Below, piece after piece: positions 1 through 40,911 of a stretch of 40,911 nucleotides of DNA. The notes beneath the pieces were generated by a model. The model saw only the letters and a list, made by a program, of their open reading frames with translations, was not told the origin of the DNA and did no database searches. Numbering within the stretch: the stretch's first letter is position 1; every line of letters starts with the position of its first letter. A program made the position numbers and the translations under genes. The stretch is from Armatimonadota bacterium. Lineage in GTDB: Bacteria; Armatimonadota; Hebobacteria; CAIYQO01. The stretch covers positions 1 to 40,911 of the forward strand of contig JBBRXO010000011.1 of the NCBI GenBank assembly GCA_038248345.1, read 5' to 3'.

Positions 1-6
1 AGTCAT
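1..6 (-). CDS. 5' end (ATG ACT...) of an unidentified gene running off the left edge
   Basis: Minus strand reads GAGGGGGG-catt-ATG ACT (SD-like plus ATG at 6..4), with a sigmaH-like promoter upstream at 65-90. Only two codons are visible. Confidence 0.5.
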
Positions 7-64
7 AATGCCCCCCTCAATAAAATAGTAGTACTCTCGCTATTACAGATACCTGCATTACTCT

Positions 65-90
65 ATTCTTGAAGCAATGGCAAAACTCCT
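65..90 (-). promoter_or_regulatory. Putative sigmaH-like promoter
   Basis: Minus strand AGGA(90-87)-18 nt-GAAT(68-65), matching the B. subtilis sigmaH AGGA-N17/18-GAAT pattern, upstream of the edge gene. Confidence 0.4.
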
Positions 91-168
91 CTTTTTCCTG
101 TAAAATATATTTACAGCGTTTTTTTGACCGATGCCCAGGGACTTTTTGGGACTTATGGGTAATAGACA

Positions 169-323
169 GGGCGGTGCCCCAAGCTATCGAATATTTGCCC
201 TTCAGGCAAAGTCCGTCCCGATAAATTTCAATTTACAGCCTCAAAACAGGCATATTATGCATAATATACCATTCCATTGTGATTGCCTGAAGGGCAATAA
301 TTCGATAGCCTAGGGCAACGCCC
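169..323. repeat. REP doublet (REPIN-like), ~41-bp imperfect inverted repeat
   Basis: 169-209 GGGCGGTGCCCCAAGCTATCGAATATTTGCCCTTCAGGCAA vs revcomp of 283-323 GGGCGTTGCCCTAGGCTATCGAATTATTGCCCTTCAGGCAA. The spacer holds a perfect 16-bp palindrome ATATTATGCATAATAT (252-267). GCCCAGGGACT is directly repeated at 133 and 320. Confidence 0.8.
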
Positions 324-384
324 AGGGACTGATTTGATGCGAAACATCAAACCTTAGGGTTTTGAAATTACCTCCCCTTTGTGT

Positions 385-1635
385 TTATATCTCGCTCATC
401 CGCGCAACGACATCCTCCAGCGCGAGCACTACCTGCTCGGAGTTACTCATATTGCGCAGGATGATCTCCTGGCGGCTCAACTCATCGTCGCCGAGGATGA
501 GGGCGTAGCTGGCATTCTGCCGGTTGGCCTCTTTTAGTTGCGCTTTCAGGCTGCGGCCACCGTAGGATATCGCCGCCGGGATGCCCGCACGGCGCAATTC
601 CGTCGCCAGGGTGAAGACACGCTCGGCAGCGGTTGCTCCCATCGCGGCGAGGAACACCGGGCCGATGGCATCCGGCAGCGGGAAATTATCACCGGCGGAG
701 AGGAGCAAACGTTCTTCCCCCGCGGCGAAGCCGATGGCCGGGGTAGATGGGCCGCCTAACTCTGCTACCAGACCGTCATAACGCCCGCCGGCGAGGACTG
801 TGTTCTGCGCGCCCAGGCCGCCGGTGACGAACTCAAAGGCAGTGCGTGTGTAATAATCCAGCCCACGCACGATATGCGGGTTGATGACGTAGGCCACCCC
901 CGCTTTCTGTAGGTTCTTCTCCACCCCGGCGAGGTGCGTTTTGCACTCGTCGCAGAGGATATCTAGAATTACCGGAGCGTCTTTTGTCAGCTCTTTGCAG
1001 TGTGGCACCTTGCAGTCGAGGATGCGTAGCGGATTGGTATCAAAACGGCGCTCGCAGTCGCCACACAGCTCACCGCGCACACCGGCAATAGCGGAGCGCA
1101 AGGCCTCGCGATATTGCGGGCGGCATGCCGGGCAGCCGACGCTGTTCAGCTCAAGTATAGCATCTGTGATGCCCACTGCCTGCAGAAAATCTGCCGCAAA
1201 GATGAGCAATTCGGCATCTATCTCCGGCCCCGCGGCGCCGAAAGCCTCAATACCCAACTGGTTAAACTGCCGGTAACGGCCTTTTTGCGGGCGCTCGTAG
1301 CGGAATATCGGCCCGGTGTAGCAAAGCTTCTGCACGCCACCTGCAGCCATCAAGTTGTTCTGGATGAGCGCGCGCACCGCCGGTGCCGTGCCCTCCGGGC
1401 GCAACGTGAGTGAATCGCCGCCACGAGTCTCGAAAGTGTACATCTGTTTAGAGACGATGTCCGTCTCCTCACCAACGCTACGGGTGAAAAGCTCGGTGGT
1501 CTCAAAGATGGGGGTGCGGATTTCACCATACCCATACCGAGCGCAAAACTGCCGAAAGATTGCCTCCAGCGCCTGCCACCGCGCGGCATCTGCCGGTAAT
1601 ATATCCTGTGTTCCCCGTGGGGCCGATAAAGCCAT
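385..1635 (-). CDS. hisS: Histidine--tRNA ligase
   Basis: PRGTQD, TPIFE, LRPEGTA, FRYERPQKGRYRQFNQ (motif 2), VRGLDYYT, GGRYDGL, C-terminal anticodon-binding domain; SD CAGGAG. Confidence 0.98.
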   Translation of the reverse strand: MALSAPRGTQDILPADAARWQALEAIFRQFCARYGYGEIRTPIFETTELFTRSVGEETDIVSKQMYTFETRGGDSLTLRPEGTAPAVRALIQNNLMAAGGVQKLCYTGPIFRYERPQKGRYRQFNQLGIEAFGAAGPEIDAELLIFAADFLQAVGITDAILELNSVGCPACRPQYREALRSAIAGVRGELCGDCERRFDTNPLRILDCKVPHCKELTKDAPVILDILCDECKTHLAGVEKNLQKAGVAYVINPHIVRGLDYYTRTAFEFVTGGLGAQNTVLAGGRYDGLVAELGGPSTPAIGFAAGEERLLLSAGDNFPLPDAIGPVFLAAMGATAAERVFTLATELRRAGIPAAISYGGRSLKAQLKEANRQNASYALILGDDELSRQEIILRNMSNSEQVVLALEDVVARMSEI

Positions 1636-1655
1636 AGAAAATTCTCCTGCAACAT

Positions 1656-1684
1656 ATTGTAGCAGGTTGGTGGGGTTAATTCCA
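1656..1684 (-). promoter_or_regulatory. Putative sigma70 promoter of hisS (extended -10)
   Basis: Minus strand TGGAAT-17 nt-TACAAT with TG at the extended position. It overlaps the imperfect palindrome CCTGCAACATATTGTAGCAGG. Confidence 0.5.
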
Positions 1685-1759
1685 GTTACACGCGGCAGTT
1701 AACTGTTCAGAGGTGTCCATACGAATAGTTACGCTTTTTTGTACCGAAATTTTTCACTC

Positions 1760-1824
1760 GGCTCCCCTTCACTCGTCGTAGATCATGAGCTTGCCGAATG
1801 GGAGGGAAGGGGTCGGGGGTTAGG
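1760..1824 (-). repeat. CCTAACCCCC-type REP with a 26-nt insert in its loop
   Basis: Revcomp CCTAACCCCCGACCCCTTCCCTCC...GAAGGGGAGCC resembles 39309-39346 ACCTAACCCCCCATCCCCTTTCCCAGCGGGGAAGGGGG. The loop segment 1775-1800 recurs at 34214-34239. Confidence 0.7.
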
Positions 1825-1846
1825 TTTGACCAACTATTGCGGCTGC

Positions 1847-1889
1847 TAACTAACAACGCCAGCGGCAATACCGCTGGCGTTGTTAGTTA
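1847..1889 (-). terminator. Strong hairpin ending the surface-protein cluster
   Basis: Perfect 19-bp stem TAACTAACAACGCCAGCGG-caata-CCGCTGGCGTTGTTAGTTA, 20 nt after the stop of the 4122-aa gene; the 3' arm is U-rich. Confidence 0.75.
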
Positions 1890-1909
1890 CCCACGATGGT
1901 AAGGTATCC

Positions 1910-4900
1910 CTAGAAGCTTACAAGGATGATATTACTGTCCGCAGATTCCAAAGCTCCTGCCACTGCGCGTACTGTCAGGTTATAGGTGGTTCCTGCTGTG
2001 TAAGTGCCGGTCACTGGCAACGTTACGCCAGCCGCAACGGTACCGATTTTTGTGCCGTTATTATAGACATTATATCCCGTTACTGCCGGGTTACCTACCA
2101 GCGCAACCCAATTGAATGTAATAACGGTTGCGGATACTGTCGAACCAATCTGCGTCACAGCACCTGGCTTCGTAGTAGTCTTAATATCGTCACTATTGAC
2201 GAGGGACTCACCGCCTGCAGAAACTGCTTTAATATTGAACGTATACGCAGTACCTGCTGCCAATCCGGTTACTTTATAGTCCTGAATAGCTGATCCTCCT
2301 GGAACAGATATCGGTGCTGGCCCACCGTAGATTCTATATCCGGTCACACTAGTTTCGGTTACTGGAGACCGCTTCCAATGTAACGTCACGTCGGTAGTAT
2401 TGTTAGTATCGGCAGCAGTCGTTGCCAGCGCCACCTTACTGGGAAATGTGAGACAGGGTTTAGAGTTGCTATCCAGTGACTCCTGTTGCGGTGTGAGTGT
2501 AGTATCCACCACCCGTACCGTCAAATTATGCATGACACCTGGCGACAGGCCCGTCACATCAATTTGCAGTTGACCCAAAACAATAGGAACTTCTTTAACC
2601 ATGGTGCTCAGGTTATCGTAGACACGATACTTGGTTGCTGTGAGGTCCGTTGCTTCGGTAGTCAAGTGAATACTAGCGGTGGTGTCCGTGATAGTGTCAA
2701 TGGATCCGATAGTTACCTTGGTCGGCGCGGTGTAAATATCTACTCCGCCGCTGAGCGCCGATGTTGCGCCATAGGTAACGTTAGTATTGATTGCCTGTAC
2801 TGCATAGTTATATTTAGTCGCCTGCAGCGGAACTGTATTATCCACAAAGGTAGTAGCTGGTGCATTCGAGGATCCTATTTTTACACCTTCACGATAGATA
2901 TCGTAGCGATTGGCGCCGGCCACTACATCCCAAGTCAGTGGAACACGTACATCCGAAAGTGGCTTGTTGGTATCGTCGTAACGCAGATTCAACGGCGCAA
3001 TAATCATCGAGAAGTTGCCCGAAGAACCTAACGACTCGCCCGCATCAATCATTGAGTTACCATTACGGTCAACGAAAGCAGTAACCTGTACAGATGCATA
3101 ATTGGTCAGGTCTGGCGTGAAGCTGATGGACACATTACCTCTCTGATTTCCTATTGTCTTCGTTAGATCGGAGCCGAGATATAGCTTGGCCGCATCATAT
3201 GTACCTGCCTTCACGACAACGTAGAAATCGACCTTGGCATTGTCAATTAACCTTGCGCCAGTATCATCATATACTATTCCGGTAATAGGATAGGTACCCG
3301 CCACGGGGACGTTAGTACTAGTACTTGGTGTGATCACCGCCGTATGACCACGAACAACCCTGACCGGAATAACATTCGTAGTTCTGGTTGTCGAACCAGC
3401 AAGGTCCTTAATCTCAATGGCTAGATTATATGTTCCTTGAATATATCCATAATATACAAACGGTGAATTTGTGCTCCAGCCGTAGGAGTTCCCATCTCTT
3501 TCCCACATGCGAGTAGCGCCACTCCAGATATATGGATCACCAGTTTCAGGAACACCATCTACCAGTAATCTACCTTCATACCCTGCAGGCAATGCATGAT
3601 GAAGGATGTCCTCTAAATTAACCGTAAGAATAGTGTTAGTCACGGCGTCCACACCACTCGGTTCAGGTGCTCTTAATATCGAGTACGCTGATGCATTTGC
3701 AGTGAAGGGGAACTTCGTCGCGTCCGTGATATCCTGACCAGTGTATTTGATTGTCTCTATTGGTAGCGCCAGATACTGGCCCGTTACACGTAAGTTATCA
3801 AATGTCAGATAAGCCAGACCGACGGTGGGATTAAGCTTATCCGACCGCATATAGAACTGTGCTATTCCGTTATTGTTGAATGCCAGGTAGGGTGGTGAAG
3901 GGAAAGGCCCCGATACACCCGCGGAAAATTCATACCCTTGTAGCAGTTGTATCTTGCCAATGCTGGTCTTTACTCTAAAGGCAACTCCCTGCAGTACTAA
4001 TTTGCCTTTATCATCCCTGCCCGTAATTGTAATCAGCGCACTGTCCGTTCCATCTGATAGGAGTGTTTTGGGGGTACCATAATCTAATATCATCTGCGAC
4101 GGTGATATTGGTGTTCCGTCAGGTTTATTAAAGGACAGGTAAGTGCGATTGCGCACTAAAGCAGTGCCCGTTGCGGTGAACCCAGTTAACTGGCTGGTAT
4201 GGTCAGTAGTGACCGCCCAAGCATGAATTGTATATAACCCTGAATAGTTCGAGGCAAATACAGCAACTGCCTGGCCATTTGCATCAGTTTCAACATACTC
4301 TCTACGTACCAAACCATCGCCAATCGTATCGTCTGGATTGGTGAACGGAGAAATATGGCTACTGCTATCCTTGAAGTGCATCGGGAACCCAATCAGCACT
4401 CGTTGGCCGATTTCATCATACACCGTAGCGGTGACATTAACGTTCTCGTCTGAATTCATAGTGGTGATGCCACCAGTAGGATCTTCAAAAACATTTGACG
4501 AACTAGGGTTAACCGGAGTGAGAACTGCGTTGGACGGCGGGCCTACCAATGCCACAGGAGTAGCCTGTGTCTGCAGCGGTACCGGCAAGGTAACTCCAAG
4601 GCTCTCAGCCGCAAAGACCGGCAGACCCAGTTCATTGATGACTGGGGTATACGGGACAGCCGAGTTTGTCGTGCGGCCATGGAATCTGACTATCATCTGG
4701 CCGCTATTGTTCAAGGTTCCGGTGATGACATTACCGATTTTGGTCTGATTCGATGAAACAATCTCGATTTCACCCGGGCCACTACCGATACTGAATGTTA
4801 CCACAGCTCCACTTGCCGCTTTAGCGCCAGCATCCAGGCCGTCCAGGCCGGTGATCGTCAAGTCAGTGTATGTGCGTACACTTTGCGATATCTGATCCGC

Positions 4901-7900
4901 AGGACCCTGTGAGTAATAGATGCGTTCTGCGCCGAGTAGGGCTTGGGCTGTCACTGTCACTCTGGCCACAACCGGAATGGTCGAAGCGGCAAGGGTTTTA
5001 CCGGTGACGGGAGCGCTTGCCGCTGAACTCACCCCCATTAAACTTTTTGCTGCCACGGTGAAGTCAAAGCTGGTGCTCGATGCCAGACCGGTTACTTTAT
5101 AGGTTTGGATATCGGTAGCCGCCCCGACATGCGGCACGGTCATCGGGGTATTTCCATTGGTTAATGTATAGTTAGCCGCTCCGAGCACGCCAGTCCAGGT
5201 GAGTTGGATGGTCGTTGCGGTTATTGCAGCGGCAGTAACAGCCAGATTCTTCGGAGTAGATGGCCGTGTCTGCCCACTCTTCACTAGGCACCAGCCAGAG
5301 ACGGCGGCACCGACGTATGAACGGACAGTATAGAAATAATCGGTACCGCCGGTTAATCCGATATTTGTATAGGGAAGGTCGCCCGGAGCCAGCAGTATGG
5401 AGGCGCCATCCGGAGTGGTGAATGAACCATCAGGATTAGTGTCAACAACCAGACTACGAACCAGGTCATATGATGTTGCTCCGGGAACGGCGGTAATGTT
5501 TACAATCAGCGATTTATCATCAATGCCCGTAGTGATGGTTAGCCCGGTAGGAGTCGGCGGTTTTGTGGTCGTCCCCAGTACGTTAGATGGTGCGGAAATA
5601 ACTCCATTAGCGGATGCAGTAACTCGGTATAGATACGCGGTACTCGGTGATACCGGCGAATCAATAGTAGTCTGCGTAGGCCCGGCGATAGCCGATACTA
5701 TCTGCGGCAACTTCGTCCATGCAGCGCCATCTGTACTTCTTTCTACAGTATAGAATTCGCCAACCCCCGTCCAGCTAAGGGTAACAGTGACATCCGTAGG
5801 TACGACGCTAGTCAATACCGGGGCGGTAGGCAAGGTTGCACCCGTTACCAGCGGAGACCACGCGCTCTTCACGCCGGCTTTGGTGCCGCGTATATGGTAA
5901 TAGTAGAGGGTGGCGGCGGTGAGGCCGGTATCGAAATACGGGAATTGCGATCCGAGGAGGTTTGTCATCGTGCCCACTGGCGAGGCGAAGGTGCCGTTGG
6001 GATTTGTTGCCAACGATGTTGAGCGCTCAACTTCGTACAATGTTACTGTCGCGTCTGGCGTTACCCCAATTCTGAGGGTAGTGGCATTCGTTGGAGTAAC
6101 TGTGAGCCCAGCCGGAGCGATAGGTAAGGTCATACCTGTCACCGGCGTACTGGCGGTGGAGACGGCACCGCTGATGCTATTGGCCGCCACGGTGAAGTCG
6201 TAGCTGGTAGCTGCTGCCAGGCCAGTAAAGGTAAATACCTGGGTGGCTCCCGGCGCTCCCACATGCGGCACGGTGACTAGAGTAGCTAAACCAGTGCGGG
6301 TAACAGTATAGTAGTCTGCCCCGGTGACGCCCGTCCAACTAAGGTCGAGTGTGGTATCGGTGCTGGCAATGGTATTAACCGTGACACCCGTCGGAGTGGT
6401 GAGATCGGTGGTTGCGCTGACCAGCGGAGACCACGCGCTCTTCACGCCGGCTTTAGTGCCGCGTATATGGTAATAGTAGAGGGTGGCGGCGGTGAGGCCG
6501 GTATCGGAATACGGGAATTGCGATCCGATCAGGCTCAACAGCGTACCATCAATGCTAGTGAAGGTTCCATCTGCTTTGGTGGCGGGTGATTTGCTCCGCT
6601 CAACTTCGTAGAGGGTGAGCGTCGCGTCTACCGTAACCCCAAGCTTAATTGTCGAGGCGTTAATCGGTGTTACCGTTAACCCTGCCGGAGCGGCGGGCAT
6701 CGTCTTACCAGTAACTGGCAAGCTGGCGGCGGAAACGGCACCATCATTGCTGTTGGCTACTACGGTGAAGTCGTAGCTGGTAGCAGCGGTAAGACCGGTA
6801 AAGCTGAAGACCTGCGTGGCACCCGGTGCGCCAACGTGCGGTACGGTAACCGTGATGGCCGGGTTGGAGCGGGTAACAGTATAGTAGTCAGCTCCGGTGA
6901 CGCCCGTCCAATTGAGGTCGAGGTTTGTATCGGTACTGGCAATGGTCTTAACCGTGACACCCGTCGGAGTGGTGAGACCGGTGATGCCGCTAACCAGCGG
7001 AGACCACGCGCTCTTCACGCCGGCTTTGGTGCCGCGTATATGGTAATAGTAGAGGGTGGCGGCGGTGAGGCCGGTATCGGAATACGGGAACTGCGATCCG
7101 ATGAGGTTCAGCTTCGTACCCACTGGTGTAGTGAAGGAGCCGTTAGAAATAGTATCTATTGATAGTGAACGCTCAACTTCATAGAGCGTTACAGTAGCAT
7201 CTACCGTGACCCCTAGTTTGATCGACGAAGCATTGAGCGACGTAACCGTAAGTCCTGCCGGAGCGGCGGGCAGGGTCTTCGCTGCCAAGACATTAGAAGG
7301 TGCCGATAGTACCGAGTTCGCCGAAGCGATGATACGATAGAAGGTGGTGGTATCTGGCACTGACGCTACGGTCGCGGTCTGGTTTGGCCCTGCTCCTGCA
7401 GGTGTCGTGGCAATCGGTGTCCAGGTAGTGCCATTCGGACTGGATTCAACATTGTAGAAATCGCCCAGGCCAGTCCAGGTTAATGTGACGGATATATCGG
7501 AAGGGGTAGCGCTTGCCAATACCGGTGCCGCTGGCAATGTTATGCCAGTAGCTATGGTAGACCATGCCGTTTTAACACCAGCTTTGCTGCCGCGGACATG
7601 ATAGTAGTAGATGGTCGCAGCAGAGAGGCCAGTATTAGTATACGGGAACTGACCGCCCGTCAAATTCAATGTCAGGCCATCTTGGCTGGCGAAGGTACCA
7701 TCAGCATTGGTTGTCAGTGACTTGCTGCGTTCGATTTCATAGAGTGAAACCGTTGGGTCAATTGTCATCCCGAGTTTGAGAGTCACTGCATCGACGGAGG
7801 TGACCGTTAGCCCGGTGAGTGCCCCTGGTAGCGTTATGCCGGTGACGGGTAGGCTGGCCGCTGATGTTAATCCACCGGAGTTGTTCGCCACAATCGTGAA

Positions 7901-10900
7901 GTCATAGCTGCTGGCTGCTGTTAGACCAGTGAAAGTGAAGCTCTGAAGAGCATTCGCTACTCCGACGTGGGGAACGATGACCGGTGTAGCCAGGCCGGTG
8001 CGGGTAACTGTATAGTAGTCCGCCCCGGTGACGCCTGTCCAGGTTATGTTGAGTGTCGTATCGGTGCTGGCGCCAGTATTTACGGCGATGCCAGTCGGAG
8101 TGGCGAGGTTAGTAGTGCCGCTGACTAGCGGAGACCACGCGCTCTTCACGCCGGCCTTGGAGCCGCGTATATGATAGTAGTACAGGGTTACGGCAGTGAG
8201 ACCAGTATCAGAATACGGGAATTGCGTGCCGATCAGGTTCAACATCGCGCCGGTTCGCGTGGTGAAGGAACCATCCGCTTTCGTCGCGAACGAGAGGGAG
8301 CGCTCAACTTCATAGAGCGTAACTAATGGATCAACCGTAACAGCAAGCTTGAGTGTCGAAGCGTTGATGGCTGTGACATTCATGCCTACCGGAGCGGCGG
8401 GCAGGGTATTACCGGTTGCCGGCAAGCTGGCGGCGGAGTTGGAACCAGCTGTGCTGTTGGCAATGACGGTGAAGTCATAATTGGTAGCAGCAGTCAAACC
8501 GGTGAAGGTATAAACCTGCGTTGCGCCGGCTGCACCGACATGCGGTACGGTAACCGGATTGCCTAAGCCGGTGCGTGATACTGTGTAGTAATCAGCTCCG
8601 GTGACGCCCGTCCAATTGAGTTCGAGTGTTGTATCGGTGCTGGCAATAACTCTTACCGTAACACCTATGGGGGTGACGAGTCCGGTGGTGCTACTGACAG
8701 AGTTAGACCACGCTGATTTTACCCCCGCTTTAGTTGAGCGGATATGATAGTAATAGACGGTGGCGGCAGTGAGGCCCGTGTCATTATAGGGGAACTGCGA
8801 TCCGCTCAAGGCGATCATTGAACCATCTGGATCGGAGTATATTCCATTTGCTGCAGTGGCCAACGATTTGCTACGCTCAACTTCATAGAGCGTAACTGTC
8901 GGGTCTACCGTAATGCCAAGTCTCAGTGTGACAGCACTGACCGGTATCACTGTTAAGCCTGCCGGAGCGACTGGTAGGGTGGTAACCCCTAGCGAGTTAG
9001 ACGGAGCAGAGACGACGCCACCCGCCGTGGCTACTATGCGATAGAAGGTGGTGGTGCTCGCTACTGCTGCAACGATCGCCGACTGGGCTGGCCCGGCAAC
9101 CGCCGGAACAGTAGACAACAACGTCCAGGTGGTGCCAGTCGGGCTTGATTCGACATTGTAGCTATCGCCATTGCCCGTCCAGCTTAAGGCTACAGTGACA
9201 TCCGTGGGAACAGCACTGAGCAGCACCGGCGCCGATGGTTGAGTGGTACCAGATTTCGCCACGGACCAGGAGGAGGTTATCCCACCGGTGACGCTACGAA
9301 TATGATAGTAATAGGTATGCGCTGCAGTAAGACCAGTATCGCTGTATGGGAATTCCGTTCCAACAGCGGACCATGCACGATCAACGGTGGTGAAGTTAAA
9401 AGTGTTACTGCGTTCGATCTCATAGAAGCCAACCAGCGGATCTACGGTGACATTAAGCTGGAGTGCTTTGTCACTGGTAGCCGTAACGGTTAACCCGGAT
9501 GGAGCAGCAGGCAATGTTTTCGCCATTACCGGCCATGAGCCTTTTGAATTGTTGCCCGTTGCATTGGACGATGCCACCACCATGATGAAGTAAGTGGAGC
9601 TTCCCAGTAAGCCGGTGAGCTGACCTTTTTGCGTGGCAGTCGGCAATCCTACATGGGTGATAATGGTATTTATCGTCCAGGTGGAGGTGGATAAGCCAGT
9701 CGGGCTGGTGTATATCTGATAACCATCAGCGCCATTCACGCCAGTCCAGCTGATATTAACTGTTGAATCTGTGATCGGCGTCGAGACATCGATCATCACA
9801 TTAATCGGGGTCTGCAGTTCTGTCATTGCGCTCACGGGATTGCTATATGACGGAGCGCTGGAGCCGATGGAATCGCCTACTTTGTAGAAGTAGGTGGTGC
9901 CGGGCAGCAACGCGGTGTCACTGTAGCTGAGCGTCGTTGAATTCAAAGACGGTGCGATGACAGTGTAATTGATCTCCGCCGCGGTCTTGCGGGAAATACT
10001 GTAGCTCGAAGCTCCGGCGACGGCATTCCAGACCAGGTCAATCTGTGAACTGGAGATGACGTTGAGTGCCAATCCGGTAGGTGCCGGCGGCAGTGCGATG
10101 ACGTAGACCGGGGCGGACGGCACGGAAGGTACACCACCGCTGTTTGCGATGATGCGGAAATATTGTTTGGATGACGGCGCCACCGATACAATCGAGGTAT
10201 TCAGCACGGCGATGTCGTTGTTACCCGGAGCCGTTTGGACAAGACTCCAGAGCAGATTGTCGGGGCTGGAGTAGATTCCGAAGTTATCCGCGGTACCATC
10301 CCATGTCAATTTGACGGAGCCATTGGTGATGTCATTTATACCTGGAACATGCAGCAACGGCTTCTTCGGGAAAGTGGACGCCTGCAGTGCCGCGGTGAAG
10401 TCCGAGTTAAAGTCTACCTGTCCGGCAGGAGCCAGGGCACGCAGTCGATAGAAGTAGGTGGTTCCCGATTGCGGAACATGGGTGTCATTATAGGTCGTTA
10501 TGTTCTGCGTCGTAGTGTAGATGGTGGTCCATGCCAACGGCGTCAACGGGTTATTGTTCTCCTGAGCGCGTTGGATATCATAACCATAATTGCCTACAGA
10601 ATTCTGCCAGGTAAGGTCGATCTCTTTGTCAGACATTGAAACCAGGGCCAGACCGGTCGGCGCCGCCAGTACTGCTTTCAGCAGAATATCGCTGCCGATC
10701 TTCTTATTAGCAGCATCCGTGAAGCTTAATACGGTGGAACCGTTGGTAATCGGGCTGTTATAGGTGAAGGTCACCTGGCCATCAGATGTGGTATTAGTAG
10801 CGAAGGACTGTACATTGCCGCCGCCCGTGCCTATAGTGCCGTTGGTCACTTTGACAACTACGGACTTGCTGGCCAACGGTAATCCATCTCCGCCATAGAG

Positions 10901-13900
10901 TTGCCAGATGAACGGCGTAGCCTGCCCGACGATGACGTGGACATTATGCGCGTCGATCTTCGTACCGCCACTAACCAGCAGCGGATTCTCAATTGTAACG
11001 AAGGTTACGCTGGTGCTGGCGGTGATACCACCATCCAACAGTGCGGTGACGGTGGCCGTAGTATTGGTGGTGCCCGGCGTCAGTGTGAAGTTGCCTTGTC
11101 CCTGCGCATTGGTAAATACCGACGGGGTGATGGAACCACGATTAGTCGAAAGGTGTACTACTATTCCGGAGACGGGCACACCGTTGCTATCGGTTACCGT
11201 AACGGTACCAGTGGTTACCGCGCTGATTTGCGCTGGCAAATTGATGCTGACAGCTGACGGGATACCGAGGATATCGATATTGGCAATCGCTGAGTTCAAC
11301 GTCCCGGAGGTGGCGGTGAAGGTGGCCGTACCGGTGTTGGGACCAGCTTTGATATTCAAGCGCAATTCGCCTGCATTACTCGTCACGCCTGTGAATGGAG
11401 TAGTGAAGAGTTTATAGGTGCTGGTAACCGGATCCAGGTAGCTACATGTCTGATCAGTACATGCGATGGTTACCGGCTGATTGGGGATAGCGATGCCGGA
11501 GACGTCGACGATACGAGCCGTGAGCGCGGTGAGACCCAATGCACGTACGCTATTATTATCAGCATACAGCTGCACTGCTACCGGGGCAAGCGGATTAATC
11601 GTGAAGGTTATGGGCTTTGTTAATGCCGGAAGCGCGCCTATCACGGTGGCCGTCAAGGTGACCGTCTTCTGCGTTGTGACGTCGATCGGCATCGGAGCAG
11701 TGTAGACGAAGGATGCGTTGCCGCTGGCATTGGTGGTGGCGGTTGCTGGCAATGCCGGTGATACCGAGCCGAGTCCCACACCCGGTGTGGACATAGATAC
11801 CTGATAATTGGCGAGGCCCAGACCGTCGGAACCACTTACCGTGACAGTGATAGGCACGTTAGTAGCGCCTGCCGTCAAGGTCAGATTGGGCGAGGTGACT
11901 GCTAGCTGAGAAACAGCTGGCATCGGAGTGGCCGAATTGTAGGGATATGGTCCGAAAGATGACTGTGCTGGCGTCGCGCCGTCAATAACCTCTACCGTGT
12001 AGAAGTAGTTAGTGCGGTTTACGACGGTGGTGTCAGTGATGGTTTTGGTGCCGAACGGAATCAAGTTAGTATTGATCTTTTTGCCCGCGACCGCGAGCAT
12101 CTCCGCTCGGGTATAACCCAGCGGATTTGCCGGTGCGGCATTCAGCCGATAGACGTTATAGCCGTTTCCCACCACCATAGGGATAGGTGAGCCATCTGCA
12201 TTGGTAGTCGGTGCGGTCCAGCCGACGACTACCTGACCCGGACTCGGAGTGGTTGTAACGGCAGAGGCATTAGCCGGCGGTACGTCAACCCAGATATCGT
12301 TAGAGGGGATGGAATCGGCAACTAGCGATGTGCCCGTGCGGATCGCTTCCACGGTATAGATGTATTTTGTACCATCGTGAATATCGGAGTCAACAAAACG
12401 ACTGGTGGTAACCGCGATATTATCCTGCACCAAGGTGCTTCCCGCCGGTTGCCGAACGCCAGCAGCGGCGCGATTGGGAACTAATATCCCGCCGGTCCTG
12501 GTGCCAAAGTCGTAATATCCGTGCGAGGGATGGAGGCCGGTCTGCGCCATAGCCGCATCGCCCATGGCCTTAGTATTGGTCGTATTGCGATATATTCTAT
12601 ATCCGGTGACCAACGGGTCTGGTGATGGTGTCCAGGTGACATTGATATTGACTTTTGTCCAGTTCGGCAATGGGGCCAAAACAGCCTGCACATTGCTTGC
12701 GGGTGTCAATGAGGTTGGGTTGATAGTGATCGTCAAAATCTCGGGGTTCAGGGTGGCGCTCTTGTAGTTACCCACGCCGAGCGGGATCACTTGAATATCC
12801 GTGGTGCCCGACAGCGCGATCCTTGCAGTGGTAGCGGATGATGCGACGGGAAGTAGCGGGGCGATCTCTTTCCAAACAGAGCCGGTACGTGCCAGTATTT
12901 GGATTCGGTTGATCAGCCCGGCTTGTGAACCTGCTGGGTATGTCCAGGCGATGTCGACGATGCCGCCGACTTCGTTGGTTTTTTGCAAACCAGTAGCGGC
13001 CGGGGGCATATACGGCCCGACCAGCGGATTCTTGGCAACTGTGGGATTCCATGTGGTACCATTGAAGATACTGAACATCGTATAAGATCGATCGGTGTTG
13101 ATCATCTTAACTTGATAATTGAACAACCCGTTAGCGGCGGGACGATCGATGATAGTTACCACACCGGTAGCGGAATTGTAATTTACCTGCGCTTTGGTTA
13201 ATGGACCAGCATCTGGCACACCAACTGCACGCACGCGGGTGCCTTGATTAGCGCGGTATACTTCAAATGTCTGTGCGGCGGCCCATTGTGCCGGCGTCAA
13301 GGTAAACAATAACCGGATAGTGCCGTCGGGATATGGGTATGCGTAACCTTCGCCCGTACCGGGTAGCGGTGGTGGAGTATCCGATTTGCCACCTCCGCGG
13401 GTGGCGGAGTAGATAATGGTAGCAAGTGCCAATCCCCCGAGGATCGGCCATATCTTGTTCATCGAGGAGCCACCACGTTTGGGGGCTGGCGCACTTGTAA
13501 CAATGACGCCATCGCCACTGCCTATCTCATCGCCGTTCGGTTGTGCTTTGCCGGTAAGTAGCAGGGCAAGTCGCTCGCCGATGTTGCGCACGGCTTCGGC
13601 ATTATGCATCTCTCTGGTGCCGCCGCCGTCGGGGCGTACCACGCTCTTGCCGATAACATTTATCGGCGCGGCGGGGAGTGCATTATAATTTGAATCGAAT
13701 TTGACCTGGGTCGCGGAAAGATGTATTTTGGCTTGCGCGCCATCGGCATCGGAGAATTCGTAGGTGTCGACGGTACCATAGATGAAAGAGTCCGCTTTGA
13801 GCAGTTGCGCCAGATATGCGATAGCGGCTTGCCGATTCGTCACTTCCGAGTTCGGATCAGCGGCGACATCATAGGAGGCCATCAGCAGCGCACGGTCTTC

Positions 13901-14278
13901 ATCGTTCTTGTATTCTTTCAGCCGTTTAGCATATTCGTTGTGAATTTTCTCCAGCAACGTTGCCTTGGCGGCTTTATCCAACATATCATGCTGTTGATAG
14001 GCGATGGCGAGGAAAATCGAGTCACGCTCCAACGGGATAACGCTGACACTCATCTGGGATTGCAGGTCAACGGACAATTCATTCAGGATATCACGCCCCA
14101 TCGAATCCGGAGGATTGGGTGCTGTTACCTGGAATGGCAGAATAAATACCTTTTTACCCCAGCTATCATCCGCATTAGCGCGCTGAGTAAAAGGCGTGAG
14201 TAGCCCTGGCAGCATCATAATGACCATTACGAGCAAACTCAAACCACGGCCTAATCGTCCCCGTACAAACTTTTTCAT
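1910..14278 (-). CDS. Giant (4122 aa) surface protein: signal peptide, CsgG-like domain, hydrophobic helix, many FN3 and Big_1 (invasin-like Ig) domains
   Basis: SD AAGGAG. Signal peptide ends QRANA. KVFILPF...LAQLLKADSFIYGTVDTY is CsgG/TolB-N-like. Hydrophobic segment IWPILGGLALATIIYSA. FN3 motifs (APTGL..LTW..Y.I.R..GLT..T.YYY.IR) and Big_1 motifs (ITVTV..G..V...TTNASG.A.F). T/A/V/G-rich. Confidence 0.9.
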   Translation of the reverse strand: MKKFVRGRLGRGLSLLVMVIMMLPGLLTPFTQRANADDSWGKKVFILPFQVTAPNPPDSMGRDILNELSVDLQSQMSVSVIPLERDSIFLAIAYQQHDMLDKAAKATLLEKIHNEYAKRLKEYKNDEDRALLMASYDVAADPNSEVTNRQAAIAYLAQLLKADSFIYGTVDTYEFSDADGAQAKIHLSATQVKFDSNYNALPAAPINVIGKSVVRPDGGGTREMHNAEAVRNIGERLALLLTGKAQPNGDEIGSGDGVIVTSAPAPKRGGSSMNKIWPILGGLALATIIYSATRGGGKSDTPPPLPGTGEGYAYPYPDGTIRLLFTLTPAQWAAAQTFEVYRANQGTRVRAVGVPDAGPLTKAQVNYNSATGVVTIIDRPAANGLFNYQVKMINTDRSYTMFSIFNGTTWNPTVAKNPLVGPYMPPAATGLQKTNEVGGIVDIAWTYPAGSQAGLINRIQILARTGSVWKEIAPLLPVASSATTARIALSGTTDIQVIPLGVGNYKSATLNPEILTITINPTSLTPASNVQAVLAPLPNWTKVNINVTWTPSPDPLVTGYRIYRNTTNTKAMGDAAMAQTGLHPSHGYYDFGTRTGGILVPNRAAAGVRQPAGSTLVQDNIAVTTSRFVDSDIHDGTKYIYTVEAIRTGTSLVADSIPSNDIWVDVPPANASAVTTTPSPGQVVVGWTAPTTNADGSPIPMVVGNGYNVYRLNAAPANPLGYTRAEMLAVAGKKINTNLIPFGTKTITDTTVVNRTNYFYTVEVIDGATPAQSSFGPYPYNSATPMPAVSQLAVTSPNLTLTAGATNVPITVTVSGSDGLGLANYQVSMSTPGVGLGSVSPALPATATTNASGNASFVYTAPMPIDVTTQKTVTLTATVIGALPALTKPITFTINPLAPVAVQLYADNNSVRALGLTALTARIVDVSGIAIPNQPVTIACTDQTCSYLDPVTSTYKLFTTPFTGVTSNAGELRLNIKAGPNTGTATFTATSGTLNSAIANIDILGIPSAVSINLPAQISAVTTGTVTVTDSNGVPVSGIVVHLSTNRGSITPSVFTNAQGQGNFTLTPGTTNTTATVTALLDGGITASTSVTFVTIENPLLVSGGTKIDAHNVHVIVGQATPFIWQLYGGDGLPLASKSVVVKVTNGTIGTGGGNVQSFATNTTSDGQVTFTYNSPITNGSTVLSFTDAANKKIGSDILLKAVLAAPTGLALVSMSDKEIDLTWQNSVGNYGYDIQRAQENNNPLTPLAWTTIYTTTQNITTYNDTHVPQSGTTYFYRLRALAPAGQVDFNSDFTAALQASTFPKKPLLHVPGINDITNGSVKLTWDGTADNFGIYSSPDNLLWSLVQTAPGNNDIAVLNTSIVSVAPSSKQYFRIIANSGGVPSVPSAPVYVIALPPAPTGLALNVISSSQIDLVWNAVAGASSYSISRKTAAEINYTVIAPSLNSTTLSYSDTALLPGTTYFYKVGDSIGSSAPSYSNPVSAMTELQTPINVMIDVSTPITDSTVNISWTGVNGADGYQIYTSPTGLSTSTWTINTIITHVGLPTATQKGQLTGLLGSSTYFIMVVASSNATGNNSKGSWPVMAKTLPAAPSGLTVTATSDKALQLNVTVDPLVGFYEIERSNTFNFTTVDRAWSAVGTEFPYSDTGLTAAHTYYYHIRSVTGGITSSWSVAKSGTTQPSAPVLLSAVPTDVTVALSWTGNGDSYNVESSPTGTTWTLLSTVPAVAGPAQSAIVAAVASTTTFYRIVATAGGVVSAPSNSLGVTTLPVAPAGLTVIPVSAVTLRLGITVDPTVTLYEVERSKSLATAANGIYSDPDGSMIALSGSQFPYNDTGLTAATVYYYHIRSTKAGVKSAWSNSVSSTTGLVTPIGVTVRVIASTDTTLELNWTGVTGADYYTVSRTGLGNPVTVPHVGAAGATQVYTFTGLTAATNYDFTVIANSTAGSNSAASLPATGNTLPAAPVGMNVTAINASTLKLAVTVDPLVTLYEVERSLSFATKADGSFTTRTGAMLNLIGTQFPYSDTGLTAVTLYYYHIRGSKAGVKSAWSPLVSGTTNLATPTGIAVNTGASTDTTLNITWTGVTGADYYTVTRTGLATPVIVPHVGVANALQSFTFTGLTAASSYDFTIVANNSGGLTSAASLPVTGITLPGALTGLTVTSVDAVTLKLGMTIDPTVSLYEIERSKSLTTNADGTFASQDGLTLNLTGGQFPYTNTGLSAATIYYYHVRGSKAGVKTAWSTIATGITLPAAPVLASATPSDISVTLTWTGLGDFYNVESSPNGTTWTPIATTPAGAGPNQTATVASVPDTTTFYRIIASANSVLSAPSNVLAAKTLPAAPAGLTVTSLNASSIKLGVTVDATVTLYEVERSLSIDTISNGSFTTPVGTKLNLIGSQFPYSDTGLTAATLYYYHIRGTKAGVKSAWSPLVSGITGLTTPTGVTVKTIASTDTNLDLNWTGVTGADYYTVTRSNPAITVTVPHVGAPGATQVFSFTGLTAATSYDFTVVANSNDGAVSAASLPVTGKTMPAAPAGLTVTPINASTIKLGVTVDATLTLYEVERSKSPATKADGTFTSIDGTLLSLIGSQFPYSDTGLTAATLYYYHIRGTKAGVKSAWSPLVSATTDLTTPTGVTVNTIASTDTTLDLSWTGVTGADYYTVTRTGLATLVTVPHVGAPGATQVFTFTGLAAATSYDFTVAANSISGAVSTASTPVTGMTLPIAPAGLTVTPTNATTLRIGVTPDATVTLYEVERSTSLATNPNGTFASPVGTMTNLLGSQFPYFDTGLTAATLYYYHIRGTKAGVKSAWSPLVTGATLPTAPVLTSVVPTDVTVTLSWTGVGEFYTVERSTDGAAWTKLPQIVSAIAGPTQTTIDSPVSPSTAYLYRVTASANGVISAPSNVLGTTTKPPTPTGLTITTGIDDKSLIVNITAVPGATSYDLVRSLVVDTNPDGSFTTPDGASILLAPGDLPYTNIGLTGGTDYFYTVRSYVGAAVSGWCLVKSGQTRPSTPKNLAVTAAAITATTIQLTWTGVLGAANYTLTNGNTPMTVPHVGAATDIQTYKVTGLASSTSFDFTVAAKSLMGVSSAASAPVTGKTLAASTIPVVARVTVTAQALLGAERIYYSQGPADQISQSVRTYTDLTITGLDGLDAGAKAASGAVVTFSIGSGPGEIEIVSSNQTKIGNVITGTLNNSGQMIVRFHGRTTNSAVPYTPVINELGLPVFAAESLGVTLPVPLQTQATPVALVGPPSNAVLTPVNPSSSNVFEDPTGGITTMNSDENVNVTATVYDEIGQRVLIGFPMHFKDSSSHISPFTNPDDTIGDGLVRREYVETDANGQAVAVFASNYSGLYTIHAWAVTTDHTSQLTGFTATGTALVRNRTYLSFNKPDGTPISPSQMILDYGTPKTLLSDGTDSALITITGRDDKGKLVLQGVAFRVKTSIGKIQLLQGYEFSAGVSGPFPSPPYLAFNNNGIAQFYMRSDKLNPTVGLAYLTFDNLRVTGQYLALPIETIKYTGQDITDATKFPFTANASAYSILRAPEPSGVDAVTNTILTVNLEDILHHALPAGYEGRLLVDGVPETGDPYIWSGATRMWERDGNSYGWSTNSPFVYYGYIQGTYNLAIEIKDLAGSTTRTTNVIPVRVVRGHTAVITPSTSTNVPVAGTYPITGIVYDDTGARLIDNAKVDFYVVVKAGTYDAAKLYLGSDLTKTIGNQRGNVSISFTPDLTNYASVQVTAFVDRNGNSMIDAGESLGSSGNFSMIIAPLNLRYDDTNKPLSDVRVPLTWDVVAGANRYDIYREGVKIGSSNAPATTFVDNTVPLQATKYNYAVQAINTNVTYGATSALSGGVDIYTAPTKVTIGSIDTITDTTASIHLTTEATDLTATKYRVYDNLSTMVKEVPIVLGQLQIDVTGLSPGVMHNLTVRVVDTTLTPQQESLDSNSKPCLTFPSKVALATTAADTNNTTDVTLHWKRSPVTETSVTGYRIYGGPAPISVPGGSAIQDYKVTGLAAGTAYTFNIKAVSAGGESLVNSDDIKTTTKPGAVTQIGSTVSATVITFNWVALVGNPAVTGYNVYNNGTKIGTVAAGVTLPVTGTYTAGTTYNLTVRAVAGALESADSNIILVSF
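4990..10665 (-). repeat. Array of 20 FN3 domains with a 1704-bp higher-order repeat
   Basis: The conserved Trp near the end of the A-type domains (mostly SAWS) recurs at ~9265, 8707, 8134, 7561, 7003, 6430, 5857, 5290 (spacings 558,573,573,558,573,573,567). Near-identical 109-bp blocks lie at 5847-5955, 6420-6528 and 6993-7101. Confidence 0.9.
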
Positions 14279-14362
14279 CGATTACTCCTTAAAGTAACTC
14301 TCGCGCTTTCATGCGCAATCCCTCTAAAGGAAGGGTTTTGTTATAATTTTATTTTTCCAGTA

Positions 14363-17300
14363 TTAGTTTGTCCGCATCGGTATACTATGCAGACGTTGCA
14401 GATCGGCGGTCTCAGCGAGAACGTCGATCAAATACTCACCAGCACGGATACTATTGCCATGCATATCTTTGCCATCCCAATTGATGGTAATTGCTTTGCT
14501 ATCTGCGGCATCCGCGCTCAACTGACGGACTACCTTACCTGCGATTGTCTTAATTGTTACCGTTACGGTTGCCGGAATTGACACCGCACAAGTGATGGTA
14601 GCGCCCGCACGTTTATTATTAACGGTAGCGGTGTTCTGCGTGAACTGCAAGCGCGGTATTGTGCCACCGGCGGTGATAACGAACTGCCGTATGCCGCCGT
14701 TGCCGCTGTCAAATGTATAACTGGAAGCGGTACGCATATAGGTGCGCTTGCCGGTGCTGACATCGGTAATCATCAGGCTGGCGCCAGCAGGGAACTGCGT
14801 CATATCGGGCCAACTCACCTGTACTGGTACGTTGGTCTGACTGCAATACACATTGTACGTCCAACTATTGATGGGACTCGGCGTGCGCATATCAGTACCC
14901 AGGCGATTATCGGCGCGCGTACTAGTGGAGCCGACGAAGTAACTGGAGAGCCCGGTGGGGCTGACCGGTGGCTTCATCGCATTCAGGATTTCACGGGTGG
15001 TGACATTTCGGCTGGTTACGCCGAAGGTTGAACTATCCTGGGCACCCGGGATAATAGCCTTCATATTTATCTTCCACTCATTAGCGCTGCCGCGAATTCG
15101 CGTGGACGCTGGCATACTACGGTAGGCCAGCGGTACAAATTGATTAGGTACGAATACCAGCGTCGCTGCCTGATTAGCGTAGAGCCAATATCCCTGGTAG
15201 GGCTGCAACGGGACGCGGATTCCCTGCTCGGCTGTTATGGTACCAGCGGCAGGATTTTCCCATGGCCAAAGATTTGCGGCGTTCTGGTAACCGGGGTTGG
15301 TAGGATTAGTAGAATCCCACGACCAGATATTACCGGAAATAACGCCGTTTGCGATTGCCTCTTCAACTGTATAGGATACGTCGGCACCGTCGACCACCAC
15401 TTTGCATTTGCCCCATTCAATTCCGTAGAGGAAGGGGTTGCCGATCAAGTTCCATCCCTGACGGATCGATATCGGGTAGGTCAACGTCTGGTCAAGCTTG
15501 GTGGCATCTCGCAAGGTGACCGATGTTGTGGAATCAAATTTTTGCCAGTAGCCTTCCCCGGCATTTAAGGTAACATCTCCATTAACAGCGAGGCGGTACG
15601 GGTTACCTGATGTAATAGTGGGGTCAAATTGCGCTAAGTTGACATTCGGCCCCAGCCCCAATGCCACTCGCGGATCCGCGTTAGCGAAGGTATAGGGGAA
15701 GCTGGACAAGTAAATGCCACGGCTATAATTGGAGGTTTCGATGGCCGGCACATTCACAAAGAATGTGCTGGTGATTGATCCACCTGGCGTAAAGTTAGCA
15801 GTAACCGTGACGGGGATCAAACCGCTTGCATCGCCAGTCGGTACCAGCTTCCAACTCACCATCTCATTCGCGTTGAGTTGTAATAAGCGATCTTGCATCT
15901 CGGGTACTTGCACGCTATAACTGAGGTTCTCGTTGTCATCCACTCGTAAGCCCTTTGATGGAGTAATAGTAGCATTAACGCGAACTAAGCCAGCTCCATT
16001 CTGCGAGTTGGTAAGATAAACACGGAGATTTGCCTTGGCCGGGCTATAGACGCCATTAACGGCCTTGAGCGATTCGTCACCGGCGATGGCAACGGCATAA
16101 TGATCTTTATATGCAACACGCGCCCAATTGAGGCTGAAGTCGCCATCAATTACCCATTGTGCGCCCGGTGCCAGGGTGGTGAAATTACCATTGCCGTTAT
16201 TGTAATAGTTGCCCACGGCGAAGCTCGGAGTGCCGGTGCTATCCAGCAGTGCGGTACCGGACTCGACGATGGGGAAGGTTCCCGGATTCAGCGCATTTAC
16301 CCAATTATAACGCTGTAGCGAATCCAACGGCGCAAACACCAAGCGGGTGGGAACGGTGCGGGGGGCATCGTTAGTGCCCACCGTCAAACGTTGCACGGTT
16401 GACATCAGTGGTTTGTTATCGATCTCCGCGGGGTTAACATTATCCGGAGTATAACGGATATCCCACTCATCAGGGACATCGGTTCCGCTGAAGTCGCGAA
16501 CATCGTTGAAAGCTCTCTTTGTGGGGATGATATAGGTAGCATTGGCCACATTTTTCCCGAGGAACTTAACGTTATTCACGGTGCGGAAGCCCACAAACCG
16601 GGAGGAGGGCGATTTATTGATAATGGTGTAGCTATAGTGCACCACATCGCGGATGAGGGACAGATGGATTTTCACATCAAAGCTATTGGTTGCATCGCCA
16701 GTATTCCACGTCATATCGGCCGTCTGTTTAGTTACATCCGGAGGCAATTGCGAGGAGGTGACTCCGCCCAGGCCTACCTGGAATTCACCTGTCGACCCCG
16801 GCACATAAAGATAGGCGAGGAATTTATTAATAATGGTGGCATGATCATCCTGTGAGTATTTTGGATCGCCGCCGGTAGTGCCGAAACACCAGGAACCGGT
16901 GGAGTCGACGGCAGTGCCGGTGGTGTCGGTACCAGAATGCCCGATACCAAGTCGTGCCACTGAGTTAGTCAGCATCCAGTAGGCATCCGGGGCTTCATCC
17001 AAGCCAGGGATATTGGCGATCCCACCGGTAGAGGTGACTTTAACCGTAGCAGTGGATGTGCCTGCCGGCGATGTTGCGGTGATGGTGAAGGTACCGCTGA
17101 CATTACCTGCTGTGAAGATACCACCACCATTAATAGAACCACCGCCGCTGACTGTCCAGGTGACATTGGCAGAAGGTGTGGCAGTGAATGCCTGCGACAT
17201 CCCATAAGCCACCGTTGCGGTGGCGGGAGATATCATCAATCCGCCCGTGGGGGTGATGATCACCACTGCCTGGGCGGTGCCATTACCATTCGTAAGTGTA

Positions 17301-19636
17301 ACCGTTACATAATATACACCCGGAGTGGTGCCGGCGGTGTATAAGCCCACGTTGTCCACGGTACCACCGGCGTCGGCGGTCCAGGTGACACCCGTATTTG
17401 GGGTAGAACTGAACTGCACGGTTGTGCCGACATTAACCGAGGTGAGGCCCGGACTGATGGTCAACCCATTGCCATTCTGCACCACACGGACGGTAGCATT
17501 GGCGGTTTTCGTACCGGAAGTAACTGTTACCGTGTAAGTGCCTATGGTAGTACCGGCAGTGAAATTACCCGAGGCACTGATGTTGTTACCGGTGCCGGTA
17601 GTGGTCCAGGCGACCGCACCTTTAATATTCGTCGTAAATTGCTGGGTACCGCCCGCTTGCAGGGTTACCTGTAAGGGTCCGATGAGCATCTGCAGTACTG
17701 TGACATTGATTGTCACGCTGCCTGCCGGTGAGGACGCGGTGATAGTATAATCGCCCGGGGTATTACCAGCGGTGTACCTGCCGTTTGTATCTACATTACC
17801 CGTTGGATCGGTAGTACTCCAGGTAACCCCGGTATTGGGAGTTGGGGTAAACTGCTGCACATCGCCCATGGCGATGGTTAGTACGGTAGGCGTTACCGAA
17901 AGTTGCTGGATCGTTACCGTTGCATTGGCTGTGCCCGCCGCACTGGTCGCAGATATCTGTATCGAGCCAGTGGCGTCAACATTTACGGTGAGTAAACCAG
18001 TTGAAGATATTGTACCAGGCCCGGACGCCACGCGCCAGGTTACGTTATCTGGTGGGTTGGCGGTGAACTGTTGTGTCGCGCCAGGAGCCAGTGTGGAAGA
18101 TTGCGGATTGATCGTCAATTTTGTCACATTGACGGTGACCGTAACAATATCCGTGCCACGTGTGGCTTTGACGGTGAAGGAACCAGCGGTATTGCCAGCG
18201 GTGAAGATACCCGCTTGGGTTATCGTACCACCGCCATTGAGCAATGACCAAACGACGCCATCGGAAGGATCAGCGGTGAAGGATACCTGTCCACCGGATG
18301 CCACCGAAGGGTTGGTCGGATTTACTGCGAAGGGTACGATAGTTACCGTAGCAGTGGCCGATCCTGCGTTAGAAGTTGCTGTAACCTGCACTGGCCCTAA
18401 AATAGTTCCCGCCGTAAATACACCAGTGTTGAAGCCGATAGTACCCATATTCGCCGGGCTGACACTCCATACCACATTGGTACTAGGGATAGCGGTGAAG
18501 GTATAGGACTTACCAGCAACGATATTTAAAGTAGTCGGGGTAATCGTCATCCCACCTGTTTGACTCAATGTCACGGTGGCGGTGGCCGTCTGTACATTAT
18601 TTCGCGTCGCCTGAATCTGGATCGTGGTTACATTCATATTATTAGGCGCGGTGTAAACACCATTGGCGGCTATGGTACCCCCATTAGCAGTCTGCACTGT
18701 CCACGCAATAGTACCGTCCGCTGGAGTAGTAGCAAATTGATATGACTGCCCCGGACTCAAGGTGATATTACTTGGATTGATAGCAAAGGCCACTGAGCTC
18801 ACAGTAATAGTCGAAGTTGCCAGCGTGGCCCCGGAATTAACATCCTTGGCTAATACATGGTAAGTACCCGCGGTATTGGGCGATGAGTACTGCACACTAC
18901 TGGCATTATTCACGGTGTTGAGATTGGTATTGAATGTACCGCCATTTGCCTCGGTAATTGACCAGTTAACGTTTGTGACTGGCACCGTAGCGAGTGTGGT
19001 GCCGGCGGAATTAAGACCCAGCGTCAGCGTTGCCGGGTTGATGGAGACACTCCCAGTAACAGTAATCGTGGAAGTAGCTGTCGCGCCACCTGCTATCGTC
19101 GCTACCACATGGTAGGTACCGGCTGTGTTCGGTGCATTATATGTTACCGACGTTACACCTTGGCTATTACCGGTGAAGGTTCCACCATTCACCTCGGTTA
19201 TAGAGAAATTCGCATTAGTAGATGGCGTGGTAGCAATTTGTACGGTACCACCCATGGTGACGTTAGTAGACGCTGGGGTCAACGCCACCGGTGCGGCAGT
19301 AACGTTAATGACGATCGGAGCGAATATATCTGCTGCATTGGTTGTGTTTACAGCGGACACGGTATATGAACCGGCAACATTACCTGCGGTAAATGTTACT
19401 GTTTTACCCGTAGTAGAGCTAAGAATACCACCACCATGGTTCCACTGAACGTTATCATTAAGGCCCAGAGTCGTAGCTGTTAATGTTACTGTCCCGCCAG
19501 TCTGTACGGTAGTAGTACTGGCCTGAATCGTCCCCGCCCGTAACGGCGGCAGACTGAGCATCACGATAAGGGCTACTACAAACACCCCCACCGTCCATTT
19601 ACGCGATATATGCAATGACTTCTTGCTCATGCTCAC
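14363..19636 (-). CDS. Secreted protein (1757 aa): 11 Big_2-like Ig repeats, unique central region, shared C-terminal module with FlgD-Ig
   Basis: Signal peptide ending PLRA. Eleven ~72-aa repeats I.P...l..G..qqFta.P...V.W.....GtI...G.ftAg...Gt..vtAt. C-terminal GWNLIGNPF, QPYQGYW, WDGKDMHGNSIRAGEY. Confidence 0.9.
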   Translation of the reverse strand: MSMSKKSLHISRKWTVGVFVVALIVMLSLPPLRAGTIQASTTTVQTGGTVTLTATTLGLNDNVQWNHGGGILSSTTGKTVTFTAGNVAGSYTVSAVNTTNAADIFAPIVINVTAAPVALTPASTNVTMGGTVQIATTPSTNANFSITEVNGGTFTGNSQGVTSVTYNAPNTAGTYHVVATIAGGATATSTITVTGSVSINPATLTLGLNSAGTTLATVPVTNVNWSITEANGGTFNTNLNTVNNASSVQYSSPNTAGTYHVLAKDVNSGATLATSTITVSSVAFAINPSNITLSPGQSYQFATTPADGTIAWTVQTANGGTIAANGVYTAPNNMNVTTIQIQATRNNVQTATATVTLSQTGGMTITPTTLNIVAGKSYTFTAIPSTNVVWSVSPANMGTIGFNTGVFTAGTILGPVQVTATSNAGSATATVTIVPFAVNPTNPSVASGGQVSFTADPSDGVVWSLLNGGGTITQAGIFTAGNTAGSFTVKATRGTDIVTVTVNVTKLTINPQSSTLAPGATQQFTANPPDNVTWRVASGPGTISSTGLLTVNVDATGSIQISATSAAGTANATVTIQQLSVTPTVLTIAMGDVQQFTPTPNTGVTWSTTDPTGNVDTNGRYTAGNTPGDYTITASSPAGSVTINVTVLQMLIGPLQVTLQAGGTQQFTTNIKGAVAWTTTGTGNNISASGNFTAGTTIGTYTVTVTSGTKTANATVRVVQNGNGLTISPGLTSVNVGTTVQFSSTPNTGVTWTADAGGTVDNVGLYTAGTTPGVYYVTVTLTNGNGTAQAVVIITPTGGLMISPATATVAYGMSQAFTATPSANVTWTVSGGGSINGGGIFTAGNVSGTFTITATSPAGTSTATVKVTSTGGIANIPGLDEAPDAYWMLTNSVARLGIGHSGTDTTGTAVDSTGSWCFGTTGGDPKYSQDDHATIINKFLAYLYVPGSTGEFQVGLGGVTSSQLPPDVTKQTADMTWNTGDATNSFDVKIHLSLIRDVVHYSYTIINKSPSSRFVGFRTVNNVKFLGKNVANATYIIPTKRAFNDVRDFSGTDVPDEWDIRYTPDNVNPAEIDNKPLMSTVQRLTVGTNDAPRTVPTRLVFAPLDSLQRYNWVNALNPGTFPIVESGTALLDSTGTPSFAVGNYYNNGNGNFTTLAPGAQWVIDGDFSLNWARVAYKDHYAVAIAGDESLKAVNGVYSPAKANLRVYLTNSQNGAGLVRVNATITPSKGLRVDDNENLSYSVQVPEMQDRLLQLNANEMVSWKLVPTGDASGLIPVTVTANFTPGGSITSTFFVNVPAIETSNYSRGIYLSSFPYTFANADPRVALGLGPNVNLAQFDPTITSGNPYRLAVNGDVTLNAGEGYWQKFDSTTSVTLRDATKLDQTLTYPISIRQGWNLIGNPFLYGIEWGKCKVVVDGADVSYTVEEAIANGVISGNIWSWDSTNPTNPGYQNAANLWPWENPAAGTITAEQGIRVPLQPYQGYWLYANQAATLVFVPNQFVPLAYRSMPASTRIRGSANEWKINMKAIIPGAQDSSTFGVTSRNVTTREILNAMKPPVSPTGLSSYFVGSTSTRADNRLGTDMRTPSPINSWTYNVYCSQTNVPVQVSWPDMTQFPAGASLMITDVSTGKRTYMRTASSYTFDSGNGGIRQFVITAGGTIPRLQFTQNTATVNNKRAGATITCAVSIPATVTVTIKTIAGKVVRQLSADAADSKAITINWDGKDMHGNSIRAGEYLIDVLAETADLQRLHSIPMRTN

Positions 19637-19659
19637 TTATCCTCCGAGTGCACGTGCTG

Positions 19660-22600
19660 TCAATTGGACAGGAACGCTGCACCTTTTGCTGTCTGCCCAT
19701 TTTCGGTCGATGCCGATAAATAACAAATGTACTGGCCATGTGCAACACGATGACCACGATTGTCTAGTCCGTCCCATTGAATGGTGAAATTCCCACCCGT
19801 TACTGCCTGCGCTGGCAGTCGGCGAATTAACGCACCGTTCATGGTTTTAATGTCTACGGTTATGTTGGATGTGTCGGAAATTGTACCACTTAATAATGCG
19901 CCGGTACCCATCTTCACCGCACTGGTAGCGGAGAAGAACAAAGCGCCAGGATTGCCGGGCACGGCGGTTATTTTGATCGTTCGTGCGGTTTCCGTCGCCC
20001 CTAATATCACCTGGTAGGAGGTGGTGCTGCGCATGTAGCGCTCTACCGTACCATCAGTCAATTTCAACAGGTACCCGGCGGGCACTGCAGTCAGGTCTTG
20101 CCAGTCAATGTCTATCTTGCTACCCGGTGTTCCATTAACTTGCAGCGTCCAGTTATAGGTGCTGCCGGGGGCCGGGGCTAGTAGATCGCGGTAAAGCGAA
20201 ATCCCACGTGTTTTCGCCGCCAGGCCAATGCCGGCAGGAGACGTGGGAGGCGCTAGCAGATCAAGTCTAGCATCTACGCCGGATGTGGCGCCGGGGGCAA
20301 CGCCCAATACGACACCTCCGCCACCCAACCCGGTGTTAGCAGTAGCATTAATGCCGAAGCTCCACTCGGTCGCGGAACCTCGCGTCCGTCTGCTTTCCGG
20401 TGCCAATTCTCGCGTGACCGGTTGCGGCTGGTAGGTAATATAGGCGCGGACAAATTGAGTACCGGCGCGCATATTTATCCAGTATCCCTGCCATGGCTGG
20501 AGATTACCATTCGGGTAGATCATCGCCGTATAGGCTTGTTTGTCGATATCCCAGCTATAGAGCACCGGGTCGACATACTTGAGCGTGACGGCATCTCCCA
20601 TTGAATAAGTCTTACCATTCACCATTACCTGCAAGCTGGAATAGGGGATGGCGAAACTATATGGGTTGCCGATCATATTGAAGCCCGTTACGACCGGCAG
20701 GTTATACCTGGTAAGGCTGGAGGTAGAATCGCCGGAAAGTCTTACCGGAACGCTGGCTGGCTGATTTGCCTGCGCGGAGTAAAGCTTGAACCAAAAGGCA
20801 CGTCCGGCTGGCATCACCTGTGTGGCGGTGTTTACATCGGTGGCGGCCCAGGCTGTGCTGTTAAAATCTGCGTTGGCCGGGACAAACTGATTATAGTATT
20901 CGTAGGCAAGGTTGAGGGGATTCCACCAGGCCAGCTTGATATTAGACGGCGAAATGGTGGGGAATACGGCATCAGCATTGCCCACGCCGATAGCTGGCAG
21001 TGAGAGCAGCATGAACTTATCAGCGTTAGTGACGGAGAGGACCTTCTCTTCCACGCGGAATTTGAGCACGGCATTAACCGCGGCACCGGTGATCTGATTT
21101 GTTGCATCGACAATCAGCTGGTGAGACATCCCCGGCACCAGCTCGCCAGGATATATCGTCAGGCTGCCATCGGTGGCATTGTAGATAACTGATGTACTCG
21201 CAACCGAAACACCATCAATGGTCACCTGCAATGAGGATGGGGTAAGCCCGACTGCGCTGGCGCGTAATACCGGTGAGCGGACATAAATGGTGGAATTCGC
21301 CGCCGGGTCGCGGAAATTAATCAACGAGGTTGCCGGATTGTAAGACGACAGGTCAGCAATTACGTCCAGCCCGGCATAGTGGATATTGCCGATGTCTATA
21401 TTGGATGGGCCACTAGAATAAGTTGCCGTTGAGGGAGTGGTATTAGCTCCCAGATGGGTAAAGTTAGTTGTGCCCGGCATGACAATCTTCTCTACTGGAT
21501 AGTATTGATACTTACTACCAGATGCATTGTAGGTCTTAATTGTCAATCCACCCGGAGTGAGGGGATAGATGCGCGGGTGAGTGGCGCTCAATTGCAAATC
21601 GTGAGCGCTGAAAGTCCCGATATTATCGTCCACATGATAGACAATCATACCCGATTCATCGATATATTGATCGTAGCCAATTTTTGACCGATTCTCCAAC
21701 AGGAAGTACTCTTTAGAGTTTTCATCCCCATTCGGGAACATACGATAAATCGCCGCTCCAGTTGCCGTCGCCTGTGGTGAGAGTTTCACTCCGACGAGGC
21801 GCTGGTCGGTTACATTAATGACATTCGCCCAGCCAGCGAGAATTTTATTCCATGCATCCGGATGCGAAGGCTTGCTGGAATATTGAATTTCACCGTCTGT
21901 GTGAGGAATGAGCCACGGATTACCTTCGTCATCGCCAACCCTGGGGAGCATCCAGCCGTCTGCCATCAGCGAATATTTGCCGAGACTAACACCACCTGTG
22001 TAGGTAGTGTCGTAGACATTCTGCATGCCCAGTGCGCCACCTATTGACCAGGCCCAACTCCCCAGTACATCCCACCAGTGCGGAATAAAGACATTGGCGG
22101 AGGCGAACTGCCCGGGATCCTTCTCAAATTTCAGGAAGTCAACCTGCGGGGTTGTCCCATCAAAGACACCCGGATTGGCTGCTTTGATAAAGGAATCGCT
22201 GCTCATGGTCTCGGGAACTTGCACCCAGCCAGCGATATAGGAACCATCCTGCATCGGCACCGCTTGCGCGTAAGGTACCTGAATGAACTGGGTAGTGAGA
22301 TCGCTCGACGTTGCATTCAAGCTGATCTCTAACGCAGACCCAGCGTGGATGATCATTACTACATCGTAATAGCTGTATTGAACACCAGGGGTCAGCTTGG
22401 CAATATCTGTAATCATGCGCGCTGCGCGTGTCCCATCGCCTAGTATAATGCTCTGATCGGCTGCGTAATTCGCAATGGAATCCGGCAACGAAATTTTTGT
22501 GGCCAGATCCGGTGAATTCTGATCAAAGTAACCCACTAGTTTAATGCGTTGGGCGGATACTTCACTATAATACTGTGACAGCGCCGTCAAGCGATCCTTG

Positions 22601-22926
22601 AGATAGCCTGGCTGGACGGCTGGTCCCCAGGTGCGGTACGGCATTTTACCGTTGCCCGAGGTGTTCGGATCGGTGTCGGAGAGGAACTCCACCGGAATGG
22701 CGAGTACCCGAATCGGCCCAGATGTTGTCACCTGGCGCCCGATGACATGTGGCGCCACGCGTGCGTTGCTACCAGCAGTGGCGGGCAACGTGAAACGCGA
22801 CGTCGCCGGCGCGGCCACGGGAGACCACGGGGCCATCGGCAAGGCGTGCGCGGGTAACCCGGACACCAGGAAAGTTGCCCCTACAAAGGCAAGGAGTATG
22901 GTTAACTGTGACGCGAATCTATTCAT
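19660..22926 (-). CDS. M6 (immune inhibitor A)-like metallopeptidase homologue lacking zinc ligands, with shared C-terminal module and FlgD-Ig
   Basis: M6 scaffold motifs IRVLAIPVEF, YYSEVS, IIHAG, YSLMADG (Met-turn), HPDAWNKILAGW, EYFLLENR..GYD, GMIVYHVDD. The HExxHxxGxxD position reads WSIGGALGMQN. C-terminal GFNMIGNPY, QPWQGYW, WDGLDNRG. Confidence 0.85.
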   Translation of the reverse strand: MNRFASQLTILLAFVGATFLVSGLPAHALPMAPWSPVAAPATSRFTLPATAGSNARVAPHVIGRQVTTSGPIRVLAIPVEFLSDTDPNTSGNGKMPYRTWGPAVQPGYLKDRLTALSQYYSEVSAQRIKLVGYFDQNSPDLATKISLPDSIANYAADQSIILGDGTRAARMITDIAKLTPGVQYSYYDVVMIIHAGSALEISLNATSSDLTTQFIQVPYAQAVPMQDGSYIAGWVQVPETMSSDSFIKAANPGVFDGTTPQVDFLKFEKDPGQFASANVFIPHWWDVLGSWAWSIGGALGMQNVYDTTYTGGVSLGKYSLMADGWMLPRVGDDEGNPWLIPHTDGEIQYSSKPSHPDAWNKILAGWANVINVTDQRLVGVKLSPQATATGAAIYRMFPNGDENSKEYFLLENRSKIGYDQYIDESGMIVYHVDDNIGTFSAHDLQLSATHPRIYPLTPGGLTIKTYNASGSKYQYYPVEKIVMPGTTNFTHLGANTTPSTATYSSGPSNIDIGNIHYAGLDVIADLSSYNPATSLINFRDPAANSTIYVRSPVLRASAVGLTPSSLQVTIDGVSVASTSVIYNATDGSLTIYPGELVPGMSHQLIVDATNQITGAAVNAVLKFRVEEKVLSVTNADKFMLLSLPAIGVGNADAVFPTISPSNIKLAWWNPLNLAYEYYNQFVPANADFNSTAWAATDVNTATQVMPAGRAFWFKLYSAQANQPASVPVRLSGDSTSSLTRYNLPVVTGFNMIGNPYSFAIPYSSLQVMVNGKTYSMGDAVTLKYVDPVLYSWDIDKQAYTAMIYPNGNLQPWQGYWINMRAGTQFVRAYITYQPQPVTRELAPESRRTRGSATEWSFGINATANTGLGGGGVVLGVAPGATSGVDARLDLLAPPTSPAGIGLAAKTRGISLYRDLLAPAPGSTYNWTLQVNGTPGSKIDIDWQDLTAVPAGYLLKLTDGTVERYMRSTTSYQVILGATETARTIKITAVPGNPGALFFSATSAVKMGTGALLSGTISDTSNITVDIKTMNGALIRRLPAQAVTGGNFTIQWDGLDNRGHRVAHGQYICYLSASTENGQTAKGAAFLSN

Positions 22927-23014
22927 CCCACATCCTCAATCGCAAACACCTGGCCGATTTCTCGGTCAGGGTTGGCGAAGGTATTACTAATAACTAACGA
23001 CATTCGCGATAAAA

Positions 23015-24985
23015 TCATTTGCTTCGTCGCAATAGAATATTATCGTTCCCTGCCTGCATGATGTATGAGCCGGATGACCCCTTGGGAATTGCCTGTCCAG
23101 CACTGAGCAAGCCCCCCGGGCTACGTATCTGCCGCGGTGTAGCGGAGAGCTGGTGCATATAGGGATCGCAATAAACGTATCCATTCCAATTGGGGTTGTT
23201 GATCGCCTTTGGTAAAGCGAAACCGTCCGCCCGTGACCCGTAGCGCCAGTACAAGTTGCCTGCGCTGGTACCGAAGAAACTGCTCAATTCGGCCTGCGTG
23301 ACAGTCGCTTGCACGTAGTTTGTAGAACGAATGCCGACAAGAGAAAGGATGGTGCTGTTATTGCTGAAGCTACTATCAGTGGATATTTGCAATTTATATG
23401 ATGTAGCCCCAGGAACAATATTGGTACGATAGACGCCATCCAGCGGAACCGAGCCATTGGAAGGTGACTGGAGCGTCGGCGGGGCCAACATGACGCAGCG
23501 TTGCGTGTAATCCGAGCTATTGCTCAGGACTAACTTATAGGTTGGCAGGCCTCCGGACGAAACCGGTATCGAGGTATCGATATTGTATGAGAGTGTGCGA
23601 ATGAAGTAACTGGCGGAATCACCTGGGTTCATCGGCACAAAGCGGGTAGTGACGGCAAAAGAAGAGTTCTGTATCGTCATCATGGGATCGCCGGCGCTGG
23701 TAATAGGATCCGTCAGATTGGTGCTGACCGGAATAACCGGGGCTGAACCAGTGACGGTATCTAACGATACGGTATAGGACGTTGAGCGCATCGGCTTGGT
23801 TGGATCTTCCGCTAATGGGCCACCACGATCTTCAAACCAGGAGATTCCCGGCTGCACCAGCGCAATAGGGGCGTTCGGGTTAGAATCGCGATAGAGCAGA
23901 TGAGCGATTACATTACTACTGGAAGTCGGGCAATTAATCCGTATTTCACCACTGGGCATCTTGGTCGCGTCAGCCACGGGGAAGGCGGTTACCTTGCCTG
24001 AATTCGCCGGGTTGTTCTGATTCAAACCCGAGCTAATCAGATAATAGAGACCTGCAGCACCCAGCACTGGAGGTAAATTCCTACTTAATAATTTCCCAAA
24101 GCCGGCGGCGCCACCACCCTTGCTTACTGGATGATCCAGCGAGAAGATGGGGATAGCTTTATCGCCAATCGCGATTCCATTGTTTCCGCCTTCTACCACA
24201 CGCGCGACAGAAGTGAAAGAATCCGCTGAGACAATCTCAATTGTTCCTGTTACCGTCTCGAAACGCAGGGTGGTAAGGCGCATACCTTCACGCATACCCG
24301 CAACCGAGCCGAGGTTGATAGTGACTGTGCCATTGGAGGGGCTGGCCAGGACATTGGCAACTTGGAAGCGCGTATTGATGATACTGTTGGAGATACTATA
24401 TGCTGTCAGGGACACCGCCTGGCTTACCATCTCGACATTACTGCCGTGATAGTCCTTCCGGGGCGCGCTCTTCTGCACAATACGTCCACCCGCTATCGGG
24501 TTTCGTAATATGCGGCTGATGAGTGAGTAACTCGTCGTCACCTCGGCATAGGTACCTTCGGCGCTCTCATTGATTGTTACTTTCTCAATGTTGCCATTGA
24601 CGCCGTAGTTAGCCTTGAGTTGCGCACATATCACCGATACCGCCGATATGGGAACTGGCGGGTTCAGCATCTGTGCCCCGACGTTCACCATCTCGGATTT
24701 CTTCACCACGTCGTACAGGCGCGTGGCGGTAAGCTCAAACATCAGCTTGTTTGAGAGTTCCTCACCGATCGCCCCAGTAGAGAATTTCGACGAGTTGCCG
24801 AAATCAACTACCACGAGGCGCGGCAGAGTATTCTCATCGCCAGCACCTAATTTCTCATAGGGAGAACCCCCTCCCTGCGCCTGCGCTGGTTGAGAAGTTA
24901 GCGGCATGAGAAATGATACCAGCAAAAATGCACCAATGATGCCGGCCATCGAACGCCCTAAGTGTCTACACATCCATTTATCCAT
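23015..24985 (-). CDS. CsgG-like/FlgT-like domain protein (~656 aa) with internal hydrophobic helix and beta-rich C-terminus
   Basis: Start reassigned to ATG 24985 (SD AAGGAG; MDKWMCRHLGRS...PAQA signal peptide). RLVVVDFGN...LMFELTATRLYDVVKKSEM is CsgG-like. VTINLGSVAGMREGMRL...GTIEIV...SVARVV...IAIGDKA is FlgT C-terminal-like. Hydrophobic segment LPPVLGAAGLYYLISSG. Confidence 0.8.
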   Translation of the reverse strand: MDKWMCRHLGRSMAGIIGAFLLVSFLMPLTSQPAQAQGGGSPYEKLGAGDENTLPRLVVVDFGNSSKFSTGAIGEELSNKLMFELTATRLYDVVKKSEMVNVGAQMLNPPVPISAVSVICAQLKANYGVNGNIEKVTINESAEGTYAEVTTSYSLISRILRNPIAGGRIVQKSAPRKDYHGSNVEMVSQAVSLTAYSISNSIINTRFQVANVLASPSNGTVTINLGSVAGMREGMRLTTLRFETVTGTIEIVSADSFTSVARVVEGGNNGIAIGDKAIPIFSLDHPVSKGGGAAGFGKLLSRNLPPVLGAAGLYYLISSGLNQNNPANSGKVTAFPVADATKMPSGEIRINCPTSSSNVIAHLLYRDSNPNAPIALVQPGISWFEDRGGPLAEDPTKPMRSTSYTVSLDTVTGSAPVIPVSTNLTDPITSAGDPMMTIQNSSFAVTTRFVPMNPGDSASYFIRTLSYNIDTSIPVSSGGLPTYKLVLSNSSDYTQRCVMLAPPTLQSPSNGSVPLDGVYRTNIVPGATSYKLQISTDSSFSNNSTILSLVGIRSTNYVQATVTQAELSSFFGTSAGNLYWRYGSRADGFALPKAINNPNWNGYVYCDPYMHQLSATPRQIRSPGGLLSAGQAIPKGSSGSYIMQAGNDNILLRRSK

Positions 24986-25099
24986 GGTAGCGATTGCTCC
25001 TTTTCTCTTCCCCTCGCGATACGACCACGGTGAGGACGTAGATCTGCAATTGTTCATAAAGAATTTCTTCCTATTCTCAACATACTGAAGGAACCTTAT

Positions 25100-25130
25100 A
25101 TCTGAATTCTACACAGAATTCAGATTTCCT
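25100..25130 (-). promoter_or_regulatory. Internal sigmaH-like promoter overlapping an 11-bp-arm palindrome
   Basis: Minus strand GAAGGAAAT-11 nt-GTAGAAT (AGGA 25130-27, GAAT 25109-06). Palindrome ATCTGAATTCT-acac-AGAATTCAGAT at 25100-25125. Confidence 0.5.
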
Positions 25131-25161
25131 TCTTGATTCCAGAAATATTCTACCTTTATGC

Positions 25162-28100
25162 TCATTTGAGCATAAAGGGGGTCGTCGTGCGAATCACACG
25201 CCCCATATTATCCGTCACTTTCACTTCACAGTTGTAAATACCACGTGGCATCAATCTGCCGTTATCATCCTTGCGATCCCAGATTACTGTGTTGACTCCA
25301 GCATTTGCTGGTACCCCGTTTAGCAGGACTTTACGGAATACCCCCTGGATTAAGGTGACGGTGACGTCAGCCGGTGCCGAGAGACTGTATTTCACTACCA
25401 CACCATTACGTACTAATGACGCCTGAACATTGGTGATAGAAATCCCCGCCGTTCGCGCGCCGACGGTTACCTCGAAGCTACGCACTTCGCCTACCTGCGC
25501 GGCGCGGAAGGAGTAGCCAGCGACGGTATTCATATACTGTTGCTGTCCGGTAACTGTGTCGCGCAGAATTGCCTGCATCCCGCCCGGGAGTTGAACTTGC
25601 AATTCTGGCCAATCAATAGTTATGTCACTGGCGGTGGTATTGGCGGTCACCGTGAACACCCACTTCTTCTCGCCGCCGCTGGCGCTGCGTATATCCGTGG
25701 CATACTGGCCGTTATTGATTCCCCAGTCCTGGTGCGGGAAGGCCAGCACGGCCGGAGCGGAGTCCGGGGCGGGCGGTAGCCGGAAGTCGGTAGTATTATC
25801 GAAACCATCGTGGCCAGCAGAGGATACGCCGAAGTAATGGCAGTTATCCTTCATTCCATTGGCATTTAGGTTCAGTTGGACACGCCACTCACCTGACTGC
25901 GCCACGGAGCGCCTCGTCACGGGATTGATGGTACGCACAGCCGAGCGATTAGAGATGTTCAATACGCACTGATTAGCGGCGAACACCCAGTAACCGGCAT
26001 ATGGCTGCATGATGGTGACTATCTGATAGCTGGAACCATTCCAGCCGTAGACCGCCCCACCGATTAACGCGGGTATAGTGGTCTGGGCGTTCTGGAAGGT
26101 AACTGTCCCGGCTGGTGAAGTTACGCTGCAATCGAAGAGATCAACCGCGAAGGGGAACGGATCCCCTACCAGGTTCCAGCCCGCTTGCAGCGGCAACGTG
26201 AACGGGGCGGTGGTATCCACCGGGGTGCCTTCAGTTTGTACTGTCAACGGGGCGTTCAGTTTCATCCAGTAGGCTTTTGCCGGCTGGAGTAAAAGCGTGC
26301 CCGGCCCGGTATACATCTGATATGTACTGCCGATGTTGTCGTAATTACCGGCAATTTTATTGTACAAGGTGGTGGTATCTGTACCGAGCAACTCGGGGAA
26401 ATCCTGCGTATAGGTACCCGGGAATGAGTAGAGCATGGTGCCAGGACGTAGGGTCAATAACGGATCCAGGCGATATACTTGCCCGGTAATTATCTGCCCC
26501 GGGGCGATAGCCAGTGACTGTATAATTGTCTTGCGCCCGGTGTAACTCAGGCGTATCTGATACGAGCCTGGCTGCAGGGTAAAGTCAATATTCGATAAAG
26601 TACCGCTGCCGCTGAAGGCGCTGGCGGTAGTTTTACTGGTGATCACATTGCCGGAGGCCAGAATTTCCACCGTTACCCCACCGAGTGCACTAGCGGAACT
26701 ACCATCGTATACCTTCAGGAATACTTGCCCGGCACCGGTACCACCATTGACGTTGGCCATGGTGATAGTGATGTTGGCTCCAGTGGCGGGGAGATAACTG
26801 ACTACCTGGGTAGCGCCAGCGAATCCGCTGGCGGTGGTAGTGACGGTATAATCGCCCACCGCCAGCCCGGCAAAGGTAAAGCTGCCGTTCAGGTCACTGG
26901 TGGTAGAGCTGATGAAGGCGCCATTCAATGTCAGCGCGACACCCGCGCCCACGATGCGGATGCCATCGCTGCCGACCACGGTGCCGGAGAGCTGATTGGC
27001 GACTACTACATTACTGCTGAACTGGAGATCAACACGTTTAACTTCGCCCGCGGATACCACCGGGTCAGGCGTGGCAGTTGCGGCAGGGCCGCCCAGTGAA
27101 TCCACCGCGCTAACCGCATATTGGCCGCTATCGAGGTTGGTCAGCTCGTAATGCCCAAGGGCATCGGTAATAACCGGCTTGGGGGTAGAACCGCCACCCA
27201 CCGGCACGGCCGTCACCATGGCATTGGCCACCGGAGCTGTGCCGCGCTTTACGTAGCCCCAGATGGTGCTGGTATTGATGTCGCGATAGATGAAGAAGCT
27301 GGTATCCACCGAGCTGGTAACTTTGCTCCCCACTACGGGGATGTTACTCTTCTCCAGGGTGCCGAAATAGCCCGTGGCAGTGACTTTGGCGCGGTAATGT
27401 GCGCCTGGACGCAGGCCATACACGCGGTAGGTGCCCGATGCATCAGTGCGCGCAGCCGCCACTACACGGACGATATCCGTGGCGGAGGTGGCACCGGGGG
27501 TTACTTGGCTGATTACTACCAGCGCATCTTCCACCGGCTTCAGACTATTCTCCTGAACTACCGTTCCCTTGATGGAGCCATCCATCAGCCAATCCAACGT
27601 GTCCCCTGCCGCTTGCGCTCGTACATGGCTAGAGATGTCTTCATAACCGAAAGACCAGAAGGCGGTGCGCCCGCCGCTACTAGTTAACTCGCGTGTGATG
27701 GCAACGATATCCGTCGCGGTGTTATCATTAGATGCGGCGATGGCCGCTACTGCCCCGCCTGTCGGGCTGATGACGTCCCACGTTCCCACCGGGTTCGTCA
27801 GATTACTGGTAACGTACTGGCTGGGATTCGAGTTGCGCGGCAACTTCGCCGTGCCGATGACCGGCCAGCGTTGCGCGGCGAGCGAATCGCCATACCAGCT
27901 ACTGGAAGGGAAGGCAGATTTTTGCAGCGCAAATGGCTGATAATTCAACGATATCGATGAATTACCTTTCAGATTCGTCATCGCCAGCGTCTGTGACACC
28001 AGCCGGGCACCGATGGTACTGGTGAGGAAACTGTTGGTTTTGGTACCTTCAGCGGTGAGGCTCTGTGCCAGATCTTTGCCGATAACAAAGAGACGACCGC

Positions 28101-30297
28101 CATCTGTGACGAACTGCGACAACTTATTCTGTACCGATGTTTCCAGAATAGAACCGGTATAAGGTTGGACACCGGGGCTATTCTGTACTGGGTACATATG
28201 GTACAACGGGTTTGGCGATGCCCATACTATCATCTTATCGCCGTTCTTCACTGCCAGCGGAGTACGCTTGTCGGACAATGATACCTGCGTTTGGATAGTC
28301 GGTTTATACTGGGTGAGTACCGAATCCGGTACTGCGCCGCGGCATATCACGCGCCAGACATCGGCCCCGCCGAATTCGCCAGCGGCAGTGAACGGGGAGA
28401 TTGTCGCCGGATCGCCGGTGCCACCGGTGAAGTAGTACATGCTGTTTAGATAAAAAGCGGGGTCATAGGTCATGGCAGCGGGCGGTAACCCCTGCGAGAG
28501 GAAACGCTGGCCATCAAGGTAGTCATCCACGAAAAGGATATTGCGGCCGCCGGTAAATGGTTGCGTGGTAAAGCCACCGACATTGTCGAAACGGCGACGG
28601 TTGCCATGCCAGGCGAGTAGCGCATCCTGCTGCAGGTGCGCGTTATCCTCTACAATCACATCCAGGATCCAGTCATTGGAAAGATTGAAGGGGGAGGAGA
28701 AGTGGCAACTGTAGATGCCATCATTAGCGATGACATCGCCGTTGATCCCCACCGGGCCATTGTCGCGCATCTCCACCCAGTGGCTCGGGACTTCCGGATA
28801 CCCCTGACCTTCGTCGAAGAGGCGTGGGGTGCCCGCACGGGCATAGTATCCCGGATTGCTGGTTTCCTGTGTGATATCGAGGAAGTTATTCGTTTGTGGG
28901 TTAAAGGGAAGGAACTCTTCCGGATGAGAACTCGGCGTCTGATTTCCCGAGGTGTCTATGTCGGAGCTGAGAGTGGTGATAACATGGTTGACACCCTTAA
29001 CATCGAGCTCCGCGGGATCCGGGTCTTTTACCTGCAGCCAGACGTGGGAGACGCCGGAGCCACCGTCACGCACCGGGACAGTCACCGTGATCATTTCGCC
29101 GGCATTGAAAGTTTTATTTTCATTGCCCACTACAGCCTGGGCGCGATAGCTTTTCGGCTGATCGGTTATGTAGGGAGCAGCGGAATCGTCGGTGGAACCG
29201 AGGAATATCTGCAAATGGCCGTTATCGAGGCGATCAAAGAGAATCTGGTCGGCTTTGGCAAGCACTGGGTTCGGGGCCGGGTTAAGCATATCCAGGAAGG
29301 TACCAGTGGAGGTGAAGCTCGGAGTAGCCGGCCCGGAATTCAATTCACCGCCCGCGCCCATGATCCAGATCTTCTTCCCGTTACCACCGCCGGCATCGGC
29401 ACGGGTGGAGAGGAAGACGATGCGCCCATCGGCTGTACCCCGTGGGAAGGTGTCATCACCATTCTGGGGGGTCGAGAGCTGAAATGGATCACCGCCGCCG
29501 GAAGGAATGGCGTCGATGCGCGTATGACTGCCCGGATTGATATGGGAATAAGCGATGATACCTGCCGGATAGGCGGCGGAAACCACCACTGTCGGCTGGC
29601 GATTGTCGCCCACATTTGTCAACACACGTGGCGCCGTATTTCCAGTAAGGGTGAGCGCATAAATCTGGGCGGTATTAGTAAAACCGGTCACCATGTCGAA
29701 ATACAATTCACTGGCGGAGGCAGGAACGGTCAATGTGAAGATTGAGTTGGTGACCGGACCATATAGTATAGTCTTCGTCCCCGTGCCCACGTTGATGCTG
29801 GCAATGGAGTAACTGGTGGTAGCGAGGTCCTGCAATACCGCAAAAATGGCGGTACCCGAAGGTGCCCAGGCAATTGCATTTACCGTATAGTTCTCCGCAA
29901 TAGCCTGTGGGTATACTAATTTCAGGCCGCTACCTTGCGGAGTGATGGTATAAATAGCGAAACGTCCGGCTCCGTTAGGGCCGATGGCGTCAAGCTGACC
30001 ATCATTATTGCTATCCACACCATTAGAGAGGAAAGCGATTCTATCCGCGTTAGGTGACCATGTTGCGTACTTCTGGTCGCTATTGGGCGCATTGGTGAGG
30101 TTGACGAAGGAAAGCCCTCCGACGCCACGCATAGACGCAGATTTATTGACTACAGAATTGGCGGACACACCGGCAGTCTGTGCAAGAGAGGCATCGCGCC
30201 CACCCAGACATAGCGTGACCAGTGTTACGAACAATGTCGCCAATAGTAACGAGACACCCGCTCTTCGGGCTTTCGATACAATGCCCCGATTATTCAC
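25162..30297 (-). CDS. Secreted protein (1711 aa): TolB/PD40-like beta-propeller, choice-of-anchor-X-like motif, alpha/beta domain, ~4 carboxypeptidase-regulatory-like domains, shared C-terminal module with FlgD-Ig
   Basis: SD AAGGAG, GTG start, signal peptide ending SLA. ATWSPNADRIAFLSN, AWAPSG, ADGRIVFLSTR (PD40). MRDNG..GDVIANDGIYS. G.V......V..A.V...TD..G.Y...L..G.Y repeats. GWNLVGDPF, QPYAGYW, WDRKDDNG. Confidence 0.88.
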   Translation of the reverse strand: MNNRGIVSKARRAGVSLLLATLFVTLVTLCLGGRDASLAQTAGVSANSVVNKSASMRGVGGLSFVNLTNAPNSDQKYATWSPNADRIAFLSNGVDSNNDGQLDAIGPNGAGRFAIYTITPQGSGLKLVYPQAIAENYTVNAIAWAPSGTAIFAVLQDLATTSYSIASINVGTGTKTILYGPVTNSIFTLTVPASASELYFDMVTGFTNTAQIYALTLTGNTAPRVLTNVGDNRQPTVVVSAAYPAGIIAYSHINPGSHTRIDAIPSGGGDPFQLSTPQNGDDTFPRGTADGRIVFLSTRADAGGGNGKKIWIMGAGGELNSGPATPSFTSTGTFLDMLNPAPNPVLAKADQILFDRLDNGHLQIFLGSTDDSAAPYITDQPKSYRAQAVVGNENKTFNAGEMITVTVPVRDGGSGVSHVWLQVKDPDPAELDVKGVNHVITTLSSDIDTSGNQTPSSHPEEFLPFNPQTNNFLDITQETSNPGYYARAGTPRLFDEGQGYPEVPSHWVEMRDNGPVGINGDVIANDGIYSCHFSSPFNLSNDWILDVIVEDNAHLQQDALLAWHGNRRRFDNVGGFTTQPFTGGRNILFVDDYLDGQRFLSQGLPPAAMTYDPAFYLNSMYYFTGGTGDPATISPFTAAGEFGGADVWRVICRGAVPDSVLTQYKPTIQTQVSLSDKRTPLAVKNGDKMIVWASPNPLYHMYPVQNSPGVQPYTGSILETSVQNKLSQFVTDGGRLFVIGKDLAQSLTAEGTKTNSFLTSTIGARLVSQTLAMTNLKGNSSISLNYQPFALQKSAFPSSSWYGDSLAAQRWPVIGTAKLPRNSNPSQYVTSNLTNPVGTWDVISPTGGAVAAIAASNDNTATDIVAITRELTSSGGRTAFWSFGYEDISSHVRAQAAGDTLDWLMDGSIKGTVVQENSLKPVEDALVVISQVTPGATSATDIVRVVAAARTDASGTYRVYGLRPGAHYRAKVTATGYFGTLEKSNIPVVGSKVTSSVDTSFFIYRDINTSTIWGYVKRGTAPVANAMVTAVPVGGGSTPKPVITDALGHYELTNLDSGQYAVSAVDSLGGPAATATPDPVVSAGEVKRVDLQFSSNVVVANQLSGTVVGSDGIRIVGAGVALTLNGAFISSTTSDLNGSFTFAGLAVGDYTVTTTASGFAGATQVVSYLPATGANITITMANVNGGTGAGQVFLKVYDGSSASALGGVTVEILASGNVITSKTTASAFSGSGTLSNIDFTLQPGSYQIRLSYTGRKTIIQSLAIAPGQIITGQVYRLDPLLTLRPGTMLYSFPGTYTQDFPELLGTDTTTLYNKIAGNYDNIGSTYQMYTGPGTLLLQPAKAYWMKLNAPLTVQTEGTPVDTTAPFTLPLQAGWNLVGDPFPFAVDLFDCSVTSPAGTVTFQNAQTTIPALIGGAVYGWNGSSYQIVTIMQPYAGYWVFAANQCVLNISNRSAVRTINPVTRRSVAQSGEWRVQLNLNANGMKDNCHYFGVSSAGHDGFDNTTDFRLPPAPDSAPAVLAFPHQDWGINNGQYATDIRSASGGEKKWVFTVTANTTASDITIDWPELQVQLPGGMQAILRDTVTGQQQYMNTVAGYSFRAAQVGEVRSFEVTVGARTAGISITNVQASLVRNGVVVKYSLSAPADVTVTLIQGVFRKVLLNGVPANAGVNTVIWDRKDDNGRLMPRGIYNCEVKVTDNMGRVIRTTTPFMLK

Positions 30298-30386
30298 GCG
30301 CGCAACTCCTTTTTTACTCTCGGCCGGAGTAGATTCGGGGATTATTACCCGGTAAAATCGTTATTACCTACACTAGATAACGATTG

Positions 30387-30415
30387 ATTATAACAACAGG
30401 TTATCAGATTGACAA
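30387..30415 (-). promoter_or_regulatory. sigma70 promoter of the surface-protein cluster
   Basis: Minus strand TTGTCA-17 nt-TATAAT with extended TG. It is followed by the inverted repeat AATCGTTAT...ATAACGATT and further short hairpins in the 5' UTR. Confidence 0.75.
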
Positions 30416-30450
30416 GCATATCGCTAATATTTCCGGGTTTAGCGGGCTTT

Positions 30451-31035
30451 TTACCCCAATAATTCATGATATAACTGCTTAATCTGCTGAATTGTCGCTG
30501 ATATCTCACCAGAATTATCGATGATATAATCAGCGCGAGCTGTTTTTACACCAGTTGGTAACTGGGCCGCTATCCGCGCTTCGGCCGCTATCCGGGTATA
30601 CCCGCGTGTGGTCATCAACCGGGTGATCTGTTGCTCCCGTGTGGCGACCACGGCAATGACGGCATCAAAACGAGCGTCTGCCTCTACCTCATACAATAAT
30701 GGTACTGCTACGATAATCAGCTTCTGTTTGCCTAGCGTTAGGATCTGATGAGCCACCTCGGCAAAGATCGCCGGGTGCGTAATCGCTTCCAGCCGTCGAC
30801 GCTCGTTGGCACCGGCAAAGATGAGTTGGGCGAGTTTCTCCCGGTCGAGTTCACCATCCGGACGGAAATATTCCGCCCCGAATGCTGTCTTAATGGAATG
30901 CCAGACCGGCTCACCCGGTTGGGCAAGCTGCCTGGCAATCACATCAGTATCAATGATCGGGACACCCAGGTCACGAAAATAATCCGTCACCAGTGTTTTA
31001 CCGGAGGCAATGCCTCCGGTAAGTGCGACAATCAC
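30451..31035 (-). CDS. coaE: Dephospho-CoA kinase
   Basis: ALTGGIASGKT P-loop, IIDTDVIAR, LDREKLA, LEAITHP, VPLLYE, ADYIIDNSG. The GTG start overlaps the rpsA stop (GTGA), suggesting translational coupling. Confidence 0.96.
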   Translation of the reverse strand: MIVALTGGIASGKTLVTDYFRDLGVPIIDTDVIARQLAQPGEPVWHSIKTAFGAEYFRPDGELDREKLAQLIFAGANERRRLEAITHPAIFAEVAHQILTLGKQKLIIVAVPLLYEVEADARFDAVIAVVATREQQITRLMTTRGYTRIAAEARIAAQLPTGVKTARADYIIDNSGEISATIQQIKQLYHELLG

Positions 31036-32396
31036 TCTTTTACTTCGCTCTCTGTTGCTTCGACTTCTTCCGCAGTTACCACGGGTTCTGCCGACTCAAC
31101 TTCTTCGACTTCGGTGGCTTCTTCCATGCTTGTCGGCTCTACAGCAGCAACTTCATCTTCAAACTCTTCTTCTTCGTTGAAGACGTTGCCGAGCATGTCG
31201 CCGATAGTCATTCCGCTTAGCGGGGCGCTCTGCACATAGGTGCTCGCTTCGCTATTCTCATCTAACATGGCCACCTGGCGTAGACTTAAGGTCATGCGGC
31301 GCTCGCCAGCACGCACGTTGATGATCTTCACCATCACGCGCTGATTGGCTCCCACCACCTCTTCGGGCTTGCGGATGCGGTGATCGGCCAGCTCGGTGTT
31401 GGGGATGATACCCTCGATACCGTGATCCAACGCGACAAACGCGCCGAAGGGCACCAGACGGGTGACAATACCCTCGACATCGTCGCCGGTAGCGTAGAAG
31501 TCATCCACATGCTGCCAGGGATCGGGCAGGATCTGCTTCAGACCGAGGCTGATCTTCTCGTTCTCCGGGTCGTATTTCAACACCATGATGTCGATCTTCT
31601 GGCCGGGCTTCACCACGTCGGACGGGTGATTAACGCGGCTCCAGGACATCTCGGTGACGTGCAGAAGACCATCGATACCACCAAGGTCAACGAAAGCGCC
31701 GTAATCGGTGACGCGGCGTACGACGCCACGGCGGATCTGGCCTTCTTCCAGGGTATTTACGGTGACGTCGCGACGAACCTTGCGCTCTTCTTCGACCGCT
31801 TTCTTCTGCGAGACGACCACGCGCTTGCGGTGACGGTCAACCTCGATTACTTTCAGTTTGATGCTCTGTCCGACAAAACGGTCCAGCGCATTGACGTTCT
31901 TGGTGGATACATGGGATGCCGGCAGGAAGCCGCGCATGCCCAGGTCAACAACCAGCCCGCCCTTAACGCGATCGATGACCATAGCGGTCAACGTCTCGTT
32001 CTCCTCGAAGGCCTGTATAATGTACAACCAGGCACGCTCATAATCGGCTTTCTTCTTGGAAAGCACGATGTTGCCGCCACGGTCGCCATTGTCGACGACA
32101 TATACATCGATGGTATCACCGACGGATATATCCAGAAAATCCTGTTTGGAAAGCTCGTCGGGCGGTACCAGACCTTCCGACTTGGCTCCTACATTCACCA
32201 GTGCGCCTTGCTCATCAATGCGCTCTACGGTGCCGGAGACAATCTCTCCTGAACGAAGGCCCTTCAGACCCATCTCCTGCGCCAGGAGTAACTCTTCCAT
32301 GCTCTGGAAGGCTTCCACTTCCGGAGCGCTCGCCGCGGCCTGTTTCACTATTGGTGAAGTCGGCGTTGACTGCGTCTTCTCGTCCTGCTCACTCAT
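31032..32396 (-). CDS. rpsA: 30S ribosomal protein S1 (four S1 domains, acidic tail)
   Basis: VGAKSEG, VKGGLVVDLGMRGFLPAS, DYGAFVDLGGIDGLLHVTEMSW, LVPFGAFV. SD GAGAGG favours ATG 32396 over 32402. Confidence 0.96.
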   Translation of the reverse strand: MSEQDEKTQSTPTSPIVKQAAASAPEVEAFQSMEELLLAQEMGLKGLRSGEIVSGTVERIDEQGALVNVGAKSEGLVPPDELSKQDFLDISVGDTIDVYVVDNGDRGGNIVLSKKKADYERAWLYIIQAFEENETLTAMVIDRVKGGLVVDLGMRGFLPASHVSTKNVNALDRFVGQSIKLKVIEVDRHRKRVVVSQKKAVEEERKVRRDVTVNTLEEGQIRRGVVRRVTDYGAFVDLGGIDGLLHVTEMSWSRVNHPSDVVKPGQKIDIMVLKYDPENEKISLGLKQILPDPWQHVDDFYATGDDVEGIVTRLVPFGAFVALDHGIEGIIPNTELADHRIRKPEEVVGANQRVMVKIINVRAGERRMTLSLRQVAMLDENSEASTYVQSAPLSGMTIGDMLGNVFNEEEEFEDEVAAVEPTSMEEATEVEEVESAEPVVTAEEVEATESEVKE

Positions 32397-32566
32397 AGCC
32401 ATATCCTCTCAAAGTAGTAGAATTGTGGGATCATTGCCCACATCCAGGTTTTCCTGGGGTTAAGACATTTCGTACCGGACAATTTACCCGGTCACTGGTG
32501 CCACCTGCTCCATAAAACAAGGTCACCCTGCGACTGTCCGCAACCAGATCACCTCTCGAACACTTA

Positions 32567-32595
32567 ACTTTACCGTATATGAAAAAAAAGAGCAA
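32567..32595 (-). promoter_or_regulatory. sigma70 promoter of rpsA-coaE
   Basis: Minus strand TTGCTC-17 nt-TAAAGT, giving a ~165-nt leader with several short hairpins. Confidence 0.55.
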
Positions 32596-32756
32596 TAGTT
32601 TTGCACGTTTAATCCCGACAATCTTCACAATTGGTGGAGATAGTTTTGATTATCCGCGGGGATATTAGCAGCAATTCTACCGCGATGGCAATAATTCGCA
32701 CAAAATCCCCCATATGCCGTAAAATATGGCTATCATAGCGAAGCGGGAGGCAGACG

Positions 32757-33635
32757 ATGAAGATAGCGCTGGCACAGATAGATTGTCGGCTGGGAAATAT
32801 CCCGGCTAATGCGGCGACGCACCAGGGGGCGCTAATTGCGGCGCAGGAGCAATATGCCGATTTCGTCGTCTTCCCGGAGCTAAGCCTCACCGGCTACCGG
32901 CTGCGCAGCAATATCCATCGCGTGATGCTCGATGATGACGAACTCGACGCGCAGTGGGCGGCTATCGCACCGATATACAAGGTTGACAACGAGATCTACT
33001 GCCTGCTGGGCTATGTGGAGCTGACGCGGCGGGCGGCGTTGCACAACACCATGGCATTGCTGCGCGCGGGGGAGGATCCGCTCTTCCGCCACCGCAAAGT
33101 CTACCTGCCCTCCTACGGCATGTTCGAGGAGGAGCGCTACATGCGCCCCGGCGACCGCTTCCGTGTTATTGACATCACCACCCGCGCGGGTGAGAACTGG
33201 CGCGTGGGGGTACTCTGCTGCGAGGACGCCTGGCACAGCAGCGCCTGGACGATCATGCAAGCACGCGGCGTCGACCTGGTGGTGGTGCCCAGCGCCTCCC
33301 CGGGCCGGGGCGTGGAGAGCGAGCGGCTGGGCAGCCAACGGAGCTGGTACGGCATCCTCGGCACGCACGCAGAGCAGGCGGGCTGCTGGGTGGCATATTG
33401 CAACCGCGTCGGCTTCGAGGACGACATCCACTTCTGGGGCGGCAGCGCCCTCTTCGCCCCCACCGGCGAGATCGTGCAGCAGTCCCCGCTGCTGGAGCCG
33501 GACATGCTGGTGGCCGAGATCGACAAACGCGCCATCACCACCGCCCGCCTGCTCACCCCCTTAAGCGCTAGCGAGGACTGGGCGCTGACGATCCGGGAAC
33601 TGCAAGGGGCTTATGGGGAGAAGATTGAGGAGTAG
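32757..33635 (+). CDS. Nitrilase-family (carbon-nitrogen hydrolase) protein, probable glutaminase subunit of a split NAD+ synthetase
   Basis: E-K-C triad: FPELSLTGY, HRKVYLPSYGMFEEERY, LCCEDAW; also SASP and NRVG..D..FWGGS. SD GGGAGG. Lies upstream of nadE. Confidence 0.9.
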   Translation: MKIALAQIDCRLGNIPANAATHQGALIAAQEQYADFVVFPELSLTGYRLRSNIHRVMLDDDELDAQWAAIAPIYKVDNEIYCLLGYVELTRRAALHNTMALLRAGEDPLFRHRKVYLPSYGMFEEERYMRPGDRFRVIDITTRAGENWRVGVLCCEDAWHSSAWTIMQARGVDLVVVPSASPGRGVESERLGSQRSWYGILGTHAEQAGCWVAYCNRVGFEDDIHFWGGSALFAPTGEIVQQSPLLEPDMLVAEIDKRAITTARLLTPLSASEDWALTIRELQGAYGEKIEE

Positions 33636-33641
33636 GGCATC

Positions 33642-33664
33642 GTAGCATGGGCGTCTCGCCCATG
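33642..33664 (+). repeat. GTAG-family REP
   Basis: GTAG-CATGGGCG-TCT-CGCCCATG. Inverted copy at 38900-38922 and a half copy at 38634-38646. Confidence 0.85.
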
Positions 33665-33698
33665 AACACGGGGTTGCAATTCCGAGCCTCATATTTTC

Positions 33699-34272
33699 GC
33701 TGGGATTGAAATCCCGGCTGCAGGGCGCTACGCGCCGGTCGTCCGCCTTCGCGGACTATTTCTGATTCGATGGTTTCTGAATTGGAAGGATGCTGATGCG
33801 AAACAATAAGATCGAGGTTTATATCCATTTTGTGTGGGCTACCTACGACAGATTGCCTACCTTGACGGCGAATATAGCGCGAGGCGTATACCGGAACATT
33901 GAACATGAGGCGCAGAAATTGAACTGTGACGTGCTGGCGATAAACGGAATCTCAGACCACGTACATGCATTGCTGAAGATGTCTACCACTGTTTCTATGG
34001 CAGAATGTGTAAAAATGATGAAGGGCGTGTCCTCGAAATATGGGAATGAAGCTATACTGCATGAAGAACTATATCAACAATCAGCGGAAGCATCATGACG
34101 AAAACATGCTCCGCACCGATTTAGAAGAATGCGGAGAGTATAACGACAATAAGACCAGGTAGCCGACAGGTGAACTGCTATCAATGAAACAAGTCCGCGA
34201 AGGCGGACGACCGGTCGAAGATCATGAGCTTGTCGAATGACAGTGCCCTGCAGCCGGGATTTCAATCCCAGC
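33699..34272 (+). mobile_element. IS200/IS605-like (RAYT-type) element: transposase remnant flanked by inverted bipartite REPs
   Basis: Left arm 33699-33757 GCTGGGATTGAAATCCCGGCTGCAGGGC...GTCCGCCTTCGCGGACT; right arm 34192-34272 is its inverted copy carrying a 26-nt insert. Confidence 0.85.
33796..34162 (+). pseudogene. tnpA: Y1 HUH transposase pseudogene (internal deletion plus frameshift)
   Basis: YIHFVWATYDR, HUH motif DHVHAL and KGVSSK are in the first frame (stop 34098). The catalytic helix KNYINNQRKHH is in the +1 frame (34061-34162). The intervening WQxGY segment is absent. Confidence 0.85.
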
Positions 34273-34300
34273 ATAAGACGATTAATGAGGTAAATAACCA

Positions 34301-35212
34301 ATGCCAAAATCAAACATATTGAATATCAACCCCGACCTAGTTCGGCGGATTCTGGTGAACGCCATTCGCCACACGGGCGAGTCTATCACCGGTAATGCAC
34401 GTGGGCGCTGGGTGGTGAACCTCTCCGGCGGGCTGGACTCGGCCATCGTCGCCTTCCTGGCGGCGGAGGCGGTGGGGGCGGAGAACGTGCGCGCGCTGCT
34501 GCTGCCCTACCGCACCTCGGTGGCCGCCAGCCGCGACGACGCCATGCGCGTGGTGGAGGCGCTGGGGATAGACTACCATGTGAATGAGATCACCGCCGCG
34601 GTGGACGGGCTCTATACTGCCAAGGGGCTGGATATCGCCGAACAGAGCGCCCGCGCGCGCGGCAACGTGATGGCGCGCACGCGCATGATCTTCGGCTACG
34701 AGGAGTGCGAGCGCTGGGGCGCGTTGATGATCGGCACCAGCAACAAAACCGAGGCGCTGCTGGGCTACACCACTATCTGGGGCGACAGCGCCAGCGCGCT
34801 CAACCTCATCGCCGACCTCTACAAGACGCAGGTGCGGCAACTGGCGCGCAGCATCGGCGTGCCCGAGGTGATCCTGGAGAAAGCCCCCAGCGCCGACCTG
34901 GAGGCGAACCAGACCGACGAGAGCGACATCGGCTTCAGCTACTTCGCGGTAGACAACGTGCTGGTGCGCTTCGTGGAGCACCTGATGACGCCCGAAGAGA
35001 TAATCACCGAGCTGGAAGCCACCCAGGGCGACCGCGACATAGACTGGCGCGCCTGCGTGGCCAAACTATGCGGCGTATGCACCCCGGAAAAGATGCGCCC
35101 CGGCCTGGTGGATATCATGGAATTCAAGCGCCGCCTGACGCCGATAGTCCCCAAAATCAGCCGTGCGACTATTGAGACGGATTATCGGCCACCGAAGCAG
35201 TGGGGGCGGTAG
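34301..35212 (+). CDS. nadE: NAD+ synthetase (synthetase domain only)
   Basis: PP-loop LSGGLDSA, GNVMARTRM, GTSNKTEALLGYTTIWGD, DLYKTQV, KAPSADL...QTDESDIG, EFKRR. Confidence 0.95.
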   Translation: MPKSNILNINPDLVRRILVNAIRHTGESITGNARGRWVVNLSGGLDSAIVAFLAAEAVGAENVRALLLPYRTSVAASRDDAMRVVEALGIDYHVNEITAAVDGLYTAKGLDIAEQSARARGNVMARTRMIFGYEECERWGALMIGTSNKTEALLGYTTIWGDSASALNLIADLYKTQVRQLARSIGVPEVILEKAPSADLEANQTDESDIGFSYFAVDNVLVRFVEHLMTPEEIITELEATQGDRDIDWRACVAKLCGVCTPEKMRPGLVDIMEFKRRLTPIVPKISRATIETDYRPPKQWGR

Positions 35213-35229
35213 TCTGAACCCGTATTTTC

Positions 35230-35362
35230 TGTCTGAACCCAGATTTTCTTGATTATAAGGATTCTCATGATAATCTCTTATCCATGGGGTTATTCTCCTG
35301 TCGGTCATGCTAGCCCAGTTATCAGGGGAATCATTATAATCCCATAAATCTGGGTTCAGACA
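35230..35362. repeat. TGTCTGAACC-type REP doublet (44-bp imperfect inverted repeat) between convergent genes
   Basis: 35230-35273 TGTCTGAACCCAGATTTTCTTGATTATAAGGATTCTCATGATAA vs revcomp of 35319-35362 TGTCTGAACCCAGATTTATGGGATTATAATGATTCCCCTGATAA. An extra GTCTGAACCC sits at 35212. Confidence 0.85.
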
Positions 35363-35368
35363 ATTTTT

Positions 35369-35866
35369 TTACTTGTGATTCAGCATCAAATCCAGATCCT
35401 CCAGCAGGTTCTGCAGGTCTTCCTCATGCTCTACCTCGTCGGTGAGGATGGTTTGTACCATCAGGTAGGTTACCTCGTCTTTGCCGCGCGTCAGGTTGAG
35501 GATCTTCTGGTAGACTTCTATGGCGCACTGCTCGCCGGCGATGTTCTGCTCCAGGATGATGCGCTCGTAGGGGTCATCGGGGGCATCAAAGCCGCAGTTG
35601 GTGTGGTTTAACCACTCCTGCGGGCTGGTCACCGGCACACCACCGAGCTGGATGATGCGGTTGGCCACCAGGCCGGCGTGGCGCAGCTCGTCCAGCGAGT
35701 GCAGGTTCAGCTCCGCCATCACCGCATCCTTCGTCGGGCCCTTCACCAGTTTGGCGCCCAGCCAGTACTGGTAGTAGGCCAGCCATTCATCCGAGTACGC
35801 TTTATTCAGCGTAACAATAAGATCGTCAACCGACAATCCCACAATTTCTCTACCTCTAGTTCCCAT
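35369..35866 (-). CDS. Ferritin-like DPS-like (DPSL/bacterioferritin-related) protein
   Basis: LNKAYSDEWLAYYQYW, DELRHA..ANRIIQLGG, two Cys (TNCG, EQCAI) as in thioferritin-type DPSL, DEVEHEEDL. SD AAGGAGG. Confidence 0.9.
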   Translation of the reverse strand: MGTRGREIVGLSVDDLIVTLNKAYSDEWLAYYQYWLGAKLVKGPTKDAVMAELNLHSLDELRHAGLVANRIIQLGGVPVTSPQEWLNHTNCGFDAPDDPYERIILEQNIAGEQCAIEVYQKILNLTRGKDEVTYLMVQTILTDEVEHEEDLQNLLEDLDLMLNHK

Positions 35867-36008
35867 AGTTGCCTCCTTAAATGTGTCAAAATTTCACTTT
35901 CCATCTCAGTATGTCACATATTTCAGTTCATCGATGTCAATCCCTGTCATACAATTACGACAATGAGCAGTACGTCAAACAAAATAATCTAATAGCATCT
36001 TTGCCCTG

Positions 36009-36037
36009 CTGACGTAAACCCTCAAATATGTTACGCT
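36009..36037 (+). promoter_or_regulatory. sigma70 promoter implying a leaderless PHP mRNA
   Basis: CTGACG-17 nt-TACGCT with extended TG; the ATG (36044) is 6 nt after the -10 and no strong SD is present. Confidence 0.5.
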
Positions 36038-36043
36038 AAGGTC

Positions 36044-36823
36044 ATGCGGTGGAGTAGCTGGCATAATCATACGGGTGATGAGCGGTTCTCTTATTGTGCG
36101 GATCGTGATATGACGCTAGCTGTCTACCGGAACGCGCTGAAAAATGGCCATTACGCCGCTTTCGCTATCACCGAGCACGCTTTTGCCCTCGCGCTCCCCG
36201 GGGATTGTTGTTGGCCGCACCAGTGGTACTACACCCCCGAGGCGCTGTGGAGCCAGCCAGCGTTCCGCGCGGAGAAGACTGAGCGTTTTCTGCAGCGGAT
36301 CGCGGAAAACCGCGATGGGGAACAACTGTTCTTCGGCATGGAGGCGGAGATCGCCGCCGACGGCTCCTTCACCCTCGATCCACTGCTGCGTCCGCACCTT
36401 GATCTGGTCATCGGCTCCATTCATTTCCTCCCCGGCACTCCCGACCCGGTGGCGGAGTACCTGCACCAACTGGATATGTTGCTGCAGCATGACTTCGACA
36501 TCCTCGGCCACCCCTTCCGCCTGCTGGAAGAGCAGCTAGGTGATACGCGGATACCCGAGGAGGCGCTGGTAGAGACCTTCCGGCGCGCGGCGGCCAGGGG
36601 GGTGGCGGTGGAGATCAACGGGCATTCCACCTGCTGGGGCGATGTGGAGATCCTGCGCCGCTCGGAGGAGTACGGTTACCGTGTGGCCTTCGGGCTGGAT
36701 GCCCACCATATCCACGAGTTGTCGATGTACTCCTATTTTGAAAATGTAGTGCAAAGGAGCGGGGTAGAGCTGCAGAAGCTGAAGTTATTCGCACCTGCTG
36801 GTGTGGTTAATGGTTGTCTGTGA
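36044..36823 (+). CDS. PHP-family phosphoesterase (histidinol-phosphatase/YcdX-like)
   Basis: PHP metal-binding motifs WHNHT, AITEH, GMEAE, DLVIGSIH, DILGHP, VEING, GLDAH. Confidence 0.85.
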   Translation: MRWSSWHNHTGDERFSYCADRDMTLAVYRNALKNGHYAAFAITEHAFALALPGDCCWPHQWYYTPEALWSQPAFRAEKTERFLQRIAENRDGEQLFFGMEAEIAADGSFTLDPLLRPHLDLVIGSIHFLPGTPDPVAEYLHQLDMLLQHDFDILGHPFRLLEEQLGDTRIPEEALVETFRRAAARGVAVEINGHSTCWGDVEILRRSEEYGYRVAFGLDAHHIHELSMYSYFENVVQRSGVELQKLKLFAPAGVVNGCL

Positions 36824-36827
36824 AGAG

Positions 36828-37003
36828 TTCTCGCTGGGATTGAAATCCCGGCATCGGTATTGACACCACGCGCTAAAGCACGTGGCTATAAGATCAAGCA
36901 CCTTGAAGGGCGCTATCATTCAATTCAGAAAAGTCCGCGACGGCGGACGACCGGCGTAGCCCACCAGCCCAGTCGTTCACGGCTGGGCGAACGGGCTGGG
37001 CGT
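36828..37003. repeat. Mosaic REP cluster upstream of purF
   Basis: TTCTCGCTGGGATTGAAATCCCGGC (36828-52); CCACGCGCTAAAGCACGTGG palindrome; 74-bp arm 36882-36955 inverted at 38786-38859; CCCAGTCGTTCACGGCTGGG palindrome. Confidence 0.85.
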
Positions 37004-37033
37004 TAAAAACGTTAAGATTGTATGAGCCCCCCG

Positions 37034-37062
37034 TTGTCAATGTCGGCAAAAGCAAGTAGAAT
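37034..37062 (+). promoter_or_regulatory. sigma70 promoter of purF
   Basis: TTGTCA-17 nt-TAGAAT, 20 nt upstream of ATG 37083. Confidence 0.65.
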
Positions 37063-37082
37063 GAACTGGAAGTAAAACCATT

Positions 37083-38627
37083 ATGAATATACTACCGGAT
37101 TCCACGCAGGCTATTGAGCGCCTTTCCCACTCCGACACCCCGGTGTCGCCGGTAGACCTTACCTACGAGGAAGATGATGATGCCGTACACGACGAATGTG
37201 GTGTGCTGGCAGTATATGCCCCCGATATGGAAGTCGCCCGCCTCGCCTTCTTCGGCCTTTTCGCCCTGCAGCATCGCGGGCAGGAGTCCGCCGGTATTGT
37301 GGCCACCAACGGCAAAGAGTTCTCCATGGTGCGCGAGATGGGGCTGGTATCACAGATATTCGACGAAGCCGCACTCTCCAGCTTGCACGGCTACGCGGCT
37401 ATCGGGCACACCCGCTACTCTACCACCGGCAGCAGCTTACTCTGCAATGCCCAGCCGATTGTGCTGAACACCGAATTTGGCCCCATGGCGCTGGCGCATA
37501 ACGGCAACCTGGTGAATACCGAGGTATTGCGCAAAGAGCTGCAGGCCTACGGAGTGGAATTTGATAGCACTACCGACAGCGAAGTAATGGCACGGCTCAT
37601 CGCCTATGAAACTAAAAATCACCCGTCGCTCCCGGAAGCAATCCGCGCCTCCATGGCGCGGATGCAAGGGGCCTACTCGGTAGTCGTACTCACACTGGAT
37701 TCGATATACGGTTTCCGCGATCCGTGGGGCATCCGCCCGCTCTGCCTGGGACGTATCAATAGCCACCAATTCGTCATCGCCTCCGAGCCGTGCGCGCTGG
37801 ATGTGGTGGGTGCCGTCTTCATGCAGGAGGTGAGCGCCGGTGAACTGGTCACGCTCTCCAATGGGAAAATTAAATTTGAGATGCTGGCGACGGAAACGCA
37901 TCCCTCCATGTGCATGTTCGAGTACATCTACATCGCCCGCCCGGACAGCCACATCTACGGCCGATCGCTGCACCTTTCACGGCGCCGCATGGGGCAGGAG
38001 CTGGCGCGCGAGCATCCAGTGGACGCGGATATCGTCATCAGCGTGCCGGACAGCGGCACCCCGGCGGCCATCGGCTACGCCGAGGCATCACGCATCCCCT
38101 ACGGCGAGGGGCTGATTAAAAACCGTTACATCCATCGAACCTTCATCCAACCCGACCAGCGTCTGCGCGAACTAGGTGTACGTATGAAGCTGAACCCGCT
38201 GCGCGAGGCGTTAAGCGGCAAGCGCGTCATCGTGGTGGAGGATAGCATCGTCCGCGGTACCACCAGCCGCAACATCATCAAGATGGTACGCGAGGCCGGA
38301 GCCGCCGAGGTGCATATGCGCATCAGCTCGCCACCGTACCGCTACCCATGCTTCTACGGTGTGGATACCTGCGAGCGCAAGCAACTGCTGGCCTCACGCA
38401 TCCCGGATGTGCAGGCAATCGGCGAATACCTGGGCGTAGACTCGCTAGGTTACCTCTCCATCGAGGGGCTGATCCGCGCCGTCTCCTTGCCAAAAAATAT
38501 CTTCTGCCTCGCTTGCCTTAACGGCAAATATCCCATTCCCATCCCTACCGATATGAAGCTGTCCAAGTTCACCTGGGAGGAGATATCCGAGGAAGAACAA
38601 CTGGGATTGATGATGCCGAGTGCGTGA
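37083..38627 (+). CDS. purF: Amidophosphoribosyltransferase (Fe-S, propeptide type)
   Basis: DE/CGV Ntn nucleophile, LQHRGQESAG, GHTRYSTTG, HNGNL, VEDSIVRGTT PRPP loop, Fe-S cysteines (CMFE, PCFYG, CLAC). Confidence 0.97.
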   Translation: MNILPDSTQAIERLSHSDTPVSPVDLTYEEDDDAVHDECGVLAVYAPDMEVARLAFFGLFALQHRGQESAGIVATNGKEFSMVREMGLVSQIFDEAALSSLHGYAAIGHTRYSTTGSSLLCNAQPIVLNTEFGPMALAHNGNLVNTEVLRKELQAYGVEFDSTTDSEVMARLIAYETKNHPSLPEAIRASMARMQGAYSVVVLTLDSIYGFRDPWGIRPLCLGRINSHQFVIASEPCALDVVGAVFMQEVSAGELVTLSNGKIKFEMLATETHPSMCMFEYIYIARPDSHIYGRSLHLSRRRMGQELAREHPVDADIVISVPDSGTPAAIGYAEASRIPYGEGLIKNRYIHRTFIQPDQRLRELGVRMKLNPLREALSGKRVIVVEDSIVRGTTSRNIIKMVREAGAAEVHMRISSPPYRYPCFYGVDTCERKQLLASRIPDVQAIGEYLGVDSLGYLSIEGLIRAVSLPKNIFCLACLNGKYPIPIPTDMKLSKFTWEEISEEEQLGLMMPSA

Positions 38628-38633
38628 TGCCTC

Positions 38634-38952
38634 GTAGCATGGGCGTATCCCTGGGAGCGCAGGCGTCCCGCCTGCCCCGATGACGATTTTATGGGTTCTG
38701 CATGATTAATACCAAGGTTATCACAATTTGTCGTTGCCCATATGTTTCTCGCTGGGATTGAAATCCCGGCTGCAGAGCGCTTCGTGCCGTTCGTCCGCCT
38801 TCGCGGACTTTTCTGAATTGAATGATAGCACCCTTCAAGGTGCTTGATCTTATAGCCACCTCCTTTAAGGGGTGGCATCTGGATTTGCACCCTCGTTCTC
38901 ATGGGCGGGACGCCCATGCTACGGGGGCAGGCGGGACGCCTACGGTCCCAGG
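38634..38952. repeat. Nested mosaic REP cluster downstream of purF
   Basis: Half GTAG REP 38634-46; CCTGGGAGCGCAGGCGTCCCGCCTGCCCC 38650-78 inverted at 38924-52; full transposase-flank REP 38746-38809; inverted GTAG REP 38900-22. Confidence 0.85.
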
Positions 38953-38966
38953 ACTTTCGATTTCCC

Positions 38967-38995
38967 TTGACTTAGACCCCCACCAAAGATATAAT
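38967..38995 (+). promoter_or_regulatory. Near-consensus sigma70 promoter
   Basis: TTGACT-17 nt-TATAAT. Confidence 0.8.
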
Positions 38996-39040
38996 AGACC
39001 CCGTATTTGAGGTTAAAACCTCTGAGGAGCGATTCAGCGA

Positions 39041-39238
39041 ATGAGCGAAACTATCAGTGTAGATGTATTGCGTGAGATGAGTCCTGACATGGACAAATTC
39101 CGTGCTTTTGAGCGTGAAATCATCGGTGGCGTACACCGTGAGATCGACAGCCGCAAAGAGAAACTGGTGCAGGGTCGCATGGCACGCGAGAAAAAAGCCA
39201 AGCGCAAACGCCAGCGCGCTGCCGCCGCCATCAGCTAG
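39041..39238 (+). CDS. Small basic protein (65 aa), candidate divergent 30S ribosomal protein bS21
   Basis: Own strong promoter, SD GAGGAG and terminator. The pattern V.V..E...D...R.F.R.....G...EI..R plus a basic C-terminal helix resembles bS21, but the YEKPS motif is missing. Confidence 0.6.
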   Translation: MSETISVDVLREMSPDMDKFRAFEREIIGGVHREIDSRKEKLVQGRMAREKKAKRKRQRAAAAIS

Positions 39239-39266
39239 ATCAGCTTTGGGTGAAGAACACAAAAAC

Positions 39267-39292
39267 GGCAGAGGTTCATATGAGCCTCTGCC
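39267..39292 (+). terminator. Intrinsic terminator after the 65-aa gene
   Basis: GGCAGAGGTTCA-ta-TGAGCCTCTGCC, preceded by an A-tract and followed by ATTTGGCGTTT. Confidence 0.6.
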
Positions 39293-39308
39293 ATTTGGCG
39301 TTTGGTTG

Positions 39309-39346
39309 ACCTAACCCCCCATCCCCTTTCCCAGCGGGGAAGGGGG
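39309..39346 (+). repeat. CCTAACCCCC-type REP
   Basis: ACCTAACCCCCCATCCCCTTTCCC-AGCG-GGGAAGGGGG; related to 1760-1824, including the 5' flank. Confidence 0.7.
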
Positions 39347-39441
39347 TGTCCAAACGAACAATAATGTACTTTCGTACCTGAAGTGGGCTTCACAACCTAG
39401 TTTAATTTATGACCTACTAGGGTTCGATAGCTCTCAAACTG

Positions 39442-39543
39442 CTACTAACATAGCCTCGGGCGAAGCCCGGGGAAGGCTTTATGGATGCATAAACAAATAG
39501 TTTAAACCAGCTCCCCGATTTTCGCCCGGGGCTATGTTAGTAG
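39442..39543. repeat. REP doublet (~32-bp inverted repeat)
   Basis: CTACTAACATAGCCTCGGGCGAAGCCCGGGGA (39442-73) vs revcomp of 39512-43 CTACTAACATAGCCCCGGGCGAAAATCGGGGA. Confidence 0.8.
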
Positions 39544-39785
39544 TTCACTATTTGATTATTACCATTAATACCCCTTTCAATTAGAATACCAACAACTTCT
39601 TTTAGGATAGTTCCGGGATTAGGTCGATCAGAGACTTGAAACTCTTAACAGTTCCTGGCGCACAACATACGCCCACGTTAAATGCAAATGGGACAGATGG
39701 TCTTGCTTTGGAGAACGAGATATTGATGACAAGCAGAGGTAATTGCAAAATACTTTTAGCTAGTGTTTATTGTCCGCAAAGATAT

Positions 39786-39834
39786 CACCGCGAAGCGGTG
39801 GCTGATTTTAGCCCGGTGCGTGAGCGCCGGGTAT
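39786..39834. repeat. Single bipartite REP-like element
   Basis: CACCGCGAAGCGGTG hairpin, spacer, then TAGCCCGGTGCGTGAGCGCCGGG hairpin; same layout as the transposase-flanking REP. Confidence 0.65.
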
Positions 39835-39945
39835 GATGTCGAGATAATCGGGTAGCGGGGAGTAGGGATGATTCGATATCAGATTTTCATCTCCAAATAA
39901 TGAAGCGCACTTCATTACTGATTCCCGCTTATGTCGCACACCACA

Positions 39946-39974
39946 TTGCACCAAACAACCCAATCTACTATACT
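39946..39974 (+). promoter_or_regulatory. sigma70 promoter of the GH78 gene
   Basis: TTGCAC-17 nt-TATACT. Upstream palindrome TAATGAAG-cgca-CTTCATTA (39898-39917) is a candidate operator. Confidence 0.65.
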
Positions 39975-40008
39975 ATTGCGAGATAAACTACTTGCGAGGA
40001 GCCGAATC

Positions 40009-40911
40009 ATGGTTAAGCTCACTTCCCTCACCTGCGAACATCGTAGCGATCCTCTCGGTATCGACATCACCCAGCCGCGGCTGTGTTGGCAACTACTGGC
40101 AGAACGGCGTGGCGCCCGGCAGACGGCTTATCAGCTGCTGGTGAGCAGCACGCCTGATGGGGTGGCCGACCTGTGGGACAGCGGACGGGTGGATTCCTGC
40201 CAGTCGGTGGATGTGGTATACCAGGGGGCCGCGCTGACCTCGCGCCAGCGGTGCTGGTGGCGCGTGCGCGTGTGGGACGAGCTGGGCGAAGTAGTTACGA
40301 GTGAGCCTAACTGGTGGGAGATGGGGCTGCTGACGCGGAGTGACTGGCGCGGCGCGTGGATCGGCGGGCCGTTGGTGGGTGGGCCGGTTACGACCATCCC
40401 CTGCCCCTATCTCCGGCGCGGCTTCACTGTTGCAGGCGAGGTCGCCACCGCGCGGTTATATGTAGCCAGCCTGGGGTTGCATGACTGCACGCTGAACGGC
40501 CAGTCGGTAGGCGAGGATGTGCTCTCCTCTGGCTGGACTGATTTCAATCTCCGCGTGCGCTATCAAGTATATGATATCGCCAATCTGCTGAAATCGGGGG
40601 GGAACGCGCTGGGCGCTATCCTCGGTGACGGCTGGTATTGCGGCCACACCGGCTGGAATCCACGCCAGGAGTACAGCGACCCTGCGCGATTATTAGCACA
40701 ACTGGAGATCAACTATCGCGATGGCCGGCAGGAGATCATCAGCACCGATTCGGCCTGGCGCTGCACTTATGGCCCCCTGCTCGGGTCGGACTTGATGAAT
40801 GGCGAGAGCTACGACGCTCGACTGGAGATGACCGGTTGGGATTCGCCCGACTTTGACGATACACCCTGGTGCCCGGTAAAGACCTTCACCGATACTGGCG
40901 TGGCTCTGGTG
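40009..40911 (+). CDS. Alpha-L-rhamnosidase (GH78), N-terminal part, runs off the window
   Basis: Absent from the ORF track because no stop is in the window. SD GAGGAG; my translation MVKLTSLTCEHRSDPLGIDITQPRLCW...QTAYQLLV...LWDSGRV...WWRVRVWD...WEMGLL...PYLRRGF...LNGQSVGEDVLSSGWTDF...LGDGWY...GESYDARLE is the typical GH78 N-terminus. Confidence 0.92.
   Translation, partial: MVKLTSLTCEHRSDPLGIDITQPRLCWQLLAERRGARQTAYQLLVSSTPDGVADLWDSGRVDSCQSVDVVYQGAALTSRQRCWWRVRVWDELGEVVTSEPNWWEMGLLTRSDWRGAWIGGPLVGGPVTTIPCPYLRRGFTVAGEVATARLYVASLGLHDCTLNGQSVGEDVLSSGWTDFNLRVRYQVYDIANLLKSGGNALGAILGDGWYCGHTGWNPRQEYSDPARLLAQLEINYRDGRQEIISTDSAWRCTYGPLLGSDLMNGESYDARLEMTGWDSPDFDDTPWCPVKTFTDTGVALV

Follow-up and report, generated by a model that had tools for sequence, protein, structure and literature searches.

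The window analyzed here, a 40,911-nt stretch of an Armatimonadota genome (assembly GCA_038248345.1, contig JBBRXO010000011.1), contains five co-oriented open reading frames, C1, A2, C2, C3, and A1. These, like all the features located below, lie on the minus strand; their intergenic gaps of 23 to 176 nt and their positions confirm the closely spaced cluster of the preliminary description, and the cluster sits among housekeeping genes (rpsA, coaE). The strong promoter and terminal hairpin of that description survive in part. A candidate sigma-70-like promoter found by motif match (30387..30415), TTGTCA-17-TATAAT with a score of 11/12 and an extended −10 TG, is present, but since one such site was found versus 0.9 expected in shuffled sequences, it is notable only for its quality. 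The hairpin 3′ of A1 (1847..1890) has a genuine stem of about 20 bp but no U-tract, and it did not pass the terminator scan; it is a possible terminator or mRNA stabilizer. We rejected it as a REP repeat because no full-length copy occurs elsewhere in the genome. Inspection by eye and hydropathy indicate a signal peptide in each of the five proteins. A search of them revealed neither a lipobox nor an RTX motif, as previously reported, but LPxTG-like words, which had been reported absent, occur in A1 and C1. None precedes a membrane segment, and the LPVTG near the end of A1 was rejected as a sortase signal.

The division of these proteins into two architectural classes is real. The three tailed proteins carry different payloads, as shown by open reading frame analysis and domain searches. 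C1 (25162..30297, 1711 aa) consists of a signal peptide, a PD40 propeller-like region, a middle region, carboxypeptidase-regulatory-like repeats, and a four-domain tail (25165..26445) composed of repeat 1, repeat 2, domain 3, and the CTD. C2 (19660..22926, 1088 aa) combines an M6-like protease domain with the same type of tail (19663..21027), modeled with a pLDDT of 92.6, whose last 96 residues (19663–19950) form a FlgD_ig/T9SS-CTD-like domain. While the M6-like domain is present as first described, the HExxH zinc motif is missing in C2; it is kept in two orthologues of the family (G058 and G083). C3 (14363..19636, 1757 aa) has Ig-like (Big_2/PKD) repeats and a conserved middle region before its four-domain tail (14366–15721). 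The tails, about 430 aa long, are homologous, with 24 to 28% identity over about 395 to 410 aa and blastp E values of 5e-19 to 4e-29 among the five proteins, which bears out the common C-terminal module proposed earlier.

The suggested kinship of this tail with type IX secretion signals also holds, for its last domain: the CTD is related to the T9SS signal at the family level. The tail profile matched over most or all of its length a Fibrobacterota protein, one protein named as T9SS type A cargo, and two PF18962 proteins; the whole four-domain tail thus occurs in T9SS-annotated proteins. TIGR04183, the T9SS type A model, scored above its threshold in 32 of 151 genomes, with several of these matches inside tails, and had no match in the present genome, the C1–C3 tails included. 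When the whole tail was used in a fold search, the matches listed were taken up by its last domain, whose fold match is unspecific: many FN3 domains do as well as PorU (Z 10.2), and Vpr does better (12.3). A Lys or Arg lies within the last two residues of 27 of 29 tails, the exceptions being C2 and C3; type A CTDs are described in one paper (PMC10994853) as having a conserved C-terminal Lys. The family therefore shares with T9SS cargo (SprA/Sov system; 6h3i) a signal peptide, unrelated payloads, and a C-terminal β-sandwich with a terminal basic residue. FlgD_ig was rejected as a stand-alone marker because only 4 of its 27 matches in this genome are C-terminal.

As for class 1, A2 (23015..25057) is the cluster's core gene, present mostly in single copy, as seen in the family survey, and encodes 680 aa, or 656 from the second Met, which is preceded by an AAAGGAG ribosome site. 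In the structural model (pLDDT 87), a domain with the CsgG/PelC/TolB-N fold and an FlgT_C-like domain (24137..24835) are followed by a basic linker, an internal hydrophobic helix (24026..24067), and two FN3-like β-sandwich domains (23147..24010). A1 (1910..14278, 4122 aa) has a CsgG-fold-like domain homologous to the N terminus of A2 (13544..14173), a hydrophobic helix followed by a Gly/Pro linker (13409..13453), and a passenger of about 3,800 aa. This passenger, described before as β-sandwich domains, is present and is better described as mainly FN3 and Big_1 repeats; many relatives have a passenger-less A1 of about 250 aa. The two N termini do not match in a pairwise phmmer search but are joined by profile (hhalign 98.4%, E 5e-15, 149 columns). 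A homologue search with the single A2 sequence returned only A2 itself and one close relative. The best 15-residue window of the helix reaches a hydropathy of at least 1.6 in 148 of 150 A2 rows, a count for which there was no null control, and the basic residues stand before the helix.

FlgT ranks first among the fold matches of A2, with PelC, CsgG, and TolB-N within about 1.5 Z. Consequently, the earlier label "CsgG-like" is correct at the level of the fold (for A2 by model, for A1 by profile only), but FlgT is the closer two-domain match. FlgT, of the flagellar H/T ring (3w1e, 8z5n), shares with A2 the succession of a CsgG-type and an FlgT_C-like domain, the middle and C-terminal domains of FlgT (Foldseek E 3e-13; Z 13.8, with an RMSD of 12.1 over 222 residues), whereas A2 adds the hydrophobic helix and the two FN3-like domains. 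Among the genes listed for 21 loci and read by eye, no flagellar genes were seen around A2, nor were curli or Pel genes seen in the loci read. PelC/PelBC and CsgG (5t0z, 9h80, 6lqh) have the same α/β fold (Z 12.7–13.1, RMSD 2.8–3.4), CsgG lying at the end of this range (Z 12.7, RMSD 3.4). However, these are lipoproteins, while A1 and A2 have an internal helix instead of a lipobox. The Pfam CsgG model matches 4 of 17 A2 members and 1 of 14 A1 members; C168, another protein matching it, was rejected as part of the system since it is not linked.

A further component, the outer-membrane barrel B, usually belongs to the operon; in this genome it is encoded elsewhere, outside the window. B comprises an Ig part (an N-terminal Big_1 domain in 10 of 10) and an LptD-like jellyroll and barrel, homologous to LptD of the LptD–LptE translocon (E 1e-6 to 7omm) and to the genome's own LptD (hhalign 99.8%). 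In contrast to LptD, B has the N-terminal Big_1 and is without the conserved motifs of the canonical copy, with which it coexists: a separate LptD carries the TTC-PHY and DLHC motifs, which we take to mark the canonical copy. B is thus not the genome's canonical, lpt-linked LptD, and we rejected it as the only LptD because this separate copy was found. With one query, a separate copy was detected in 131 of 151 genomes, and 17 of the 20 misses have a shorter separate match; an lptF/G-like neighbor was recognized by eye in 6 of 11 loci.

Far from being lineage-specific as first proposed, the cluster occurs throughout the phylum Armatimonadota. A2 is found in 149, B in 147, and tails in 141 of 151 genomes, and comparison of loci confirmed that class 1 and the tailed class co-occur and stay syntenic. 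In 86 of the 89 genomes with A2 and B on one contig, the two are on the same strand within 30 kb. Three genomes without a detected B, all from one family, have an A2 cut before its FN3 domains.

A second outer-membrane barrel encoded outside the window is S1, of about 900 aa (894 aa here). Its N-terminal profile matches Flavobacterium johnsoniae SprA (6h3i) with an E value of 7.6e-18 in two colinear stretches, SprA 158–269 and 696–786, and can be aligned, over 307 columns, to a protein of 1828 aa for which the SprA model gives an E value of 2e-36. This homology covers only the N-terminal third of S1, which is far shorter than SprA (2403 aa). SprA was not found at E 1 when the whole-length S1 profile was searched against the PDB; the S1 of this genome alone did not match the SprA model, P0219 alone had no match in the PDB, and the S1 N terminus had none among plasmids. 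On this profile evidence, S1 is homologous to the translocon and not to carriers of the PorP/PorV type. Here S1 is the first gene of a second operon, which also encodes a fourth tail protein, and the contigs of the two overlap by 69 identical bases. Tail genes were present in the stretch read at 9 of 15 S1 loci (7 on the same strand), at 5 of the 11 S1 loci not picked for tail adjacency, and at none of the five loci read for a second SprA-motif family. Two of the tail genes adjoining S1 are themselves without a CTD. A predicted complex of the C2 CTD and S1 (894 aa, aligned in 16 rows), for which controls were not folded, scored 0.03 versus a mark of 0.32 and is taken to weigh neither for nor against the pairing.

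CTD presence tracks S1 and not class 1. A strong S1 is present in 91 of 151 genomes and a full-tail proxy in 93, with 90 genomes having both, 57 neither, and 4 being discordant, at cut-offs that were both set afterwards, at gaps in the scores. All 30 tail matches inspected in 15 S1-negative genomes end at or before position 331 of the 432-position profile, before the CTD. Since kin are not independent, these counts are best read against a quick tree, which omits G010 and requires about six changes, only two of them forced by strong branches. The CTD is dispensable in many lineages, which distinguishes this family from T9SS cargo. Tailed proteins of 2,000 to 3,700 aa are nevertheless encoded beside A2 in lineages that have neither CTD nor S1, and S1 is therefore not the sole route, if these reach the surface.

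Together, the relatedness of the CTD to the T9SS signal and its near-constant S1 partner make a stripped-down type IX-like export route likely, outside the group thought to own T9SS. We propose, with a probability of roughly 0.5, that S1 exports or receives CTD-tagged cargo and that A2, A1, and B form an outer-membrane scaffold, the five genes being the cargo-and-anchor part of a phylum-wide envelope system in which large proteins would be exported or displayed via S1. All five proteins would cross the inner membrane by Sec. S1 would then recognize the type-IX-like domain ending the shared tail, bind the folded C1–C3, and pass them through the outer membrane with neither a GldLM motor nor PorV, while tail repeats 1 and 2, which persist after CTD loss, may be a docking or assembly module. 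The FlgT/PelC-like domains of A2 and A1 would lie in the periplasm, probably as rings, with the helix crossing the outer membrane, the downstream domains outside, and B assisting; alternatively, the helix may be located in the inner membrane. PelC is a periplasmic ring beside a barrel, and the arrangement proposed for A2/A1 and B would be analogous. The A1 passenger would serve here as a lineage-specific adhesin or spacer. A more specific version, in which a minimal motor-less and PorV-less T9SS-related system uses the roughly 900-aa SprA homologue to export folded CTD-tagged proteins, docked via repeats 1 and 2 on FlgT/PelC-like rings and the LptD paralogue, is more tentative.

The giant tailed proteins of S1-negative lineages would be accounted for if, instead, B, with A2, were the export or insertion channel and repeats 1 and 2 the signal, S1 serving optionally as an outer-membrane receptor to anchor proteins with a CTD once they have been exported. 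Consistent with this, B and A2 are nearly universal and operonic, repeats 1 and 2 are what nearly all inspected short-tail proteins retain of the tail, and a tail is absent from, or only weakly matched in, the genomes in which B was not found (G046, G125, and G107). However, eight genomes (families f4 and f5) are without a tail but retain both A2 and B, and S1 is kin to the translocon rather than to carriers. Moreover, LptD-sized barrels with a jellyroll of the lipid-binding type are not known to move folded proteins. We consider this explanation unlikely.

Less probable again is that the cluster combines an envelope scaffold with lipid transport, B moving a second glycolipid, A1 and A2 forming LptE-/FlgT-like accessory rings, and the tailed proteins being structural, periplasmic or associated with the outer membrane, and not exported. 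B indeed aligns with canonical LptD over 482 columns and keeps its LptA/LptC-like jellyroll, the A2 domain matches LptE (Z 9–10), LptE itself went undetected in all 5 genomes searched, although the controls were detected, a canonical-type LptD directly follows A2–A1 in G107, and the cluster sits among housekeeping genes. But the separate motif-bearing LptD exists, and neither the CTD's tracking of a SprA homologue nor the FN3 passenger on A1 would be accounted for.

The preliminary description had A1 and A2 oligomerizing as CsgG-like pores that export or hold the tailed proteins. The fold match to the ring formers FlgT, PelC, and CsgG, the conserved helix, and the tail genes adjoining A1/A2 are in its favor. 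However, the same fold occurs in the non-pore proteins TolB, LpoB, and LptE, only 136 of 206 CsgG residues align, A1 and A2 have no lipobox, and A2 persists without tails while the CTD follows S1, so that a class 1 ring is improbable as the channel for tailed cargo. Finally, it is most improbable that a complete but strongly diverged T9SS, with its motor, rings, and PorV missed by the profiles, handles the tails as ordinary substrates, since, despite the SprA and CTD homologues and a C25 peptidase in this genome (an open frame of 628 aa with no C-terminal tail-profile match), GldM (0 of 151 genomes), GldN (0 of 5), and full-length SprA over cut-off (0 of 151) were not found in searches lacking a positive control, and PorV, with its control detected, gave one weak match in 151 genomes, in a genome without S1 or tails.

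The check on the T9SS core thus revealed no complete system, GldM, GldN, and PorV being essentially not found, and no T9SS counterpart was found for A2, A1, and B, with which the cargo genes are clustered. According to a 2025 review (PMC12398890), T9SS is exclusive to the FCB superphylum, outside which Armatimonadota lie, and needs at least 20 proteins. Our literature search, with thin coverage of subscription journals, found no description of the present system; new here, from sequence comparison, are the relatedness of the CTD to the type IX signal, the homology of the S1 N terminus to SprA, and the co-occurrence of S1 with complete tails. The near-universal pairing of A2 with B suggests a core envelope machine, not yet described, in this poorly studied phylum, and an LptD paralogue that may act in something other than LPS transport. 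In a distant diderm phylum, the joint retention and loss of the CTD and a SprA homologue of about 40% length would demonstrate that the translocon–signal pair is viable without motor or carrier, and would make it possible to test how type IX secretion arose and what it minimally requires. If the minimal system exists, no simpler pair of SprA and CTD would be known, and it may retain the ancestral form of type IX secretion.

The window, one entire contig of a 2.98-Mb genome (96% complete), carries five ORFs on the minus strand between coaE and hisS. Their order is C1 (1711 aa), A2 (680 aa, or 656 aa from a better start), C2 (1088 aa), C3 (1757 aa) and A1 (4122 aa), with a near-consensus promoter-like site upstream and a 20-bp hairpin, without a U-tract, downstream. 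The genome encodes BamA, LpxC and LptF/G, and the organism is therefore a diderm. Elsewhere in the window, NAD synthetase is present as separate glutaminase and synthetase genes (32757-33635 and 34301-35212), alongside genes for a Dps-like ferritin (35369-35866) and a PHP-domain protein (36044-36823), purF (37083-38627) and a rhamnosidase gene truncated where the contig stops (39931-40911).

As for C1-C3, about 400 homologous residues are common to their C-terminal tails. The tail, modeled with a pLDDT of 92.6, has four domains: a pair of repeats related to each other (hhalign 94%), domain 3 and, at the end, a beta-sandwich (CTD). Sequence searches match the CTD to FlgD (E 4e-12), with weak matches also to PorU and PG93; in structure its PorU match is tied with generic FN3 domains. 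TIGR04183, the model of the type A sorting signal of type IX secretion (T9SS), scores over cut-off in 32 of 151 relatives and has no match over cut-off in this genome. Four proteins that carry a T9SS-cargo or Fibrobacterota annotation match the tail profile from end to end or over the greater part of it, and tail-like Atlas clusters with Por_Secre_tail come from Rhodothermota and Bacteroidota. The tail is thus shared with cargo of the FCB superphylum and is no Armatimonadota invention. This genome (G000) also has ~23 internal or N-terminal FlgD_ig matches, mostly in proteins of 1100-1700 aa (contigs C1, C3, C7, C23, C29, C30, C31 and others); these are an expanded family not related to the tail. 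A peptidase C25 protein (G000:C25:348-2231; 628-aa open frame) has no C-terminal tail-profile match. In one relative (G105), a tail gene is split (L049:4372-7045), through either a sequencing error or a real frameshift.

In profile searches covering a single set of 151 genomes of the phylum, A2 was present in 149, the tail in 141 and B, a barrel protein with Big_1 and LptD-like regions, in 147. B is found downstream in relatives, co-oriented with A2 and within 30 kb in 86 of the 89 genomes with both on one contig; the members of 53 of the 142 A2-B pairs are on different contigs, and B of this genome sits alone on a separate contig, away from the window. A second LptD was found elsewhere by one query in 131/151 genomes, with a shorter separate match in 17 of the 20 misses and, by eye, an lptF/G-like neighbor in 6 of 11 loci. 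B is thus an LptD paralogue. That B is the channel and S1, the SprA homologue described below, an optional anchor is possible but rather unlikely. A role of these proteins in lipid transport with a periplasmic scaffold is more doubtful still. In the eight genomes of families f4 and f5, A2 and B are present and the tail was not found. Three genomes (G046, G125 and G107) show no B match, and their A2 ends before its FN3 domains. In G107 a canonical-type LptD, instead of B, lies downstream of a shortened A2 and of A1 (L135:6025-12612). Two genomes of one genus, G046 and G125 (L130-L134), have LpxC and LptF/G, and both LptD-like profiles match weakly only. B of G124 is in two ORFs (L036:16552-18631), by sequencing error or real frameshift.

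The N-terminal homology of A1 and A2 is detectable by profile only. Mature A2, modeled from a 150-row alignment (pLDDT 87.4, pTM 0.57), is predicted to comprise an alpha/beta domain, a small beta domain, a low-confidence linker, a helix (271-284) and two beta-sandwiches. The top Foldseek match of the model is FlgT (E 3e-13), and a wide structure search returned FlgT (Z 13.8), PelC (13.1), CsgG (12.7), TolB-N (12.4) and LptE (9-10), with the C-terminal part matching FN3. The helix, preceded by basic residues, is hydrophobic in 148/150 A2 rows (A2 of this genome, at a hydropathy of 1.47, being one of the two exceptions) and, among the 12 A1 rows covering this stretch, in 10. Relatives of A1 that lack a passenger are ~210-340 aa long, others reach 2150-4120 aa, and some have no helix. 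A ring of A1 and A2 (class 1) as the pore seems improbable.

The SprA model exceeded its cut-off in 0/151 genomes and matched weakly in 82, mostly ORFs of 860-1200 aa. Twenty fetched loci fell into two families, S1 (15) and S2 (5), most with a C-terminal Phe. Searched against the PDB, an S1 N-terminal profile retrieved SprA (E 7.6e-18), which a profile of the whole length failed to retrieve; the N-terminal profile also aligned colinearly with a SprA-like protein of 1828 aa. All 15 S1 members match the SprA model, a circular result because they were picked by that match. S1 of this genome (940 aa, E 4e-172) heads a second operon, spread over L172:3116-5938, 1505-3100 and 3-1262 (minus strand) and L072:2-1729 and 2903-3769. 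Next come a gene for a 531-aa lipoprotein-like product with carboxypeptidase-regulatory-like and FN3-like regions, one for a fourth tail protein, which is split across two contigs with a 69-base overlap, a gpsA-like gene and one for a 289-aa barrel-like protein without Pfam or NCBIfam match. In several relatives, a similar lipoprotein-like gene separates S1 from the tail gene. S1 has a tail gene nearby in 9/15 loci, or in 5/11 once four loci chosen for known nearby tail matches are set aside, and S2 in 0/5. S2 (L157, L159, L162, L165, L170), with no full orthologue in this genome, comprises 1060-1210-aa barrel-like proteins with a SprA-type motif and internal repeats. S1 is often preceded (L156, L158, L160, L161, L166, L169, L171) by two genes, which by eye we take to encode a DUF5693-type membrane protein and a CsaB-like polysaccharide pyruvyl transferase; this pairing may point to a connection with a cell-wall polymer.

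Across the 151 genomes, S1 (E <=1e-50) and the full tail (best E <=1e-75, a proxy checked at the main locus only), with both cut-offs set post hoc at score gaps, are both present in 90 and both absent in 57; three genomes have the tail only and one S1 only, all four confirmed on re-search. In 15 S1-negative genomes, 30/30 tail matches stop before the CTD, as does the tail of G002. A quick tree of A2 from 64 genomes requires six changes of the CTD label, two of these forced by strong branches, and S1 tracks the label save in three single genomes. For a SprA homologue whose loss accompanies every loss of the CTD, the simplest role would be to handle that domain. A complete T9SS, present but hidden, is very improbable: PorV matched in 1/151 genomes, and searches run without positive controls gave GldM in 0/151 and GldN in 0/5.

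In Flavobacterium johnsoniae, according to PMC10994853, the CTD sits within the SprA pore, with ~1000 square angstroms against SprA and ~850 against PorV. We give about even odds (0.5) to a reading in which S1 would export CTD cargo, or handle it at the outer membrane, and A2, A1 and B would serve as a scaffold, with binding, oligomers and localization all being inferred. The main fact this does not account for is that giant tailed proteins occur in lineages without CTD and S1. A review confines T9SS to FCB (PMC12398890). On the reading given here, the Armatimonadota system would function as a reduced form of type IX secretion. It is no member of T9SS, as full-length SprA was found over cut-off in 0/151 genomes and PorV in 1/151.

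Follow-up and report, generated by a model that had tools for sequence, protein, structure and literature searches.

A predicted M6-fold pseudo-peptidase, retained under selection, is probably a non-catalytic member of a conserved cluster of surface-protein genes

The window, i.e. the whole stretch of 40,911 nucleotides analysed here, stems from an uncultured environmental bacterium. On its minus strand, it carries a gene cluster that includes the gene for P0001, an M6-like protein:

25162..30297, minus strand: first cluster gene, 1711 aa, with PD40, CarboxypepD_reg and the shared C-terminal module
23015..25057, minus strand: upstream conserved neighbour of up to 680 aa and of no known family; from synteny and alignment, the start is likely M25 (24985 in the window)
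19660..22926, minus strand: gene for the predicted M6-like pseudo-peptidase P0001, 1088 codons plus stop (ORF list, translation)
14363..19636, minus strand: downstream cluster gene, 1757 aa, with Big_2-like repeats, the shared C-terminal module and FlgD_ig
1910..14278, minus strand: last cluster gene, 4122 aa, with fn3, Big_1 and invasin-D3-like repeats

For the 680-aa neighbour, an Atlas search gave a weak LpoB/CsgG-like lead only. The P0001 ORF (19660-22926, minus strand), described in the initial annotation as an intact ORF of 1088 aa, is indeed intact and has the following features:

22933..22937, minus strand: GAGGA, Shine-Dalgarno-like, 6 nt 5' of the ATG (read from the sequence; function putative)
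22843..22926, minus strand: predicted Sec signal peptide, aa 1-28 (MNRFASQLTILLAFVGATFLVSGLPAHA, followed by LP), read by eye in a region of low pLDDT
21517..22746, minus strand: M6/immune-inhibitor-A-like metzincin-fold domain, approximately aa 61-470 (AF2, Foldseek, VIA, TIGR03296)
22513..22533, minus strand: clade-specific 7-aa insertion GYFDQNS, aa 132-138, within the M6-like domain
22018..22050, minus strand: degenerate zinc motif W293-S-I-G-G-A-L-G-M-Q-N303 in place of HExxHxxGxxD (translation, alignments)
21961..21975, minus strand: retained Met-turn Y318-S-L-M-A322 (alignment of 106 M6-like sequences, codon reading)
19663..20829, minus strand: C-terminal all-beta module, approximately aa 700-1088 (sequence matches, AF2)
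19705..19878, minus strand: FlgD Ig-like terminal beta-sandwich, aa 1017-1074 (Pfam PF13860, PDB 3c12)

According to the initial annotation, P0001 is a homologue of M6 metallopeptidases in which the entire zinc motif is replaced within an intact immune-inhibitor-A scaffold. The minus-strand codons at 22018-22050, preceded by GCC, read TGG TCA ATA GGT GGC GCA CTG GGC ATG CAG AAT. In our alignment of 106 M6-like sequences, the four key columns of the motif contain H (98/106), E (96/106), H (99/106) and D (99/106). Because these columns are nearly all H, E, H and D, the alignment identifies H to W, E to S, H to G and D to N in P0001 as real departures, and the claim of a replaced motif stands. 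A fifth change, from a near-invariant Pro (97/106) to Gln, was absent from the initial annotation, while the glycines of G-x-x-G are kept. The Met of the Met-turn is invariant (106/106), and M321 of P0001 sits in this column. All scaffold motifs that had been quoted are found in the translation, i.e. IIHAG (192-196), VYDTTY (304-309), YSLMADGW (318-325), DAWNKILAGW (357-366) and EYFLLENR (406-413).

By sequence profiles, the M6 assignment is significant and yet below the curated cut-offs. TIGR03296 scores 63.5 bits (E 2.8e-17) against a curated cut-off of 110.8 bits; PF05547 scores 14 bits (E 0.03; cut-off 22 bits) on the N-terminal half alone and does not match full-length P0001. For this reason, it is the fold match that settles the assignment. 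The AF2 model of aa 30-540 (pLDDT 90.4, pTM 0.91) has as its best Foldseek match 4YU6_B (InhA2) with E 4.7e-12 and prob 1.00. VIA gives Z 21.2 to 4YU5_A (365 residues aligned, rmsd 3.6 Å) and 21.0 to 4YU6_B, with the next entry at 9.2. In agreement with this, InhA2 is the only match of the family profile in the PDB (E 1.3e-57) and the motif is aligned, with the profile consensus HEfGHalGLPD placed onto HAFGHDLGLPD of the InhA2 crystal chain. Thus, as modelled, the fold of P0001 is that of M6 (InhA-like), and the proposed homology and scaffold are both upheld.

The AF2 model of aa 541-1088 (pLDDT 90) consists entirely of beta-sandwiches, for which Foldseek returned only generic Ig/FN3 strings from the PDB (TM ~0.13). 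At the end of this half, aa 1017-1074 match FlgD_ig PF13860 (E 1e-9, 38.7 bits, cut-off 27) and PDB 3c12 (E 1.9e-4). P0001 has the C-terminal module in common with its 1711-aa and 1757-aa neighbours and with many large ORFs across the phylum. From the signal peptide read by eye, P0001 would be exported, and from the shared beta-sandwich module it would be displayed on the surface.

The motif changes in P0001 require at least eight separate base substitutions relative to the codons of orthologues and no indel. Other assemblies, from different sources (P0002; P0018/P0163, locus L023), also carry this dead motif or one like it, and 21531-22094 recurs with 0 differences on a contig that the same study obtained from a second sample. 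On these grounds, the probability that the motif is an artefact of assembly or sequencing is close to nil, as the initial annotation had maintained when it argued against sequencing error.

In metzincins, the two His and the Asp of HExxHxxGxxD are zinc ligands and the Glu is the general base, as stated in the portions of PMC12237041 and PMC3890501 consulted. Because these roles are established, P0001, in which both zinc His, the catalytic Glu and the zinc Asp are replaced, is predicted to lack catalytic zinc and to be unable to cut peptides. We consider it quite improbable that the protein is still an enzyme that uses another metal site or other residues, namely S294, which is conserved in the clade, H194 (of IIHAG) or H355 (of SHPD). 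In the orthologue alignment A1, all eight sequences have H194 and H355, and S294 is the same in three dead lineages despite differing codons (TCA vs TCC). However, H194 is near-invariant in the 106 M6-like proteins, active ones included, and H355 is conserved in the motif-bearing A1 orthologues; the two residues are, therefore, family features rather than replacements acquired after the loss. Moreover, all four residues needed for metzincin catalysis (the same portions of PMC12237041 and PMC3890501) are gone, and among the 14 clade-specific changes there is no new conserved His, Glu or Asp.

To place the loss, we compared P0001 to its full-length orthologues (1030-1110 aa). HExxHxxGxxD is present in 22/22 full-length orthologues and in 0/3 members of the P0001 clade. 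In this clade, the 90% relative P0002 has WSIGGALGMQI and the ~70% relative (P0018/P0163, locus L023) has YSMGQALGMQN. In trees from a quick search under two models, P0001, P0002 and P0163 form a clade with support 100, and their sister, also with support 100, is the active P0003. By these trees, the loss of the motif is old and inherited, with the three dead sequences forming one clade nested among active orthologues. Common to the clade are E to S, F to L, P to Q and D to N, although P0002 has since changed to I at the D site. By contrast, the two former His sites differ within the clade (W/Y and G/Q), and Y and Q are one base step from His. The insertion GYFDQNS is found in 3/3 sequences with a dead motif and in 0/21 active orthologues. 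The initial annotation had proposed to ask whether syntenic orthologues keep HExxH. Syntenic orthologues in five same-family genomes do so, and the motif is kept at 8/8 same-family genome loci and lost in the P0001 clade. One of the motif-bearing orthologues is named by NCBI as coming from an Armatimonadota MAG. The same-genus genome G001 (77% complete) yielded no such cluster, and its only match, at an unrelated locus, was to the C-terminal module. A metagenome scan for P0002 DNA returned only the ~70% relative; contigs of runs X2-X4 at 80% likeness belong to the window's own organism and not to P0002. None of the 4 runs found is listed as RNA.

The gene order S1 - CoaE - 1711 - 680 - M6 - 1757-like - 4122-like is found at 4/5 same-family loci, and the fifth (L026) is without a match to the 1711-aa gene. 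L023 has the order 1711 - 680 - M6. In the window's genome, a 628-aa ORF on C25 was the single match of the T9SS PorU model and stayed below threshold; the T9SS SprA model had no match there and none in the controls either, which makes it uninformative.

The dead M6-like domain is under purifying selection that, by codon and alignment comparisons, is as strong as on active orthologues. Between P0001 and L023, aa 61-470 have dN 0.17 and dS ~2, giving an omega of 0.083 that is approximate because dS is saturated; pairs of active orthologues have omega 0.106, 0.189 and 0.359. For the same two sequences, amino acid identity is 74.8% vs 40.5% at 4-fold sites (chance 27.6%). Among columns near-invariant in active orthologues, P0001 keeps 93/107, and 6/14 of the changes lie in or beside the motif. 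Measured to 20 outgroups, the mean distance comes to 0.596, vs 0.559 for the active sister, and when the two dead lineages are compared, divergence is lowest in the M6-like domain (25% vs 27-30% elsewhere). These data answer the dN/dS check suggested in the initial annotation (~0.08 between dead lineages with dS saturated, 0.11-0.36 in active pairs) and, with the loss shared by three lineages, bear out the retention that it had favored over decay.

P0001 could instead be a decaying relic, i.e. a gene in a shrinking genome that lost its function together with catalysis and so far has merely not been disrupted. The genome is indeed small (2.98 Mb vs 4.1-6.1 Mb in ten same-family genomes), a size that could go with general gene loss, and the 77%-complete same-genus genome yielded no orthologue. 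However, intact ORFs of 1085-1088 aa persist in lineages that are ~30% diverged in protein and near saturation at synonymous sites, the omega of the dead domain is no higher than that of active orthologues, and the conserved columns are kept as described; this scenario is very improbable.

What selection retains does not look like a rebuilt active site. Because the three members of the clade still differ from one another at 3/4 of the ex-catalytic positions (columns overall 27.9%), the old site has not apparently been recruited for new precise chemistry, and no pseudo-active-site function is indicated. This variability fits a surface-binding role.

L012-L014, syntenic orthologues in another family (f6), are also without the motif but keep a Met-turn-like WDLMDRGW. 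Against the P0001 clade, the f6 sequences score at the low end of the full-length orthologues, with 180-193 bits, compared to 170-292 bits for 20 full-length active rows and 189-197 bits for the sister P0003. These scores, the different genome families with the same synteny and the unlike replacement residues suggest that the second loss is separate from the first, although the protein tree alone does not prove independence: the AU test does not reject a grouping of all six dead sequences in one clade (p 0.344). Since the motif is missing from a second syntenic lineage too, the non-catalytic function may be older than the loss of catalysis.

Altogether, we suggest that P0001 is a selected M6-fold pseudo-peptidase that probably serves, without catalysis, in binding or as a scaffold within a conserved surface-protein cluster. 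In this model, the retained function would be protein binding or scaffolding within the set of the 1711-aa, 680-aa, M6-like, 1757-aa and 4122-aa proteins, and this function would predate the loss of catalysis. Alternatively, P0001 might not be a structural subunit but a decoy, trap or regulator in which the dead cleft binds peptides or proteins, e.g. to trap substrates, to compete with or inhibit other proteases (of the organism itself or of a neighbour) or to act as a sensor. The cleft-forming scaffold, the Met-turn and most family-conserved residues are kept, and pseudo-peptidases often regulate active relatives (PMC11266112, in the part consulted). We nevertheless regard this alternative as unlikely: in a TIGR03296 search of the 95.7%-complete genome, the only matches lay inside the P0001 ORF, i.e. 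no other M6 protein and no active paralogue to regulate was found; the ex-catalytic positions keep changing inside the clade; and the gene stays in synteny with those of giant surface proteins that have the same C-terminal module, which suggests that its role lies among them. We also put forward, as a possible but doubtful extension of the binding or scaffold model, that the M6-fold protein is primarily a structural or ligand-binding subunit of a phylum-wide giant surface-protein cluster beside S1 and CoaE, in which proteolysis is expendable and has been dropped at least twice in separate lineages. If true, P0001 would be a bacterial counterpart of receptor pseudo-metzincins of the ADAM22 type, and the cluster would provide a natural experiment on which surfaces of M6 proteases carry catalysis-independent function.

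Automatic annotation would call P0001 a metalloprotease, as the public names of its orthologues do, and yet it is predicted not to cut. The locus offers a particularly clean case of the transition from enzyme to non-enzyme, with active and dead syntenic orthologues in one bacterial family and the loss placed on one branch. Moreover, a relative is known in which the former His sites are Y and Q, and the constraint on dead and live domains can be compared directly. The second loss, which affects the same cluster in another part of the phylum, suggests a proteolysis-independent role of the M6-like protein; such a role would bear on the function of an uncharacterised conserved surface-protein cluster of Armatimonadota-like bacteria.

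Among the closest known proteins are the motif-bearing orthologues (e.g. P0003, P0019 and L004-L011), which share length, architecture and gene neighbourhood with P0001 and are 31-42% identical to it from end to end. In these, H, E, H, P and D are all present; the P0001 clade has lost the motif and carries the 7-aa insertion. InhA2 of Bacillus anthracis (MEROPS M6, thuringilysins; 4YU5, 4YU6) has the same catalytic-domain fold, the same Met-turn and an active-site helix in the same position; it is secreted and multidomain, as P0001 would be if exported as predicted. However, identity is only 18-19%, and the alignment starts at model residue 39 and InhA2 chain residue 160 with nothing earlier. 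Unlike InhA2, P0001 is without HExxHxxGxxD, so that neither zinc binding nor activity is predicted, and its C-terminal half is a beta-sandwich string with a FlgD_ig-like end.

Inactive relatives of M6 enzymes have been curated before. NCBIfam NF052323, "T9SS-dependent M6-like inactivated metalloprotease", comprises large (~1040 aa) secreted M6-like proteins with a degenerate zinc motif, as in P0001; in the member P0095, the motif reads LMFGFQIGLPA. By its profile score, P0001 is not a member of this family, scoring 56.6 bits where the cut-off is 600 and P0095 and P0124 reach 610.8 and 681.9 bits. Because the active P0003 scores like P0001 (64.8 bits), the match reflects the shared M6 fold only. 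P0095 and P0124 also carry TIGR04183 (T9SS type A sorting domain); by contrast, P0001 has no match to it up to E 10 and a FlgD_ig-like C-terminus. Compared to that in NF052323, the loss in P0001 is independent and much younger. A literature search on dead M6 homologues found no paper.

In eukaryotes, ADAM11, ADAM22 and ADAM23 are catalytically dead, and ADAM22 is the receptor for LGI1 (PMC11266112, same part). Like P0001, the dead ADAMs combine a metzincin fold and a degenerate HExxH with a retained Met-turn, and ADAM22 structures are among the weaker VIA fold matches of P0001 (Z 8.0-8.3). Unlike P0001, they belong to family M12 and are membrane-anchored with disintegrin domains, and the likeness would be in the mode of working only. 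P0001 does not represent a new category, since metzincins that are catalytically dead are already known, as is a curated family of M6-like proteins that have been inactivated. According to the part of PMC11266112 consulted, the dead ADAMs work by protein binding, with the partner held on a domain surface and not in the pseudo-active site, and P0001 may work in a similar way.

P0001, the 1088-aa protein encoded in the window, is predicted to be catalytically inactive because all four residues on which metzincin catalysis depends are gone from its sequence. The two His of the metzincin HExxH bind zinc and the Glu is catalytic (PMC12237041), and the ligands within HEXXHXXGXXD are His, His and Asp (PMC3890501). 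The gene and its degenerate motif are arranged as follows.

Features of the gene for P0001
19660-22926, minus strand: ORF of 1088 aa (ORF list and translation)
6 nt 5' of the ATG, minus strand: GAGGA (read from the sequence)
22018-22050, minus strand: degenerate zinc motif W293-S-I-G-G-A-L-G-M-Q-N303 (codons read)

The motif translates exactly as the initial annotation had it, and every scaffold motif quoted there is present in P0001. The N-terminus, read by eye, is predicted to be Sec signal peptide-like, with MNRFASQLTILLAFVGATFLVSGLPAHA preceding LP.

Sequence profiles alone only weakly indicate that P0001 is an M6 homolog. Pfam gave no Peptidase_M6 match to the full protein and 14 bits, against a cut-off of 22, to its N-terminal half, while the NCBIfam model TIGR03296 scored 63.5 bits (E 2.8e-17; cut-off 110.8). 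We therefore rely on the fold to decide M6 identity. The AlphaFold2 model of aa 30-540, with an alignment of 106 homologs as input, has a mean pLDDT of 90.4 and a pTM of 0.91, and its top Foldseek matches in the PDB are four chains of InhA2, the immune inhibitor A2 of B. anthracis (4YU5/4YU6; E 4.7e-12 to 1.8e-11, prob 1.00), with the next-best match at E 2.6e-3. VIA-align superimposes 365 residues on InhA2 with Z 21.2 and an rmsd of 3.6 A; the next entry reaches 9.2 and is followed by ordinary metzincins such as ADAM17, ulilysin, mirolysin and ADAMTS. Likewise, the sole distinct PDB sequence matched by the 106-sequence profile is InhA2 (E 1.3e-57), and the profile consensus HEfGHalGLPDLYdt aligns with HAFGHDLGLPDEYDT of the InhA2 chain. 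Thus, the match of the predicted fold to InhA2 settles the assignment to M6 made in the initial annotation. Across the 106 aligned sequences, the first and second motif His are conserved in 98 and 99 rows, the Glu in 96 and the Asp in 99, and Pro precedes the Asp in 97; P0001 instead has W and G for the two His, S for the Glu, N for the Asp and Q for the Pro. Dead M6-like proteins are recurrent, yet a small minority: one or more of H/E/H/D is missing from 10 rows (11 when D->E counts as a loss), and three of these 10 are P0001 and its closest relatives.

We searched 5.8 billion clustered proteins and scored 7987 candidates, 16 of which matched at E <= 0.001, including P0002 (90% identity) and six relatives of full length with 35-42% identity. 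The taxon name Armatimonadota was taken from the labels of relatives, namely the NCBI name "Armatimonadota bacterium" of P0005 and the Atlas taxa. An exhaustive HMMER search gave 2034 matches at E <= 0.001, of which 16 reached E <= 1e-30; among its matches was P0018, a 303-aa fragment with 65% identity, to whose cluster the full-length P0163 (1085 aa) belongs. DNA of the P0018/P0163 lineage was found in one metagenome scan as locus L023 (588 codons, 70% identical to P0001).

Motif states in the dead sequences
P0001: WSIGGALGMQN
P0002: WSIGGALGMQI
P0163/L023: YSMGQALGMQN

By contrast, HExxHxxGxxD is present in all 22 other full-length orthologs (of which P0004 and L007 are identical to each other), among them those of 8/8 same-family genomes with a full-length match. 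Gene order shows that the motif-bearing proteins are true syntenic orthologs of P0001. The order is S1 - CoaE - 1711 aa - 680 aa - M6-like - 1757-like - 4122-like; these genes all run in one direction and lie 23-104 nt apart in the window. Of the five same-family loci retrieved, those in G003, G011, G004 and G005 have the whole order, the fifth (L026 in G007) shows no match to the 1711-aa gene, and L023 has the order 1711 - 680 - M6. Whether syntenic orthologs keep HExxH had been proposed as a check, and they do.

P0001, P0002 and P0163 form one group (SH-aLRT 100 in the LG+G4 and LG+C20+F+G4 trees) with the active P0003 as sister (100), and under both models this dead clade is nested within the active orthologs. 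All members of the clade share the replacements E->S, F->L, P->Q and D->N, P0002 having later changed N->I at the D site, while the former His sites differ: their codons are TAT (Y) and CAG (Q) in L023, each one base step from His, and TGG (W) and GGC (G) in the window. Together, the shared replacements and the differing His sites indicate that the motif was lost once, on the stem of the P0001 clade, and that the former ligand positions drifted further after this loss. Two other differences lie in the same protein. A 7-aa insertion, GYFDQNS (aa 132-138; 22513-22533, minus strand), is found inside the M6-like domain of 3/3 dead-motif sequences and 0/21 active orthologs, and aa 242 (22201-22203, minus strand), the Cys of PETxC in 21/21 active orthologs, is Ser in P0001 and P0002 and still Cys in P0163; this Cys242->Ser change could represent a lost disulphide. 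The genome of the window measures 2.98 Mb at 95.7% completeness, ten same-family genomes 4.1-6.1 Mb and a same-genus genome 2.5 Mb at 77% completeness, suggesting that it belongs to a reduced-genome lineage.

Because the window and L023 are both dead, the whole evolutionary path between them postdates the loss. The P0001 clade is sampled by three sequences, with DNA for two lineages. The dN/dS analysis called for by the initial annotation gave an omega of 0.083 (NG86; dN 0.172, dS 2.08 and saturated) for aa 61-470, below the 0.106, 0.189 and 0.359 of three active ortholog pairs over the same span; over the 588 aligned codons, with dS again saturated, omega was 0.126 (NG86) or 0.074 (YN00). Amino acid identity is 74.8% (305/408), and 4-fold sites of conserved codons are 40.5% identical (60/148), against 27.6% by chance. 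Among 107 near-invariant columns (the same residue in 20 or more of the 21 active orthologs), the three dead sequences all retain 93, and six of the 14 changed ones lie in or beside the motif (293, 294, 297, 299, 303 and 305); changes thus affect 6/15 conserved columns in aa 281-330 vs 8/92 elsewhere. The distance of the catalytic domain to 20 outgroup orthologs is 0.596 for the dead lineage vs 0.559 for the active sister, and in other parts of the protein that of the dead lineage is equal or lower. Divergence between the two dead lineages is lowest in the M6-like domain (25% vs 27% and 30.5%). Low omega, the retained columns, the barely greater outgroup distance and this low divergence together indicate that the function of the M6-like domain still constrains nearly the whole sequence, except for the old metal site.

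Two further families in the phylum, f6 and f12, also carry the cluster beside S1 - CoaE. HExxH is absent from the syntenic f6 proteins L012-L014 (G031:C117, G059:C95 and G046:C149; also loci L029 and L030), which read GAMITGQGFSEPT, GAQRTGATARGLPD and GAMRTGEGLGAAG and retain a Met-turn-like WDLMDRGW; the f12 ortholog L022 keeps HESGHAFGLLD. Omega in the dead f6 proteins is 0.32-0.44, equal to that of the rest of the protein. A single clade of the six dead sequences is not rejected by the AU test (p 0.344). However, the trees require two changes of motif state, and the different genome families with the same synteny, the unlike replacement residues and the low f6 bit scores make the f6 loss probably a second, independent one. 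Against the P0001 clade, f6 proteins score lowest, at 180-193 bits (20 full-length active rows, 170-292), and the active sister P0003 scores as low (189-197 bits).

What could the constrained protein do? P0001 is unlikely to regulate an active paralog because the 95.7%-complete genome contains no other M6 match. Three of the four former catalytic positions vary among the three clade members, compared with 27.9% of all columns (114/408), a difference that is not significant (binomial estimate about 0.07). This pattern suggests that the former active site has not been taken over for some new, precise chemistry, and it would fit binding through other surfaces, a mode described for ADAM22 and LGI1 in the review PMC11266112. 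The C-terminal half (aa 541-1088) is modelled as successive beta-sandwiches (pLDDT 90) with generic Ig/FN3 matches only in the PDB and a FlgD_ig-like domain at the end. Its last ~380 aa are common to the neighboring 1757-aa and 1711-aa proteins.

Copies of the shared all-beta module (~380 aa, FlgD_ig-like end)
19663-20829, minus strand
14366-15568, minus strand
25165-26400, minus strand

P0001 matches, mostly to this module, occur in 42 of the 61 genomes of the phylum searched (that of the window, G000, counted), many in large ORFs and up to nine per genome, and the module may serve in sorting or anchoring. A 628-aa ORF (G000:C25:1239-2213, plus strand) matches positions 366-731 of the model for the T9SS sortase PorU, a stretch that may be its peptidase part, with 89 bits (far below the cut-off of 420); this ORF is a candidate for the enzyme that processes the module. 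The cluster, which lies next to S1 and CoaE in three of the phylum's families, encodes five large predicted secreted proteins (1910-30297, minus strand; loci L024-L031), the fourth being of 1757 or ~930 aa. The 680-aa neighbor (23015-25057, minus strand) matched no Pfam or NCBIfam family, has a hydrophobic stretch mid-protein and gave a weak Atlas lead, LpoB/CsgG-like, from 14% and 10% of one cluster's members; its true start is probably at 24985, because ortholog conservation starts at M25. With moderate confidence, we propose that P0001, predicted to be exported and displayed at the surface, serves this conserved cluster as a non-catalytic binding or scaffold component; here, we infer that a dead enzyme kept by selection would act as a scaffold of the cluster.

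Among animal proteins, the ADAMs provide textbook examples of dead metzincins. Our literature search found no paper on dead M6 homologs in bacteria; NCBIfam holds a curated family, NF052323, the "T9SS-dependent M6-like inactivated metalloprotease". Two of our matches that score above its cut-off, P0095 and P0124, resemble P0001 in having a degenerate zinc motif in an M6-like protein but differ in carrying a T9SS type A tail, none of which was matched in P0001. With 56.6 bits against a cut-off of 600, and with the active sister P0003 higher at 64.8, P0001 is not a member of NF052323, and its loss is independent of and younger than the one in that family. Thus, P0001 adds a further example to the known dead metzincins and the curated inactivated M6-like family, and it is a clean one because its live and dead forms are syntenic orthologs.
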